NCBI GenBank assembly: GCA_020184695.1
Contig: JAANOX010000253.1
Span: 310,001 to 374,000 of the forward strand
Source: Histomonas meleagridis 2922-C6/04-290x
Taxonomy: Eukaryota > Protista > Parabasalia
Length of the DNA stretch: 64,000 nt
Direction of reading: 5' to 3'
The first letter of the stretch is position 1; each line of letters begins with the position of its first letter. The position numbers and the translations under genes are program-made. The notes below the pieces were generated by a model. It was not told the DNA's origin and did not search any database. It saw nothing but the letters and a program-made list of their open reading frames with translations. Of the stretch, positions 1 through 64,000 are shown piece after piece.

Positions 1-33
1 GCGTAATCACTAATTTTATTTAATCGAGGAAAA

Positions 34-411
34 TTAATTGACTTTAATGACGTACAATATTGAATGAGATCCACAATATTTGAGTAGAGGAAAATCAACA
101 AGTTCTAATCTCGAACAACATGAAAATGCATACTCGGAAATTTCTGTAACATTTGGAAATGTAATTCTTTCTAGGTTCATGCAATTTTGAAAAACACTTT
201 CACCAATATATTTTAAGGAAAGAGCTTCAACGGAAATCAGATCTGGACACCTTGAAAATAGATATGATTCAAAACTCAAAGCATTTGCTAAGGAAAGATA
301 TTTCAAACTCATACAATAGTCAAATGAAACATATTCAGTGTTTTCAGCTGTAGTAACTATGGAAATGTTTTTTTTTATTGATATGCATACAAGAGAATAA
401 AGAGCCGACAA
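34..411 (-). pseudogene. BspA-like leucine-rich repeat (LRR_5) protein fragment
   Basis: Repeats such as 'LKYIGESVFQNCMNLERITFPNVTEISEYAFSCCSRLELVDFP' fit the BspA xIxxxAFxxCxxLxxI pattern. No clear ATG start and only ~4 repeats. Confidence 0.7.
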
Positions 412-1738
412 TTTGAAGTCAAAACTTTAAAAATAAATAAACTTTTGAAAAAAATTGACAACGATTTTTTAATAGTAGATCGTTTACTTTTCACAGAAAA
501 AACAAATTTAAATTGTAATTGTAATAAAAGAGCTTAGTATGAAAGAACGATATGTTTCTAAACTCTCTATTTCAAATATTCGTAATACAATATTAAATTA
601 ATCGTCCGTTTTTACCTATGGTGTAATTCTTCTTGAGCTCCGAATGTAACACATTGGGTTACCAATGAATCAGACAGTGTTTCTTTTACAAGAATGACCA
701 AAATAATCCAACAAGCAATAGATCTTTCTGTACTCTAGAGATATAGGAATTCTGTCAATGCTTTATGGAATTAACAATACAGAAAACAGATCAAGAAATC
801 GCAAGTAATGAATTATCAAACTGTATTTAAATCTCAAAGGAAGCTTATACCTGATATCTAAATAATGTGATAAGTTTAAAAAAGCTCAATCGTGAAGGAT
901 AACAGTGCAAAATTCATAGACAAAACAATCTAAAACGAGTTAATTTTTTAATGAAGAGTGTGATACTTTTTGTTTTGATATATTTAATTATAAGTGAGAA
1001 TGTCATGTCATAAGTAATAATTATTATCTTTTTCTCAATATTCTTGAAACACCTTATAATTTTCCTTTGTGTATATATGTAATATATTAACATTATTATT
1101 ACAAATGATAAATCAAAATATACATAAAATTAAAACGTATTAAAAATGTATTAAATTTTCCCAAAAATAGAATATGAACTTTTATGGGAACATTAAGATT
1201 AGATACCAAATTTCTTTTACTGTAGTATGATATGATAGCCATATTTTTTTGTTATGGATAAATTACATCCTTTATCGTATTAACGTCTGCATCTCTCAAT
1301 ATTTGAATACTTTACAATAAAAGATTTTGATCAATTGGTCACTTAATGAAACCCATTTTCTCCAAAATTAGAAAGGAAGCATAAAATTTTATGTTAAGAA
1401 ATTGGTCTCCAGACGTCATGTTAAAAAATTAATTCAGAGAAGAAATTTCTTTAGCAACATTGGCATAAATTAAGACACATTGAAACTTAAAGTTTAACAG
1501 TAACTTGGAAGAAAAAAATTTATGGTAATTTTAATCGGCTTCAATAGAATTATAATTCTAATTTTATATTGTTGGCGTTATTTCGGTTTTTTAGCAGGGT
1601 TTCATAGAAATAAACGGTGTCTTCATGACTTTTTCTGTTTTTTCATAGAAAAGTCTATTGAAATATCCATAAAAGAAATTGTGGTTTCTTAAATGAAAAA
1701 GTGGAAAAAAGACAGCTGGGCGAAAAACGCTATCACTG

Positions 1739-4645
1739 ATGGAAAATTGTTCGTCACACATTTTTATTACAATCCCATGCTTGAGCAAAACCATCATGAC
1801 AGATATTTCATTCAGCGAAAAAGTTTCTGATTTAATTAGTCGAGTACTTCTTGAATTAGGAATCAAAGAATTTTCAAATTTTCAACTCTTTGGAAAAAAA
1901 ATAAATTTACAAGCCATACCAAACGACAGCCTTTGTTACACATTATTTGCATCACCATATGATTCATTTCTTCTTCAAAACATTGATTTTACAATTGTTA
2001 AGATATACTTTGAAAATAAGGTTGCAAAAATTGAGTATAATCCAATAGCGCAACTTTCAGAGTTAATTTCCATTGCAGTCAATTGCTTGTCAATTGATAT
2101 TGGCGTAGATTATTTTCTAGCTATCGATGCCAAAACAAGTAATATTTTGCCATATGACCAGCCAATCAAAGATACAGACTCCATTATTTTAATGCCATTT
2201 TTTGTTTTTTTACCAGGAATTTTATTTACACCTAATACATTTCCAAGTCAAAAAGAGAATACGTTTTTAGTTTTCCAGTGCCTTTCAAGCGTCTTTTTTT
2301 CTAAGTCATTCCGCAACATTCTTGATCTTCTTAACTCACGTTCTAATACTCCATTTCACATATCAAAACTTACCAAGAAAAAGACTAAAGAAATATTTTC
2401 TTTATATATGGGAGAGAAGGACATGTCACGCATATCGCCTGACGATCTTAATTCATTTGCATTTATGTTACTTTCATCATCAGAGAAACCGTTAATGGGT
2501 GATCGTCTTCACAAACTTTCAATTGAAGCAATTGAGAGGGAAACCGACATAGAGCGCATTGAATTCATAACGGTCATCACCTCATATATGCCAATCTGCA
2601 CCTATTTTATATTACTTGAATTATCACAAATATATGGTGGTATTTTAAGTAATGAGAGAACGAGGCGAGAAGTTATATGTATTCTTACAGATTTACTTTT
2701 TCCAAAATCAATTAATCAAATGTCAGAAATGAAATTTGTTTCATATTTGTTAATGTTTTATTCCATAGTATTTTGTGTTCCACCTAAAGCTAATAACATC
2801 ATAAGGATCAAAGATGACACAATATATTTAGCAGAGAAGACAGAAAAAGAATATAAAATATATTCAATATATGGACCCGAAAATATAACATTTGAAGAAA
2901 CGGAAGAATTAAAAATGAATTCACAACTTTCGGAACTATTAGACAAATATTGTGATAAAGAAGATTATGATAATATCGAAACAGTTGATATCTTAGATGA
3001 ATTTGATACATTTAATAAGAAAATACAAAACTTATCAAATTTATTCTCCGAGTTTAAAGACATTGGAAAACGAATTAATTTATATACAAGAAGAAAATCA
3101 GATGCATCTAATGATGTACAATTAAATGCAGATAGACTTAGGAAGAAAAGAATTCACGGAGATAAAATGAGAAATAGACAAAGTATGAACCCGAAACATT
3201 TTCGTTCACATTTCGTTGCTAATGAAATTGGTTTTGATCAAAATGTTAATTTAGAAAAATCACATAGAAGTAAAGAAAGAAGACATAGAGGAAACGAAGG
3301 CAAAACAAGAAAACATGTAAGGTTTAGTGACGCGGTGGAAGGTTATGAAACTTCAAAAAGCGAAGATCTAAATGAAAGTGATAAGAAACTTTTGGTGTTT
3401 AATGATAATGATAGCGCAAAGAGTGAAGCAGATAAATATGATCAAGTGGCGATGAATATATTGCAAAATGATACAGTAAGTATCAGTGAAGAAACAAAAA
3501 GTATATTCGATAATGAACAAATGAAAGAAAATGAAATTGAAATAATTAATGATGAAAATGATGAAAAAGAAGAAAATGAAAATGATAACACTAATGACAT
3601 TAAGAGTAGCAAAAATGATAGCGAAAAAAATGAAATTGAAACAATTAATGATGAAAAAGAAGAAAATGATAAAACTAAAGACATTTCGAGTAGCACAAAT
3701 GATAATGAAAAAGAAATTGATTCGATTAATGATGAAAATGATGAAAAAACGAATGGAAAAGAAAAAAATGATAAAAGTAGTGAAAATGATGAAACAAATG
3801 AAATGCAAAATAAATCTGATAAAAACATTCAAACCAGCGAAAGTGAAAATACATTTAATGAGAAAGAAGAAAATGAAATCACAACAATCAATGATGAAAA
3901 TAACGAAAAATTAATTGAGATTAATAATAATAAAGAAAACGAAAACAATGAAACAAATGAAAATGAAATTACAATAATTAATGATGAAAATTATGAAGAG
4001 CCAAAAACAAAAGAAAATGAATTTGCGAATGATGAAGATATCAAAAGCAACGAAAACGAAGAAATAAAGGAAAACGAAATCATTAACAATGAAAGTGATG
4101 AAGAAAGTGAAAACGATAACATTGATAACAGTGATAACGAAAACAACAAAGAGATCGCAAAGGAAGGCGATGAAGAAAATGAAGTTGTACAAACTAAAGA
4201 GAACAAAACATCTGAAAATGAAAATGCAGAAGAAGAACAAATAACAGAAAACATCGAACAAAGTGACGAAGAAATCAAAAGTAATGAAAATGAAGAAGCA
4301 GAAAATGAAAATAGTGAAAACACAAATGATAAAGAAATTAGTGAAAATGCAAACACTGAAGAAACAGAAAGTGAAAACATAAATAACAAAGAAATTGAAG
4401 AAGATGACAAAGAAGTCAAAAGTACTGAAAACGTTAATACCGAAGAAACAGAAAGTGAAAACATAAATAACAAAGAAATTGAAGAAGATGAAGACATTGA
4501 ACAAAATGAAAAGGAAGTCAAAAGTACCGAAAACGTTAATGAAAACGTAAATACCGAAGAAACAGAAAGTGAAAACAGTGAAGAAACTATGACTGAAATC
4601 ACCGATGAAAGCGAATTTTCTGATAGCGAAAGTCTTGGAGATTGA
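1739..4645 (+). CDS. Divergent RhoGAP-like domain protein with long Glu/Asn-rich acidic low-complexity tail
   Basis: 968-aa ORF. 'DDLNSFAFMLLSSSEKPLMGDRL...ERIEFITVITSYMPICTYFIL' resembles the RhoGAP core. The C-terminal ~400 aa are E/N-rich. Confidence 0.6.
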   Translation: MENCSSHIFITIPCLSKTIMTDISFSEKVSDLISRVLLELGIKEFSNFQLFGKKINLQAIPNDSLCYTLFASPYDSFLLQNIDFTIVKIYFENKVAKIEYNPIAQLSELISIAVNCLSIDIGVDYFLAIDAKTSNILPYDQPIKDTDSIILMPFFVFLPGILFTPNTFPSQKENTFLVFQCLSSVFFSKSFRNILDLLNSRSNTPFHISKLTKKKTKEIFSLYMGEKDMSRISPDDLNSFAFMLLSSSEKPLMGDRLHKLSIEAIERETDIERIEFITVITSYMPICTYFILLELSQIYGGILSNERTRREVICILTDLLFPKSINQMSEMKFVSYLLMFYSIVFCVPPKANNIIRIKDDTIYLAEKTEKEYKIYSIYGPENITFEETEELKMNSQLSELLDKYCDKEDYDNIETVDILDEFDTFNKKIQNLSNLFSEFKDIGKRINLYTRRKSDASNDVQLNADRLRKKRIHGDKMRNRQSMNPKHFRSHFVANEIGFDQNVNLEKSHRSKERRHRGNEGKTRKHVRFSDAVEGYETSKSEDLNESDKKLLVFNDNDSAKSEADKYDQVAMNILQNDTVSISEETKSIFDNEQMKENEIEIINDENDEKEENENDNTNDIKSSKNDSEKNEIETINDEKEENDKTKDISSSTNDNEKEIDSINDENDEKTNGKEKNDKSSENDETNEMQNKSDKNIQTSESENTFNEKEENEITTINDENNEKLIEINNNKENENNETNENEITIINDENYEEPKTKENEFANDEDIKSNENEEIKENEIINNESDEESENDNIDNSDNENNKEIAKEGDEENEVVQTKENKTSENENAEEEQITENIEQSDEEIKSNENEEAENENSENTNDKEISENANTEETESENINNKEIEEDDKEVKSTENVNTEETESENINNKEIEEDEDIEQNEKEVKSTENVNENVNTEETESENSEETMTEITDESEFSDSESLGD
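4345..4578 (+). repeat. Coding tandem repeat (NTEETESENINNKEIEED..KEVKSTENV, ~3 units)
   Basis: Near-identical nucleotide units 'gaagaaacagaaagtgaaaac' recur at ~4359, ~4442 and ~4557. Confidence 0.85.
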
Positions 4646-5013
4646 ATGAAGATTTTTCTTGCCAAAAATTTTTCTATATTTTTAAACAATAGTTTCAGCG
4701 TCATCTTTATAATTGAAATGTAAAATCTTCATTTTTTTTAAGAAATGAAAATAACAACGTAGGTAATTAATGTTTTTTTAGCTTAACATCAAAAAATACA
4801 TGAAAATAATAAAAAGACATTTATTTTTTATGTATTGAAAGACAAAAAAATCCTTCTGAAATCATCTGCTCTGCGTACAGTCTCTTAAATTTCAATACTT
4901 TATGGATATAAAATTGATTGATTTGTTTGTGAGTGTAATTCATTCAATTTTTGGGCCACACCATTTTTTGCTTAAGTTTTTATTATAATTTTAAGTTAAC
5001 GGTTTCAGTTGGA

Positions 5014-6027
5014 ATGGCATCATTCATGGCGCTTGATTTTATTGGGAATTATGAATTACGAGGCGCCATTGGAGAAGGGGCCTTTTCAATCGTGAGGCTT
5101 GCTTTGAATCAAACCACTCAGAAGTTTTGTGCTTGTAAAATTATCCCAAGATCCAGGCTGATGATTAACAACCTGGACATAAGGTTTGAAAACGAAATCC
5201 GTATTAACCAACAACTTCACCATCCAAACATTGTTCAGCTAATTGATTTACAAAAAGATGAAAAGTATTACTACATTATTATGGAATTTTGTCCGAATGG
5301 AGAACTTTTCCGATACGTAATCTCTCAAACGCGTCTCAAGGAGTACGAAGCTAAGATTTTTCTTACTCAAATTTTGGAAGGAATCAAATATGTACATTCC
5401 CTTGGAATATGTCACAGAGACCTTAAGCCCGAGAACCTTCTGATTGACGAGTATGGCCGAGTCAAAATCAGTGACTTTGGTCTCTCTCGATTTGTTGATA
5501 AAAATGGCCTTGTTGACACCCCCTGTGGCTCTCCATGCTATGCCTCTCCTGAGTGTGTCTCAGGGAAGCCATACGACGGTCGCAAGAGTGATATATGGAG
5601 TATTGGTGTCATATCATATGCTATGCTTACTGGCCAACTTCCATGGACAAAACGCAATCAACAACAGCTCTTTGAGCAAATACGCCGTGGGGAGTACATC
5701 ATTCCTAACTACCTTAGTGAACAATGCAGAAATTTTATCCAAGGATTAATGACGGTCGATTGCACACGCCGCCTCACGGTTGACCTTGCTCTTGCGCACC
5801 CATGGATACGAGGATGTCAGGTACCGCTTCTGATGCCGACGTATGTTAACAATATGATTTCTCTGCAACAAGTCGATCTGTTTTTCGACAGAGACGAGTC
5901 AGACAGTAGCCTCAAGTCTATAGAAATCGAGGAATCACCTTCAATGGAAATGATGGATTTCGACACCGTGATGAATATCATTGCCGAAAATGGTGAGATT
6001 TACTATGATGAGGGTGATGAAAGGTAG
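5014..6027 (+). CDS. CAMK-group (SNF1/AMPK-like) Ser/Thr protein kinase
   Basis: GEGAFS, ACK, HRDLKPEN, DFG and 'TPCGSPCYASPE' motifs. First ATG is 5014 (alternative 5026). Confidence 0.95.
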   Translation: MASFMALDFIGNYELRGAIGEGAFSIVRLALNQTTQKFCACKIIPRSRLMINNLDIRFENEIRINQQLHHPNIVQLIDLQKDEKYYYIIMEFCPNGELFRYVISQTRLKEYEAKIFLTQILEGIKYVHSLGICHRDLKPENLLIDEYGRVKISDFGLSRFVDKNGLVDTPCGSPCYASPECVSGKPYDGRKSDIWSIGVISYAMLTGQLPWTKRNQQQLFEQIRRGEYIIPNYLSEQCRNFIQGLMTVDCTRRLTVDLALAHPWIRGCQVPLLMPTYVNNMISLQQVDLFFDRDESDSSLKSIEIEESPSMEMMDFDTVMNIIAENGEIYYDEGDER

Positions 6028-6252
6028 GAAAAATAGAGTTAAATCTTTATAGAACTGAGTAACTGTTGCTTTTGCTATTTTTTGCCCTCATATGAAATGA
6101 GTTAATTGATTGTGCAAAAAACGGTTTATTAAAGCCATAAAATAATTGGGAAGTTTACATTTGATTTTAAATTCAAAATTTTCGTGAAAAAACCGATAAA
6201 ATTCCGATAAATTTTCAAAGATTCTGGATGAATGATCTTCATTTCATAAATT

Positions 6253-6777
6253 ATGATTTTTTTAATTACCTCACTTATGAGAATCTCTTCTCTTGAAGGA
6301 AAGAAAGTGCTTGTTGCTTTTTATACAAAAACAGGAACAACAAAACAAGTTGCAGATATCATCAAAGAAAACATTGATGGTGACATATTTCAAATTCAAA
6401 CTTTAACCCCATATCCAGATGATCATGATATGTTAATTGGCCAAGTGAAAAAAGAACTCAAAAATGAAAATTTTCCAGAAATTGTTTCAAAAGGTGATAT
6501 AGCAAACTATGGTGTAATATTTGTTGGCTCCCCATGTTGGTGGAGCAGGCTTTCATGCCCTGTTGCAACATTTTTGAAATCATCAAATTTCAGTGGAAAA
6601 ATTATTATTCCTTTTGTCACTCATGGCGGAAGTGGTATTGCATTTACAGTTAATGATATAAAGAAATATGCTCCAGGCGCAAAAGTTTTAGGTGGGGCAG
6701 CATTTGGAGATAAGCGCTGGGTGAGACAATTCCAAAGATCAGAAGTTGAACATTGGCTTAATGGAATCAATTTATAA
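6253..6777 (+). CDS. Bacterial-type flavodoxin (Flavodoxin_4-like)
   Basis: 'VLVAFYTKTGTTKQVA', 'IFVGSPCWW' and 'PFVTHGGSG' flavodoxin motifs. TCATT Inr lies upstream. Confidence 0.9.
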   Translation: MIFLITSLMRISSLEGKKVLVAFYTKTGTTKQVADIIKENIDGDIFQIQTLTPYPDDHDMLIGQVKKELKNENFPEIVSKGDIANYGVIFVGSPCWWSRLSCPVATFLKSSNFSGKIIIPFVTHGGSGIAFTVNDIKKYAPGAKVLGGAAFGDKRWVRQFQRSEVEHWLNGINL

Positions 6778-7051
6778 TAAAAATACTTATATTTTTTATT
6801 TTCATAAATTTGCTCAAAATTTCAAATGCTGTTTCATATTATCCTTCAAATGATAAATTATTCCAAAAAAACACAAAACATTATTAATATTTGTTATAGC
6901 AGTGCTTTGTTTTTTAAATCTTCATTTAATTTTTGTTGGCAAATCTAAAAAAAAGCAATAACGTTCCCTGTCAGAAAAATCGCTTTTGAAGGAACTGGTC
7001 GGGCAGAAAAACCGCCACGAAATTCAGTGATGTAAAGTTTTTAAAATACCA

Positions 7052-8107
7052 ATGGACTTTACCACCATCCTTTGGATTCTTGGGAGCATTTGCTCATCAA
7101 CATCAATCATTATTGTAAACAAGTATGTATTCAGTACATATAAGTTTGCCTCTCCAACATTTCTTACAGCTTATCATTTTATAATGACATTCTGTTTATT
7201 AGAAATTATGTGTCGTATGAAGCTTTTCCCTCGAGCAACAAATATTCCTTCATCTGCTAGATGGGGTATGGCTTGTATTTCAGTCGCAGGTGTTGTATTT
7301 ATGAATTTTAATCTTAATATGAATTCTGTTGGTTTTTACCAACTTTCCAAATTATGCTGCATTCCATTTCTAGTTGTATATAACTTTTTCTTCTTAGGCA
7401 AGACCACACCTCCAAAAATCTTATTTTCCTTATTTATATTACTTGTTGGAATTTCTTTATTCACAGTCAATGATGTCCAAGTCAATATCCCTGGCTCAAT
7501 AATTGCAGTTCTTGCAGTTATTTCTGTATCTATTCAGCAAACAAAGATGGGCACAATGCAAAAAGAATATCAATGTAATGGGCCATCAGTTCAACATGCC
7601 ACCGCATTTGAGCAATTTGTTATTTGTCTTTTTGTTGCTTGTTTAATCGAGACCAGTGGAAAGCACAACATTATTTCTCATCAATTTCAAAAATCGGAAA
7701 TAATTTTAATTATTTTGACCGGCATCATTTCATGTGGTGTAAATGTTTGTTCGTTTGGTCTGATTGGTAAGACATCTCCAATTACATATCAAGTTGTTGG
7801 TCATGTTAAAACAATTTTAATTTTCATTTTCGGACTCTTAATGTTCCCACCTGACGAAAATGAAACAAGAGCAATGTTCATAAAGAAAGTTAGCGGGCTG
7901 ATAATTTCAATGACAGGCGTAATATTGTACACATACTTCAACTTAAAGGACAAAGAAGAAAGCACAAAAGAAGAACTTGAAACGCTTTTATCTGGCGAAG
8001 AGGACCAAAAAGAAAAGTCGGATTATTCGGAGGAAGAATCGAATGAAAAAGAAATAGATGCTAAAGAGGATAGAGGAGAAGAAAAAAGCGAAAATAATCA
8101 AGTGTAA
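7052..8107 (+). CDS. Nucleotide-sugar transporter, TPT/SLC35E3-like (plant URGT/UXT-like clade)
   Basis: ~10 TM segments with 'PTFLTAYHF', 'MNFNLNMNSVGFYQLSK' and 'GKTSPITYQVVGHVKT'. Confidence 0.9.
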   Translation: MDFTTILWILGSICSSTSIIIVNKYVFSTYKFASPTFLTAYHFIMTFCLLEIMCRMKLFPRATNIPSSARWGMACISVAGVVFMNFNLNMNSVGFYQLSKLCCIPFLVVYNFFFLGKTTPPKILFSLFILLVGISLFTVNDVQVNIPGSIIAVLAVISVSIQQTKMGTMQKEYQCNGPSVQHATAFEQFVICLFVACLIETSGKHNIISHQFQKSEIILIILTGIISCGVNVCSFGLIGKTSPITYQVVGHVKTILIFIFGLLMFPPDENETRAMFIKKVSGLIISMTGVILYTYFNLKDKEESTKEELETLLSGEEDQKEKSDYSEEESNEKEIDAKEDRGEEKSENNQV

Positions 8108-9085
8108 GGTCAAAATAAATAGAAAACTCCTGTCAATTTTATGTGATATTGTGGTACGTGATATCTCAGTAAATCGATTTACCGTTATCTTCATATTGTT
8201 TGAAATTAGATTTTGTGTTTAATTAAATTTGTATAACAGAGAATTGTATTAATCTTGTGATCATTGATTACAATAATATAATAATTACGCTCTAGCCATT
8301 GATATATGTAAAATATTTCAAAATTGAATATAAAAATTTTTATTTCCTTTAAATATTGATATACATTAGTATGAACAGAGAATGATTGATTTGAGAAGTT
8401 ATTATATGTATATAATCTATACTATAGATATGAATAGATAGATACAGAGTGTTCTGAAAATTAAATAAATCTCAGAATATATTTTTTTCAGCAAATGAAA
8501 AAAATCACAACAACATAATAAATTTGTTTAATTTTGATCTGATAATCTTACCATAGATAAATATTTGAAACTTTTTATATACGGGTTTTTTAAAATATAA
8601 TGAAGATTTAAAGTTATATTGATTTTAAATTTGAAGACATTTTTATATAAAAAATATAAAATATTTGGTCCATTTCCTTATATGGATTCTATGTCATATA
8701 AAAAATATAATGTTATTCATTAGTTGGTCAACCATCTGTCACAAAAAAAATATTGATCTAATAGATTTAATATTTCAAATAAAATAGCTATCGCACGGGC
8801 TTTATATTTCATAGGTTAAGAAATCAAAAACTTTTCATCTGTAAAAGATATTTTTATTTTTTAAAATCACACGCCGATCTTCTCAAAAAGTGGAATTTAA
8901 CGATAGTAAAACGTTAATTTGACACTTTTTAATCATAAGTCGATCACGTTCTTCACAGAAAAAAACTATCGTTGAGCAATTAAAAATCTAGAAAATTTTC
9001 AGAACATAAGTAAAATCATAAGCCCGCCAATGCCATCCGAGGTGTTTTAGAGGAATCCATGATATGATATGACTGGAAGTAAACC

Positions 9086-10609
9086 ATCATATCCTATTTT
9101 ATGATGCTATTAATCATCTCTTTTTCACTTGTGTAACCAACCAGATTTTGTAATAACAATCAAAATTTTAACTGTTATTAGAGATATTCTAACTGATAAT
9201 AATATCCAACAATTACACCAAGTAACCAAGTTGTTACATGTTACAAATCCATTTTTCAATATTATGACAATATCAATTGATCCAATATATCAAGTATTAT
9301 CTTGGATCCCTCCAATCTCCATATTTCCTTCATTGTTGTGGGTTTTGTGGTGTTTTGTCTTTCAACATTCTTTATCCATTTTTATCTTGGTTGAAATATT
9401 TCAAAATTCAAATTTTTGTTGTGATGTTGGCTACCCATCAAACTGTATCCAGTTATCGAACCCAAAAGACCATTCAAATTTTCTTTTGATCATATTTATT
9501 GATATCCAAATATTTTGTAATCAACACGATGTCCGTCTTCCTTTATCAATTGTATCAACACTGCACCCTTTGTTTCCTAACACCAAGTGATGATCATAGT
9601 TTTGTCATGTGAACATTTATGGAAGCTATGTTGCACCGACCACTTTCCAGAAAAAAGCACATAATTTTTAAATGAATGTTCTGGAATTTATGGTCACAAA
9701 AAAATTGTAACGAAATACGTCAACCGCAAATTTCAAACAAAAGTTGGAATTTTCACAGGTATTATTTTTACATTATCAAAAAGTTATCGGAGACTTTTTT
9801 GCTTTTTAAGAAAATTGTATTAAAATCATCTGCATGGCCATCATCACCTCATTATCTAATAAGCATGACTGCTGCGAATTACCAGCCCCTCGTCAACTTC
9901 TGTCTTGGGATCATTCTTGATGGCAACGAATATCCGGATCAAATCATAAATTACATAAGCAGCTGCTTGACAACTATCATACAGCAACAGGAAAACACAG
10001 AAGCAGCAATAAACTACATCAATTTGTTTCCAATGGGCAACTTAGCTCTCATTCGCCTCAACGAGATCTTAAGTTGCAGAAACCAGCCACCACTTCCAGT
10101 TGAAGGCGACATCTTCAAGTGTAACTCTGGGGGTCGACAAGTTACACGTCACTGGAAGTATGCCGAAGACAATCGCTTGCTATGCGGCATTTACTTGTAC
10201 GGTACAGAATGGAGCCTGATCGCCACATTTGTCGGGAACGGAAGAGATAATTCGCAATGCCAACAAAGATGGCAAAGGGTTCTTTACCCAGGCATACGAA
10301 ACAAGCAATGGACACTGAACGATTACATAAAGCTTGCCAAGTTGCATAGTACCTATGGTAACAAATGGGCGCAAATTGCTCGGGAAATAGGCGATACTTC
10401 GGACGCACAGTGCCGTTATCGCTACAATTCAATGTTGACGTCACTGTTTCGCTTCTAAAGAAGATGAAGAATAAGGTAATTCATTACCTTTGGATTTAAT
10501 AAACAAATCCAAACACAAAATTTTAAGAGTTTTTACTGATATTTATACGCACAATGTGTTGTACCTCGCCAGGGAAACTCATCAACTTCCACTCGATGCG
10601 ATGTTATTT
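9086..10609 (+). repeat. Arm 1 of ~1.52-kb inverted segmental duplication (partner 17445-18972)
   Basis: The reverse complement of 17445-18972 matches almost base for base. Both ends were located by eye. Confidence 0.95.
9865..10458 (+). CDS. R2R3-type Myb DNA-binding protein
   Basis: 'WKYAEDNRLL...W..IA...GR..QC.QRW...L.P.I....W...D...' two-repeat Myb pattern. ATG 9865 has a TCATT Inr ~12 nt upstream. Confidence 0.9.
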   Translation: MTAANYQPLVNFCLGIILDGNEYPDQIINYISSCLTTIIQQQENTEAAINYINLFPMGNLALIRLNEILSCRNQPPLPVEGDIFKCNSGGRQVTRHWKYAEDNRLLCGIYLYGTEWSLIATFVGNGRDNSQCQQRWQRVLYPGIRNKQWTLNDYIKLAKLHSTYGNKWAQIAREIGDTSDAQCRYRYNSMLTSLFRF

Positions 10610-10619
10610 ATCACGTTTA

Positions 10620-10930
10620 CAATATAAAGCGCATGAACCAGTTCGTGAATGTGTTTTAATACTATTGTAAGTGATTTCATAAAATAAGGAAAATCATTAA
10701 CACTATTGTTGTTACACATATCTGTTAGTATAACACCAAATCCATGTAAATTTGGAAGGGATACAATTGATGCTATTGAATGTATAATTATCTTTAACAA
10801 ATTTGCACAAAATGTTAACCTTGAAGATCTTGGGCAATCTTGTTTAATATGTTTTAAGGGTGCTGATTCCAACCCTAGATCAGATGTATTTCAATGTGTA
10901 TTGCAATTTTCGAAAACATTAATTTGACGT
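10620..10930 (-). pseudogene. Possible TBC/Rab-GAP domain fragment
   Basis: 'HIKQDCPRS...LLKII...PNLHGFG..LTDMC' loosely resembles the IxxDxxR and YxQG motifs of TBC domains. Confidence 0.25.
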
Positions 10931-10949
10931 GTTGTTTATAATGTATCAA

Positions 10950-11800
10950 TAGCAAAGAGTAATAGACATTTAGCTATGTCAAAATTCTTTGTTAATGATC
11001 TAAATCAATTGTCTGGTTATAAAGCTATGTATATATATATATATATATATCGATTGGAAAAATATCTATAAAACAACACAAGAAAACCAACAAGATATAA
11101 TAAATCTTAAAGTTCCCCAATATTATGGTGACATAACATCTAAAATTAAAAATTTTGGAGAATATGATTTTAAAAGCATTGATATTTTTCCTAAGACGTA
11201 TTTTGGTCTTTCATATTTTTTATACGAAACAGATTATAAATGGCTTCATAGAGGTGCTGATGATAATGTTATTAATGTAAAACATAAAGAATCATACTTT
11301 AAATCACTAGAGATGAAATATGATCCACATACAGAACCAGTGATTTTAGGCTCTTGTGTTAAGACTCCTTCAACCAAAGAGTTTCTTCAAGGTGGTTCTG
11401 GATATCTTTATTCTAGGAAAGCGGTCGAATTAATGCTTCCGATTTATAAAAATGTTATATTTCATTGTAAATTAGCCGAAGATGTTTGTCATAATGAATT
11501 CTTACATAGATTAAACATTAGTATTGTTGATGCAACATCATTTAACTTTTTGGAATATTCATTTGACAATGAAGATTTGCAGAAAATATATAATAGTGAT
11601 TTTACTAATTTGACTTTATGTCCTGAAGAAAAGTATCCACAAGATATAGAGCTTTGTGGATCTTTTCGTGGTCCACTTGATAGAGTTTATTTCTTTCAAC
11701 ACTATGTATGGTATGGATGTAGATAAATTAATAGAAAGGTCCAAAAGACTTTTGCCGTTAATGATAATACAGTTCATTATTATTTCCCTGATTTAAGATT
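10950..11800 (+). pseudogene. GT31 (galactosyltransferase/Fringe-like) glycosyltransferase pseudogene
   Basis: 'YKWLHRGADDNVIN...YDPHTEPVILGSC...LQGGSGYLYSRKAV...AEDV'. The frame is broken around a (TA)n tract at 11030-11050. Confidence 0.75.
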
Positions 11801-12105
11801 TTCTAAACTATGTCGAGTTAAAGAGAAAGAATTTAATGTAATCAAATTGTTATAATATAAAAAAATAAAAACAAAATTCCTTCAAATATGAAGAATTGAG
11901 TAGAGATTAATAAATCAGGGCGTGAATCAATTTATAAATAAAGAAGCTTAATATAATATTATTATTAATTTAGATAAGATGATCAATAAAAATATTCTTA
12001 TTTTAAAATTCCAATAGCATTAATCTAATCTATAGCTATACATTAAAAAACACACATAAAAAAAGCATCAAAAAGTAACACCAAGTTGACTACCTCTCTC
12101 TTTAT

Positions 12106-12950
12106 TTATAACCATCTTCCCAAATTCTCTTTCTTTAATACAAATTTATTGTTTTCAACTCTGGAGAAAATTATTTGATTATATAATTCGCATCTATTTA
12201 TATTCGAAACGAATGAAATTCCGCCGTCACACTTATAGCATTTAGACTTTATGTACAATCCCATAAAGTAATCTGGATAATACATAAACAATGCATTAAA
12301 AACATTTTCTTCTCTGACAACATTTTTACATTGTGAAAGGTATAAGTCGTGAACTTTAAAGAACAATTCTTTTGTTTTTTAATGGATTCTCTTCGACCAC
12401 CAAAAAATCCCCCAATTACAAAATTAGCAAAATTCGGATCAAGTTCTTTTAGTGGCTCATATTCTTTGCCAGAAAGATATTGTATCTCATTAAGTTCGAT
12501 TAAAAATTGTGGATGTGTTTCAAATATTTTCTCAACGCGTTTTTGAGATGGTATTTGAAGTCCTGTGAAATTCGTCTTTTTTATTTATCCCGACATCAAT
12601 CCAAAAATATGTATTTATAATCATACGGAAAAATTACTTACATCTTCAAGTAAACATATTTTGGAATTCCATATGGAGTCAAGGTTTTCACTTATAATAA
12701 TTTTTTTGTGCAATTTAAACATATTGCTTTTTTGTATTTTTGTATATTACAAATGTCATATGGTGATTTATACGTAAAGTTAATGTAAAGAGATCGTATA
12801 CTTGTGTTTAGTTGAAGTATTTCTAATCCTAATTCATTATTATAAAGATAAAAATCAGCTTCTTCTGATATCATTTTTAGAAGTTTGATGAAGCATTCAA
12901 TATATTATTTTGTTGGATGTCTTTGAAGTTTTTGATTCAAGAAAATAATA
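12106..12950 (-). pseudogene. HtrL/YibB-like putative glycosyltransferase pseudogene
   Basis: Split frames read 'YKYIFWIDVG' (~12590) and 'NFVIGGFFGG...FKVHDLYL...EENVFNALFMYYPDYF'. Confidence 0.55.
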
Positions 12951-14210
12951 AAAAGATGAAACATAAGCAATGTTTTTCTTTTTTCCTTTATTCTCTCCAA
13001 TTTTGCTTATATTAAAAAAAGCTGTTTTTATTGGTGCACAGAAATGATAAAATATTATCCCTGCTAAAATCGGTTGAAAAAAATTGATACATAAAACAAA
13101 ACATAATTAAAAAAAAGTGGTGGGTTAGAAAAATTGGTTAATTTCTGGTGAATCCCTTTAGGATGTTTCAATTCCGTCTTTATAAATGTTGCATTATGCT
13201 TTATTTCTGTTAGATTAAGTAAAATTATTCAAAAATTTTGTGCACAAGAAAATGGAAAGTTGAAGGAAGAGGAAATCGTTTTTTAACTGTTTATTTAGTT
13301 CCACATATACATTTTTTTAATTTTTTTTCTGATATTTCATCATTTAACTTTTTATTTTTTTGTAATTAATTTGAAATAATTATTCAATTTCTAATTCCAA
13401 AATATTTTGAATTAATTCGTTTTGTTCTTCATTGAGAGTTGAGATTCTTTTGTTTTCTGTTTTTTTAACTAGTTTGCGAAGTTGCTGATTTTCTCGTTTT
13501 TGTGTTTTGTATATTTTTATTAAATTCGTTCTTATGCTCCTTTGGCTTCTAAAATTGTTTCAACTGAAGCTTGTTTCGAAACTAAATTATGAAGTTTTTT
13601 GATTAAATATGGAAGAACAGAGTGAAGTGATTGAAGTTTTTATGATTTTTGTTTCGTTTATTTTTGAATTTTGGTAATTAATCTTGATTTTCATAAACAA
13701 AAATAATTACTGATTTTTTGTCCTTGGAGAATAAAATTAACTGTTTTGTCTTGTCTGGAAATTGAAATATTTGATTAATTTTTTCTAAATGGTGGAAATG
13801 ATTGATTCTGTTCGTATATCAATGTCAAAATTTGGTTGTGCTAAGGAAAAATAGGGTGTCTCCCTATTTTTGATTTTTTTATTTACAGATTCTTTCCATC
13901 TTTGGTTCATTTTGGAAAGAAGAAATTTATATGTAATATGATCTAAAAGGAGGAGTTATAGGGCGGCACTATCTTCGGATTGTAACTTCTTCTTGCAAGA
14001 GTCAATTTTGTAATTTTGTTGTAATATGTCTGGCTGTACATATGTACTTTTTTACGATAGTTATGAATACAACAAGAAGACGTATTTTATTTCATTATTG
14101 TAAAAAAATTTAGAAGACAAAAAAACAAAAACTATTTTATCATTATTATGTATAATTTTACTTTTTATAAATAAGTTAACATAAAATTTTTTATTATTTT
14201 ATTGTTGTCC

Positions 14211-14918
14211 ATGGCAGCATTAATTCATGTGAAAGTATCCAAAGCACAATATTTAAATTATGATGGAGAAAATGAGACACTACCTAATACATTTGTTGCT
14301 TTATGTCTAAGAAGTCAATTCCCAACCAATTGTTTTGTTTCTTCTATTCAAGAAAAAACGCAAAATCCTATATGGAATGATGAATTCTTTTTTAAATGTA
14401 AAGAGCCTAAATTAGATTCATTATTTATTGATATATATCAATTCATTGATGAATATCATAAGATTAAGATTGTAGACACAATAATATTTTCAATATCAAA
14501 ATTAAACAAAATAAACAAAAAAATTATTAAAAACTTTTATTTGAAGCAATCAACAATAAATAAAAGCAAGAACGTGGTAGGATTGTTAACACTTGAATTT
14601 AAAACATTTAACAGATCTATCAAAACAAGAACAAAAAAGATAACAAAAGTTAAAACAAAAAAAATATCAAAACCAATTTCACCCATTGAAAAAAGAAAGA
14701 ATCCAAAAAAAACTTCTAAAAGTCAGAAGGAATGTATTGAGAACGAAGAATCATGTGATAGTGAACAATATGAGCAAAAGAAAGGAATAAACCAAATGAA
14801 AAAAGAAAAGAAAGGTTCAAAAAAAGAAAATACTAGAAGATCGAACTTAAATACATATGAACCACTTTATTTTTATGAAGATGCATTTTATAATGAAGAT
14901 ATTCAAAAATATGAATGA
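14211..14918 (+). CDS. C2-domain protein with Lys-rich tail
   Basis: 'IHVKVSKAQYL...PNTFV...QEKTQNPIWNDEFFF...LFIDIY' fits a C2 domain. Confidence 0.75.
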   Translation: MAALIHVKVSKAQYLNYDGENETLPNTFVALCLRSQFPTNCFVSSIQEKTQNPIWNDEFFFKCKEPKLDSLFIDIYQFIDEYHKIKIVDTIIFSISKLNKINKKIIKNFYLKQSTINKSKNVVGLLTLEFKTFNRSIKTRTKKITKVKTKKISKPISPIEKRKNPKKTSKSQKECIENEESCDSEQYEQKKGINQMKKEKKGSKKENTRRSNLNTYEPLYFYEDAFYNEDIQKYE

Positions 14919-15093
14919 AATCTCTTTCACAAACGATGGATCCATCCATACTTTTAAAAGTAAATCTCATTAGTGAGCTATTTTTTTATTTTTTTCTCAT
15001 TTGAGCTATACATATTAATTAAGCTTTTTAATTTATTCAGATCATTAAAATGAATAAAAATTTACTACCAACCGTTTGAATAAAATTCGTTTT

Positions 15094-15556
15094 GAAAATT
15101 GACGGTTATGATGATAAAGACAGCGATTTTATTTCATTCATCGGACATAAGCGCATTTCATCATTTTCATCAATGCATTGGTTGTACTCACAAACACAAG
15201 CTCCCAGTGAGTAATAATCTGGTAATTCTTCCTTAAAAGAAATTGCGTGATCACGCAATGGAAGAAAGTTTCTTGAATTGACAAGAACAACATACACAAC
15301 AATTATCAACAATAACTTTCTCGACAAGGTGTTCAATAAACCTTTTTCTATCTTTAAGTTTTTCTAGATATGAAAACCTAAATCCATGCAAACTCAAATA
15401 TTCAAGAGCAATATATTTGTTTTCAAATGTTTGGCCACAACGAAATATTTAGTAACCAAAATATCATGACATTGAGAATCATCAAATTCACCATCATCAT
15501 CTTCCTCTTCAATGATTACTTGATGATTGTGTTCAGCAGCTCATTTCTTGGCGTCT
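15094..15556 (-). repeat. Arm 1 of ~463-bp inverted repeat (partner 16929-17397); decayed Mutator/FAR1-like DNA-binding domain
   Basis: Reverse-complement match to 16929-17397. Translation is 'FRCGQTFENKYIALEYLSLHGFRFSY...CVCCSCQF...CEYNQC'. Confidence 0.85.
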
Positions 15557-16928
15557 ATAGAGAATTGTAATATGAAAAATGATCGTTGCCATATCGCAAA
15601 ATGTCACGATTCCCCCCTGTTGAAAGAGTCTATTTTAATAACATATTTCTAAATCTTTAGCAAATAAAGATTACAAAAGCATTGACCTTTACGTTGTTTT
15701 CTTTTGGTCCTTACATTATCAACTTTAGTTACAAGGAATTATTAAAAAAACTTTTTTACCATTTTGGTGAATTACATTTTTGCGAAACTTTTTGACCTTG
15801 CAAAAACATATTGAGATTTTTGCTAAAACATAAATCTTATGATAACAATAAGTTAAATATAAAATTTCTTCAAAAAATATTGAAATATTTGAAACATATT
15901 TATAAAAAAAATTTATCATATATTCTGCAATGGAATGGAATACAGGTTTTATTTTTGAAACAAAAATATTTCCGCACAAAATCAAAAATAATGAAAACAA
16001 AATAATAGAAATTATTGAAGGAAATCTGAAAAATAATTTTGATCAACATTTTTTAAGCAAGAAGGAAAAGCCCGAAATTATAAATACTAAATTTTTCTAA
16101 TTTTTTGATTCTCTCTTTAAATTCTAAATATAATATTTCAATATAAAATTATCGAGCTATTTTCATAATAAACATATTTACAAAAGCATCACTTTTTCTT
16201 AAAAACGGTTAAACCCATTTCGATCAAGAATAGTTGGATGGGTTCATAACCTGTAAACTATGCAAAAGTCGAATTTGGCACTTTTTTGAGTGAAAGAATA
16301 AATTTATTTTGTGCTAATCATGACATTATCCTTAGTTATTCATTAATCATAGATGCAACATTGTATATATATTATATATTCATAATATCAAGATCGTAGG
16401 ATGAACGCTATATGCGATGGTACAAAATCGCAAGTTGAGTTTTATATATCGTATTAATAGAAACATAATTATTTCTAAAATTAAAGATTAATATACTTAA
16501 TATATTATTGATTTATTGAGAAAAATTTTGGGTAAATAAAATGATGATATTGATATTGCAATAGAAGGATTTGATTGTCGTGCTTTTAATGAAAAATAAA
16601 ATGAAATATTTCCAATACAAAAATACTGATATGTAAAAACATATCACAATTGAACACATTTTATTAATAATGAATTTTGGATTGATATTTGTTCTTTAAG
16701 ACTGATGATTTTGCTTATTCAGATACAAATTCACTTGGAAAACCATTATCCGATGCGATATACATATGGTTTTGAAAATATATTTTATATTTCTTGCTTG
16801 ATTTTAATGAGCGGACTCCCTTGTAACAATTGTCATGTGCGTTCTAACAACAACACTGAAATTTAAAACCAGCAACCAAAATTAAATCTTGTAAAATTGT
16901 TAGCCAAAAAAGCAGAACAAGCAGAAGA

Positions 16929-17397
16929 AGACGCCAAGAAATGAGCTGCTGAACACAATCATCAAGTAATCATTGAAGAGGAAGATGATGATGGTGAATT
17001 TGATGATTCTCAATGTCATGATATTTTGGTTACTAAATATTTCGTTGTGGCCAAACATTTGAAAACAAATATATTGCTCTTGAATATTTGAGTTTGCATG
17101 GATTTAGGTTTTCATATCTAGAAAAAAACTTAAAAGATAGAAAAAAAGGATTATTGAAAACCTTGTAGAGAAAGTTATTGTTGATAATTGTTGTGTATGT
17201 TATTCTTGAAAATTCTTGAAAGTTTCTTCAATTGTGTGATCACGTAATTTATTTTTAAGGAAGAATTACCAGATTATTACTCACTGGGAGCTTGTGTTTG
17301 TGAGTACAACCAATGCATTGATGAAAATGATGAAATGCGCTTATGTCCGATGAATGAAATAAAATCGCTGTCTTTATCATCATAACCGTCAATTTTC
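16929..17397 (+). repeat. Arm 2 of ~463-bp inverted repeat
   Basis: Matches the reverse complement of 15094-15556, with small indels in A-runs. Confidence 0.9.
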
Positions 17398-17444
17398 GAA
17401 TAATTTGCCACCAGATTTGAACAATTGGCAAATATAAAAGGTAC

Positions 17445-18972
17445 AAATAACATCGCATCGAGTGGAAGTTGATGAGTTTCCCTGGCGAGGTACAACACAT
17501 TGTGCGTATAAATATCAGTAAAAACTCTTAAAATTTTGTGTTTGGATTTGTTTATTAAATCCAAAGGTAATGAATTACCTTATTCTTCATCTTCTTTAGA
17601 AGCGAAACAGTGACGTCAACATTGAATTGTAGCGATAACGGCACTGTGCGTCCGAAGTATCGCCTATTTCCCGAGCAATTTGCGCCCATTTGTTACCATA
17701 GGTACTATGCAACTTGGCAAGCTTTATGTAATCGTTCAGTGTCCATTGCTTGTTTCGTATGCCTGGGTAAAGAACCCTTTGCCATCTTTGTTGGCATTGC
17801 GAATTATCTCTTCCGTTCCCGACAAATGTGGCGATCAGGCTCCATTCTGTACCAGTACAAGTAAAATGCCTCATAGCAAGCGATTGTCTTCGGCATACTT
17901 CCAGTGACGTGTAACTTGTCGACCCCCAGAGTTACACTTGAAGATGTCGCCTTCAACTGGAAGTGGTGGCTGGTTTCTGCAACTTAAGATCTCGTTGAGG
18001 CGAATGAGAGCTAAGTTGCCCATTGGAAACAAATTGATGTAGTTTATTGCTGCTTCTGTGTTTTCCTGTTGCTGTATGATAGTTGTCAAGCAGCTGCTTA
18101 TGTAATTTATGATTTGATCCGGATATTCGTTGCCATCAAGAATGATCCCAAGACAGAAGTTGACGAGGGGCTGGTAATTCGCAGCAGTCATGCTTATTAG
18201 ATAATGAGGTGATGATGGCCATGCAGATGATTTTAATACAATTTTCTTAAAAAGCAAAGTCTCCGATAACTTTTTTTGATAATGTAAAAAAATAATACCT
18301 GTGAAAATTCCAACTTTTTGTTTGAAATTTGCGGTTGACGTATTTCGTTACAATTTTTTTTTGACCATAAATTCCAGAACATTCATTTAAAAATTATGTG
18401 CTTTTTTCTGGAAAGTGGTCGGTGCAACATAGCTTCCATAAATGTTCACATGACAAAACTATGATCATCACTTGGTGTTAGGAAACAAAGGGTGCAGTGT
18501 TGATACAATTGATAAAGGAAGACGGACATCGTGTTGATTACAAAATATTTGGATATCAATAAATATGATCAAAAGAAAATTTGAATGGTCTTTTGGGTTC
18601 GATAACTGGATACAGTTTGATGGGTAGCCAACATCACAACAAAAAATTTGAATTTTGAAATATTTCAACCAAGATAAAAATGGATAAAGAATGTTGAAAG
18701 ACAAAACACCACAAAACCCACAACAATGAAGGAAATATGGAGATTGGAGGGATCCAAGATAATACTTGATATATTGGATCAATTGATATTGTCATAATAT
18801 TGAAAAATGGATTTGTAACATGTAACAACTTGGTTACTTGTGTAATTGTTGGATATTATTATCAGTTAGAATATCTCTAATAACAGTAAAAAGTATGATT
18901 GTTATTACAAAATCTGGTTGGTTACACAAGTGAAAAAGAGATGATTAATAGCATCATGAAATAGAATATGAT
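17445..18972 (-). repeat. Arm 2 of ~1.52-kb inverted segmental duplication
   Basis: Reverse complement of 9086-10609. Confidence 0.95.
17596..18191 (-). pseudogene. Frameshifted duplicate of the Myb gene
   Basis: Same sequence as 9865-10458, but with a 1-nt insertion (gtacTggtac vs gtacggtac) near 17856 that splits the ORF. Confidence 0.85.
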
Positions 18973-19049
18973 TCATATTTTTGTTCCTCTTCTTTGGAGA
19001 GCATAATTTTTAATTCTGATCATTACTCGCATTTGGACGATAAAAAACC

Positions 19050-20050
19050 ACTCAATTTTACGTTGGATATTAATGGACGAATATTTGGTTAGCTCGAACA
19101 AAAGTAAATTGAGATTGCGCTTCTTATCAAAATGTGGTTTTTGCTGGTGTTTGAAACTTTTCGTACGGAAATTAACGCTCAAGAGTTTCGCCTTTCTGTA
19201 TTAACAAAACAAAAAATCTTCAAGCACCATGGATCATTATGAGTTTTGCCAATATGAGAAAATATTAAACCAAATAATCTGATTTTACGTCATTGATTCG
19301 TCTAAACAGTTTTTCGTTTATTTTTTTTTTTTAATAATTTACATATATAACTCATATGGTATGATCGCAAGAATGGCTCTGATCACGTTGTTGACACATC
19401 TTTCGAAACTTGTTACGGTAATAATGCTCGTCATCAGTCTGTTTATCATCACAACTTTTTCATCGTTCGTCCAAATCCTCAATCTCATAATTCTGGTACA
19501 ACATGGAATGGTCACTATATTGTCATTCCATTCATTTCATATTTTCGAGATTATCATCCAGACAAAATCAATTGGACTCGCAAACGAAATTACATTGCTT
19601 TTATTGCACAGACTTATGGTGTTGCCAGTAAAACAAGTAAAGTTGTTCGTCAAAGGCAACTTCTCTTATACAAAACATGACGCGCGGTAAAGTATTACTT
19701 TTTCGTAGAAGTAAATCATCCATCATAGATACTGTTAAATTACTTCCACAATATTATATGAGTTCAGACTTTGTGTTTGCCCAAGAGGTGACCTTATTCT
19801 TCAAAACAAAAGAGTTTTCGATACAACTTATTTCGGTGTATTCCTGTTTTGATTTCAGATCCAATGACAATGCCATTTGAATTACTCAAAATTCTCTGTG
19901 TGAATTCCAGAAAATGAATACATTCAGATTTAGATATCATGGAAATGAGCCTCCAAAAGTGGGTGAGGCTTTTTGGGCATTTTGTAACACCTATAATTTT
20001 TGATTGCGAAATAGTTCGGTTAAACTATGAAATGAATGGTATATGAAGCT
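19050..20050 (+). pseudogene. Exostosin-like (GT47) glycosyltransferase pseudogene
   Basis: Across frames: 'WYDRKNGSDHVV', 'MSSDF..CPRGD...KRVFD...G.IPVLISDPMTMPF' and 'YSKFSV.IPENE'. These are the GT47 WxRxxGxDH and SxFCLxPxGD...GCIPV motifs. Confidence 0.75.
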
Positions 20051-21019
20051 TTTTGTTGTGAATTCATATGCGTCTAAAATGTATTTTAAACCATTTGCCA
20101 GTGTTTAATACACTATTTGAAAACCTTAAGTATGTTGAAGAATTCGTATGTGTGATTGATAGTATAAGCTTCTGAAATTATTAAGTTCTTATACTTCTGG
20201 TTTGAATACAAGATCAGAAAAAAGAGATGGAATTGATGTGCATATAAACACGTTGATGCGCTAATTATTAAATACAATTCGTATGGAACTATCTGCATAC
20301 AAAATGTGCTTGGAATTGTTTGATGACTACGAAATTATGCATAGATTTCAGGTTTGGCTCGGGTCACAGATGCTTCGATTGAAACTCCTTTGCCTGATGG
20401 CTTGAGTAATTAAAAAAATTCAACAGCTTTGAGGCGAGAATGCTTTTACCATTGCTTCGTTTCCTAGAACGAACAATAACAAATGTTTCTGCAAAGTGTT
20501 TTACTTGATTAAAATTGCTTTGAGCCCAAGGAACCATCCAGCGCTTCGGCAACCGTTATTAACGTTCTCTTTATCATAGTTTCTATTAAATAGTGTTCAT
20601 ATTTTTAGGCATTTCATAGCCTGCTCGCATCATGTTTTTGATATTTTCTTTTGTTTTTGAAAATTTGAATTTTTTAGCACTCTTTCTTTTTTAAGAGGTA
20701 CAGCAGCAGAAAGCGGTTTTGATATTTTTACCTTATTCTAACTAATTTATTGGAAGGCCAGAATTGAAAGTAACATGTCTATTTGAATTGATTCATGATG
20801 AAAAAAATCAATTCAAGAAAAAATTGTAAATTTTGTTCTCTACAAAAAACTAAAGTTTGGTGGCTTCTTCATATTCTTGTTGTGAGTTTGGATGAATAAT
20901 TACTTGAATTTTAGCTCAAAATTCATTCATCCAAATTGCACGTTTAAAATAACGCTTTTTTTATCAACTATAAAATCATGTTGTAAGAAGGAGGTTAAGA
21001 TATCCGAATCTCTCCAAAA

Positions 21020-21499
21020 ATGGAGCAAGACATCTATTCTTTTATCGAAAGCTTAGAGGTTAAAAAAGTTCAGTATAAAGATGTATGCGAGGCATATGCT
21101 TATATAGTTGGTTATAGATGGGCTAACAGAGAAGAAGATGATTTTTCAACAACAGAATCTAATGAAATAATTCAAAAGAAACCTGAAGATCAAACCAAGG
21201 AACAGAATGTAAAACTTCCTGGAAAATCTGCAGAAAAATGACAAAATTCAATAAAGCGTGAAATTGTATCAGGCAAAAGAGTTGCCATTCTTTGGAACGA
21301 AAAGGAGATTGATTGTCTTAAAAATGGAATTAAAAAATATGGGTGCAGAGCATGGGCAAAAATACGGTCAGAGTTTCAAGTATTTCATGAAAATGGAAGA
21401 ACACCAAAAGACCTTTATGATAAAACGCGTAGCTATAAGAAATCAAATGAATAGTTCCGCAAGATTTGTGAGGAACATCCAAATAACCTAAGAAAATAA
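21020..21499 (+). pseudogene. TRF/telobox-like single-Myb protein interrupted by two in-frame stops
   Basis: One frame throughout. After TGA 21239-41 it reads 'KRVAILWNEKEIDCLKNGIKKYGCRAWAKIRSEFQVFHENGRTPKDLYDKTRSY', then TAG 21452-54, then TAA 21497-99. Confidence 0.75.
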
Positions 21500-21529
21500 T
21501 TCAAATCGGTTGGAATGTATACGTATTAG

Positions 21530-21930
21530 TAAAATCGCAAGTTGAGTTTAATATATAGTATTAATATTAATAGATACTTAAAATGTTATTGATTTATTGA
21601 GAAAAATTTTGGGTAAATAAAATGATGATATTGATATTGCAATTGAAGGATGTGATTGTCATGATATTTTTGTTACTGAATGTTTACTTTGTGTTTGGCC
21701 AAACATTTGAAAACAAATACATTGCTCTTGAACATTTGGGTTTGCATGGATTTAGGTTCCTATATCTAGAAAAATTTAAAGACAGAAAAAGGTTTATTGA
21801 ACACCTTGTCGAGAAAGTTGTCGTTGATAATTGTTGTGTATGTTGTTCTTGTCAATACAAGCAACTTTCTGCCATTGCGTGATCACGCAATTTCTTTTGA
21901 GGAAGAATCAGCACACTATTACTCACCGGG
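21530..21930 (+). repeat. Third, chimeric copy of the 16424-16580 and 17005-17290 sequences
   Basis: 21530-21660 resembles 16424-16580, and 21657-21930 resembles 17005-17290. Confidence 0.8.
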
Positions 21931-22049
21931 AACTTATGTTTTAAAAAGATATTTCCAAAGTAACTCGCATTTTAATAATCGCTATAAATAATGAAGTCGT
22001 CTGTTGTAAAATAGTGATGTGATACTTAACGTATTAGGAACAGTAAGTA

Positions 22050-22990
22050 AAACAAGAACTATATAATAACTTTAATGAATTATTACAACAAAAAGTAATG
22101 GAAATAGCACAAAATGAAGAAGAAATGAAAATCAAATTATAAATTGATGCAAAAATAAAAATCGAACAAAACTTTAATAAAAACACTAAAGAAATTTCTG
22201 ACTGTAAAAACAATATCGAAAACATAAAACAAGAAATTAAAGAATTAAAAAAAATGAAATTAATTTATATAAAACATTATGGATAGATATGAACCAAACG
22301 AAAAATGAAAACAAAGAAATAATTAATAAACTTCAAGAAACGAATTTAATTTTAGAGCAAATACTTTTGGAAAAAAAAAAAAAATTGAAGAAGAAAAATA
22401 AAAGAAATTCCCTCAAAAAGAAGATGATGACGAAATGAATGAAATTGAAGAAAAAAATTAAAATCTTTGTGCGCATCAATCGAACATTCTATAAAGCAGC
22501 AGAAACATTTCATAGAGAAATAAAGAATTAAACAGCAATAAGCACATAAAATTATAAACCAAAGAGTGCAAAATCTCGAACAAATAAAAAATAAAGAATT
22601 GTTGAAATAAAAAGTAAAATAAGAAAAAATAAACAAAAGACGAAAGAAATTGAGCAAATGCTCCAAATTGAAATTCAGAAATATCAATAAATCTGTTTTT
22701 ATGTTTAAACAAGAAAAGCAAATGCTTGATTCACATTATCCAAAAGCACAAGAATTAATTAAAACGAATCAAGAAAAATGAGAAAAACTTATTTTGATAA
22801 TGAAAGAAATGGATGAAAGACTTGGATTAGTTGTACCAACAGAAGATGCAACAAAAGCTTGAAGAGAAACACGTGTCATACATAAATAATAAATGAGAAA
22901 CAAGAACAAATTAATGAATTGATGAGAAATATTAATGAAAGTAAAGAAGAAATCAAAGAAATACAAAATCAAATTGATGGCATAAAATGT
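22050..22990 (+). pseudogene. Decayed coiled-coil protein gene
   Basis: K/E/Q/I-rich heptad-like reading in alternating frames, with many stops and A-run frameshifts. Confidence 0.4.
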
Positions 22991-23199
22991 CACATAATAG
23001 AGATTATACTTTTTTAATATTCAAGTGTTATACTTATAAAACATTATTTATAAAAATATTGTAATAACATTAAAAATCCTAACTTCTTGAAAATAAATAT
23101 GATGTTGATGTGTTAAAAACAATTAATAGTTTTACAATAGCATGAACATACAAAAAATATCAGTCAAAAAAATATTTCATTTAGACATAAACTGATGAA

Positions 23200-23535
23200 A
23201 AGTACATAACTTCATCGTTTAATTTCCAGAAGAACAGCAAATCAATCTTGCCAATGTTCTTATATAAGAATTACAAAATCATTTACCGTCCATACGCTGT
23301 TTTGTTCATGTGCATGTGCATTGATGCTACCAATAATGAATTTGCTATTCTAGAAACAATTGATCTCTTTGTCGAAATCATGTACACATACTTCGGGAAA
23401 GTTGGTGAAATAGATTTACTAATTGGCTCCCATAAAGTGTATGTAATGCTTGATGAATTCATTGTTGCTGGTGGATTTGGTGAATGCAATAGACAAACAA
23501 TCGTAAAACAGAATGAAACGATTAGATACCTTTGA
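23200..23535 (+). pseudogene. Adaptor-complex (AP-1/AP-2) sigma subunit, degenerate
   Basis: 'YKIIYRPYAVLFMC...NNEFAILETIDLFVEIMYTYFGKVGEIDL...KVYVMLDE' matches the Clat_adaptor_s pattern. The N-terminus is missing. Confidence 0.8.
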
Positions 23536-23669
23536 CAAAACAAAAAACAATTATTTTATCTTTGTTGACATTCTATTTTAAATTTTATGTAAAATTTAGG
23601 CTAACTTGTGACTTGCAGGTCATTTTAAAATGTTAAATCATTAAAATAAATATGAAATAAAACAAAATG

Positions 23670-23931
23670 ATATTTTTAGCATTAATATCAATTCCTTTTT
23701 GTTCAAGAAGTATTTCAACTATTTCTATATGACCATATACAGATGCCAACATAAGTGCTGTATAAAATGACAATAATAATTTCCACATATTATTTTGAAA
23801 TATTAAACTATTAAAACAGATTTTAAATAAAACAAATATATATTTTTCGCATCAATATCAATTCCTTTTTGTTCAAGAAGTAATTCAACAATTTCTATTT
23901 GACCATTTCCAGATGCATAAATAAATGCTGC
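23670..23931 (-). pseudogene. Two ankyrin repeats separated by an 80-nt non-coding spacer
   Basis: 'AAFIYASGNGQIEIVELLLEQKGIDIDAKN' and 'TALMLASVYGHIEIVEILLEQKGIDINAKN'. Confidence 0.85.
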
Positions 23932-24953
23932 CTGAAATAAGATAAATAATTTTCAAATATTATTATGATCTCCTAAATTATTAAATTAATTTTCATATAA
24001 AACAAATAAATATCTTTAGACCATTAACAGAGTGGTTCCGACTAAATATTAATTGAAAATTAAATTAAGTAAAGTTATTAAATATAATAAACGTACTCTT
24101 CATATTTTTGATGATTTTATGCAGAGTAAATTAAATATAAAATATTTCATAATTAATATAAAATTGGATAATACCACAGATATTTGGGTTTTTCCTTTGC
24201 TTATATTATTGAATTTTCGCCTATGGTCTGCTTCAGCCAAAAAACTGCCTGGCAATTTTTGGAGATAAACATAACAATTATACATTGTAAACCATTCAAA
24301 CCCAAAATTATGTTTTTTCAAAAAAAATTCCATCGAAAGTAATTGAATTATTGATTGTCCTTTTTTCTTTTCGAGAATTGATCACTTTCATTTTTTCACC
24401 TTTTTATTTATTGTAAACTTTCCTTAATTTACATTAATGAATATTGCTGTACTTATATTATTTATTTTTTGATCCATTTTTACCTTTGTTAATCATTTCA
24501 ACGATAAGAAAATCTTTTAGCGTTTTTTCGAAATAAAATATTGAAAAAGTTATTAATTTCTGATATTTACACCGGTTTTTTTAATGATAATACGATATAA
24601 TTGATCATATAAAACAAATTTTTCTCAAAAACCATGAGAAGAAATCATTTCCAAATATAAAATATGAAACAGCTTTCACTTTAATATATAGGAAAAGGAA
24701 ATTATTGTGACATTATATTATTTTTGATATAGAAACATTAATAAAAAATCAATTTTATCAAAATGGACAAATAAATATTCATTATGACGATTCTCATTTG
24801 ATACATTAATAATTTATATCATTGAGTTTCAGAACATGAGATATTAGATTTTTATTATTGACGGTTAGAGTCGAACAACTGAATAACCATAACCAAATTG
24901 AGAGAAAATTTAAAAAAGGCGCGAAAACGGTTGGCGTTCACAATTTCACAAAC

Positions 24954-25676
24954 ATGAACGAGTCAGCACCTCAGCAAATTGCGAATCGTTGGACCGAAAC
25001 GCCTGCAACTGGAGAGGCTCCCCAAGAAACAGCTGATCAAACAGTATTTGACCCTAAACTTTTTCAATATATCCCACCCACAACTTTCCGATCAGAGAAA
25101 AAACAACGTAAAGAAAGAGCACAACAACAAAAAACTTTACCACCTATCCTTGATGATGATTCACCTTGCTCTAATGAAGCTTATAACACAGCTAAAAACG
25201 ACCCAAACCTAACTTTTTCAGCTCAAAAGTTAGGGTTCCTTCCGGCATCTTACTGGGTGAAAGATCAAACCACATTTGATGAATTAATTACAAAATTTTT
25301 CCAAAGGAAAAATAACTCAAATTGTCGTTTCCCTCACAAGTTATACAACGCCCTTGCCATTGTTGAAAACAACCAATCTATGTGGAACCTTGTGGGTGTT
25401 AAATGGATTACGGATATAATTTTCAAAGTTGACAAATACGTCTTTGGTAGACTTTTAGGGATTTCATCTATTGACGGTGGCCTCTTTCATCGTCAAGGCA
25501 ACTTTCCATCACATGGATTTGTTGAAGTTCCAATGGATACCATGAATGAAATGAGAGACAAATATGACCTTGATGATGTTGATTTAGATCGAATCCATCT
25601 CATACAACATAGGACCGGGCTATTTTCTAGGAATAGCAGTGAAGAATCAATCACAAACTGCCGTTGGTCTGAGTAA
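24954..25676 (+). CDS. Initiator-binding-domain (IBD, IBP39-like winged helix) protein
   Basis: 'QRKNNSNCRFPHKLYNAL...VGVKWITDIIFKVDKYVFGRLLGI' resembles the IBP39 IBD (RFPxKL...GxxWIxDxxFK). ATG 24954 has a TCACA Inr upstream. Confidence 0.75.
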   Translation: MNESAPQQIANRWTETPATGEAPQETADQTVFDPKLFQYIPPTTFRSEKKQRKERAQQQKTLPPILDDDSPCSNEAYNTAKNDPNLTFSAQKLGFLPASYWVKDQTTFDELITKFFQRKNNSNCRFPHKLYNALAIVENNQSMWNLVGVKWITDIIFKVDKYVFGRLLGISSIDGGLFHRQGNFPSHGFVEVPMDTMNEMRDKYDLDDVDLDRIHLIQHRTGLFSRNSSEESITNCRWSE

Positions 25677-25870
25677 AAAAAATGTTGGCATTCTGTATTC
25701 GTTACGGTCAAATAGCCCTTTTGTATCGACGTGCTATTTGACAAGTTTACTTTCAAACGTCCCTTCAAGGGAATTGAAATAGCCATTCTATCAATTGAAC
25801 GTATTGTTCTTTACAACATTGAAATTTCTTTATCAATTTTGAATGTGTTCAACCACTTTTCTCATTTTAC

Positions 25871-27736
25871 ATGGGTAATTTTCGTTCGGCCGCGTACATA
25901 ATTTCCCAATATGTTTGGCTAGTGTACATTATTATGGTCTTTGTATTGACCGTCTCTAATGGATCCCACACAACTGGGGATATAATTTCCAAATCTACTA
26001 AAGAAACATGGTCTGATATGTCAGAACCTGTTGTTATAGCCCACTTAACTGATGTACACGTTAACCATCTACTTAAATATACCCAAGACAACCTTAAAAC
26101 AGCTGTTGAAATTATAAGATCAATGAACCCTCAAATAACTGTTCTTACTGGTGATCTTGTAGATAACATGGATGGAGAATCTATTCCAAAACATGGGCTT
26201 CAACAACCAGAGGATCGTAAGCTTTATGAAGAAATAATTGGTGATTTACCAAGGATTGAAATGGAAGGTAATCATGATAACTTTGCTCGTTATACCCACA
26301 ATCCAACATTTAATGTTCAAACACTTGAAGCATTACCAAACTATGTTTTAATTTCATTTGATCCATTTGAAAGACGTACCTCAGCACCACCCTTGGGTTA
26401 TTGGATGCACCCACGTAAGGAGTTACTTGATAACATAGAAAACGCACTTAACAATTTAGCAAATGATTCACGTGTCATAATGTTCAACCATTATCCAACA
26501 CTTTTCTGGAACTTTGGAGGCAAGTCAAGTTCAGGTAAAACATATCAAGCCCTCTTTAATGAAGGTAAGATAGATTATTTCATCACCGGCCATAAGCATC
26601 CAGAACATCCAATTATTCAACATAACTCATACACCAAATACCTTGAGTTTGTTGGTTGTGATTTATTCCAACATAAGAAATTTAATGTTATTACAATTGA
26701 CAATGATCGTTTAGTGTATCATGAAGTTGATATTACTAATCCAAAATTAGCCTTTGTAACACATCCAGTGCCAAAAGAACAATTATCAAGCAAACAAATC
26801 TTTAATGAGCGTCACACCTCATTACGTGTCATTGTTTATTCTGATAAAGTACCATCTATCACAGCAAGTGGCGCAGTCAAAGGTGCGCTTCAATGTGAGA
26901 AGAAGGCCTCATATTACTTATGCTCATTACCGATCGAAACATTAGAAGCTGGCGAATATAACGTTGAACTAAGTGGCGATGTCACCAAGAGCATTGACTT
27001 TGTCATTGGTGATTCAGTTCCTGCATATAACGAAGACGGATATTTCCCAGTTATTGAGTATATAATGTTTACCGCGCTACCAATTGTTTGGTTGATATTG
27101 TTATTCATCACATTCCCACTTGGATTACCGCAAAAGATGAGCGACCCATATATGGATTGGATTAATGGCGTCAGTGAGAAGGATTCATGGGTTGTCTCTA
27201 TCTTCTTGGGCTTTGTTGGCGTTAAGATCAGGTTATCGAAGCTTAATTGGCTCTTTAGAATCAGCGCATTCTTTGGCGTTATTGCACCATTCTTTGTCCC
27301 AATTTTCTTTGAAAAAATCGACGGACACTTGTCAATCATTTGGCTCTATGGCCTCATCAGCGGCGACTATAAGATTATGAGCTGCTTTGGACCATTCTTG
27401 ACATTGATTTACCTCATTGCAGTCATGTTACCAGTTGTTCTGTTGATGTCATCATTAGCCATATCATTCCCATTAAAATGGCCAATGATAATCGATGGAA
27501 TTGTGGCTTTGGTTGGTATTGCTTTCACTGCTTATGTCGGATTACGATTCGGCGTTGAGGCGGGCGGATTGGGATTGGCTACAGCTTCCCCTCTGTTTGT
27601 GATATTGCCAATTTACTTTTATTTATTGATAATAATTTGGAGATTGGTAATGAAGTTCAAGAACCAAGATGAGATTGGAGTGTCAAAGGAAACTTTGGCT
27701 TCAATCCCACTCATTCAGTCAGCGACTTATACATAA
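25871..27736 (+). CDS. Calcineurin-like metallophosphoesterase with C-terminal TM helices (TMEM62-like)
   Basis: DVH, GDLVD, GNHD, NHYP and GHKH metal-binding motifs, plus ~6 C-terminal TM segments. Confidence 0.9.
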   Translation: MGNFRSAAYIISQYVWLVYIIMVFVLTVSNGSHTTGDIISKSTKETWSDMSEPVVIAHLTDVHVNHLLKYTQDNLKTAVEIIRSMNPQITVLTGDLVDNMDGESIPKHGLQQPEDRKLYEEIIGDLPRIEMEGNHDNFARYTHNPTFNVQTLEALPNYVLISFDPFERRTSAPPLGYWMHPRKELLDNIENALNNLANDSRVIMFNHYPTLFWNFGGKSSSGKTYQALFNEGKIDYFITGHKHPEHPIIQHNSYTKYLEFVGCDLFQHKKFNVITIDNDRLVYHEVDITNPKLAFVTHPVPKEQLSSKQIFNERHTSLRVIVYSDKVPSITASGAVKGALQCEKKASYYLCSLPIETLEAGEYNVELSGDVTKSIDFVIGDSVPAYNEDGYFPVIEYIMFTALPIVWLILLFITFPLGLPQKMSDPYMDWINGVSEKDSWVVSIFLGFVGVKIRLSKLNWLFRISAFFGVIAPFFVPIFFEKIDGHLSIIWLYGLISGDYKIMSCFGPFLTLIYLIAVMLPVVLLMSSLAISFPLKWPMIIDGIVALVGIAFTAYVGLRFGVEAGGLGLATASPLFVILPIYFYLLIIIWRLVMKFKNQDEIGVSKETLASIPLIQSATYT

Positions 27737-28314
27737 AAAGTTCAAATTCAATGTGTTTTGGAATAATGTGCGAGAAGAACAGCGATTTCATAGAAAAGTA
27801 TTGGAGTGAGAAAATTATAATTCGATTAGCATATGCACAATTTTGAGTAGAAAATAATAATATAATATAATTATATTTTCATATAGAATAGAAAAGATTA
27901 AAATCGATTTTTTAATCATTAAAAAGGAACCTATTTTTATTGGAATATTTTTTTTTATTCAAATGTCTTTATTACTTATTATTAAATACTTTAGTTTTTT
28001 AAATCATGATCTAAAAATTAAATATCAAGTGTTTTTAAATCATTTATTGTTTGGGATGGTCCATTTTTAGAAAAATCCAATGATACATTCAATTGAGTTA
28101 ATTTTAATCGTTTTTTCCCATTTCTAAAACTCCCGTCTTCACTTTTGAAAGAAATTCAATGGTTCATCTTACGTAAGAAATTCGTCGGTTGTATTCAATC
28201 GCTGAGTTAATTGAAACAAACCGAAAAAATCGAAAAAATGTTCGACGCCAAACAGAGTCAGTCAAATTGAAATGAATTCACATAACGTTTTATAATTAAA
28301 ATTATAAAAATTGT

Positions 28315-31300
28315 TCACCAATAAGGGCACCATCCAGGATAGTGTTGCAAATAATTCATGGGATCTTCCGCTATTTGTATCAGTTTCTTGACTTGGTCTT
28401 CAGCAGTAGAAATTTCATCTCCAAATTCTTTTCCATATAGTTTTTTCTCGCATCGTTCTAATAACTTTGGATCTCTGCTCTTTTTGTCAAAGTCGTCGGG
28501 CGTTTCTTCTGCAAAAATTGCTAAATGTGCCATTAATAAACTATTATTATCTCTAAGTAATTGCATTACCTTAACACATATGTCCTGGAATAGGCCAGTG
28601 GATTTAGATCCTTCAAAAGCATTTACAATCATTCTTGTGATTCTAAATGGTACTTTTTCTGGAAATGATTTTCTTAGAGAAGCCGAATCAAAAGATTCAT
28701 CAAAGTCAATGTGGACTACTCTACCAGTACTCCTTTGTATCATTATATTTGAAGGATGTCTATCTCCAAGACCAATAATATATCCGACCATAGCCATAAT
28801 AGCATAAGAAACTGTAAACTTTTGAGACCTTCTCATCCAAGTTTCGGCATTAGGTGAACGTAACCACATAGATTCGAATAATTCCATAGCCTTAAAATTC
28901 TTTGCAATATATTCGAATAATTCATATCTTTGTAATAAAGTTTGATGTACCAAATTACATCCAATCATTTCGTTTATCATATTAGCTTCAGCATTTCTAT
29001 CAGTTTGATGGTTATCTCTATTTTCACTAATTAACTGATGTAAAGTATCTGCTCCCGTAAACCATTGAATCAATCCGACACTTTTTGCCAGCGGAACGAT
29101 AGCATATGTTGCCACATATGTATCGTTTTCTATTTGAGGCAAACCGGCTGGCAAAATACCGTTAATTAATTGGAAGAATTGCATTAATCTTTCATCAAAT
29201 CTTAAATCCTCATTCCCTTTTAATAAGAATTTAAATCTTTGGCCACTTTCTGACATAATATAAACACATCTTGGATGTTGTTGAGTTTCTAAAACATCCA
29301 TTACAGATTCAACAGAATGAATCATTTCGTTAGGGTACCCCGGTATAAACAATTCAAAATTCTTTTTCTCTGCCAATTGTGGCGCTATTTTATTGACGAA
29401 TATAACCGCCAGCATGTCAATTTTCTCTTTGAGAGAATTATATAAAATTCTGAGTTTGTTCCACATTTGTTTCATTGATTTATCATCACCTTTTTCGAAA
29501 TAGAATCTTGATTCTTCAATTAAATCTTGATATAATCTTACAAACATATTATCGAAATCACATTGCGGGTTTTGGAAATCATTAAATCTTTCATTTAATA
29601 TAAAGTCTACGTTTGAATAATTTTGATTTTTATGTTCTTGTACAGCTATTTCTATTGAATGCAACCATTGCTCAAACCAAGTAATTGCACATCTGATTAA
29701 TCCATGTATAAATATATCAGCATCTTCAATGAATTTAGAGTTAAATTGTTTAATCTTATTAATGATATCTGATATTACCGTTGATTGATCATCATCATTC
29801 ATATAAGGACATAAAGCGAAATAAATTTGTTGGAAATAATCATTACGATTCTCAGATAATATTTGATTAATACAACTTTGTATAAAATAGTTCGAAGTTT
29901 CTAATTTAGAAGTTAATTGTGGTAATACTTTAACCATTGATGACACTGGAATGAAATTAATTTTATCTTTGATTTCATTAATAATATTTTCAGTTCCATT
30001 TGATATAATAGAAAAGATTTGGCACATGCATTCTAAATCATTCTCTGGTTGCATTGTCATATACTGTAAAAAGCCATTAATTGCATTTATTCCATATGTT
30101 TCATTGTTTTCTCCTCTCTTACGTGAATCTAAAAATAACATCGAATTAACATATGCTAAAAGTCTCCAAGTTTTCTTTTTCGTTGAATCATAAGATAATG
30201 ATTTATCCAAATAATAAGCAGACTTTTTTAATGCTTTAAAGTTTTGACTTTTTTCTTTGACTAAGTATTTACCATGTAACTTGTATAACTTTGAAAAAAA
30301 ATTATTATCATAAACACCAGAATTTAAATGATGTAATAATACTTTAACTACTTGTTGTGGATATTGTTTAGCTAAAGCTGCAATAAAAGTTCTTTGCTGT
30401 TCAATTGTAGAACCTTCTACAGCTTCTAAGAAATTAGAAATAGAATTAACATTATAGTATATAAAACAATATTCTTGTAATTCTTCTGAAAATATCGGAG
30501 ATATCGTCATCTTATGTAGAAATGAAAATGGAAATGGACTCGGATGCTTTCTAATTAAATTGGAATAATCTTCAGCAGTTTTAATTTTAAATAAATTCGA
30601 TAAATTATATAAACCATTATATGCATCTACTTTATTACCTATAGCCCAAAATATCTTTATTTGTTCAATTAATATATGTGGATCTAACCCATATTTTAAA
30701 TGTCGTGAAAAATAAAAATCTATTAATGAAAAATATTTTGCTTTTCTTAATTGTGAAACTATAGGTAAATAATATGATATATTTGTAGATGATGGAATTA
30801 CAAGTTGTCGTAATCGAATAGTTTTTTCCCAATTAATTTTATTACGTTGAAAATATTTAACTCTTCGTTTCCAAAATGATGTTTGATTACTTTCTGTTTT
30901 GTTTTGTTTATAATTTAATACTTCTTGACATTCAATTAATATTTGCGCATTATTTAAATCTTCTTCAATTCTTCTTTGATCACAAGTTGCATAATTTGGT
31001 CTGTTTTTAGCAGTAAATTGAAATGCAAAATCAATTAATTTTTGTGCTTTTTCATAATCTCCTGTTAATATCGAATTATATATAGCAAAATGTAATCGTG
31101 GAATTGACCAATAAGTAAATGAATTCATAATTTCATTAACTTTAGAATTCTCTCTTAATAATGAAAACATCCATAAAAAATGTTCTGATACTTTACCTTG
31201 ATCTTCTATAGACATCTCATGATATTTACCTTCTAAATCTTCTATATCATCATAACGATTTAACATCGCTAAACATTTAATAATTTTTGATAAGTGTCCT

Positions 31301-34300
31301 CCTTCTTTTTGATATATTTGTAATGAGCGTTCCCAATCTCCTAATTTACCACACCATTTTGCTACTTCCAATTGTGTCATTGATGATTCTGTTTGATTAA
31401 ATAAACTTCGAACAGTCGAAATTCGATCCATTTTCATTGATATTTTCATTAATAAGTTTATAACTTTAGTATCTGTTGGATCATTAATATATAACCATTG
31501 TAACAAATAAAATGAATATTGTCGTGATTCAGATATTTCTGCAACTCTAAAATAGTCAACTTTCATTGGTATTAATGCACGATCTGCTATTTGTATTAAA
31601 TCAATGAATAATTTATGAACATGTTGATGTTCATGTAATACTTTATTAATAATTTGTGAAAAGTATTCTCTGTCTTCAACAGTTGCATTTTTCCAACATG
31701 ACAAAAATGCTATAGGATGAATTAAATGTTTTAATGATGGAATAGTTAATATACATTCAGAACAAATACGTATAGACGATGATGGCGAATTCTTTATAAG
31801 TAAATTAAAGAATGTGGAAAACCATTCACCCAAATGTGATTCATTAGGGAATTTTAATCCAATGAAAAATGAATTCGGTTTATTATATTCTGGTGTAAGT
31901 TTTGGCACTTTAAATGATGGTGATAAATTTTTTAGAAAAGTAGCTTCTCTAATTGATGGTATCTTAGATGACATTATTTTATTAAATTCTTCGATATAAT
32001 CAAATTTTATATTATTAATTCTAACAAATTCTTCAAAATTAAAAAATGTAATATTGAAACAAATACATAATGATGCAAAATATGTTGTTAAATCAATTTT
32101 CTTATCATATTTATAAAATGCATTTGTACCGAATACTATTAAACGCCCAGAATGCATTTGAACATCGCAGCATTGTATTACAGCAGTTAAAGCTTTAATT
32201 ACAAATTTCATATGTCTTAAAGGAAAATCTATAGATTCTAATGTATGAATAAATACATCAAAAGGCTGATATTGATATATATTCATTGATACTATAAATT
32301 TTAATAAACACTTAAAGTATTTAATATCATTAGATTTTAAGTATACTAAACATTTATAATATAAATTATTAGCTATCGATGTAAATCCTGCTTTTAATGT
32401 TGTTGATAAACATAAACAAAATTCAATACATATTCTTGAATCTAAAAGTTTCAATAATAATTGCTGAATATTTGGTAAATTTGGTATAAAATCATTTGGA
32501 GTTGAATATACTATAATTTCGAAATAATGAAATGCTTCATCTCTATGTGTAGGCGAAGCTTTTTCTATCATTTCAGTAAAAATTGGTACTATATCAGGTA
32601 GATATTGTGCAGAATTAATTGGATCACTTTCAAATATCATAGAAATTGTTTTCAATAATACTAATGATGGATCATTCATATGTTTAATTATATTATGTAA
32701 TACAAACTTAGTAAAAAATGATGGGTCATTAGAAGATTGAATATTTTGTTGATCATTTGAAGCTGTTAAACTTTGCGTTAAAGTTAAATCAATTGAATCA
32801 AAAGCACTTCCAAATAATTGTAAAATTGCAATTGTTAATTTTTCGTTTTGAGTTGTAGAAATTAAATGTATTAAAGGTGCAGTAATTTGTGGACATCTTA
32901 ATCTAATATTAAATCCATTAAATGTTGCAACTGATAATCTTGTTAATGATTCCACAGCACTAATTAATAATTTTTCATTAGTTCTAGTTTCGAATATTCT
33001 TGAAAAACCAGCAAATATTTCTGTTAAAAATGGTTCACAAGGAATACCTAAGTTTGCTAATGACTTTAATAATAATGCATCTCTTTTGTCGATATATTTA
33101 GAATTAAATAAATAATATAATTTTGCTCGATTTGGTTCTTTTGTTGATTCTTTTCGTGTTAATAATAAAGATGGTAACTTTAATAAATCTAATGAATATT
33201 TCGACTTGTATTGATCAATTAAATTAAATGACTCATTATCTGTAATTGTATTTAATTCAGATGTATCATAATCTTCTTCAATTGATTGGCTTTCTAATTT
33301 ACTTGCTGAAAGATTTGATGAATATGGTGTTGTAATTGGTGAATGTGATGATTCACTATGTCCAACACTTCCTATTGATGGATAAGAACTATGTGATGAA
33401 GTTCTTCGATTATGTCCATATATTTCATGTCCAATAACTTTACGTTGATTATCTGATAATGATATACTAATAACTTTTAATGCGACTGAAACAATACCAA
33501 AACTACAAATTCGGGTACATTCATGACAATATTTCGTTATTGTGGACATAAATGATGCATATTTAGCCGAATATTTAGCATCAGTGGATGTGGATATTAA
33601 ATCCAATAAAATATGCAAATAGCCAATAATTAATGGTCGGATTTCGAACGGATTAAAATCAGCTATTTTGGATAATAATTTCATACCAAGACGTCGAATT
33701 AGAAATGATGAATCATTTAAATAATATGTAACAGATCGATGTGTTGCTAAATATGGACTTGGTTGCAATTTGGTTAATGCATATGCTCTTACTTTTTTAT
33801 CTCGATCTATTAATGAATTCATCAATAATAAATCAGTTGCTTTTGGCGATGTAGATGTACCATAGATATTTAAAATTTCTTGACGTACTTCTATGTCATT
33901 GGATGCTAAATAGATTTTTTGTAATTGATCAAATAATTCATTTTCGGGTGGAAATACTTCTGGCATAAAACTATAAATCATTAATGACTTAATCAAGCCT
34001 TTCGAATCACTGAATTTCAAAGGCTCTTTGAAAAATTCTTTGACTTTTTCGGTTAAGAAGCACTTTTGGTGTTTGGTCACTTTGATATAATGAACGCATG
34101 GTTCATCAAAATAAAAGAGATTAGGATCAAGATCATTAACTTTATCACCAAAGACGTCAAGGACTGTAGAAAGAATTTCAAATGGACATATTAATGATGA
34201 TTCACATTTAGTGCTTTTGGAATATTTTGAGATAAAATCAAATAAATGTTGAGGATTAAGTTTGGTACCAAAGTTCTTTACTGCTTCTGGAATATAGCAA

Positions 34301-35190
34301 TGCAAGGATGGACATGTTTTACACTTATTCAATAAAAATGAAAATACTTCATCTGCATTAAATTCAAGGTTGTTTAACCCAGTTATGAAGAAGATAAGGT
34401 CAAACCCTGAACGAGTAATTTCGTCTGATTGATCTGAAATAATTTCAAATATATCTGATATCGTTGGTTGGAAATTAAAATCTTGACGTTTTATGAAAAT
34501 CGGAAGAAGGTGAAAGCAACAGGATATTTGATTGGGATCTTTAGAATAAAAGAAATTCTTAAGTGTTGTTGAATAATAATTTTTGCTCTTTGAAAAAATT
34601 GAAGCTTTTGCATTTTCAGCAAAAAATTTAATAAGCTTCATAGTAACAGAACTTAATAGCTCGTCATTCGATGAGGCAATTACAAAAAGTTTTCGGATAG
34701 AATTTGATATCAAAGAAATCGAATTTTCCTTATAAGATTCCCTCAAATGTTTTATGATAATAAGGCTATTATATACATGATAATCACTCATTGATAACCA
34801 TTTTTCTGCCAATTTTAAACTTTCTTTAATTGAAGGAATTTGATATGAACTGTCTTTTAACATCAATTGAAATACCTTAGTGATAGCATTAATAAGTATT
34901 GGCTGATTTGTATCAAGTTTTTGTATAAAATTTGATAAATATGGTGCCAAGGTATCATGATTTCTTTGAAAATGAAATAGAACGGAAGCCATCTGAAGGC
35001 AATATAGAATATCTTCCATTGAATCAGAAGAAATTTTTTCTTCAATTTTGTTTTCAATATTTTGATAATATTGGCCAATATGTTTTTCCGATGAATTAAG
35101 AAGTTCTACTCTTGTTTGCTCATATATTTCCTTCCTTTGTTGCTTCCAGTGCTTATAATTTACCTTAATGGGTTGATCCAATGTATCCAT
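28315..35190 (-). CDS. TOR: TOR (PIKK-family) kinase, 2291 aa
   Basis: HEAT-like N-terminus, FRB-like 'RCAITWFEQW', 'FLLKGNEDLRFDER', 'GLGDRHPSN', 'PEKVPFRITRM' and FATC 'GWCPYW'. Confidence 0.93.
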   Translation of the reverse strand: MDTLDQPIKVNYKHWKQQRKEIYEQTRVELLNSSEKHIGQYYQNIENKIEEKISSDSMEDILYCLQMASVLFHFQRNHDTLAPYLSNFIQKLDTNQPILINAITKVFQLMLKDSSYQIPSIKESLKLAEKWLSMSDYHVYNSLIIIKHLRESYKENSISLISNSIRKLFVIASSNDELLSSVTMKLIKFFAENAKASIFSKSKNYYSTTLKNFFYSKDPNQISCCFHLLPIFIKRQDFNFQPTISDIFEIISDQSDEITRSGFDLIFFITGLNNLEFNADEVFSFLLNKCKTCPSLHCYIPEAVKNFGTKLNPQHLFDFISKYSKSTKCESSLICPFEILSTVLDVFGDKVNDLDPNLFYFDEPCVHYIKVTKHQKCFLTEKVKEFFKEPLKFSDSKGLIKSLMIYSFMPEVFPPENELFDQLQKIYLASNDIEVRQEILNIYGTSTSPKATDLLLMNSLIDRDKKVRAYALTKLQPSPYLATHRSVTYYLNDSSFLIRRLGMKLLSKIADFNPFEIRPLIIGYLHILLDLISTSTDAKYSAKYASFMSTITKYCHECTRICSFGIVSVALKVISISLSDNQRKVIGHEIYGHNRRTSSHSSYPSIGSVGHSESSHSPITTPYSSNLSASKLESQSIEEDYDTSELNTITDNESFNLIDQYKSKYSLDLLKLPSLLLTRKESTKEPNRAKLYYLFNSKYIDKRDALLLKSLANLGIPCEPFLTEIFAGFSRIFETRTNEKLLISAVESLTRLSVATFNGFNIRLRCPQITAPLIHLISTTQNEKLTIAILQLFGSAFDSIDLTLTQSLTASNDQQNIQSSNDPSFFTKFVLHNIIKHMNDPSLVLLKTISMIFESDPINSAQYLPDIVPIFTEMIEKASPTHRDEAFHYFEIIVYSTPNDFIPNLPNIQQLLLKLLDSRICIEFCLCLSTTLKAGFTSIANNLYYKCLVYLKSNDIKYFKCLLKFIVSMNIYQYQPFDVFIHTLESIDFPLRHMKFVIKALTAVIQCCDVQMHSGRLIVFGTNAFYKYDKKIDLTTYFASLCICFNITFFNFEEFVRINNIKFDYIEEFNKIMSSKIPSIREATFLKNLSPSFKVPKLTPEYNKPNSFFIGLKFPNESHLGEWFSTFFNLLIKNSPSSSIRICSECILTIPSLKHLIHPIAFLSCWKNATVEDREYFSQIINKVLHEHQHVHKLFIDLIQIADRALIPMKVDYFRVAEISESRQYSFYLLQWLYINDPTDTKVINLLMKISMKMDRISTVRSLFNQTESSMTQLEVAKWCGKLGDWERSLQIYQKEGGHLSKIIKCLAMLNRYDDIEDLEGKYHEMSIEDQGKVSEHFLWMFSLLRENSKVNEIMNSFTYWSIPRLHFAIYNSILTGDYEKAQKLIDFAFQFTAKNRPNYATCDQRRIEEDLNNAQILIECQEVLNYKQNKTESNQTSFWKRRVKYFQRNKINWEKTIRLRQLVIPSSTNISYYLPIVSQLRKAKYFSLIDFYFSRHLKYGLDPHILIEQIKIFWAIGNKVDAYNGLYNLSNLFKIKTAEDYSNLIRKHPSPFPFSFLHKMTISPIFSEELQEYCFIYYNVNSISNFLEAVEGSTIEQQRTFIAALAKQYPQQVVKVLLHHLNSGVYDNNFFSKLYKLHGKYLVKEKSQNFKALKKSAYYLDKSLSYDSTKKKTWRLLAYVNSMLFLDSRKRGENNETYGINAINGFLQYMTMQPENDLECMCQIFSIISNGTENIINEIKDKINFIPVSSMVKVLPQLTSKLETSNYFIQSCINQILSENRNDYFQQIYFALCPYMNDDDQSTVISDIINKIKQFNSKFIEDADIFIHGLIRCAITWFEQWLHSIEIAVQEHKNQNYSNVDFILNERFNDFQNPQCDFDNMFVRLYQDLIEESRFYFEKGDDKSMKQMWNKLRILYNSLKEKIDMLAVIFVNKIAPQLAEKKNFELFIPGYPNEMIHSVESVMDVLETQQHPRCVYIMSESGQRFKFLLKGNEDLRFDERLMQFFQLINGILPAGLPQIENDTYVATYAIVPLAKSVGLIQWFTGADTLHQLISENRDNHQTDRNAEANMINEMIGCNLVHQTLLQRYELFEYIAKNFKAMELFESMWLRSPNAETWMRRSQKFTVSYAIMAMVGYIIGLGDRHPSNIMIQRSTGRVVHIDFDESFDSASLRKSFPEKVPFRITRMIVNAFEGSKSTGLFQDICVKVMQLLRDNNSLLMAHLAIFAEETPDDFDKKSRDPKLLERCEKKLYGKEFGDEISTAEDQVKKLIQIAEDPMNYLQHYPGWCPYW

Positions 35191-35459
35191 TTTTGCAATG
35201 TTTCAATCATCTCAATTTCAGTTCACCTATTTTGCACAAATCTACATTAACGGTTATTATCAAAAAGTTTCGTTAATTTTTGGGGGTTTAAGAGGTGCTT
35301 CAACTCTAAATTTTTCAATAGTTTTTTAATGAAAATCATAATACATAAACAATTTCGGGTACTTAGTTTAGATATACATTTTTAGCCAATTTCGACTGCT
35401 GAATTTTGAGATCTCGATCTGATCAATTTTTCGCTTTTTTCTAAAATTTTTGAAAATCC

Positions 35460-35650
35460 TTTTGAACAATACAACACACCGTGGTCTCTGAAATAAATAT
35501 CAAAAAAATTGTTTGGTTATTATTCAATATTTGGAAAAAATCAAAAATTTCAATTTTTTGTTGAAATTGAGCTCCACAGAGATTTGATGTTATCTCCCAT
35601 TCTTACAAATAACTCACATGAAGCAGATTTCTTCTATATTCCAGTTTAAA
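35460..35650 (+). pseudogene. 5' fragment of a second exostosin/GT47 gene
   Basis: 'NQKFQFFVEIELHRDLMLSPILTNNSHEADFFYIPV*' is the GT47 N-terminal ExxH...S..T.dP.eAD.FyvP motif. Homology stops at ~35647. Confidence 0.7.
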
Positions 35651-36275
35651 GGATTATATAAATAATCAAGCACTAAAGTACACACACATCACAACTACAT
35701 GGGCCCTTAGGGCTAACACCCCTGGTCCCCTTCGTTGTAATTGTTATAAGATATCCGTTATAAAACTATATTTAATAGAGAATTAATACTTTACAAAAGG
35801 TGTTATACAATAATGTAATGTTAAAAATCATTACTTTTAAAAAATAATTATTTAATAGGCCACAAAGTGGCCGTTAATAAAATGTTAACTGTTAAATAGA
35901 GCTAGTCAAGCAAAACCACCCTTTCAATTTATTATCAAAAAGTGAAAACAAAAACAATAATATCTTGTTATTTGATAGACATTAAAATATATATTATAGA
36001 TTGCAGAGCATAAAATTAAAAATAATTATGTGTTATATCATTATAATAACAATATTATTTGTATACATGTTGAAATAAAAAAAGGCATTTTTCTAAATAA
36101 TTGCTCATGGAATCAATCTTTATTTAATAATATATTATAATAATCACAATATAGAGCATTTCAAACACTCAGAATGCTCATATTTTTCGTGTTGTTTTTG
36201 AGATATATCTATTTTAAAAATAAATTTAATTTTTAATGGTTTATTAAAGGAACGTTTAAATCCACTTTTGATTTA

Positions 36276-37700
36276 ATGCAAGCAAATATCAAAATAATGG
36301 ATTTGAGCAAACAAAATAAGCATTTAATGAAGGAAAACAAATACCTCAAGATGAGCATTGCTAAATTACAAAGTGATTTACAAGTTTTGCAAGACCAAAA
36401 GATGAATTTATTACTGGAGGTTCAAATGTACTCGAATATTGAGCAAAATTGGTTTCTTTCAGAATGTTTGAAAAATGATTGTCTTAGTTCTCACAGAAGA
36501 TATTCTAATAAAATGATTAAATTTTGTGAAGCTTTATACATAATATCTCCCAAAGCTTATAAGTTACTTCGAGAAATAATTAAAATTCCAAGCAAAGCAA
36601 TCTTATTCAAAAACTTTTCCAGTACCATTTCAAATATTAAAAATTCCTTTCTATCAAATGAATTGAATCAAAATCCATTTTAATTCAAAAGCTTTGTCGG
36701 GCACAAAAAATTCCAGTTTCAATCTCTATCGATGCAACAGTTGCATCACCTCAGCCTTTGTTTACTCATGACAATGTTAATAATGTTTTTAATTCAAATT
36801 CAGCCAATATGTCATGATTTTAAGTGTATTCCCTGTTTCTGTTATTCCTTCGAAAGGAGGACAAATGAACAATGATATGAAATTAATATTTTGATCAACA
36901 ATTAATTGAATTGTCTCAAAAAAATTTAAATTGTATTTAAATGTTCAGATGGTGATACAGGAACAAATATTTGGCATTCAAATCATTTTACAAAAATTTT
37001 TCAAGTATTTACATTATGAACTTGAAACTATAATTCAATATATTCAATTCGAACAATGGCCTATTAGTGATTACTTACATATAATTAAGAATCAACGATG
37101 TAGACTTTTTCATTGTGTTTCATTAATGGCTAATACAGAAATAATTTCAATTGGTAGTTTTTATGAAATTTCCAGAATCAAAGCTTTTTCTGATACTACT
37201 AGTTTGTCAAAATACAATGACAAACTTGCATTGAATGCATTTTTCTATCATAATTTTAAACATAATGATGAAAAATAAAAAGCATTCACATTTTTTTATT
37301 ATTTACTACCATTCAGTTTATGGGGAGCTGTTATTCATTCAAAGGAAATTGATTAAAACACAAAAAAAAGAATTTTAGATATCATTAAACACATATTTTT
37401 CAGGGAATATTGTCAATTATACTTTAACCATTCTCAAGAATTGGCTGAAAAATTCTCAAAGAATGTTCGAAGCATTTCATTTTTATTCAAAAGGATAAAT
37501 TAAAAGCGAATGATAAATACAATCATTGGATTGTATTATGCCTTAAAAAATTATCCTGAAAAATTAGCCTTGAATCGCATTTCATCGCATCCCATTGAAA
37601 ACACATTTGGGATTACGCGATCAACAATGCAAAACAAGCTTGGAGTTGATGTTTTTATTTCTTCCCTGTCTAGAAACACTTTGAAAAATTGCTAAACGAA
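36276..37700 (+). mobile_element. Decayed P-element (THAP9-like) transposase
   Basis: 'RRYS...FCEALYIISPKAYKLLR..IKIPS', 'ISIDAT', 'CSDGD..TN', 'SDYLHIIKNQR' and 'SSHPIENTFGITRS' give the P-superfamily D, D, D(H), E segments in order. Several stops and frameshifts. Confidence 0.75.
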
Positions 37701-38035
37701 CTAAAAAAATAGAATTACCCCCCAAGCCGAAAAGCTTCAGATGCAGGTGTTTTTCCTAAATGGAAGAGAAGTGCAACATGTTAATTTTTTGACGTAAATG
37801 CATGCAAAATGGAAATTGATAAACTTAGGGCATCAATTGCTAATAATATGAATTATGAATACAAAGGCACTCAATTAAGAACGTTGATCAAATGCTTGTC
37901 TATAGACCCTTCATTAAACTTTAGAGAAAAGAATAATAATAGTATTTCTGGTTCTTCAATTGTTGCAAGGAATATTGCTTCAACGCAATTTATCAACTGA
38001 AATAAATAAAAATTTAGCAGTGAAATTTATGATCT

Positions 38036-38211
38036 AAATCAAAAAATAATCATGAATTCTATCTTCCAAAAGGGAAGAAATAAGATGTGTGTTGTGTTGT
38101 GAGAAAACGGAGGAGATTGTTGGAAGAATGAATAATCTGAAAAAAATCGAAATCGAAAAATAATCATGAATTCTATCTTCCAGAAGGGAAGAAATAAGAT
38201 GTGTGCTGTGT
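38036..38211 (+). repeat. Direct repeat of ~62 bp (38036-38097 and 38150-38211) immediately left of element A
   Basis: 'aaaaataatcatgaattctatcttcca.aagggaagaaataagatgtgtg.tgtgt' occurs twice. Confidence 0.9.
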
Positions 38212-38561
38212 ACACACACACACACAGCGCTATTGAAGCTTCGCGTGATACGCTCGCTTCAAGCCGCGCTACATAAAAGAAAGCATTAACGATAGAGGAT
38301 GATTGAAAATTAGGATTAACGGTCGAGTTTAAAATAAGCATGTGCGAAAAATCTAACTATAACTTGTAACGTAACGTTACCTGTAACTTTGACATTTTGG
38401 AAAAAAGAAGAAGAATAAAGAACATGAGATGCAAAAACCAAGGTTACGTTACGTTACAGGTTATAAATTAAGTCTAGTTTTAAAGTAGTAATTTGATTTT
38501 TTAATGCAACTAAAAAAAGATGTCAAAAGTTACAATCGACATAAACGACAAATTCTGATTA

Positions 38562-39886
38562 ATGGACATTAGAAAAAAAAAAAACTATGATTTAAACGGA
38601 GATGAAGCAATAAATGATTTAAAGAAATGTTTTTTAGTATGTGATTCAACACCTGAAGTATTTATGTTTAAAGATTATGACGCAGTGAATGATTATGTTA
38701 AAGTAAGTTATACATCAGAAAAACGTTGCAAAAACAAAAGCTAAAAAAAATAATTATTGGAAGAAGGACCGAAGGAAATAAAACAAAAAACGTTTCCGCT
38801 TGGGATTTATATTTAGAAAATACAGAAATATTTACGGTAAAAGCATTAAAATTTTATTCCGAAGACCCTCAAATTTTTTCTTACTTTAGAGGTTATGATT
38901 ATAAAAAGCTTGATAAAGTAAAAACAGAAATTATACAACCATTTTTAGATCACGTCAGAGAAGTAATAGCAAATGGTAATGAAGAAATTTATAGATATAT
39001 TTTAATTTGGGTCGCGAGCATTCTTCAAAAACCAAATTTCAAAACTGGAGTTGCTTTAGTTATATTAGGAAATCAAGGAACAGGAAAAAATACATTCTTT
39101 ACAGATGTAATTTGCAAACTTATGGCAAGATACGCAAATGAAAATGTTACGAATATAGAATCAGTAGTCGGTAAATTTAATGCAACAAAAAAAAAAAAAA
39201 AATTACTGGTTTTAAATGAACTACAAAGTATTGATACAAATAAATTTTTAAATTCCGATGCATTAAAATCTATTATAACAGATAAAACAATAAATATAAA
39301 TCAAAAGAATGAACCGATGAGAGAAACAGAAAATGTTGCTAATTTTATAATGGTATCAAATAATGATGTTCCAATAAAGATTGAAAGTTATGATAGAAGA
39401 TATGTTGTAACAAAAACAAGTGATAAGCATTTACAAGATTTCAAATATTTTGCAAATTTAGCGAAAACATTTACACCTGAATTTTATGAAAATTTATTTA
39501 CATTCTTTATGTTAATGGATGTGTCGAAAGTAAATTTAAGAAGAATTCCGAACAGTGAAGCAAAAGAAAATATAAAAGAAGCTTCAATGTCAAGTTATGA
39601 AATTTTCGCTAGAGACAATTACGAAAAAATCAAAAATATAACAGGTCCTGATTTATTTAATTTATATTGTGATTTTATTGAGAAAAATAAATTCAACAGT
39701 TGCAGTTCAAGGACTTTTATTGCAAATATGAAAAAATTCACTGGAAATGCTTCTGCAAAAAGGATTGATGGAAAAGTATTTAAAGTATATAATTTATTGC
39801 CAGAAGTTTATGATAGGTTTGAAAAATATCACAAAAAATTAGAAGAACAAATAGTTGATGATGAAATTGATGATGATGCTTTATGA
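38562..39886 (+). CDS. Poxvirus D5-like SF3 helicase (frameshifted in A-runs near the 5' end)
   Basis: Walker A 'GNQGTGKNTF', 'LVLNEL' and 'NFIMVSNNDVPIKIESYDRRYVV'. ORFs 38562-38744 and 38726-39886 join at a poly-A tract. Confidence 0.88.
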
Positions 39887-40101
39887 AGAATGTTTATTTT
39901 TATCAAAAAGTACCTTTTAATTTTCAAAGATGTTTTTTTAACCCTTTTTCTAACCCTTTTTTTAACCCTTTACGAATCGGAGAAAATGAGCATTTTTTGA
40001 ATGATTTAACGCAAAAGTTGAATGACAAAAATTAAAATATCTCGTTATGTGATAGTTATTTTTATATAATTTACATTTGCCGATGGCAAACTGCGACAAA
40101 G

Positions 40102-40362
40102 TCACATATCAAACGATTTCCTTTCGTTTGTAGTCTTCGCCTGAAGGCTCGATGCTCGCGTGTGCTCGCTTCCCGGGAAAGTTATTTTTAAGCCTTCAAA
40201 CTCTTTTGAAAACGTGATATTTTCATTTCCAACGTAAGCATTTAATGATATAATTTTATTGTCAATTTCTTCTCGTTTCTCGACTAATTCGTCAGTGATT
40301 CGTTTTACGATATCATTTCTGGCTTTCATAAATCTATTATTTAATTCTGCAGGAGCAATATT
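40102..40362 (-). pseudogene. 3' part of hypothetical gene 'X' of element A, cut by insertion of element B
   Basis: 'NIAPAELNNRFMKARNDIVK' is shared with 42255-42490. Homology ends exactly at the (AC)7 terminus. Confidence 0.85.
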
Positions 40363-40546
40363 ACACACACACACACAGCGCTATGTGAGCTTCGTGCTAC
40401 GCACTCGCTCCCACCCGCGCTACATAAACTAAAGGATGAACGGTGTAAACGCGATTGATTTTCATAAATCGGTTGGTTTTGATTGAAAGTAATTAAATAT
40501 ATTTAAATTCATGATGACATTTATTTTTTAAATGTGTGAGGCATGA
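40363..40546 (+). repeat. Left TIR of element B (~184 bp, starts (AC)7AGCGCT)
   Basis: Reverse complement of 60553-60734 with only a few mismatches. Confidence 0.95.
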
Positions 40547-40858
40547 CAAACTAACTAACTAACTAACTAACTAAAAAAGTTATTAGCTAAAGGAAATTCG
40601 GAAAAGCTGAATGAGTTTCTCCATTTTTAGTGATTTGACGTGAATATTGCATGTTTACTGGAGCTGATGATGATAACGGATGAGTTGTCGTTAATGCTAT
40701 GTGGAAAGTTGTGTTTTCATTATTTTTTAACACGACAAACTAACTAACTAACTAACTAACTAAAAAAGTTATTAGCTAAAGGAAATTCGGAAAAGCTGAA
40801 TGAGTTTCTCCATTTTAGTGATTTGACGTGAATATTGCATGTTTACTGGAGCTGATGA
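40545..40858 (+). repeat. Tandem sub-terminal module (~190-bp period) with (CTAA)6 and TAGCTAAAGGAAATT motif
   Basis: Near-identical units begin at ~40545 and ~40734. Confidence 0.9.
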
Positions 40859-40875
40859 AAAATAAAGCTTGCATT

Positions 40876-41957
40876 TTACTGTTTCTTTGTGTAATATGTG
40901 GTTCTTTTTTTCCTTTTCTTAAAATCGATCTTTTATCAAAGTGATTTTTAGTGTTATTCATCATTGAAAAGCTCCTTGTTGAAACGTTAGTGTTGAAGTA
41001 ATTGTTAAACATAGAACACAATTCAGAAACTTCTATTTCTTCATTCGGAATAGTTTTTAAGAAATTCTCAAAAGTTGGTTTTGAATCTTGAATTACAATT
41101 ATTGAATCACTCTCTACATCTTCATCTACTTCCTCAACTAAAGGATCGGTAGATTTTTGTATATTATAATAATTTAATGCACCGGCAAATGATTTAGTTG
41201 CTATTAAATCTTCTTTTAGATAATTAACTCTTTCTGTAAATTCTTCATTCAAAAGTTCAGGAAGTGTATCAGTCAATGATTCATTCAAACGAAACATTAA
41301 AGTTTCAGCATAAGTTTTTCACAAGTTTTGAATTTGACATCGCATGAGCGTCAGGAATAATATTTATTTGTTTTTTGATGAAATTCGATATAAACAGATA
41401 CATAATATCAATTAATCTATTAAATTTATTCTTAAATGTTGTTTCAATTAACATAAATTCAGAAGTTTTATTATTCTTGACCGAAAGAGTTATTGTAGTT
41501 AAAGCATTAATTAATCTTTGCGAAAATTTATCAAGAATTTGCATCGCTCGCTTACCGTTTTTATTTAAATATACGCTTTCAATTGTTTTAGAATAATCTT
41601 TATCTTTCGGACAAATGTTTTTTTCTTTATTCACGAAATAAAAATTTCTGAAAATTTTCTGCTTTCTTCATATCTGATTCAATTAATTCAATTTCATTTT
41701 TGCAATTAGATATATATTGATCTTTGAGCATATCAGATGTTATAAATTCATTTTTAGATTTAAATATTTCACCCGGTATGTGTTGAATGTTATAATAAAT
41801 TTGATTTATCATCTTTTCATATTCTTCTTTAGTATATTCTTTATGAAGATAATAATTTCTTTTTGCTTTCTTGCTGATGTTCAAGAACAAATTTATTGAT
41901 TTTTCTGTTAATGTATTTATTACTTTGTTCTTCTGATGTAAAATTAACAATCGCCAT
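40876..41957 (-). pseudogene. Hypothetical gene 'W', left copy (C-terminal winged-helix-like region; frameshifts and internal deletion)
   Basis: High similarity to 58875-60120 on the opposite strand, e.g. 'KNICPKDKDYSKTIESVY.NKNGKRAMQILDKFSQ'. Confidence 0.75.
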
Positions 41958-42254
41958 TTAGCTCTTTTATATACAAATTAAAAATCAAAAACTACTTTAA
42001 AATTAAACTTAATTTCATTTGTGAGTTTAGTCGAGTAAATCATCAATTTTCAAGTGATTTCACATGAATGGAGAAACTCACGGAACAATTTTGAATTTCC
42101 TTTAGCTAGTTTCTTTTTTAGTTAGTTAGTTAGTTAGTTTGTCATGTATAAAAATAAATGTTAATATCAGTTTTGCTTTTCAAAAAATTCTCTTTCAATT
42201 TCTGACTGTTATTTTCACATGATTCACATTTGCCGATGGCAAACTGCGACAAAG

Positions 42255-42750
42255 TCACATATCAAACGATTTCTTATTGTTTGTATTTTTTGGAAAAGTT
42301 ATTTTTTCTTCTTCAAACTCTATTGAAATTGCTATATTTTGATTACCAATATATGCATTTAATGATATAATTCTATTATCGATTTCTTCACGTTTCTCAA
42401 CAAGTTCGTTTGTGATCTTCTTGACAATATCATTTCTGGCTTTCATAAATCTATTATTTAATTCTGCAGGAGCAATATTTACAAGTTTCTTTTCATTTGT
42501 TTTTAGTAAGAATGTTATCAGTAAACTTTAAATTTACTGATTCAAGAAGTTTTAAATTCTTATCATAAAATTTAACGCCTACAAGAATATTATTATGAAG
42601 TATAGGTTTATTTGTTGGTTTGTCTATCTTCACTGTTGTATTATGATTATATTTAAAATCAACAGCGGCGTAAGGCGTCTTGCCGGAGCAAGACTTGTCT
42701 TGCGACTTAATTTTATATTCTGATATTAAATAATCTTGGAATGAATCCAT
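42255..42750 (-). CDS. Hypothetical element gene 'X' (~165 aa after removing one A at ~42503)
   Basis: ORFs 42493-42750 and 42255-42490 become continuous with a 1-nt correction in an A-run. A paralogous 3' half lies at 40102. Confidence 0.6.
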
Positions 42751-42790
42751 TTATTAACGGTAAAAAATTTATTTTTATAAATAAAAAATA

Positions 42791-43690
42791 ATGCGAAAAA
42801 ATAATTCGGAGAATATAGATAAAAAATTTGATGAGATAGAAGAATTGTTTGATAAATTAGAAAAACAAAACAAAGAAATTTTAGAGAATGCAAAGATAAA
42901 ACCAATACATGAAAAATTCTTATTTGCTCAAAACGGAATAACAGCATTTATAGCGCCGATGGGTTCAGGCAAATCATATCTTTACGTTAAACTTGGAGCG
43001 AAACAAGAAGTATTATTTAACGAACCGTTTTTTGAATTAATAACTATTTGTAGTACATCCTCAAAATTTGATGAAACAGTAAATACTTATAAGGAAGCAA
43101 TAAAGAAAACGAAACTTGTTGCGATAAAAGATACTGATTTGTTAGACTGGATTAATAAATATATTCGGAGAATTTTAAAATATAATTCTATCATTAAATA
43201 TATCAATTCTGATTTTAAGAAAACGGATGAAGAAGTAGAAAGATTATTTATGAAATATAATTTGAATAACTCAAAGAAGAAATTAAAATACATTTCTGAA
43301 AAGTTAGCGAAATATCAATGGAAAACTTATCCGCATAGATGTTTGTTGATATTAGATGATTTTGCTAATCATCCTTTGCTGAGAAGTAAAGAAACGGAGA
43401 TGTCAAGATTATTGAAAAAACTCAGACACTTTAATATTAACGTTATCATTTGTGTGCAAACAACAAAAAGTATACCAAAAGATATAAAAAGAACTTTGTC
43501 AGATATTGTATTATTTAATGGTATTGGACAAGAAGACTTCTTCGATCTGTTGAAGGAATCACCAGCGAGTGTTTTTGACGCAAAAGCTTTATGGAAAGAA
43601 TATAGCAAAATGAAAGACCCACACGGTACGTTTAGTATTCACATTAAAGCACGAAGAGTTATTATAAATCAAAAAATAAAAGAATCTTAA
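42791..43690 (+). CDS. DNA-packaging ATPase (A32/FtsK-HerA superfamily)
   Basis: Walker A 'APMGSGKS', Walker B 'LLILDDF' and 'LRHFNINVIICVQ' (R...Q motif). Confidence 0.9.
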   Translation: MRKNNSENIDKKFDEIEELFDKLEKQNKEILENAKIKPIHEKFLFAQNGITAFIAPMGSGKSYLYVKLGAKQEVLFNEPFFELITICSTSSKFDETVNTYKEAIKKTKLVAIKDTDLLDWINKYIRRILKYNSIIKYINSDFKKTDEEVERLFMKYNLNNSKKKLKYISEKLAKYQWKTYPHRCLLILDDFANHPLLRSKETEMSRLLKKLRHFNINVIICVQTTKSIPKDIKRTLSDIVLFNGIGQEDFFDLLKESPASVFDAKALWKEYSKMKDPHGTFSIHIKARRVIINQKIKES

Positions 43691-43758
43691 GATTCGGAAA
43701 CAATGTTTCATAAAAAAATGAAAGAATCTTAAGATTCGGAAACAATGTTTCATAAAAA

Positions 43759-44517
43759 TTATTTTTGATTTTGAATCTCACCAACAAATAAATCTTCATC
43801 TGGCATTCCTTGAACAGAAATTGTTATATACATTGGATTCAGTAAATGTACTTCGTGAAGGTTTGCGTCAACGAGTGTCAACTGTATATGTGACAAATCA
43901 TTAGAATTTATGTCAATTTCAAAATCAGCGTTTGATACAATAATCGGAAAATTTGCCGAAAAAGAGTTATTGATTCTAAGAACGATTTTTGAAATGTTAA
44001 TGGTTTCGTTTAAATTTCTATAAGAACTTTTTCCAACATTCGACAAAAGATATAATACTGGAGTTGATAAAGTATTTCCGACTGATTCAGCGAATATTTC
44101 AAATGTATCTGTACCATTAAATGTTGATGGTATAGGAAGAATTTGTGAGTATAATCCTGATATTTGAATTATATTATATGAAGCATTATTTATTGTAAAG
44201 GCATTTGAAGAAGTAAATACAATTCTACCGGCTTCGTCGACTTCAGACGTAACGCCTGATTCTTGAATTAAAGAATTCAACAGTAATATAAACGTTTGTG
44301 AGTTTAAGTCAGTGTAATCATTATTGAAATAGTATTTTTTACCGTTAATCTGTATAAAATCATCTTTCTCAATAACAACAATAGAACATTTAGTCGTTAG
44401 CGACGTTACAATCATTTTTGCTTGACGTGTTGGCGGTGACGGTAAGTTTACGTCAATTCTATTGTAATGTTCAGCGTCGTAGGAAGAAATTGTATAATCA
44501 ATTACTGCATTATACAT
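43759..44517 (-). CDS. Probable minor capsid (penton, single jelly-roll) protein
   Basis: 252 aa, beta-rich, next to the ATPase. The C-terminus 'LSHIQLTLVDANLHEVHLLNPMYITISV' resembles Polinton/virophage penton ends. Confidence 0.55.
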   Translation of the reverse strand: MYNAVIDYTISSYDAEHYNRIDVNLPSPPTRQAKMIVTSLTTKCSIVVIEKDDFIQINGKKYYFNNDYTDLNSQTFILLLNSLIQESGVTSEVDEAGRIVFTSSNAFTINNASYNIIQISGLYSQILPIPSTFNGTDTFEIFAESVGNTLSTPVLYLLSNVGKSSYRNLNETINISKIVLRINNSFSANFPIIVSNADFEIDINSNDLSHIQLTLVDANLHEVHLLNPMYITISVQGMPDEDLFVGEIQNQK

Positions 44518-44557
44518 TTTATATATTGTAAAAATTTATGAATAACATATATAAAAA

Positions 44558-44716
44558 ATTCAAGGGTTAAAAAATCACAAAAAGTTAACCTTTCAGTAAC
44601 TGAAGCAAACATGCAATATTCATGTCAGATCACCCGAAAAACGCTAATTTACTCGGATTCGTAAAAGGTTAAAAAAAAGTGATTTTTTAACCTTTGATTT
44701 TTAAAAGGTACTTTTT
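44558..44716 (-). repeat. Intergenic repeat module (copy of family also at 39906, 52759, 54100, 54310, 55070, 60957)
   Basis: Core 'aaaagtacc...taaccc..acgaa.cggag.aaatgagcattttt...gatttgac.tgaatattgcatgttt'. This copy is bounded by ~20-bp inverted repeats. Confidence 0.85.
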
Positions 44717-44892
44717 GAATATTTTTATTTAATTAAAATGTCGTTTGTTGGCGTTTGGTTGTGTGTTATTGGAACCATTTATGTTTTAAATTCAATCGTA
44801 AATACAATGATAAAAATATATGTTGTATTTAACGAAGAGGAAGAAGAAGATAAAAAGGAATTACCCGAAGATATTAAAAGGTCACTTTACTC

Positions 44893-45663
44893 TTAAAGTA
44901 CAACAGTTTTTCTGTAATTATAAAGAAATACTAATTGAATAATAAACCTGCAATATTTCGGATAAATATTATTTTTACCGTTTGTTGTAAATCTAATGTT
45001 AAATGTTGAGCCATCAGTTGGCGCGTTATATAATACAGTAGGTTTTTCATAAAAATCACCTTTGATGCCAATGAATCGTCTCTTCGAATCACTAAATGAA
45101 GCATGAAATTCTAAATACTCTCTGTTCCAAACATTATTAAAAGTCATTACTTCCTTTTGAGTTGACAAATAACTTATACTTTCTGACGTTACATCTTGAT
45201 TTAAGAATTTCAAAAAACTTTCTAAATTAGATGTAGTAGTTCCTGAATCAACAATCGCAAATTTTGCGACAAGATTCTGAGTTTCATCCGAACCAACATA
45301 AGTACAAGCAAAATATAAATTGCCTGAGTTTTCGTATTCGTAAGATAATCTATAACTCGCAAATGAATTATTAAAACTATTACAAATTGACGTTAAAATT
45401 TCAAATAAAGTATTTTGTGCCATAACTTGAATTTTAATGATACGTGGATTAGGTGAAGAACCACTGACGCTTTCAGGTTTAGTTACTTCAAACTGTAATG
45501 AGAAAACGTGAGCGGTCGGCGTTATATCTAATCTTCTTATGCCAATAGCTTTATTCTGTGACGGAGACTCTAACCAACGTTGAGGATAACGGAAAGTATA
45601 ACCATTTTGAGGATTTAATACTTCATACTTATCTAAATCAAGATTTGTATAATTTTTCTTCAA
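44893..45663 (-). CDS. Hypothetical beta-rich protein, possible second minor capsid protein
   Basis: Intact 256-aa ORF of alternating beta-strand-like segments in the structural gene cluster. Confidence 0.4.
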   Translation of the reverse strand: MKKNYTNLDLDKYEVLNPQNGYTFRYPQRWLESPSQNKAIGIRRLDITPTAHVFSLQFEVTKPESVSGSSPNPRIIKIQVMAQNTLFEILTSICNSFNNSFASYRLSYEYENSGNLYFACTYVGSDETQNLVAKFAIVDSGTTTSNLESFLKFLNQDVTSESISYLSTQKEVMTFNNVWNREYLEFHASFSDSKRRFIGIKGDFYEKPTVLYNAPTDGSTFNIRFTTNGKNNIYPKYCRFIIQLVFLYNYRKTVVL

Positions 45664-45728
45664 TCGGTAACTGAGACGCAGTTGTTGTAAATTGATTTTC
45701 AGTTTTATACATTTTTATCTTATTAAAA

Positions 45729-48700
45729 ATGTCAAATTCACAGTTTGAAAAAATTGAAAATATAGTAAGAGCATTAATGAATAAAAACAGTGTTGTATAC
45801 AGTAATCATTCAAAAACATCTGATACATTATCAAATGGTATATGTACATTACAGATAAATAGTTATGACAAATCATTTGTTTTCACTTACGGAAGAAATC
45901 ATGTTGTAATATCACCGTTAGATAATAGCATAAAAAATGAAAAGTATATCAATAATAATATTAAAGTTGATGATATACTTACTGGAGAAAATATAATGAA
46001 AAATGCATATATAATTGAAATGTTCGGTAATATAAATAAAGTATTGGATTTATATAAACAATTTGTAAAAATCAATGAAGATAGTAATAATGTTTCAATT
46101 ACAAATTTAATTATTGATACCATTAATGGTTATTCAACAGATGATTTTGCATTAAAAAATCATACACATGAAATTATTAATAATGATTTAGCTATTAATG
46201 GAAGTTTAGTTGCAAATTCCATTAACGGATATTATATTTCAAACAGTATTGGCGGAGGTTCTAATTCAACAGTAAATATTCCATCAATCGCGACTATTAA
46301 ATCAGATGGAGTCATGGAAGTCGGTGAGTATATTGATTTTCATTATAGAGATGATTATAATAAAGATAATACGTGGAGAATTAGAGCAATAACCGATACA
46401 TTAAGTTTTCAAGCAAAAAGGTGGAAGTACAATTAGTTTTAATAATAACGGTAATATAACAGTAAATAGTATTAATGGTATTTCTACAAATGATATATCA
46501 CTAACGACGCATAATCACGACGACAAATACTCTCCGTTAAATCATATTCATAGTGATTATCTAACTAATGCTAACTTAGAAAGTATTAATCATAAATTAA
46601 CAGGAATATATTATAATGAAGAAACAATTACTAATGAGGAAGAAGAGGATATTACTGAAAAATATACTTTAATAAATCAAGATCTTATAGTTAATGGTAC
46701 GATTAATGATATTAACACAGAAGAAATAGCTTTAGTTCGAGACGGAATTTTATCTACCGGAGACGTTATATCATTTGAAAACGGAGTCAGTATATCAACT
46801 TATGATAATACTACTTATGAAGGAATTACTGAAAATAATTTATTAATAATTTTTCCTAATGGTAATAGTATCATGTTAGAGGATAGCGGACATACTTATG
46901 GTATAATTAATAATGATGGAGAATTAAAAACAGAATACTATTTAACAAAACAAATGATCATTGATGATGAAGACATACAAGAAATTTTAATGGGACCTCC
47001 AGGAGAAGACGGTGAATCCACATATAAAGAAAGTTTTTTTGATAGTATATTTGATATAATAGATACTTTTTTTACAGCTGCTGATACAGCATATACTATA
47101 GCTCAAATTGTAAGTCAAATAAAAATTTTGGGTGGGCAGGATTTTTATATAATAGTTTTGGGATTAATGTTATGAAGTCAAAAGGTTATTTACCGTTACC
47201 ATCATTGAAATCAGTAGTTTTTGATGAATATGATATATCGACAGGTGGAATGTTGGAAGATTTAGAAGTTCCAAACGCTGAAGATATTGACCAAGAATTT
47301 AATGAATATAATTATTTAATAAATCTATTCCCAGAAATGAATATTATATTTAAAAATTTGAAGTATTATTATAAAGATGTTTCTAAAGGTCAAAGAACAA
47401 ATGAATTAGGTCTTTTATTAGTCGATTGTCAGATATATAAACGTTTCGTTAATCATAAACATGATAATTATTTAATAGCTGCTGATTTAAATAATTATAC
47501 AGGAATAACTTATCATAAAGATTTATTAGAAACTAATGAAGAGGAGGAAGAAATATATGAAATCTACACGTCAATTAATCAAGATTTAAAGGTTAATGGA
47601 TCGCTGATCTCCGATAGCTTTAGCTGTCGTGGTAATGTTGAATGTTCTACTATTAATGGTATTGATTTAGATGAATTATCTGTTATCAGTAATGATATAT
47701 TTAATATTAACAATAAATTAACAGGTATTACTTTTAATAAAGATTATGTCGAAACAAATGAAGAAGAAGATATTTATGAAATTTACACGTCAATTAATCA
47801 AGATTTAAAAATAAATGGTAATATAGAATGTACAACTATTAATGGTATTGATACTAATAACTTTTCTTTAACAAATCATACTCACAATCAATATTTAACT
47901 AATGATAATTTAACTGATATAAATAAGGGTTTTAACAGGAATATCATATAATGAATATGGCGATTGGACTAAGATTAAACATGATTTATTAGTAGGTAAT
48001 GATATTTCATGTAGAATATTGACAGCAAGTCGTAATATCAATATTGATTGTAGTAAATATTCAGATGATACAAATATTTATAAAGGATTGTTTATTCATA
48101 GAACTAATGCAATGCCGGGTGATTCTATTAGAATGGAAATAGGTGTATTGCCTAATGGAGATGATTGTAGCGTAATAGAACATTACGTAGGTTCTGATGA
48201 TAATATTGATACTTGTCTAAGATTCAAAGTTTGTGATGGCAATTATGTAAGTATATATAAAAATGGTAATATTAGTTGTAATAGTATTAATGGAATTGAT
48301 ACTAATAATATTTCATTAACAACACATAATCATGATGATAAATATTCTTTATTAAATCATAATCATACAGAATTTAATAATGCTATTACTATTAATGGTG
48401 AACTTATTGTAAATAGTGATATATTTATTGATGGTAATATAAATTGTATTTCTATTAATAATATTTCTGTTGGTAATTTCTCATTAAAAAATCATACTCA
48501 TGATACTATTGATAATGATTTAAATGTTAATGGTAATTTATATTGTGAAACAATTAATGGAAAAATACCTGAAGAATTCTCATTAAAATATCATAATCAT
48601 GACGAAAGATATTCTTTAACAACACATAATCATGATGATAAATACTCTTCGTTAAATCATACTCATAATGAATACTCTTCGTTAAATCACACACATGAAA

Positions 48701-49792
48701 TAATTAATAATGATTTAGCTATTAATGGTAGTCTTGTCGCAAATTCCATTAACGGATATTATATTTCAAACAGTATTGGCGGAGGTTCTAATTCAACAGT
48801 AAATATTCCATCAATCGCGACTATTAAATCAGATGGTGTAATGGAAGTTGGACAATATATTGACTTTCATGATAATAATGATTTAAATAGTGATTATTCT
48901 TGGAGAATAAGAACTGCCGGCAATGTTATGTATTTCGGTAAACTTGATAATAATGATGGTGTTATTAGTTTCAATGGAATTGATGGTAATATAAATTGTA
49001 TTTCTATTAATGATATACCTGTTAATAATTTTTCTTTAAATACACATACTCATAGTTATAATGATATTACTGATAAACCATCAACATTTACTCCATCATC
49101 TCATACTCATCAACCTGCTGATATTGTTCCTTATCAAAAACTCCGTATTAAAAACAGGAAGATTTTTTTAGATTTCGTTTTTTCATAATAATTCAACAGA
49201 AGCACCAGGTATTTATACTTGGAGAATAGCATCATATGAAAATGAATTAGGAATTTGGCATATAACAGATGATACATACAGAAAAGCTATTATATCAAGT
49301 ATTGGTGGAGGTCAGATTAATAAAACTATTGTGCATAATGCGCCGATAGACGAAACATTAACATTAAATGATTTTGATATTGGCTGTCCTGTATTTATTA
49401 CAGGTAACGTATATAAATTAAATGATTCATATAATTATACTTCAGTTACTGATTCTACTAATTGTATTCTTAGTGTTAAATCTTTCGAAACTTATAAAGG
49501 ATTTATTGGGATCTGTACCGCAAAACATACAGCTGATGAAATTTTTCAAATAGGAGATACCATTAAACAAGATATATCCATTAATTAAGATACAATTGAT
49601 TTTGCAACTCACGGAGATCATTATTTTAAAGTTAATGATTCATCAAAATATAATATTGGTGATACTGTTTTATATGATCAATCAATATTAGATGATGAAA
49701 CACCGTTAACGGCAAAAATAAATAATAATATGATTGTTGGAAAAGTTACTGCAATTATATCTGATTCTCTGTTAGCTGTATTCAGCTCTTAG
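45729..49792 (+). CDS. Large repetitive fibre/receptor-binding-like protein (multiple frameshifts) with HxH and phage tail-fibre motifs
   Basis: Repeats of HNHDDKYS/NHTH, 'INxDLxVNG', two copies of 'DGVMEVG.YIDFH', and 'HTHSYNDITDKPSTFTPSSHTH'. Ends TAG at 49790-92. Confidence 0.65.
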
Positions 49793-49842
49793 CGCCTCAA
49801 TACATTTTATGCCATTTCGGCAATAATTTCATGAATTCTTAT

Positions 49843-50112
49843 TTATAATTCATTCACATAAATTAACACTTCATTTATTTTTTTATGTTGTTTCGCAATA
49901 ATATTTTTATATTTTTTACTTCTTTTATTCTTCGATTCGGTAATTTCTATATATTGTTTACGAATATCTAACGGTGATTTTTCTATTGTATCATTTTTCA
50001 CAATAAATGTAATCATTGGATGAATATAAAATTCATTTAGATGAATTTTTGCAGTTTCTATTTCTTCGTTAATGTTTTCATTTATTTTCTTTATATCAAA
50101 AAATCTACTCAT
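49843..50112 (-). CDS. Small hypothetical basic protein
   Basis: 89-aa ORF with a TAAAATG start context like neighbouring element genes. Confidence 0.4.
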   Translation of the reverse strand: MSRFFDIKKINENINEEIETAKIHLNEFYIHPMITFIVKNDTIEKSPLDIRKQYIEITESKNKRSKKYKNIIAKQHKKINEVLIYVNEL

Positions 50113-50204
50113 TTTATATAAAATGATAAATAAAGAAAATAAAAATTAACTTTAAAAAAATAATGCTAATTCATAAAAAATTTATTTCTTTGATTTATAT
50201 AAAA

Positions 50205-51083
50205 ATGATAGCAAAAAATTCTTGTTCCACACTCGTTTCCGAAAATCAAACGTCTGCTTTATGTTTGATCAAATTAAATAATATAAAAATTGAAAATAAA
50301 ATTAATGATTCAGTTAATGATTATTCTAATATCATAAAAGATCATAAAAATAAAATCCTAAATCATCAGCTTCCGGTTGAAGTTAACTTAAAAAGGAATC
50401 AACAATATTTAGAACAAATTTCAGAATCTGCAAAATGTATTCCATCAGTAACTATTCCGGAACTAACGATTGATGTTTCCATCAAAAGTTTTGTAAAAAT
50501 TGAGATTGAAAATAGTGATTCAACAGAAATAAAAGCGTTAATCAGAAAAATGAACACAAAAACACAAACCTTTTCTTGCAATCATCCAATACTCGAAAGT
50601 AAAGCATTAACATATAATGCTGACGCCTTAAAATTACGTAAAAGGTCTGAATTAAAGATAATTGATGATTTTTATAAATTATTAGCCGAGTATTGCTGGC
50701 GAATAAAGAATAAAGATACACGCGGTAAAGAATTTAACATTGAAATGTATGATGTTGATAAAGTCATTGAAGCTTCAATGAATTTTTCGGCTGAGGATCA
50801 TAAATTTAATGCAAAATATCACTTACTGAAGTGTGCAAAGTGCGAAAAAATGATGAAAGAATATAAATATTCCATCGAAGATATCGAAGATAGAAGAAAA
50901 AAAGCGGAAGAAAGATTGCGAGATGAAATTAAAAGAATTCAAGAAGAAGTTGATGAATCGGAAGATATCAATTCGTTTGTTGAAGAATATTTTTCGAATA
51001 AAGAAAGAATTCCTGTTATGTCAATCGTTAGAATGTGGAAAGCTGTAAAAAAGTGCATAAATCGGAAAGATGAGATAAAATGA
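50205..51083 (+). CDS. Hypothetical coiled-coil protein with winged-helix-like C-terminus
   Basis: Long ORF with TAAAAATG start. The C-terminus 'SFVEEYFSNKERIPVMSIVRMWK' resembles the D5/W C-terminal wHTH. Confidence 0.5.
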   Translation: MIAKNSCSTLVSENQTSALCLIKLNNIKIENKINDSVNDYSNIIKDHKNKILNHQLPVEVNLKRNQQYLEQISESAKCIPSVTIPELTIDVSIKSFVKIEIENSDSTEIKALIRKMNTKTQTFSCNHPILESKALTYNADALKLRKRSELKIIDDFYKLLAEYCWRIKNKDTRGKEFNIEMYDVDKVIEASMNFSAEDHKFNAKYHLLKCAKCEKMMKEYKYSIEDIEDRRKKAEERLRDEIKRIQEEVDESEDINSFVEEYFSNKERIPVMSIVRMWKAVKKCINRKDEIK

Positions 51084-51254
51084 ATGCTTGAAGAAACAGA
51101 AACGTGAAAAATAACAAATGTACATAATACACTTAATGTTACATAAATAAAAGAATCCGCCTAAGCGGAGTTTTGCTTGCAAATTTTAAGATTCGGAAAC
51201 AAAGTTTCATGAAAAAAATCAGGCTTAGGTCAAAAAAAAATTATTTTTGATAAA

Positions 51255-51893
51255 ATGCCAAAAAGATTGAGCAAAAAAGAAGTTATAAATTTATATGAAA
51301 AATACGGATACAATTCATCGAAAAATTTTGTTCATAGATATATATCAACTACATATGAAGTTTATGACGAACAACATCAAAATTATATAAGATTAAGTGT
51401 TAATCAATTAAAATATAGTAGAATATCAGAAGGAAGAGCAGAATACATTATAGAAAAAATAAATAATTCAATGAATCTTCCATTAAGTGATGATGAATCA
51501 AAAAATAGAGATTCGTTTGAACATTTCAGTAAAAAGAAAGATGAATATATCAAAAATGAATCGGAAGATTTTAAACGTGAGATATACAATTTAACAAATA
51601 AAATAACTAAAAATTTGAAGGAACAAAAAATATTTTACGTTTGAAAACAAAGAAAGTATTATTGATGGCTTTTTAACTTTGATGTACGCGATTGAAACAG
51701 CAGGATCTAAAATTAATAAAGATATTAGAATGACTTTAATTGATGAAGACGGAAGAGAACAATATTTACATGCAAATAAAAATACCGTTGAATTTTTACG
51801 TGCTGGATTAAATAATGAAAGAGTGATTGGTGATACAAACGATGTCGTATTTGAACACATGTCATTTATTAAAACCATTCATTTCGAATTTTT
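51255..51893 (+). pseudogene. Truncated gene, possibly the N-terminal region of a protein-primed DNA polymerase B
   Basis: Two frameshifted ORFs end abruptly against a convergent ORF. No PolB catalytic motifs are present; the assignment rests on position and recollection of trichomonad Maverick pPolB N-termini. Confidence 0.3.
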
Positions 51894-52374
51894 TCTTCAG
51901 GAGTGTATCCAAAAAAGCTTTTTGTTTCGTTATTCTTGACATATATTTTTGATACATAATCTAACGTTGAGCTTCTACAACAACCTGCTTCTTGATCTGC
52001 CTTCACTAACTTCACTTCTTCTGTATCACATAACAATTGAATTAATTTTACCAACTCTCTTTCTTCCGCGATGACATATTTATTCACAATCGAAGGATTA
52101 TTTTTTACTATATCTAAACATAACACTAACTCTTGGATTAATAAGTCTTTGTCATGAAATATTTGTTCAAGATTAGTTAATGTATTATTAGCTGTTTCAA
52201 CACTTCGTTGTTTAACATCAGGAGTATTTTATGTTGCATCAACATCAGGATAAACCGCGACGCGTTCATTAACGTTTTGGCTTTGACTTCGTTTCGGAGA
52301 ATTTAAATTTGTTCCAACTCTTGCAAGATATCTTCAGTTGCAAAATAAAACACTACTTTTAGAAACTGACATTT
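51893..52374 (-). pseudogene. Hypothetical element gene with internal stops, 3'-truncated
   Basis: ATG at ~52372 with a TCACT Inr. Reads 'LEQIFHDKDLLIQELVLCLDIVKNNP...EAGCCRSS'. Confidence 0.45.
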
Positions 52375-52409
52375 TTTAAGTGATAAAAAATTATTTTTAC
52401 TGTTATTAA

Positions 52410-52760
52410 ATGGAAGGATCTTTAATTCCTTTAAATATTTTCGATTACATCAAACATCTAAAACTTACAAAAAAGATAACAACAAAACAATTACCGTCTA
52501 TAGAAAATATTTGCTTCTACATTAATGATTGCGTAATATATAAATATATCATTGCTGTACGTCCTGAAATGTTTAAAATAGCCAAAAGGTTTGATTTAGA
52601 ATCATTATTTAATGTTTATGACAACATTAATGTTAAGATTTACGAACCAATATCAAATACAGCAAAAGGTAGATTTATTTTAATGTGGAATACAGGTAAT
52701 TGTGAAATTACAGTTGCTGATGGTGTAGATTTACCAAATAATTTTGACGTTAAGTGTTAA
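52410..52760 (+). CDS. Hypothetical element gene 'Y' (116 aa)
   Basis: Intact ORF with a paralogous 3' part at 60735-60957. Confidence 0.7.
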   Translation: MEGSLIPLNIFDYIKHLKLTKKITTKQLPSIENICFYINDCVIYKYIIAVRPEMFKIAKRFDLESLFNVYDNINVKIYEPISNTAKGRFILMWNTGNCEITVADGVDLPNNFDVKC

Positions 52761-52968
52761 AAAGTACCATTTATTTTTTGAGGGTTAAAAATAACCTAAA
52801 AGTGAACCCTCAACGAAACGGAGGAAATGAGCATTTTTCGGATGATTTGACGCGAATATTGCATGTTTGCTCGAGTTACTGAAAGGTAAACTTTTAGGTT
52901 AACTTTAACCCTTGAATTTTAAAAGTGCTTTTTTCAGAAATAATACATTAAACGAATCAATAATATTT

Positions 52969-54080
52969 TTATCTTGCCATGCCGGCTATCAGTTGCTCGA
53001 TACTTGCGTTGGTAATTTCAATTTGACTTCTACCGTCAGGTTTCATTGCTCTAACTTTCAATAATGCGTCTTCAAAGTATATTCCTGTTGGTGCGATATA
53101 CGTTACATTTTTCATTGCGGTATTAGCTAATCTATCTCCGAATAATTCAATCTGAACTGTTCCAGTGGTTGATATTCCACCCATGAAGTCCTCACCTTCA
53201 GCGAACGGTAATCCTATGAAGAAATTAGAATTATCTTTACCATGCCAAGCTCTTGTTTGAGTATTAACGCCTGAAGCATTATATGTGTTCTTGTAATAAT
53301 ACGGTTGAACTGACGTTTTAATATCTTTTGCTAATGAACTCAAAAGGCTTCCATTAAGATTCACAGCATCAAGTAACATATTAAGATTTCTTGGGTCATC
53401 AACGGTTTCATATGCTTCTCTTGGATAGATTTTACCGTCAATATTAAAACTATATCTTATTTGTGGATTCAAGAAGCATGTACGTGAATATTGACTTTGT
53501 CTGAATACAGTAAACATAGTATCACAATGTTTAAGTCCTATTGTTGCAGCAGTATTAAATGATGTTGGAGCACTTGTTGAATTACTTCCGAGTGGTTGTG
53601 TGAAATCTCTTACTTGACAAACGTGAATTGGAAATAGCATCGGAACTTGAATATATTTTGCAGCAAGAGCATTAAACACATCCATTTTCAAAAGATATGT
53701 TGCAAGCTTAATTTTAACATCTTTTGTTACTTGGCTATTGCAAATGAATTTTTGCGGTGCATCCATCGTTGCGTAAGTTGTTGAACCGCTTCCTGCTGTT
53801 GCTTTAATGTTGCTCTTTACTGATTCATTAATATTTCTAAATCCAAGGTCACATAAATAATCTCCTTCAACTACAGCTTTTGCAGCAACTAATGATTCAT
53901 GATCGCATACAGGAGCAATAACAATATTTTGATATGAAGGCATCAGTTCGATTGAAAGCTTGCCGCTCCAGTTAGGATAATATCGCATATTAAATAACAT
54001 TAAGAAATAACTTATTGGAATTCTTAACGGAATCTTAACTATAACTTCTTTTGCTGAGGTAATAGCGCTAAAGTCACAGT
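52969..54080 (-). pseudogene. Major capsid protein gene of element B, 5' third missing
   Basis: Nearly identical to 61162-62277. Homology breaks at 'aaagtcacagta|tcaactgag' (~54080). Confidence 0.8.
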
Positions 54081-54081
54081 A

Positions 54082-54440
54082 TCAACTGAGATTTTGAATG
54101 TAAAAAGTATCATTACATTTTCAAAGATGTTTTTCTAACCCTTTTTCTAACCCTTTTTCTAACCCTATACGAATCGGAGAAAATGAGCATTTTTTGAATG
54201 ATTTAACGCAAAAGTTGAAAGTTGATATATCGGTAAGAATTTGTTGTTAATCCTATGTGGTTTATAGTGTTTGGAGCTTAAAGTTGTTATTAACTGAGGT
54301 TTTGAACTCAAAAAGTACCTTCTAATTTTCAAAGATGTTTTTTTAACCCTTTTTCTAACCCTTTTCTAACCCTCAACGAAACGGAGTAAATGAGCATTTT
54401 TTGAAGAATTTAACGCAAAAGTTGAATGACAAAAAAATAA
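54082..54440 (+). repeat. Tandem pair of intergenic modules, each with (TTTTTCTAACCC)-type triplets
   Basis: Units at ~54082-54220 and ~54290-54440. Confidence 0.85.
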
Positions 54441-54447
54441 ATTATTT

Positions 54448-55008
54448 TTAAACGAAACCGTAAAGTTTTTTGAATTTTGAATAATAAAGTGCAAAACTTG
54501 AATTATTAGTATCTCTGCAATAAACATGAGCAGAACCGCGCTTATCATAACAGATTGTTAATTTTGTGAAATTAATACCGTTCATAAAGTAAAAACGCAT
54601 CTGTTTTATCATCATAATAATAATCTTCTAATTGATGATTGCCATACTTATTAACTTCAATTGAATCCTCGTTGATTTCGTCGAAGAATTCAAAGTCTTT
54701 TCCTTTACCTGAACTTTTATTTTTTAGATTTTCTGACCTATAAACCCAACGGAGATTTGAAACGTGATTGTTGAAACAGTTGTGATTTATGTGATCGATA
54801 AATGGCTCGTTTTCTGGATTTGGAATAAATTGTAACGCAATGATACGATGTTTAAGATATAATTTTCTGTTTAATTTACATGCAATATAACCGGTAGTTT
54901 TAATTGGAAATTCTTTAATGACTTTTTTATCATGTTTTCTTCTGATGACATGAGGGTATTCTGTGTTAATCTCATAATTTCTATTTAGAACACAAGTTTT
55001 CCAACTCA
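54448..55008 (-). CDS. HNH (HNH_3-like) endonuclease, one frameshift near 54600
   Basis: 'LYLKHRIIALQFIPNPENEPFIDHINHNCFNNHVSNLRWV..SENLKNK'. A second frame continues to TAA at 54448. Confidence 0.85.
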
Positions 55009-55557
55009 TTATTTTATTAAAAATAGACAAATAAATTTTTTTAATATTAGCTTTAATTTTTAATTTTGTAAAATCATCCGAAAAACGCTTATTTACCGAA
55101 CCTAGTGAGATTCGAGCCCTGGCGAGACTCCGTTTCGTCGGAGGTCAGAAAAAGAGTTTATTTTTTTGTTTTTTAAACCCTCGATAATTTTGTGTCACTT
55201 TTGGTGTCACTTTTTGTGTGAATTTTCATATCACATGTCTGTGTCACTTTTATATAGACATTTCACATGACATTTCTGTTTTTCATTTTCACATGTCGTT
55301 TCCGAGAAATCATTTCATATCACATGTCTTTTCATTTCAAATCACATGTCTTTTCATTTCATATAACATGTCAGTTGATGTCAAATTAACGTTCGTTAGT
55401 GATACGTTTACGAAAAATTAACTGACGGAGAAAATGACGATGGATGAATTTGAACAACCGCTGAAAAAGTAGATTGTAACAGAGGTACTTTTTTTAACGG
55501 TTTTCAAAAAAATTTTTTTTACGGTTTTCTGTTCAATTTTTGGTATAAATTAACGGA

Positions 55558-56338
55558 TAATTCATATTGGGTCTGTGCGCGCATTTCATTTGCATTCTTA
55601 TAATCTGCTGATTTTTGAACTTGCCGTAAAGTTTCATTTTTCATTCTTTACTTTTTCTAACTCACGTTGCAAGCTACTTTTAATTCGCATTTGTTCATTA
55701 GCTTCTATTTCATGTTGGCGTTCAATAGTAAGCATTTTTGCTTCAGCTAATTGAGCTTGAATTGTTGCGTTTTGATCTTTTAATAAATCAATGTCGCCTT
55801 TATACTGAGTTTTTTTAAGTTCTGCCAAAGCTTTTTCGTAACGTTCAGTTTCTTGTTGAGCTTTGTTTGCTAATTCATGCTGACGTTCAATCTCTCTTTC
55901 TGCCATTTCACGTTTTTGCTTTTCTTCGTTATACTTTGCCTCAGCAGCTTTTGTTGCTTTTTTCATATTTCTTTCTTGTTCATCCAAATTTTTCTTTTTT
56001 CTTGCTAATTCATCTTGTTTCTCTCTTCGCGTATCATTAATTTGTTGTTGACGAACATCGTTTTGATTTCTCATATTATGTATTGCGTCAAGATTAATAT
56101 TTTGTGGAGTTTGTGATAAAGCAACAGGAAGAAATGGATTTTGTAAATTTGCCATCATCTGTGACCTAGCAGAATTGGAATTTTGATTATTCGGTGAAGG
56201 AAGAATATTTGCTCTAACACTAGCGTTTGGGTTAATTGTTGGAGCTTGAGTAATTAGTCGATTCGCGTGCGAACTTTGCGATAGCAAATGCCTTAATCCG
56301 CGTTTAACATTTTTCTTTGTTTTTCTCTTGCTCGTCAT
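55558..56338 (-). pseudogene. Coiled-coil gene 'Z' of element B with basic N-terminus, 3'-truncated
   Basis: Nearly identical to 63507-64000. Homology stops at ~55558. Confidence 0.75.
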
Positions 56339-56813
56339 TTCTTGTTTGTTCGACCGAAGGAATTTCCTCAGCATCAATATAAATATCATTCTTTAAACTT
56401 CTGTATTTCTTCTTAAGCTTTTTATGCTTACCTGTTAATTTATCTAATCGTGAATTTAATTCAATTATATGCTCCATTAATAATTGGTCATTTGATAAAT
56501 AAACTTTACCGTCGTTGTTGTTTTTTTAATTACTTTTTTTGACTAACCGTTGGAGTTTTTTTGATTTCTTTGCTGTAACTCTAGCGTTACCGTTCTTGAA
56601 AAATTTGACGTCAAAAAATTCATTTTCAATTCCTTTTTTAGCATTAGCAATTATAATTTCTTTTTCTTCTTGTGTTAAATCTTTTACTGCTTTCTTTGTT
56701 ATCTTAACATCAGATGTTTTTTCTTCATCAACGTTTTCCTCATCCAAAACAATTTCTGTTTCGCTCCGAAGGAGCTCAGGCTCGTAGAGCCGTTCAGTCT
56801 CGTTCTCTGCCAT
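56304..56813 (-). pseudogene. Hypothetical element gene 'V' (frameshifted)
   Basis: 'MAENETERLYE...' continues in another frame as 'KVYLSNDQLLMEHIIELNSRLDKL..KHKKLKKKY'. Confidence 0.55.
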
Positions 56814-56958
56814 TTATTAAATATAAAAAAATCAAAAAATCATTTAATGAATCACATTAATCCAGGAATCATTACTCTTGGTTGAGGTTTCATTACCGCA
56901 GGTTTCATTTGATATCTTTGTTGCTTACCTAAATTTTTGTTCGTGTTCGATCCATTGT

Positions 56959-57321
56959 TTAAATTTTATCGCCTGCTTGAATCCACGGTTGAGTTTTATC
57001 CGAAATCTTTTGACCTGTGTCTAAAACACGTTCGGCTACTTCTTTGCCTTTTATCTACGGCTCGTTTAATTTTTGTCTTTAATCTTACCGTCAGGAACTG
57101 CATCAACTATTTTTATCTATTTTTATCTGTTATATCTCCTTTACGCTTTCTTACTGTATCAATTATTCCTGGAATCTTTTTTTACCAAATTCAATTCCTC
57201 GACTGATTATTGGCGAGACCTTACCGTAAATTCTCTTTCCTTTATCAATACCATTTCTTACAAGTCGTCCTGCATTTTGAATAATTTTTCTTATTCCACC
57301 GAATATACGACCTAATCCCAT
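56959..57321 (-). CDS. Small Gly/Lys/Arg-rich amphipathic protein (not in ORF track; A-run frameshifts)
   Basis: ATG at 57321: 'MGLGRIFGGIRKIIQNAGRLVRNGIDKGKRIYGKVSPIISRGIEFGKK...IVDAVPDGKIKDKIKRAVDKGKEVAE'. Confidence 0.6.
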
Positions 57322-57357
57322 TTAATATAATTAAAAAAACGTTTTAATAACTCTTAA

Positions 57358-58509
57358 ATGAGTCTAAACGTTAATAGAGAAATTGACAAAACACATTTTA
57401 AAACTTACAGTCACGTTAAAAAACACGTGCAAAATAAATTTCCAAATGTTAGTGAAAAGAAAATTAAAAAAGTAATATCAAGGAGATTGAAGGATAAATT
57501 TATTAAAACAAAAGATATAAAACCTTATATGATAAAAATATTTTCAACTGTTCCAAATTGTTGGTTTCATGATTTATATGATAATGGAAAAAATAAAAAT
57601 CCTCGTTATTGGCATGTGTTTATTGGCACAAATAATAGATACGTTTATTGTCTGCCGTTAATGTCAAAATCAGCGTCTGCTGTTCATGAAACATTAAAAC
57701 AATTCATTGTCAAATTCCATCCTGTAAAATTAACGTCAGATGAAGAACCAGCATTTATTGAAAAATAATTTAAAACTTCTTTCTAAAAATAAAGTTGCCG
57801 TTCATACTATATCAGACAAAAACCATTCGTCTTTAGGCATTATTGATAGATTCATGCGAACAATAAGAGATATGAATACTCCAACGGAAAAATCTAAACA
57901 TCAATCACATGATGAAAAATACACACATTTATTACTCCAGAAAGAATCAAACAGTTTCTGTATACGTACAACAATACTTACCATTCAGCCATCGGTTGTT
58001 CTCCAAAAGAAATGTTTGATAAAAAAAAAAAAAAAAAAGAATATATATTTAAATGTTTAGAATCTTCTGAAAAACAAAAATGTATTAAGAATTTAATTCT
58101 TCCTGTTGGCTCTTTTGTACGCTATATATTACCGCGTCATAATGGCATAACTAAAAAAAGATTTCAAATAAGTCGTGAATGTTATAAAATTGATGAACGG
58201 AAAGGAAACATATACGTTTTAATTGCTCAAGACGGAACAGTAATTACTAAACCAAGATACAAACTAATACCTATTGGTAAGAATAAACCAAATAATATTA
58301 AATGGGCGTCAACTATTCCTGGTAAATGGGTTGGTTCTGTTGAGTCAATTTTATCATTTAATCCAAAAACGAGTAAGTATAAAGTACTTTTTACTGTTCC
58401 TGGAAAACGTTCATATCAAGATGAAATTCCTGCATCATTTCTCCGCGGTAATACTCCACATAAACAATCAGAAATTGAAAAAGAATTTTTTAAAAATAAA
58501 CGGACATGA
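57358..58509 (+). CDS. Retroviral-type (rve) integrase with C-terminal chromodomain-like region (two A-run frameshifts)
   Basis: 'WFHDL', 'LTSDEEPAF', 'SSLGIIDRFMRTIRDM' and C-terminal 'VESILSFNPKTSKYKVLF'. Confidence 0.88.
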
Positions 58510-58874
58510 CAAACTAACTAACTAACTAACTTAACAAAAAAATTTTGGAGAAAGAGTTTTCATAAATGGCAGTTTCTGGCAATCATCAATTTTCAACTTA
58601 GCGATTTGAGCTGAATTTTGCATGTTTACTGCTGCTGCTAACGATTAATTGACCGAAGAATTTTCTAATGCTACCTGATAACTTGATATACCAGGTAGTT
58701 ACCAGGTAATATTGCGATTAGCTAAAGGAAATTCAAAATTGTTCTGTGAGTTTCTCCGTTCATGCGAAATCACTTGAAAATCAAGAGTTTGCAGCAGTAA
58801 ATGCCAAAATGAAATTAAGATTAATTTTAAGAGTAGTTTTTTTATTTTTTTAACAAGTATAAAAAGAAGCGAAC

Positions 58875-60120
58875 ATGAGCATTGTTAATTTTACATGCAC
58901 AAAAGATCCAAAAACATGTATTGTTACTTATAAAACCGAAGAACAAATTCAAAAATACATTGACGGCAAAATTAATAAATATGTTGCTGAGCATAAAGAA
59001 GAAGTAAAAAAAGAACTTATTATTTAAAGAAAGAACACACGAAGGAAGATTATGATAAGATTTTAGATGAGATAGAATATAATATGCATCACATCCCGGA
59101 GAAATGGCTAAAACCTGAAAATGAATTTATAACGGAAGATATGATCAAAGAACAATATAAAAAACAAGCTCAAGAAGAATATCAACTTGTTTTAAATGAC
59201 ATGAAAAAAGCTGAAAACTTCCAGAAATTTTTAATTCAAGAAAGAAAGAAATTAGAAAAATATCCTCGTTGTAATCAAAAACGTCATTGACAATGTGACA
59301 GAATACATAAACCAAGCCGTTAATTATTACCATCAAGATTTAATTGATGTGAATTTCGAATTGTTCGTAAATGAAGTAAAAAACATTTGTCCGAAGGATA
59401 AAGATTATTCCAAAACAATTGAAAGCGTTTATATAAACAAGAATGGAAAGCGAGCGATGCAAATTCTTGATAAATTTTCACAAAAATTAATTAATGCTTT
59501 AACTACAATTACATTTACGGTAAAAAATAATAAAACTTCTGAATTTATGCTAATTGAAACAGTACTGAAAAATAAATTCAATAGATTAATTGATATTATG
59601 TATATGTTTATATCAAATTACATCAAAAAACAAATAGACATTATTCCTGACGCTCATGAAATGTCGAATTCAAAATTAGTAAAAACATATGCTGAAACTT
59701 TAATGTTTCGTTTAAATGAATCACTCACAGAAAATCTTCCTGAACTTCTTGAACGAAGAATTTAAGGAAAGAGTTAATTATCTCAAAGAAGATTTAATAG
59801 CAACTAAATCATTTGCCGGAGCATTAAATTATGAAGATAAACAAAAACCAACGGATCCATTAGTTGAAGAGGTTGAGGAAGATATAGATAATAATTCAGT
59901 AATTGTAATTCAAGATTCAAAACCAACGTTTGAGAATTTCTTAAAAACTCTTCCGGAAAATAAAATTGAAGTAAAAGAATTATGCTCAATGTATAATAAT
60001 TATTTTAACACTAACGTTTCAACAATAGGATTTGGAAAATTGAAAAATGTAAAAGATAATTTAACAAAAATTATTACTGTATCAAGAAATAAGAAAACTA
60101 CATATTATCAGAAGATTTAA
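58875..60120 (+). pseudogene. Hypothetical gene 'W', right copy (frameshifted)
   Basis: ORFs 59084, 59295 and 59716 are pieces of one gene. It is an inverted paralog of 40876-41957. Confidence 0.75.
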
Positions 60121-60149
60121 GGCTTTTATTAAAGTTTATTTTTGTCATT

Positions 60150-60550
60150 TACTCCCGTAAACTCACGATTTTCACGTCATTTCACAAGATTTGAGAAACT
60201 CACATAACAATATTAAATTTCCTTTAGCTAATCGCAATATTACCTGGTAACTACCTGGTATATCAAGTTATCAGGTAGCATAGAATTAACATCAAAATAC
60301 TAAAATCCACATAGGATTAACATCAAAACACAACATTCGACATAGAATTTACAACTCATCCGTTATAGTTAGCAGCTCCCGTAAACTCACGATTTTTCAC
60401 GTCATTTCACAAGATTTGAGAAACTCACATAACAATATTAAATTTCCTTTAGCTAATCGCAATATTACCTGGTAACTACCTGGTATATCAAGTTATCAGG
60501 TAGCATAGAATTTACAACTTTCCACATAGTATTAACAACAACTCAGCCGG
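60150..60550 (-). repeat. Tandem sub-terminal modules (inverted relative to 58670-58790)
   Basis: 'gagaaactcacataacaatattaaatttcctttagctaatcgcaatattacctggtaactacctggtatatcaagttatcaggtagca' occurs at ~60193 and ~60418. Confidence 0.9.
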
Positions 60551-60552
60551 AT

Positions 60553-60734
60553 TCATGCATCACACATTTTAAATATAAATGTCATCATGAATTTAAATAT
60601 ATTTAATTACTTTCAATCAAAACCAACCGATTTATGAAAATCAATCGCGTTTACACCGTTCATCCTTTAGTTTATGTAGCGCGAGTGGGAGCGAGTGCGT
60701 AGCACGAAGCTCACATAGCGCTGTGTGTGTGTGT
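60553..60734 (-). repeat. Right TIR of element B (ends AGCGCT(GT)6)
   Basis: Reverse complement of 40363-40546. Confidence 0.95.
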
Positions 60735-60957
60735 TAAATATGTAATTGCTGTACGTCCTGAAATGTTTAAAAGAGCGAAACGCTTCGGTTTGGAATCATT
60801 ATATAATGTCTATTGTGGAATTAATGTTAAGATTTATGAACCAATACCAAATACTGCAAAAGGAAGATTCATACTTTTATGGAATCCCGGCAATTGTGAA
60901 ATTACAGTTGCTGATGGTGAAGACGAATTACCAAATAATTTTGGCGTTAAATGTTAA
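60735..60957 (+). pseudogene. 3' part of gene 'Y' of element A, cut at the right TIR of B
   Basis: 'KYVIAVRPEMFK...' is homologous to 52541-52760 and starts exactly after (GT)6. Confidence 0.85.
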
Positions 60958-61161
60958 AAAGTACCATTTATTTTTTGAGGGTTAAAAAAATAAAAAAATG
61001 AACCCTTTTTCTAACCCTCAACGAAACGGATAAAATGAGCATTTTTCGGATGATTTGACATGAATATTGCATGTTTGCTCGAGTTACTGAAAGGTTAACT
61101 TTTTTGTGATTTTTTAACCTTCAAAAATAAATGATACATTAAACAATTCAAACTAAAAATC

Positions 61162-62776
61162 TTAGCGAGCCATTCCTGCTACAAGTTGCTCGATGCTTGC
61201 GTTGGTAATTTCAATTTGACTTCTACCGTCAGGCTTCATTGCTCTAACTTTCAATAATGCGTCTTCAAAGTATATTCCTGTTGGTGCGATATACGTTACA
61301 TTTTTCATTGCGGTATTAGCTAATCTATCTCCGAATAATTCAATCTGAACTGTTCCAGTGGTTGATATTCCACCCATGAAGTCCTCACCTTCAGCGAACG
61401 GTAATCCTATGAAGAAATTAGAATTATCTTTACCATGCCAAGCTCTTGTTTGAGTATTAACGCCTGAAGCATTATATGTGTTCTTGTAATAATACGGTTG
61501 AACTGACGTTTTAATATCTTTTGCTAATGAACTCAAAAGACTTCCATTAAGATTTACAGCATCAAGTAACATATTAAGATTTCTTGGGTCATCAACGGTT
61601 TCATATGCTTCTCTCGGATAAATTTTACCGTCAATATTAAAACTATATCTTATTTGTGGATTCAAGAAGCATGTCCGTGAATATTGACTTTGTCTGAATA
61701 CAGTAAACATAGTATCACAATGTTTAAGTCCTATTGTTGCTGCTGTGTTAAATGATGTTGGAGCACTTGTTGAATTACTTCCGAGTGGTTGTGTGAAATC
61801 TCTTACTTGACAAACGTGAATTGGAAATAGCATCGGAACTTGAATATATTTTGCAGCAAGAGCATTAAACACATCCATTTTCAAAAGATATGTTGCAAGC
61901 TTAATTTTAACATCTTTTGTAACTTGACTGTTGCAAATGAATTTTTGAGGTGCATCCATTGTTGCGTAAGTTGTTGAACCGCTTCCTGCTGTTGCTTTAA
62001 TGTTGCTCTTTACTGATTCATTAACATTTCTAAATCCAAGGTCGCATAAATAATCTCCTTCAACTACAGCTTTTGCAGCAACTAATGATTCATGATCGCA
62101 TACAGGAGCAATAACAATATTTTTATATGAAGGCATCAGTTCGATTGAAAGCTTGCCGCTCCAGTTAGGATAATATCGCATATTAAATAACATTAAGAAA
62201 TAACTTATTGGAATCCTTAATGGAATCTTAACTATAACTTCTTTTTGCTGAGGTAATAGCGCTAAAGTCACAGTAAACGCCAGGAACCATTGAATCATGA
62301 GCTCTGATTTTATCAATAGTTGCGAAACAATCATTACCGGCTTTAGCTTCATCAGATAATGAATTAGAAAGCATGAACCATTCATACCTTGCGTTATGAA
62401 CGTCTTGAATTTTATCTGTGTTTGAATAAATTCTGTATTGGTCTATAGCATCGCATGAACATTTATAACCGACATAATATTCTTTAAACAAAAGATTTGA
62501 TTGTGACGGAACGGTAATTGGTACTTCTTGTTCTAAAGTAATATATGAATTATCTAAACCAATAATCTTAAATCTATCCGTGAAAATGTCAACGTATGTT
62601 GTGTCTCCCTCGTTTATGTCTCCAACATTGCCGTAAGAAGTAGCTGTCGTGTATTCATAATTTCCCGGAATGATTTCAGAAGCTTTAACTGCTTCATCAA
62701 CTTCATTATACCAATCTTGAAGGTTTCCAGTCATTGCATCAATAACATTTGGCTGTTGATTTTGTGGTGCAAACAT
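61162..62776 (-). CDS. Major capsid protein (putative double jelly-roll), ~537 aa after removing one A at ~62242
   Basis: Two ORFs join if T5 at 62242-46 is read as T4, as in the B copy. Size, beta-rich content and C-terminus 'FFIGLPF...GGISTTGTVQIEL...PTGIYFEDALL' fit a Polinton MCP. Confidence 0.7.
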
Positions 62777-62948
62777 TTTATAGTGATAAAAAAATCAAAA
62801 CATCAATTAGAATCTAAGTCTTCAATCGTTACTGTATTTGTTAACGGTAACAATCTTCTATTAGAAAAAGTTCTTAAATCATTATAAAAATTGAAGTAGT
62901 AAATCAGGAGCTAATTGACTTTTATTTGTTCTAGTAAATCCAGCATAT

Positions 62949-64000
62949 TTATGTTGATTTTTCTGCTAAAAATTGATTAAATCTATCATCTCCAATTGAA
63001 TTAATCAAAGCATCAATATTATATTCAAGTTGTATTCTTTGATTATTTTGATTTACAACTTGTTGTGCAATATCTGATTGTAATTGATTTGTTATTGCTA
63101 ATTTTCTTGTCGGTGATAGATTACCGCTAAACATTTGTTGTTGTATTTCAATTTGTGCTTGACTTTCCATTGCTTTTTTTGTATACTCATTCGCTAACTC
63201 AACATCTTGAGCTCTTCTTTGATTTTGTAACGTTGCTATTTTCAAATTTGTATTTTTCTGTATTTGTGCTTTATGTTCGGCAGAATTTAAATATTCTAAT
63301 TCAGCATCAAGAGCTATTTTTTTTTTTCTTCGGTTGCTTGTAATTCCTCTCTTCTTTTAATTTTCTTTTTCACGTTCCTTTGTTTGAACTTTTTTCTTAG
63401 CGTTCTGAACAATCGATTCTTTGTGCGTCTTGCTTATTTCTGGTTTTTGTCCAACGGCTGTTTGATATGCTCATTTTTTAATAGTTCATTTTCATAACGT
63501 GCTCTTTCTAATTCATATTGTGTCTGTGCTCGCATTTCATTTGCATTCTTATAATCTTCTGATTTTAAAACTTTCTGTAAAGTTTCATTTTCATTCTTTA
63601 CTTTTTCTAACTCACGTTGCAAGCTATTTTTAATTCGCATTTGTTCATTAGCTTCTATTTCATGTTGGCGTTCAATAGTAAGCATTTTTGCTTCAGCTAA
63701 TTGAGCTTGAATTGTTGCGTTTTGATCTTTTAATAAATCAATGTCGCCTTTATACTGAGTTTTTTTAAGTTCTGCCAAAGCTTTTGCGTAACGTTTAGTT
63801 TCTTGTTGAGCTTTGTTTGCTAATTCATGCTGACGTTCAATCTCTCTTTCTGCCATTTCACGTTTTTGCTTTTCTTCGTTATACTTTGCCTCAGCAGCTT
63901 TTGTTGCTTTTTTCATATTTCTTTCTTGTTCATCCAAATTTTTCTTTCTTGCTAATTCATCTTGTTTCTCTCTTCGCGTATCATTAATTTGTTGTTGACG
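62949..64000 (-). pseudogene. Coiled-coil gene 'Z' of element A (frameshifted; 5' end outside window)
   Basis: ORFs 63434-63937 and 62949-63245 are pieces of one gene, homologous to 55558-56060. Confidence 0.7.

What the first reader, a model, noticed from the sequence alone, without database searches (positions are those of the whole stretch)
38212..64000. Polinton nested inside a related Polinton, with mismatched flanks that exactly replace the missing module
Seen: element B has matching ~183-bp TIRs (40363/60734), but its flanks share no 5-6-bp target-site duplication (left AATATT, right TAAATA). The left flank is a cut copy of gene X and the right flank a cut copy of gene Y. Inside B, X and Y lie ~10 kb apart with ATPase, penton and fibre between them. 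So A reads D5-X|...|Y-MCP-Z, colinear with B, and has lost precisely the X-to-Y structural block at the site where B sits. Inference: either two B copies inserted into X and Y and recombined, or B caused an adjacent deletion. The result is a composite in which A supplies the helicase and full MCP and B supplies ATPase, penton, fibre and integrase, i.e. possibly complementing defective proviruses.
Basis: partly seen in the sequence, partly recalled or inferred. Interest (0 to 1): 0.8.

Follow-up and report, generated by a model that had tools for sequence, protein, structure and literature searches.

The report
Nested decayed virus-like elements in Histomonas
A 20-kb degenerate virus-like element sits between cut pieces of a related element in the genome of the poultry parasite Histomonas meleagridis; the junctions are as described, but this looks like ordinary recombination (or assembly collapse) among repeated elements, not two proviruses that complement each other.

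Summary
B (40363-60734) has 182-189-nt terminal inverted repeats at 97-98% identity and no target-site duplication (AATATT / TAAATA). Its left flank is the C-terminal part of gene X. Its right flank is gene Y without its first 44 codons, followed by the capsid gene. Inside B, X and Y lie 10 kb apart.

The window is Histomonas meleagridis JAANOX010000253.1:310001-374000. The elements have a D5-like helicase, A32-type ATPase, double-jelly-roll capsid, penton, fibre and rve-type integrase. No pPolB or protease was found, so they are Polinton-like (PLV-type), not strict Polintons.

Three other Histomonas copies carry an uninterrupted Y at the right junction point, so X and Y are not natural neighbours.

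I reached A's right end 5 kb beyond the window. A also lacks a duplication, and its two termini are of different subtypes.

B is a mosaic with unlike arms, and both of its junctions are base-exact. My best reading is two B-like insertions reduced to one hybrid copy by homologous recombination. Assembly collapse is a serious rival, because the ONT reads were probably shorter than B.

Complementation is not supported. A's helicase and capsid genes are broken, and so are B's capsid gene, integrase and fibre.

The parts
38212..38291 (+). Left terminus of outer element A (T_A): (AC)7 then about 65 nt
   Evidence: 80% identical to B's terminus over 80 nt only. 95% identical to the terminus of L022 over 78 nt.
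38520..39886 (+). A: D5-like SF3 helicase gene (DUF5906 / VapE-like), broken
   Evidence: Pfam DUF5906 E=3e-20. 81-85% identical to the intact 455-aa P0001. At least 1 frame change plus 1-2 in-frame stops.
39903..40040 (.). About 120-nt intergenic unit with three 12-nt TTTTT(C/T)TAACCC repeats
   Evidence: 91-94% identical to B 54102-54219 and 54308-54445. Also present in L022 4142-4391.
40102..40362 (-). A: X', the C-terminal remnant of gene X, cut at B's left end
   Evidence: Covers residues about 80-127 of the 135-aa X of L011. Homology with B 42208-42479 stops at 40362.
40363..60734 (.). Element B, 20,372 bp, TIR-bounded, no TSD, no D5 gene
40363..40546 (+). B left terminal inverted repeat
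   Evidence: 97-98% identical to 60553-60734.
40547..42210 (-). B left arm (alpha) with three short ORFs of unknown function and (CTAA)n sub-repeats
   Evidence: 96.5% identical to the L019 arm and 95% to A's right arm, but only 77% to B's own right arm.
42255..42750 (-). B: gene X, full extent but split
   Evidence: Matches residues 1-127 of the 135-aa X of L011. At least 1 frame change.
42791..43690 (+). B: A32-type packaging ATPase, open
   Evidence: Pfam Pox_A32 E=6.5e-9. 97% identical to P0113.
43759..44517 (-). B: penton protein, open
   Evidence: AlphaFold model pLDDT 92.6. Foldseek best match is the mavirus penton at E=1e-8, then Sputnik and adenovirus penton bases.
44893..45712 (-). 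B: homologue of L012 orf268, function unknown
   Evidence: Covers residues 1-267. At least 1 frame change.
45729..49790 (+). B: fibre-like gene with internal repeats, broken
   Evidence: Matches the 1223-aa fibre of L012. At least 4 frame changes.
50163..51083 (+). B: DUF3839 protein, open
   Evidence: Pfam DUF3839 E=9e-22.
51255..51644 (+). B: N-terminal remnant of ORF803
   Evidence: Only residues 1-54 of the 803-aa ORF of L012 match. L019 keeps about 2.3 kb of this gene.
51929..52390 (-). B: orf194 homologue, broken
   Evidence: 1 in-frame stop.
52410..52760 (+). B: gene Y, open (116 aa)
   Evidence: Covers all 117 residues of L019's Y.
52969..54081 (-). B: major capsid protein gene lacking its N-terminal third
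   Evidence: Covers residues 168-537 of P0234.
54082..55633 (-). B: HNH_3 endonuclease cassette (ORF 54572-55030) replacing the MCP N-terminus and the Z C-terminus
   Evidence: Pfam HNH_3 E=4.5e-8. A, L019 and L022 have MCP and Z sequence at this position.
55634..56389 (-). B: N-terminal half of coiled-coil gene Z
   Evidence: Matches residues 7-255 of the 586-aa Z of L001.
56328..57321 (-). B: two small genes (homologues of L019 orf210 and orf153), both broken
   Evidence: 1 in-frame stop in the first; at least 5 frame changes in the second.
57358..58509 (+). B: rve-type integrase gene, broken
   Evidence: Homologous to the L001 integrase (weak Pfam rve) and to the L009 rve gene. At least 2 frame changes.
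58542..60552 (+). B right arm (beta'), a diverged inverted copy of the left arm
   Evidence: 77% identical to the left arm.
60553..60734 (-). B right terminal inverted repeat
60735..60954 (+). A: Y', gene Y without its first 44 codons
   Evidence: Covers residues 45-117 of 117. L019, L022 and L018 continue past this point.
61162..62776 (-). A: major capsid protein gene, full length but broken
   Evidence: Covers residues 1-537 of P0234. 1 frame change. The P0234 model is a double jelly roll.
62949..64000 (-). A: gene Z, runs off the window, broken
   Evidence: Matches residues 119-545 of L001's Z. At least 1 frame change. A continues in L021 to its right terminus at L021 3072.

Best explanation
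This region is a cluster of degenerate endogenous Polinton-like (PLV-type, Maverick-related) virus elements in Histomonas meleagridis.

The outer unit A has the left end that relatives also show: an (AC)n terminus followed by a D5-like helicase, then X. Its right part is Y-MCP-Z-integrase-arm-terminus, ending 5 kb beyond the window.

B is a D5-less, heavily decayed relative. Both of B's junctions are base-exact, with complete element ends and no filler. Junctions of that kind are what an integrase makes. However, they lie at two different target sites in A, one upstream of or within X and one inside Y.

The most likely history is as follows. Two B-like copies inserted in the same orientation at those two sites. 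Homologous recombination between them then removed one copy-equivalent together with A's 10-12-kb X-to-Y block. This left one hybrid B that carries the left flank of the first insertion and the right flank of the second.

Shown: the junctions, the truncations, the uninterrupted relatives, the mosaic make-up of B and the decay of the genes. Inferred: the two-insertion history and the recombination step.

Neither copy looks functional, so the composite is a genomic fossil and not a working pair.
For: - The homology of both flanks with uninterrupted X and Y ends exactly at B's termini.
- There is no TSD.
- X and Y are intact genes in relatives (L011 and L012 for X; L019, L022, L018, L001 and L012 for Y).
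- L019 and L022 are 98% identical to A-right and carry the block that A lacks.
- (AC)n-D5(+) as a left end recurs in L003, L010 and L020.
- B is a mosaic relative to L019. Identity is 95-99% over 40363-42210 and 45467-49160, 80-89% over 49560-52360, then alternating.
- B's arms are unlike each other (77%), while three other arms are 95-96.5% alike. A hybrid of two copies would look like this.
- A's two outer ends share a 13-nt inverted sequence just outside them that occurs nowhere else in 72 kb. This ties A-left and A-right to one unit.
- Nested and concatenated Mavericks are documented in trichomonads (PMC12289875). L010 shows another nested insertion.
Against: - Two same-orientation insertions of one element type into one 22-kb host element is improbable unless these elements prefer each other as targets.
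- The mosaic pattern has many switches, so it could predate integration or come from gene conversion or from polishing of repeats.
- B's outermost 182 nt pair best with each other (97.8%), as expected of a single copy.
- A itself has no TSD, and its termini are of different subtypes. The simple picture of one clean host element is therefore not secured.
- No positive control for a 5-6-bp TSD in this family was available to me.
- The ONT reads were sheared and were probably shorter than B, so the linkage of the two junctions to one copy is not verified.
Confidence: 0.35

Rival explanations
1. Assembly collapse in place. The genome really has two near-identical B copies, inserted at X and at Y of one A, with A's X-to-Y block between them. 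The assembler merged them into one copy and dropped the block.
For: The assembly was made with Flye --meta from g-TUBE-sheared ONT reads and polished with Illumina reads by racon (PMC8529796). B is 20.4 kb, probably longer than the reads. Each junction is locally well defined, but nothing I could run links both to one copy. The absence of a TSD and the exact ends are equally expected under this reading.
Against: The authors report high colinearity of two independently assembled strains with no rearrangements within contigs. B looks old and decayed, so two copies would probably have diverged enough to be told apart. This reading needs the same improbable double insertion as the best explanation.
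Confidence: 0.25
2. One-step aberrant insertion. A single B copy entered A with its two ends joined at sites 10-12 kb apart (non-concerted integrase strand transfer, or intramolecular-transposition-like chemistry). A's X-to-Y block was removed in the same event.
For: Only one insertion is needed. The element ends are exact and complete at both junctions, and there is no TSD. B's outermost TIRs pair best with each other.
Against: By established knowledge of rve-type (retroviral-like) integrases, the two ends attack a target a few base pairs apart, and events at distant sites are rare. This reading does not predict B's mosaic make-up or its unlike arms, although these could predate insertion.
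Confidence: 0.15
3. The two flanks belong to different host elements. A-left (terminus-D5-X') and A-right (Y'-MCP...terminus) are pieces of two separate elements. They were joined through ectopic recombination between B-like copies nested in each, or through an assembler path switching between two loci inside a 97-99% identical stretch.
For: A's two termini are different subtypes, 81% identical over 80 nt and unrelated beyond. A has no TSD. X' is only 75-83% like B's X, whereas A-right is 92-97% like B. B shares several-kb stretches at 97-99% with other copies.
Against: The 13-nt inverted sequence just outside both outer ends is unique in 72 kb and absent at other termini. That links the two ends. 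L022 shows that a T_A-type terminus can go with an A-right-like interior. Mixed termini are therefore normal in this recombining family.
Confidence: 0.12
4. X and Y are natural neighbours in A-family elements, and B simply inserted between them.
For: Gene order in this group is very plastic (L001, L009, L012 and T. vaginalis L002 all differ).
Against: X' and Y' are both truncated within coding sequence relative to intact homologues. The closest relatives of A-right carry full Y followed by orf194, ORF803, DUF3839 and fibre. There is no TSD.
Confidence: 0.02

Closest known systems
Maverick/Polinton elements of trichomonads (TvMav of Trichomonas vaginalis, including the recently described Class 3)
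   Same: They are 10-28-kb virus-like DNA elements with TIRs and an rve integrase in a parabasalid host. [quoted passage not shown] T. vaginalis locus L002 carries homologues of the MCP, penton, D5, ATPase, DUF3839 and orf268 genes.
   Different: Canonical Mavericks/Polintons are defined by a protein-primed family B polymerase, and none was found here. D5 identity to T. vaginalis is only 53%. Gene order differs. I could not test which TvMav class L002 belongs to.
Polinton-like viruses and their endogenous copies in protists (Yutin et al. 2015, PMC4642659; Bellas et al. 2023, PMC10120064, 'Metamonada group')
   Same: They have a double-jelly-roll MCP, a penton, an A32-type ATPase, an SF3 or primase-helicase in place of pPolB, and often an integrase and TIRs. 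They are 15-30 kb, multi-copy, and many copies are degraded.
   Different: Histomonas is not named in the text I could read. This lineage has (AC)n termini and long arms carrying ORFs. Its 803-aa ORF has no detectable family.
Mavirus and Sputnik virophages
   Same: They are among the best structural matches for the MCP (mavirus TM 0.51, Sputnik E=1e-12) and the best matches for the penton (mavirus E=1e-8). Mavirus also has an rve integrase and TIRs (my own knowledge).
   Different: No sequence-level match to any solved structure was found for the MCP profile. There is no pPolB and no protease. The host is a parabasalid, and no giant-virus partner is known.
Deletions by homologous recombination between dispersed repeats (solo-LTR formation, Alu-Alu deletions) and transposon 'adjacent deletions'
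   Same: These processes leave one repeat copy flanked by non-matching target sequences, with loss of whatever lay between. The hybrid copy lacks a TSD.
   Different: Here the recombining repeats would be 20-kb virus-like elements nested in a third, related element. The event is inferred from one locus only.

Membership tests
Polinton/Maverick sensu stricto | [quoted passage not shown] | tested here: not met
   No polymerase family hit in any window ORF scanned. No hit among the genes of the intact 18-kb relative L012 either, by precomputed Pfam, my own Pfam scan, PHROGs or a PDB sequence search of ORF803. ORF803 remains unassigned, so a very divergent polymerase is not excluded.
Polinton/Maverick sensu stricto | Retroviral-type (rve) integrase | tested here: met
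   The B gene 57358-58509 is homologous to the L009 gene with Pfam rve and to the L001 integrase, which has a weak rve hit at E=1.8e-4. The window copy is broken, and its pieces give no Pfam hit on their own.
Polinton/Maverick sensu stricto | Adenain/Ulp1-like maturation protease | tested here: inconclusive
   No protease family hit in the ORFs scanned. Several ORFs remain without any assignment.
Polinton/Maverick sensu stricto | TIRs plus a 5-6-bp target-site duplication | tested here: not met
   TIRs are present. No TSD for B (AATATT / TAAATA) and none for A (CTGTGT / CGCTAT). No complete clean copy was available as a positive control.
Polinton-like virus (PLV)-type endogenous element | Double-jelly-roll major capsid protein | tested here: met
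   Model of P0234 (99% identical to the window's copies): pLDDT 78, pTM 0.81. Foldseek matches SGIV, Sputnik, PBCV-1 and mavirus MCPs at E=1e-11 to 1e-13.
Polinton-like virus (PLV)-type endogenous element | Penton (minor capsid) protein | tested here: met
   Model of window 43759-44517: pLDDT 92.6. Best matches are the mavirus, Sputnik and adenovirus pentons.
Polinton-like virus (PLV)-type endogenous element | A32/FtsK-type packaging ATPase | tested here: met
   Pfam Pox_A32 E=6.5e-9.
Polinton-like virus (PLV)-type endogenous element | Replication module other than pPolB (SF3 helicase or primase-helicase) | tested here: met
   D5-like DUF5906/VapE helicase in A and in relatives L001, L003, L009, L010, L012 and L020. 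No primase domain was detected.
Tlr1-type elements (Tetrahymena) | PIF1-like SF1 helicase together with integrase, ATPase and capsid genes | tested here: not met
   The helicase here is SF3 D5-like. The Tlr1 description is taken from PMC4642659.
Simple nested transposon insertion | Host-element sequence contiguous across the insert, bounded by one TSD | tested here: not met
   The flanks correspond to B positions 42479 and 52541, 10 kb apart. There is no TSD.

The most novel reading that the evidence does not exclude
B arrived in a single integrase-catalysed event whose two ends attacked two distant sites in a resident related provirus. The incoming element thereby replaced the resident's whole morphogenesis block. 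Under this reading, superinfection among Polinton-like elements can swap modules directly and so help generate the mosaic genomes seen in this family.
Probability: 0.1. Interest if true: 0.6.

Novelty: new member of a known kind. Interest (0 to 1): 0.3.

Why it matters
The locus documents a family of roughly 20-kb Polinton-like endogenous viruses in Histomonas meleagridis. The genome paper counted interspersed repeats as only 0.23% of the genome. The copies are nested, mosaic and recombining, as in Trichomonas.

As a case study, the locus shows how such elements erode and reshuffle. I saw no evidence of function or of complementation.

Closely related, apparently intact 18-kb genomes occur in many human-gut metagenome assemblies. 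That is probably the more interesting lead.

Tried and rejected
- Exact look-up of ten window ORFs in the protein collection found nothing. The host was identified only later, through MCP homologues.
- tRNA search of the region and of five loci found none.
- X has no detectable homologue next to D5 in L003 or in T. vaginalis L002.
- Pfam, PHROGs and PDB sequence searches gave nothing for ORF803, Z, Y, X, the arm ORFs, orf194, orf268 or the fibre.
- I considered that 40363-69065 is one L019-type element, with B's left arm and A's right arm as its TIRs and a second element's right half recombined in. I rejected this. The three alpha-type arms are equidistant (95.0, 95.9 and 96.5%), B's outermost TIR pairs best with B's own right end, and the flanks AATATT / CGCTAT give no TSD.
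- I rejected NHEJ capture of a linear B. Both ends are complete, and there is no filler or nibbling at either junction.
- My attempt to find the same locus in the sister-strain assembly, using the closest intact MCP (P0370), returned another copy, L022. I therefore have no independent confirmation of the junctions.
- The L001 contig end (an (AC)n...(GT)n mini-element with inverted flanks) could not be interpreted. It may be a metagenome assembly artefact.

Full report
OBSERVATION

A self-comparison of the window shows that B (40363-60734) is bounded by inverted repeats of 189 nt at 97% identity. The outermost 182 nt pair at 97.8%. Both ends begin with an (AC)n run followed by AGCGCTAT. Weaker inverted similarity (70-77%) continues for about 1.7 kb on each side and contains short ORFs and (CTAA)n sub-repeats.

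The six bases outside the ends are AATATT and TAAATA, and no register gives a direct repeat.

The left flank 40055-40362 aligns with B 42208-42479, and the right flank 60735-62275 aligns with B 52541-54081. In both alignments the homology runs to the very base next to B's terminus. A further match, 63509-64000 to B 55558-56053, is 97% identical.

HOST AND LOCUS

The D5-like helicase and the ATPase have hundreds of relatives in gut metagenome contigs and in Trichomonas vaginalis. The capsid gene is 99% identical to annotated Histomonas meleagridis proteins.

Two cluster members, P0355 and P0356, are exactly the window's own two capsid ORFs. Looking one of them up placed the window at GCA_020184695.1, JAANOX010000253.1:310001-374000. 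It also returned 8.1 kb beyond the window's right edge as locus L021, where window position = 72137 minus L021 position. The overlap is identical.

WHAT THE ELEMENTS ARE

- The D5-like SF3 helicase matches Pfam DUF5906.
- The packaging ATPase matches Pfam Pox_A32.
- The 537-aa capsid protein P0234, modelled with 29 relatives, has pLDDT 78. It matches the double-jelly-roll capsid proteins of an iridovirus, Sputnik, PBCV-1 and mavirus.
- The 252-aa penton, modelled with 40 relatives, has pLDDT 92.6. It matches the mavirus, Sputnik and adenovirus pentons.
- The integrase is rve-type by homology to L009 and L001.
- No protein-primed polymerase or maturation protease was detected in the window. None was detected in the compact, fully open 18-kb relative L012 either.

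These are therefore Polinton-like (PLV-type) endogenous elements of the parabasalid group described by Bellas et al. (PMC10120064). They are relatives of the trichomonad Mavericks, which are reported as nested and concatenated (PMC12289875). They are not Polintons in the strict sense.

GENES X AND Y

In the intact relatives L011 (ATPase 89% identical) and L012, X is a single 135-153-aa gene divergent from the ATPase. In B it has its full extent but is split. A keeps only about residues 80-127.

Y is a 112-137-aa gene next to the capsid gene in L001, L012, L018, L019 and L022. B's copy is open, and A's lacks the first 44 codons. Both flanks are thus genuinely cut genes.

UNINTERRUPTED RELATIVES

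L019 and L022, from other loci of the sister-strain assembly, are 98% identical to A-right. L018, another locus of the same assembly as the window, is 95-96% identical.

All three run through the point equivalent to 60735 into the rest of Y and orf194. L019 and L022 continue into ORF803, DUF3839 and the fibre gene, in the same order and orientation as in B. L018 is rearranged beyond orf194.

X and Y are not natural neighbours, and A-type copies do carry the block.

On the other side, an (AC)n terminus 390-580 bp upstream of an inward-reading D5 gene recurs in L003, L010 and L020. A-left is therefore a normal left end.

Gene order among more distant relatives (L001, L009, L012, T. vaginalis L002) varies a great deal.

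A'S RIGHT END

In L021, A continues through the rest of Z, two small genes, an integrase region (94.5% identical to B's) and a 2.6-kb arm. It ends in a (GT)6 terminus at L021 3072, which is 69065 on the window's scale.

That terminus is of B's subtype: 94% identical to B's TIR, but only 81% identical to A's left terminus over 80 nt. The flanks are CTGTGT and CGCTAT, so A has no duplication either.

Against this, a 13-nt sequence directly outside A's left end recurs as its reverse complement 10 nt outside A's right end and nowhere else in 72 kb. That ties the two ends together, and I cannot explain it. L022 shows that an A-type terminus can accompany an A-right-like interior, so mixed termini are not disqualifying.

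To the left of A lies host DNA (kinase, flavodoxin, a TOR-like kinase and others). To the right lies another element's fibre gene.

B IS A MOSAIC

Compared with L019, B is 95-99% identical over its left arm and over 45467-49160. Identity is 80-89% over 49560-52360, 98-99% in parts of the capsid, Z and integrase regions, and 69-89% over its right arm.

B's two arms are 77% alike. B's left arm, A's right arm and L019's arm are 95-96.5% alike.

An HNH endonuclease cassette replaces the capsid N-terminus and the Z C-terminus in B.

STATE OF THE GENES

The counts are lower bounds. Places are deliberately not given.

A:
- D5 has at least 1 frame change and 1-2 in-frame stops.
- The capsid gene has 1 frame change.
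- Z has at least 1 frame change.
- X and Y are truncated.

B:
- X and orf268 have 1 frame change each.
- The fibre gene has at least 4 frame changes.
- ORF803 is reduced to an N-terminal remnant.
- orf194 has 1 stop.
- The capsid gene lacks its N-terminal third.
- Z lacks its C-terminal half.
- Of the two small genes, one has 1 stop and the other at least 5 frame changes.
- The integrase has at least 2 frame changes.
- There is no D5.

Open in B: the ATPase, penton, DUF3839 and Y.

Some frame changes may be uncorrected long-read errors in repeats. Even so, truncations and deletions affect the capsid genes of B and the X and Y genes of A. The idea of a complementing pair has no support.

MECHANISM

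Both junctions have complete element ends and no filler. This argues for integrase-made junctions and against end-joining capture. Because they lie at two target sites, the options are:
- (a) two insertions reduced to one hybrid copy by homologous recombination;
- (b) the same two insertions collapsed by the assembler;
- (c) one aberrant insertion with its ends at distant sites;
- (d) recombination, or an assembler path switch, between B-like copies nested in two different host elements.

B's mosaic make-up and unlike arms favour (a), (b) or (d). The 13-nt link between A's ends favours (a), (b) or (c). The assembly method leaves (b) open, since it used Flye on sheared ONT reads that were probably shorter than B. 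The authors' report of colinearity between the two strain assemblies speaks somewhat for a real structure.

I put (a) first at about 0.35, (b) at 0.25, (c) at 0.15 and (d) at 0.12.

COMPARISON AND NOVELTY

Nested and concatenated Maverick-type elements and recombination among them are known in trichomonads, so this is a new member of a known kind. It does show that Histomonas carries such elements, although its genome paper reports interspersed repeats as only 0.23% of the genome.

SLIP

While reasoning from ORF lists I roughly localised a few of the breaks. None of those places is written in my notes, my scripts' output or this report.

Noticed in passing
L012-L017 (e.g. L012 1-17910): A compact relative of about 18.3 kb, apparently fully open. 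Its genes run from integrase through MCP, ATPase and a 1223-aa fibre to D5. It recurs in many human-gut metagenome assemblies: its ATPase P0137 is indexed in 123 blocks, and the cluster has 236 member sequences. It is probably a virus or endogenous element of a gut parabasalid.
   Followed up: partly
window 54082-55633: An HNH_3 endonuclease cassette has replaced the N-terminal third of B's capsid gene and the C-terminal half of Z. HNH genes also sit next to D5 in L003 and in T. vaginalis L002, which suggests mobile homing-type cassettes within these elements.
   Followed up: partly
window 38199-38211 and L021 3049-3061: A 13-nt sequence just outside A's left end is repeated in inverted orientation 10 nt outside A's right end. 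It is unique in 72 kb. No direct TSD is present. This is unexplained.
   Followed up: partly
window 38045-38100 and 38159-38211: A local 114-bp-period duplication of host sequence lies immediately left of A. Its second copy is interrupted by A's terminus.
   Followed up: no
window 39903-40040, 54102-54219, 54308-54445; L022 4142-4391: A dispersed unit of about 120 nt containing three 12-nt TTTTT(C/T)TAACCC repeats is found after D5 in A, beside the HNH cassette in B, and just inside the terminus of L022.
   Followed up: no
window 9086-10609 and 17445-18972: A 1.5-kb inverted duplication at 98.8% identity lies 7 kb apart and carries a Myb-like DNA-binding gene. It is unrelated to the virus-like elements.
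   Followed up: no
window 36276-36683: A short ORF has a P-element transposase-like (THAP-type) HTH domain, Pfam E=1.2e-6.
   Followed up: no
L001 8811-8881 / 10309-10379 and 10409-10899: In this metagenomic relative the D5 gene is bracketed by 71-nt inverted repeats (97%). It is followed by a roughly 430-bp (AC)n...(GT)n mini-element whose flanks are inverted, not direct. This may be a contig-end artefact.
   Followed up: no
L010 1-563: The left terminus of a D5-bearing element lies about 460 nt downstream of a fragment of another element's ATPase gene. This is a possible second example of nesting among these elements.
   Followed up: no
L021 5-2480 (right of A, outside the window): Another element's fibre gene lies on the opposite strand, starting about 540 bp from A's right end. 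The locus is therefore a cluster of at least three elements.
   Followed up: partly

What the first reader, a model, noticed from the sequence alone, without database searches (positions are those of the whole stretch)
45729..49792. Eukaryotic Polinton carries a bacteriophage-style tail-fibre gene with HxH motifs and shuffled modules
Seen: ~4 kb of repetitive coding sequence with many H-x-H motifs (HNH, HTH), a ~220-bp module duplicated at ~46150 and ~48690 ('...DGVMEVG.YIDFH...WRI'), three 'NKLTGI/NNYTGI...TNEEEE.I.E.YT.INQDL.VNG' units, and 'HTHSYNDITDKPSTFTPSSHTH'. Known: HxH motifs coordinate metal at the trimer axis of phage fibres such as the T4 gp37 tip. From recollection, 'GVMEVG.YIDFH' and 'IT.KP.TF.PS.H.H' occur in tailed-phage fibres. 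Inference: a modular receptor-binding fibre acquired from gut bacteriophages, implying an infectious virion with variable tropism rather than a purely intragenomic transposon.
Basis: partly seen in the sequence, partly recalled or inferred. Interest (0 to 1): 0.8.

Follow-up and report, generated by a model that had tools for sequence, protein, structure and literature searches.

The report
Phage-like fibre of a protist virus
A broken 4-kb gene beside the packaging gene of a virus integrated in a gut protist's genome shares repeat modules with bacteriophage tail fibres and likely encodes the virus particle's three-stranded attachment fibre, a kind of gene already reported in related viruses; relatives swap its tip, and it ends in a predicted folding-helper domain.

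Summary
45729-49792 is one ~1350-codon gene, broken by four frameshifts and one stop. It has 14 HxH motifs (shuffles 1.3), a duplicated 229-nt 'GVMEVG.YIDFH' module, three TG..INQDL.VNG units and one phage-tail repeat. It lies beside two penton-like genes and an A32 ATPase in a Polinton-like virus cluster. The capsid protein is 99% identical to an annotated Histomonas meleagridis protein. Relatives in human-gut metagenomes are mostly intact (17 of 19) and syntenic (28 of 28), and they exchange their distal halves. Both short modules occur in phage tail proteins, but in marine and soil phages as well as gut ones. The two ends were found only in these protist-virus fibres, and the tree names no donor, so 'acquired from gut phages' is unproven. 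A relative's distal part is predicted to be a homotrimer (0.85, best control 0.00). New here: the fixed C-terminal domain is a predicted tandem beta-tulip that matches the phi29 gp12 self-cleaving chaperone and capsid cement proteins equally well (Z 8.2-8.4). Phage-like fibres in Polinton-like viruses, including Trichomonas, are already in print. Verdict: new variant of a known kind.

The parts
45729..49792 (+). Fibre gene, about 1350 codons, in six frame pieces (four frameshifts near 46415, 47120, 47930 and 49163-49178; one in-frame stop at 49586)
   Evidence: ORFs; colinear tblastn with intact relatives; all four frameshifts lie in homopolymer runs and short-read contigs show indel variants at each
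45729..46130 (+). Conserved N-terminal domain, inferred capsid/penton anchor
   Evidence: 47-54% identical in 28 metagenome loci; fold not confident; role inferred
46157..46385 (+). DFH module, copy 1 (DGVMEVG.YIDFH..WRI)
   Evidence: phage matches
46594..46698 (+). TG..EEEE..INQDL.VNG unit 1
   Evidence: one or two such units in relatives
46940..47420 (+). Conserved central domain (LTKQMIIDDE ... KGQRTN) with an amphipathic helical stretch; function open
   Evidence: present in relatives P0003, P0011, P0013; hydrophobic moment 0.53; fold not confident
47496..47819 (+). TG..EEEE..INQDL.VNG units 2 and 3
48325..48700 (+). Run of seven HxH repeats (HNHDDKY and HTH types), likely metal-stapled shaft
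   Evidence: metal binding is inferred from T4 gp37 (PMC11705849 passages)
48684..48912 (+). DFH module, copy 2; against copy 1: 11 synonymous and 8 replacement changes in 76 codons, all 8 replacements in the last 20 codons
49045..49110 (+). Phage-tail-repeat-like unit HTHSYNDITDKPSTFTPSSHTH
   Evidence: PHROG tail families E 1.2e-7 and 4.6e-7; 287 phage records, the 40 listed nearly all minor tail or tail proteins
49313..49792 (+). Fixed C-terminal domain starting T-I-V-H (49325-49336); predicted tandem beta-tulip, likely an intramolecular chaperone; interrupted by the in-frame stop
   Evidence: family of 99 stored proteins, always at the C-terminus; relative's model pLDDT mostly above 90; Z 8.2 to phi29 gp12 D4 and 8.4 to cement proteins
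44893..45714 (-). Penton-like gene 2, head-to-head with the fibre (identity as penton inferred, not folded)
   Evidence: same arrangement in 28 of 28 loci; no family hit
43759..44517 (-). Penton-like gene 1 (identity as penton inferred)
   Evidence: 70% identical in relatives, where it lies on the other strand
42791..43690 (+). A32-type packaging ATPase
   Evidence: PF04665 E 6.4e-9, above cut-off
52969..54081 (-). Major capsid protein, C-terminal 370 residues only
   Evidence: 98.9% to P0269; relative P0262 scores 0.97-0.98 to Preplasmiviricota clusters, some with capsid Pfam families
61162..62794 (-). Second major capsid gene, frameshifted
   Evidence: 98.6% and 100% to P0269
57358..58509 (+). 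rve-type integrase, in three frame pieces
   Evidence: 48-77% to relatives; relative hits PF00665 E 1.9e-4, below cut-off
38702..39886 (+). D5/SF3 helicase
   Evidence: PF19263 E 3.2e-20
51255..51891 (+). N-terminal fragment of an 800-residue ORF that carries PolB-like motifs in relatives
   Evidence: the full ORF has no Pfam or PDB hit and only one weak PHROG hit of unknown function

Best explanation
The gene is a broken copy of what is likely the homotrimeric attachment fibre of a Polinton-like virus integrated in a parabasalid genome, built from short modules shared with phage tail fibres between an N-terminal domain and a fixed C-terminal domain that relatives also carry. How it likely works: (1) the C-terminal tandem beta-tulip would start trimer folding and then cut itself off at the conserved T-x-x-H motif, as phi29 gp12 D4 does (fold predicted; cleavage inferred); (2) the beta-rich modules would interlock into a trimeric shaft (predicted for a relative) held by metal ions at the HxH motifs (inferred from T4 gp37); (3) the N-terminal domain would anchor the fibre at the penton vertex (inferred from the head-to-head gene pair); (4) the distal modules would bind the host surface, and recombination between element copies exchanges them (exchange shown; effect on tropism untested). 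This window's copy cannot give a full-length protein as assembled.
For: Context: penton-like gene head-to-head in 28 of 28 loci with the fibre N-terminus, and an A32 ATPase upstream in 6 of the 7 loci long enough to show it. Capsid-like neighbour. Intact single ORF in 17 of 19 loci holding both ends. Phage modules: PHROG tail hits; 275 of 294 pattern matches in viral contigs confirmed for the DFH module; 8 of 12 carrier ORFs scanned hit PHROG tail families at 1e-5; named tail fibres of Aeromonas, Vibrio, Alteromonas and Cellulophaga phages. Trimer of relative P0169 residues 225-504: score 0.85, best of 3 controls 0.00; the mark was reached by 21 of 30 proteins solved as pairs and 0 of 23 single chains (rough for three copies; the pass may come from memory of solved fibres); runs agree in at least 78% of contacts; pLDDT at least 72. 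C-terminal domain: within 3 residues of the C-terminus and preceded by T-[IV]-x-H in 99 of 99 stored proteins, behind 20 N-terminal types, 3 of them partial or chimeric. Model residues 128-280 align with gp12 692-854, Z 8.2, rmsd 3.2, 104 residues, so the motif's T is the first residue aligned with the gp12 C-terminal fragment. Tip exchange: P0013 and P0201 share near-identical residues to about 580, differ over about 450 residues, then rejoin; P0201 and P0200 share an identical last 205 residues behind unrelated N-termini. Precedent: Gezel-14T Ltf is found in particles.
Against: The structural match is a tie: cement proteins score Z 8.4, 8.4 and 8.0 against gp12's 8.2, and the tool warns that Z near 8 may mean only a common fold. 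No sequence or profile link to gp12/Peptidase_G2. The confident trimer contacts lie in residues 1-125; the C-terminal domain's placement is not among them. One relative (L128) has N in place of the motif's H, and most of the 99 proteins were found with a query that held the motif. The catalytic role of the gp12 residue three places into the fragment is recalled, not read. No Pfam family passes cut-off on any of the six pieces. The N-terminal and central domains gave no usable model (pLDDT 37). The penton genes were not folded. The window's element cluster is fragmented: both capsid genes, the integrase and the polymerase-like ORF are broken. No virion or proteomic data.
Confidence: 0.65

Rival explanations
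1. It is a virion fibre, but the C-terminal beta-tulip is kept as a trimeric foot (cement-like, as in the phi29 gp8.5 head fibre base) that docks the fibre on the capsid, so the polarity is reversed.
For: Top structural rows are cement/decoration proteins (Z 8.4, 8.4, 8.0; gp8.5 base 5.3). One member hits PF22758 Phage_cement at E 0.0025, below cut-off. The domain is constant while N-termini vary.
Against: Residues just upstream of the domain are the most variable part, as expected beside a cleaved chaperone at the tip. A conserved T-x-x-H at the exact domain start lines up with the start of the gp12 fragment. A separate conserved N-terminal domain is available as anchor. The CTD-to-cement profile comparison gave nothing, though on 3 sequences only.
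Confidence: 0.2
2. The elements now spread only inside the genome and the fibre is decaying cargo; no particle uses it.
For: This copy has five breaks and its neighbours are broken too. None of the 7 window ORFs looked up is in the protein collection letter for letter.
Against: All four frameshifts lie in homopolymer runs, with indel variants in short-read contigs (at most 2 samples of 1 study, possibly the window's source), so some may be assembly errors. 17 of 19 relatives are intact. The first 56 codons of the duplicated module differ only synonymously. Several full-length capsid genes are annotated in the same species.
Confidence: 0.1
3. The phage-like modules bind bacteria or a helper giant virus rather than the protist, so the particle is swallowed with prey or with the helper.
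For: The modules come from proteins that bind bacteria. Parabasalids phagocytose and are proposed hosts of egoviruses (10.1101/2024.03.23.586382 passages).
Against: No binding data. The shared modules look like shaft elements, and the Gezel-14T paper infers independent attachment to the host cell.
Confidence: 0.04
4. A whole phage tail-fibre gene was recently taken up, or phage DNA was mis-assembled into the contig.
For: Local identities of 50-62% over 37-45 residues to phage fibres.
Against: GC 0.259 is like the neighbouring ATPase (0.276). The C-terminal domain has no match in 50,697 phage records; its motif is in 1 of 111 phage and bacterial loci, and that one (L128, a 2.1-kb AT-rich contig) looks like a mis-binned fibre of this family. 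Synteny with eukaryotic-virus genes in 28 of 28 loci.
Confidence: 0.01

Closest known systems
Phage-like fibres of Polinton-like viruses (PMC12220804, passages; includes T. vaginalis collagen + phage-tail-repeat proteins)
   Same: Long modular protein in a PLV, phage-tail-repeat-like units, C-terminal chaperone-like domain, proposed host attachment.
   Different: No collagen and no Peptidase_S74 here. The paper says S74 is lacking in parabasalid PLVs; this family ends in a predicted tandem beta-tulip instead. DFH and TG..INQDL modules are not named in the passages read.
Ltf of PLV Gezel-14T / PgVV (10.1101/2022.07.28.501842, passages)
   Same: Longest gene of the element, repeats resembling phage long tail fibres; found in particles there.
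   Different: T4 gp36-like repeats and an algal host there; HxH/DFH modules and a gut parabasalid here; no particle evidence here.
Bacillus phage phi29 gp12 D4 autochaperone (PDB 3gqh; Pfam Peptidase_G2)
   Same: Tandem beta-tulip at the C-terminus of a trimeric attachment protein; alignment starts at gp12 residue 692 (Z 8.2, rmsd 3.2, 104 residues).
   Different: No sequence or profile similarity detected; start motif T-I-T-H instead of D-F-A-E; cleavage untested; cement proteins match equally.
Phage capsid cement/decoration proteins (HFTV1, FCWL1, BB1, XM1, Pam3 gp6, E217 gp24)
   Same: Beta-tulip fold, Z 7.1-8.4.
   Different: Those are small free-standing proteins; here the domain ends a 500-1900-residue fibre.
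T4 gp37 / HxH tail fibres (PMC11705849, passages)
   Same: Repeated HxH motifs in a predicted trimer.
   Different: No sequence match to gp37 in the PDB searches; motifs are spread along the shaft; metal not tested.
Metamonada-group endogenous viruses (PMC10120064, passages)
   Same: Parabasalid host, capsid, ATPase and integrase genes, many genomic copies.
   Different: That paper does not mention fibres (0 occurrences); membership of this capsid in its cluster was not tested.

Membership tests
Polinton-like virus / Polinton | A32-type packaging ATPase | tested here: met
   PF04665 E 6.4e-9 above cut-off
Polinton-like virus / Polinton | Double jelly-roll major capsid protein | tested here: met
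   By language-model features only: relative P0262 (65% identical to the window's) scores 0.97-0.98 to Preplasmiviricota clusters, some carrying Capsid_N or Sputnik MCP families on 24-29% of members; not folded
Polinton-like virus / Polinton | Single jelly-roll penton | tested here: inconclusive
   Two conserved 250-270-residue genes in the expected place; no family hit; not folded
Polinton-like virus / Polinton | Integrase | tested here: met
   Window pieces 48-77% identical to a relative with PF00665 E 1.9e-4, below cut-off
Classical Polinton (Maverick) | Protein-primed PolB | tested here: inconclusive
   Window holds only an N-terminal fragment; 4 related loci have an ORF with PolB-like motifs but no family hit
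Classical Polinton (Maverick) | Terminal inverted repeats around an intact element; adenain-type protease | tested here: inconclusive
   Repeats show a nested, fragmented cluster with no clear ends; no protease hit among 25 ORFs scanned; the cluster runs off the window
Phage-type trimeric fibre | Modules homologous to tail-fibre proteins | tested here: met
Phage-type trimeric fibre | Homotrimer | tested here: met
   Prediction only, for relative P0169 225-504: 0.85 against best control 0.00; 21 of 30 and 0 of 23 in calibration
Phage-type trimeric fibre | Metal at HxH; presence in virions; receptor binding | not testable with these tools
   needs biochemistry, proteomics, EM
Phage tail repeat PF12789 | Pfam score above cut-off | tested here: not met
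   No hit at E 0.1 on the window pieces or at E 1 on 7 relatives, although many proteins found with this repeat carry PF12789
Peptidase_S74 chaperone fibres | C-terminal S74 domain | tested here: not met
   No hit; the predicted domain is nearly all beta
Peptidase_G2 / gp12 D4 chaperone | Tandem beta-tulip at the C-terminus | tested here: met
   Model-based: Z 8.2 over gp12 692-854; position
Peptidase_G2 / gp12 D4 chaperone | Profile match to PF11962 and D-x-A-E start motif | tested here: not met
   PF11962 is not among the 25 of 57 families shown for 32 members; hhalign probability under 1% against 1 and 3 sequences; motif is T-[IV]-x-H
Peptidase_G2 / gp12 D4 chaperone | Autocleavage and release | not testable with these tools
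   needs expression of a natural intact homologue

The most novel reading that the evidence does not exclude
Parabasalid Polinton-like viruses use a swappable fibre cassette: a fixed, self-releasing beta-tulip chaperone with a new T-x-x-H cleavage chemistry lets almost any module be loaded in front of it, the modules have been captured repeatedly from gut-phage tail fibres, and some tips bind bacteria so that the virus enters the protist with its prey.
Probability: 0.1. Interest if true: 0.75.

Novelty: new variant of a known kind. Interest (0 to 1): 0.42.

Why it matters
Phage-like fibres in Polinton-like viruses are known, so the headline is not new. Two things are useful. First, a survey found the usual S74 chaperone missing from parabasalid elements, and this family offers a candidate replacement that can be tested with one recombinant protein. 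Second, near-identical elements in human-gut metagenomes carry intact fibre genes with exchanged tips, as expected of particles that still spread between hosts. That bears on the open question whether the Polinton-like elements filling parabasalid genomes are live viruses or transposons, and it gives peptide targets for finding their virions.

Tried and rejected
No whole genome was held, so copies within the genome could not be compared. The N-terminal piece found no relative in viral contigs (0 of 17 stretches). Pfam names none of the six pieces. PDB sequence searches with both alignments gave nothing, and Foldseek against PDB had no match at E 0.001. The N-terminal 510 residues of a relative folded at pLDDT 37 and were not searched. 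The C-terminal domain had no match in the phage collection and no profile link to Peptidase_G2 or cement proteins, on very small alignments. The Atlas held none of the three fibre queries. The DFH tree (82 rows after dropping 26 of 108 near-duplicates; 48 columns) needs 7 changes of the protist-virus label against 19.5 shuffled, but starred branches force only 1. It gives neither donor nor direction; L128 was wrongly labelled non-PLV in it, and no one-clade test was run. Expression: no RNA holder listed. Four runs guessed to be RNA gave only short, low-depth contigs, some from a related copy about 89% identical that reads open across the stop; not counted as evidence. Summed depth is not a copy number. 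No earlier finding of the scan matched. The primary gp12 structure paper was not held. Searches for Histomonas + Maverick (2 papers, listing only), Dientamoeba + Polinton (0) and tulip/polinton/fiber (15 of 2,208 listed, none showing both tulip and polinton) showed no description of this family. Supplements of PMC12220804 (Fig. S6, tables) were not read and may hold it.
Full report
OBSERVATION. The gene runs from 45729 to 49792 in six frame pieces, which are colinear with intact relatives. It has 14 HxH motifs against 1.34 in shuffles (maximum 7 in 2000), two DFH modules, three TG..INQDL.VNG units and one HTHSYNDITDKPSTF unit. The duplicated module is 229 nt at 89% identity. In its 76 codons there are 11 synonymous and 8 replacement changes, and all replacements fall in the last 20 codons: a conserved scaffold with a variable loop.

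CONTEXT. The left of the window is ordinary protist genes (kinase, TOR-like). From about 38.5 kb on lies a tangle of element fragments: SF3 helicase, A32 ATPase (PF04665 above cut-off), two penton-like genes, the fibre, a polymerase-like fragment, two broken capsid genes, an HNH gene and a broken integrase. The capsid pieces are 98.6-100% identical to a protein annotated in Histomonas meleagridis, so the host is very likely that parabasalid. A relative of the capsid protein scores 0.97-0.98 to Preplasmiviricota clusters in the Atlas. No clear element ends were found. 'Polinton-like virus' is safe; 'classical Polinton' is not shown, because the PolB-like ORF of relatives has motifs but no family hit. 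The penton label is inferred from size and position.

RELATIVES. Intact homologues of 500-1900 residues were found in metagenome protein sets, and 37 loci were fetched, many of them labelled human gut metagenome. All 28 loci with the fibre N-terminus have the penton-like gene head-to-head within 300 nt; 6 of 7 long enough have the ATPase upstream; 17 of 19 with both ends are one open frame. Module order differs widely. P0013 and P0201 are nearly identical to about residue 580, differ over about 450 residues and rejoin; P0201 and P0200 share an identical last 205 residues behind unrelated N-termini. Tip exchange by recombination is therefore shown. Its effect on tropism is not.

PHAGE LINK. The HTHSYND repeat hits PHROG tail families (E 1.2e-7, 4.6e-7) and 287 phage records, mostly Streptomyces (131), Mycobacterium (69) and Arthrobacter (61) phages. 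The DFH module was confirmed in 275 of 294 pattern matches in viral contigs. Of the 80 kept, many lie in 800-1800-residue ORFs with an S74-like end, and 8 of 12 scanned hit tail families. Among named phages it matches 28 records: Vibrio 8, Aeromonas 7, Cellulophaga 6, Alteromonas 5, Clostridium 1 and one human-faeces phage, which has the best E-value, 5e-5. Of 31 loci in bacterial genomes, one is a likely mis-binned fibre of this family (L128); by my reading of the record titles, 18 of the other 30 are gut-type, 8 are not and 4 are unclear. The tree of the module is unresolved. So the modules are shared with tail fibres, a gut source is plausible, and neither donor nor direction is shown. The gene as a whole is not a phage gene: its GC matches its neighbours, and its C-terminal domain has no match in the phage collection.

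STRUCTURE. The distal 280 residues of relative P0169 were used because the window's copy is broken. AlphaFold2 models the C-terminal ~155 residues with pLDDT mostly above 90. The wide structural search puts cement proteins (Z 8.4, 8.4, 8.0) and the phi29 gp12 C-terminal fragment (Z 8.2, rmsd 3.2, 104 residues, model 128-280 on 692-854) in a tie. In BFVD 19 matches reach E 0.001, led by a Colwellia phage tail protein and a Tetraselmis virus protein; Foldseek on PDB gave none at that level. The gp12 D4 region is a tandem beta-tulip autochaperone needed for trimerisation (10.1101/216911, passages) and is absent from the final virion (PMC9863714, passages). Here the domain is at the C-terminus and begins with T-[IV]-x-H in 99 of 99 stored proteins (most were found with a query holding the motif, and L128 lacks the H). 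The H falls where I recall the catalytic glutamate of gp12; I could not read the primary paper. No sequence link to Peptidase_G2 was found. The three-copy prediction scored 0.85 against a best control of 0.00 (calibration 21 of 30 pairs, 0 of 23 single chains, rough for trimers; contact agreement at least 78%; pLDDT at least 72). Its confident contacts lie in the DFH module and the stretch after it, not in the C-terminal domain, and the pass may reflect solved fibres. The N-terminal half gave no usable model.

IS THIS COPY DEAD? As assembled, yes. All four frameshifts sit in homopolymer runs, and short-read contigs show indel variants at each (at most two samples of one study, possibly the window's source, with many copies pooled). 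Assembly error and true decay cannot be told apart here. Expression was not shown.

WHAT IS KNOWN. PMC12220804 (passages) has a section on phage-like fibres in PLVs, reports phage-tail repeats in T. vaginalis PLVs, and notes that S74 is missing in parabasalids. The Gezel-14T preprint (passages) found its tail-fibre-like protein in particles. PMC10120064 (passages) defines a Metamonada capsid group without mentioning fibres. HxH iron binding in T4 gp37 is cited in PMC11705849 (passages). I also read passages of 10.1101/2024.03.23.586382 and PMC4690869. Ten searches showed no description of this fibre family or its C-terminal domain; supplements were not read.

VERDICT. Real feature; likely the attachment fibre of a parabasalid Polinton-like virus (the fibre role about 0.85 across the best explanation and the first rival; the self-cleaving chaperone step less sure). 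The concept is published. The beta-tulip end and the documented tip swapping make it a new variant of a known kind. Interest 0.42.

Noticed in passing
window 56977-57258, minus strand: Frameshifted small ORF rich in Gly/Lys/Ile, 33% identical to a 127-residue ORF next to the integrase in L025; it looks like a membrane-penetration (adenovirus pVI-like) protein (label recalled, not tested).
   Followed up: partly
window 43759-44517: This penton-like gene is on the opposite strand to its orthologues in related loci; some relatives carry two copies of the second penton-like gene.
   Followed up: no
window 40625, 40813, 52837, 58596, 61045, and inverted near 44534-44677: A ~46-nt intergenic motif recurs between element genes; possible promoter or recombination site (D14, I14, I17).
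   Followed up: no
window 40358-42150 and 58660-60741: Inverted copies (70-97%) of a ~1.5-2 kb unit with two or three unknown ORFs, not matched in the related loci; possibly a small mobile element nested in the virus cluster.
   Followed up: no
window 9086-10619 and 17435-18972: Near-identical (96-100%) inverted duplication of ~1.5 kb carrying a Myb-like ORF (label from the sequence's look).
   Followed up: no
window 36237-36683 and following pieces: Broken P-element-like transposase (PF12017 E 1.8e-6).
   Followed up: no
window 50163-51083: DUF3839 gene (PF12943 E 9e-22) directly downstream of the fibre; not matched in the 37 related loci.
   Followed up: no
L015:426-2837 (also L010, L013, L016): 800-residue ORF with PolB-like motifs in which the first catalytic Asp of the last motif appears replaced; no Pfam or PDB hit. 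A very divergent or inactive polymerase.
   Followed up: partly
L128 and protein P0208: Fibres of this family sit in bacterial MAGs labelled 'Bacilli', likely mis-binned protist-virus contigs.
   Followed up: partly
P0259, P0261, P0251, P0248: The same C-terminal domain ends proteins carrying YadA-head repeats or propeller-like repeats instead of HxH/DFH modules.
   Followed up: partly
L001-L037: Many near-identical Polinton-like elements occur in human-gut metagenome assemblies; a gut parabasalid host is likely but was not tested.
   Followed up: no
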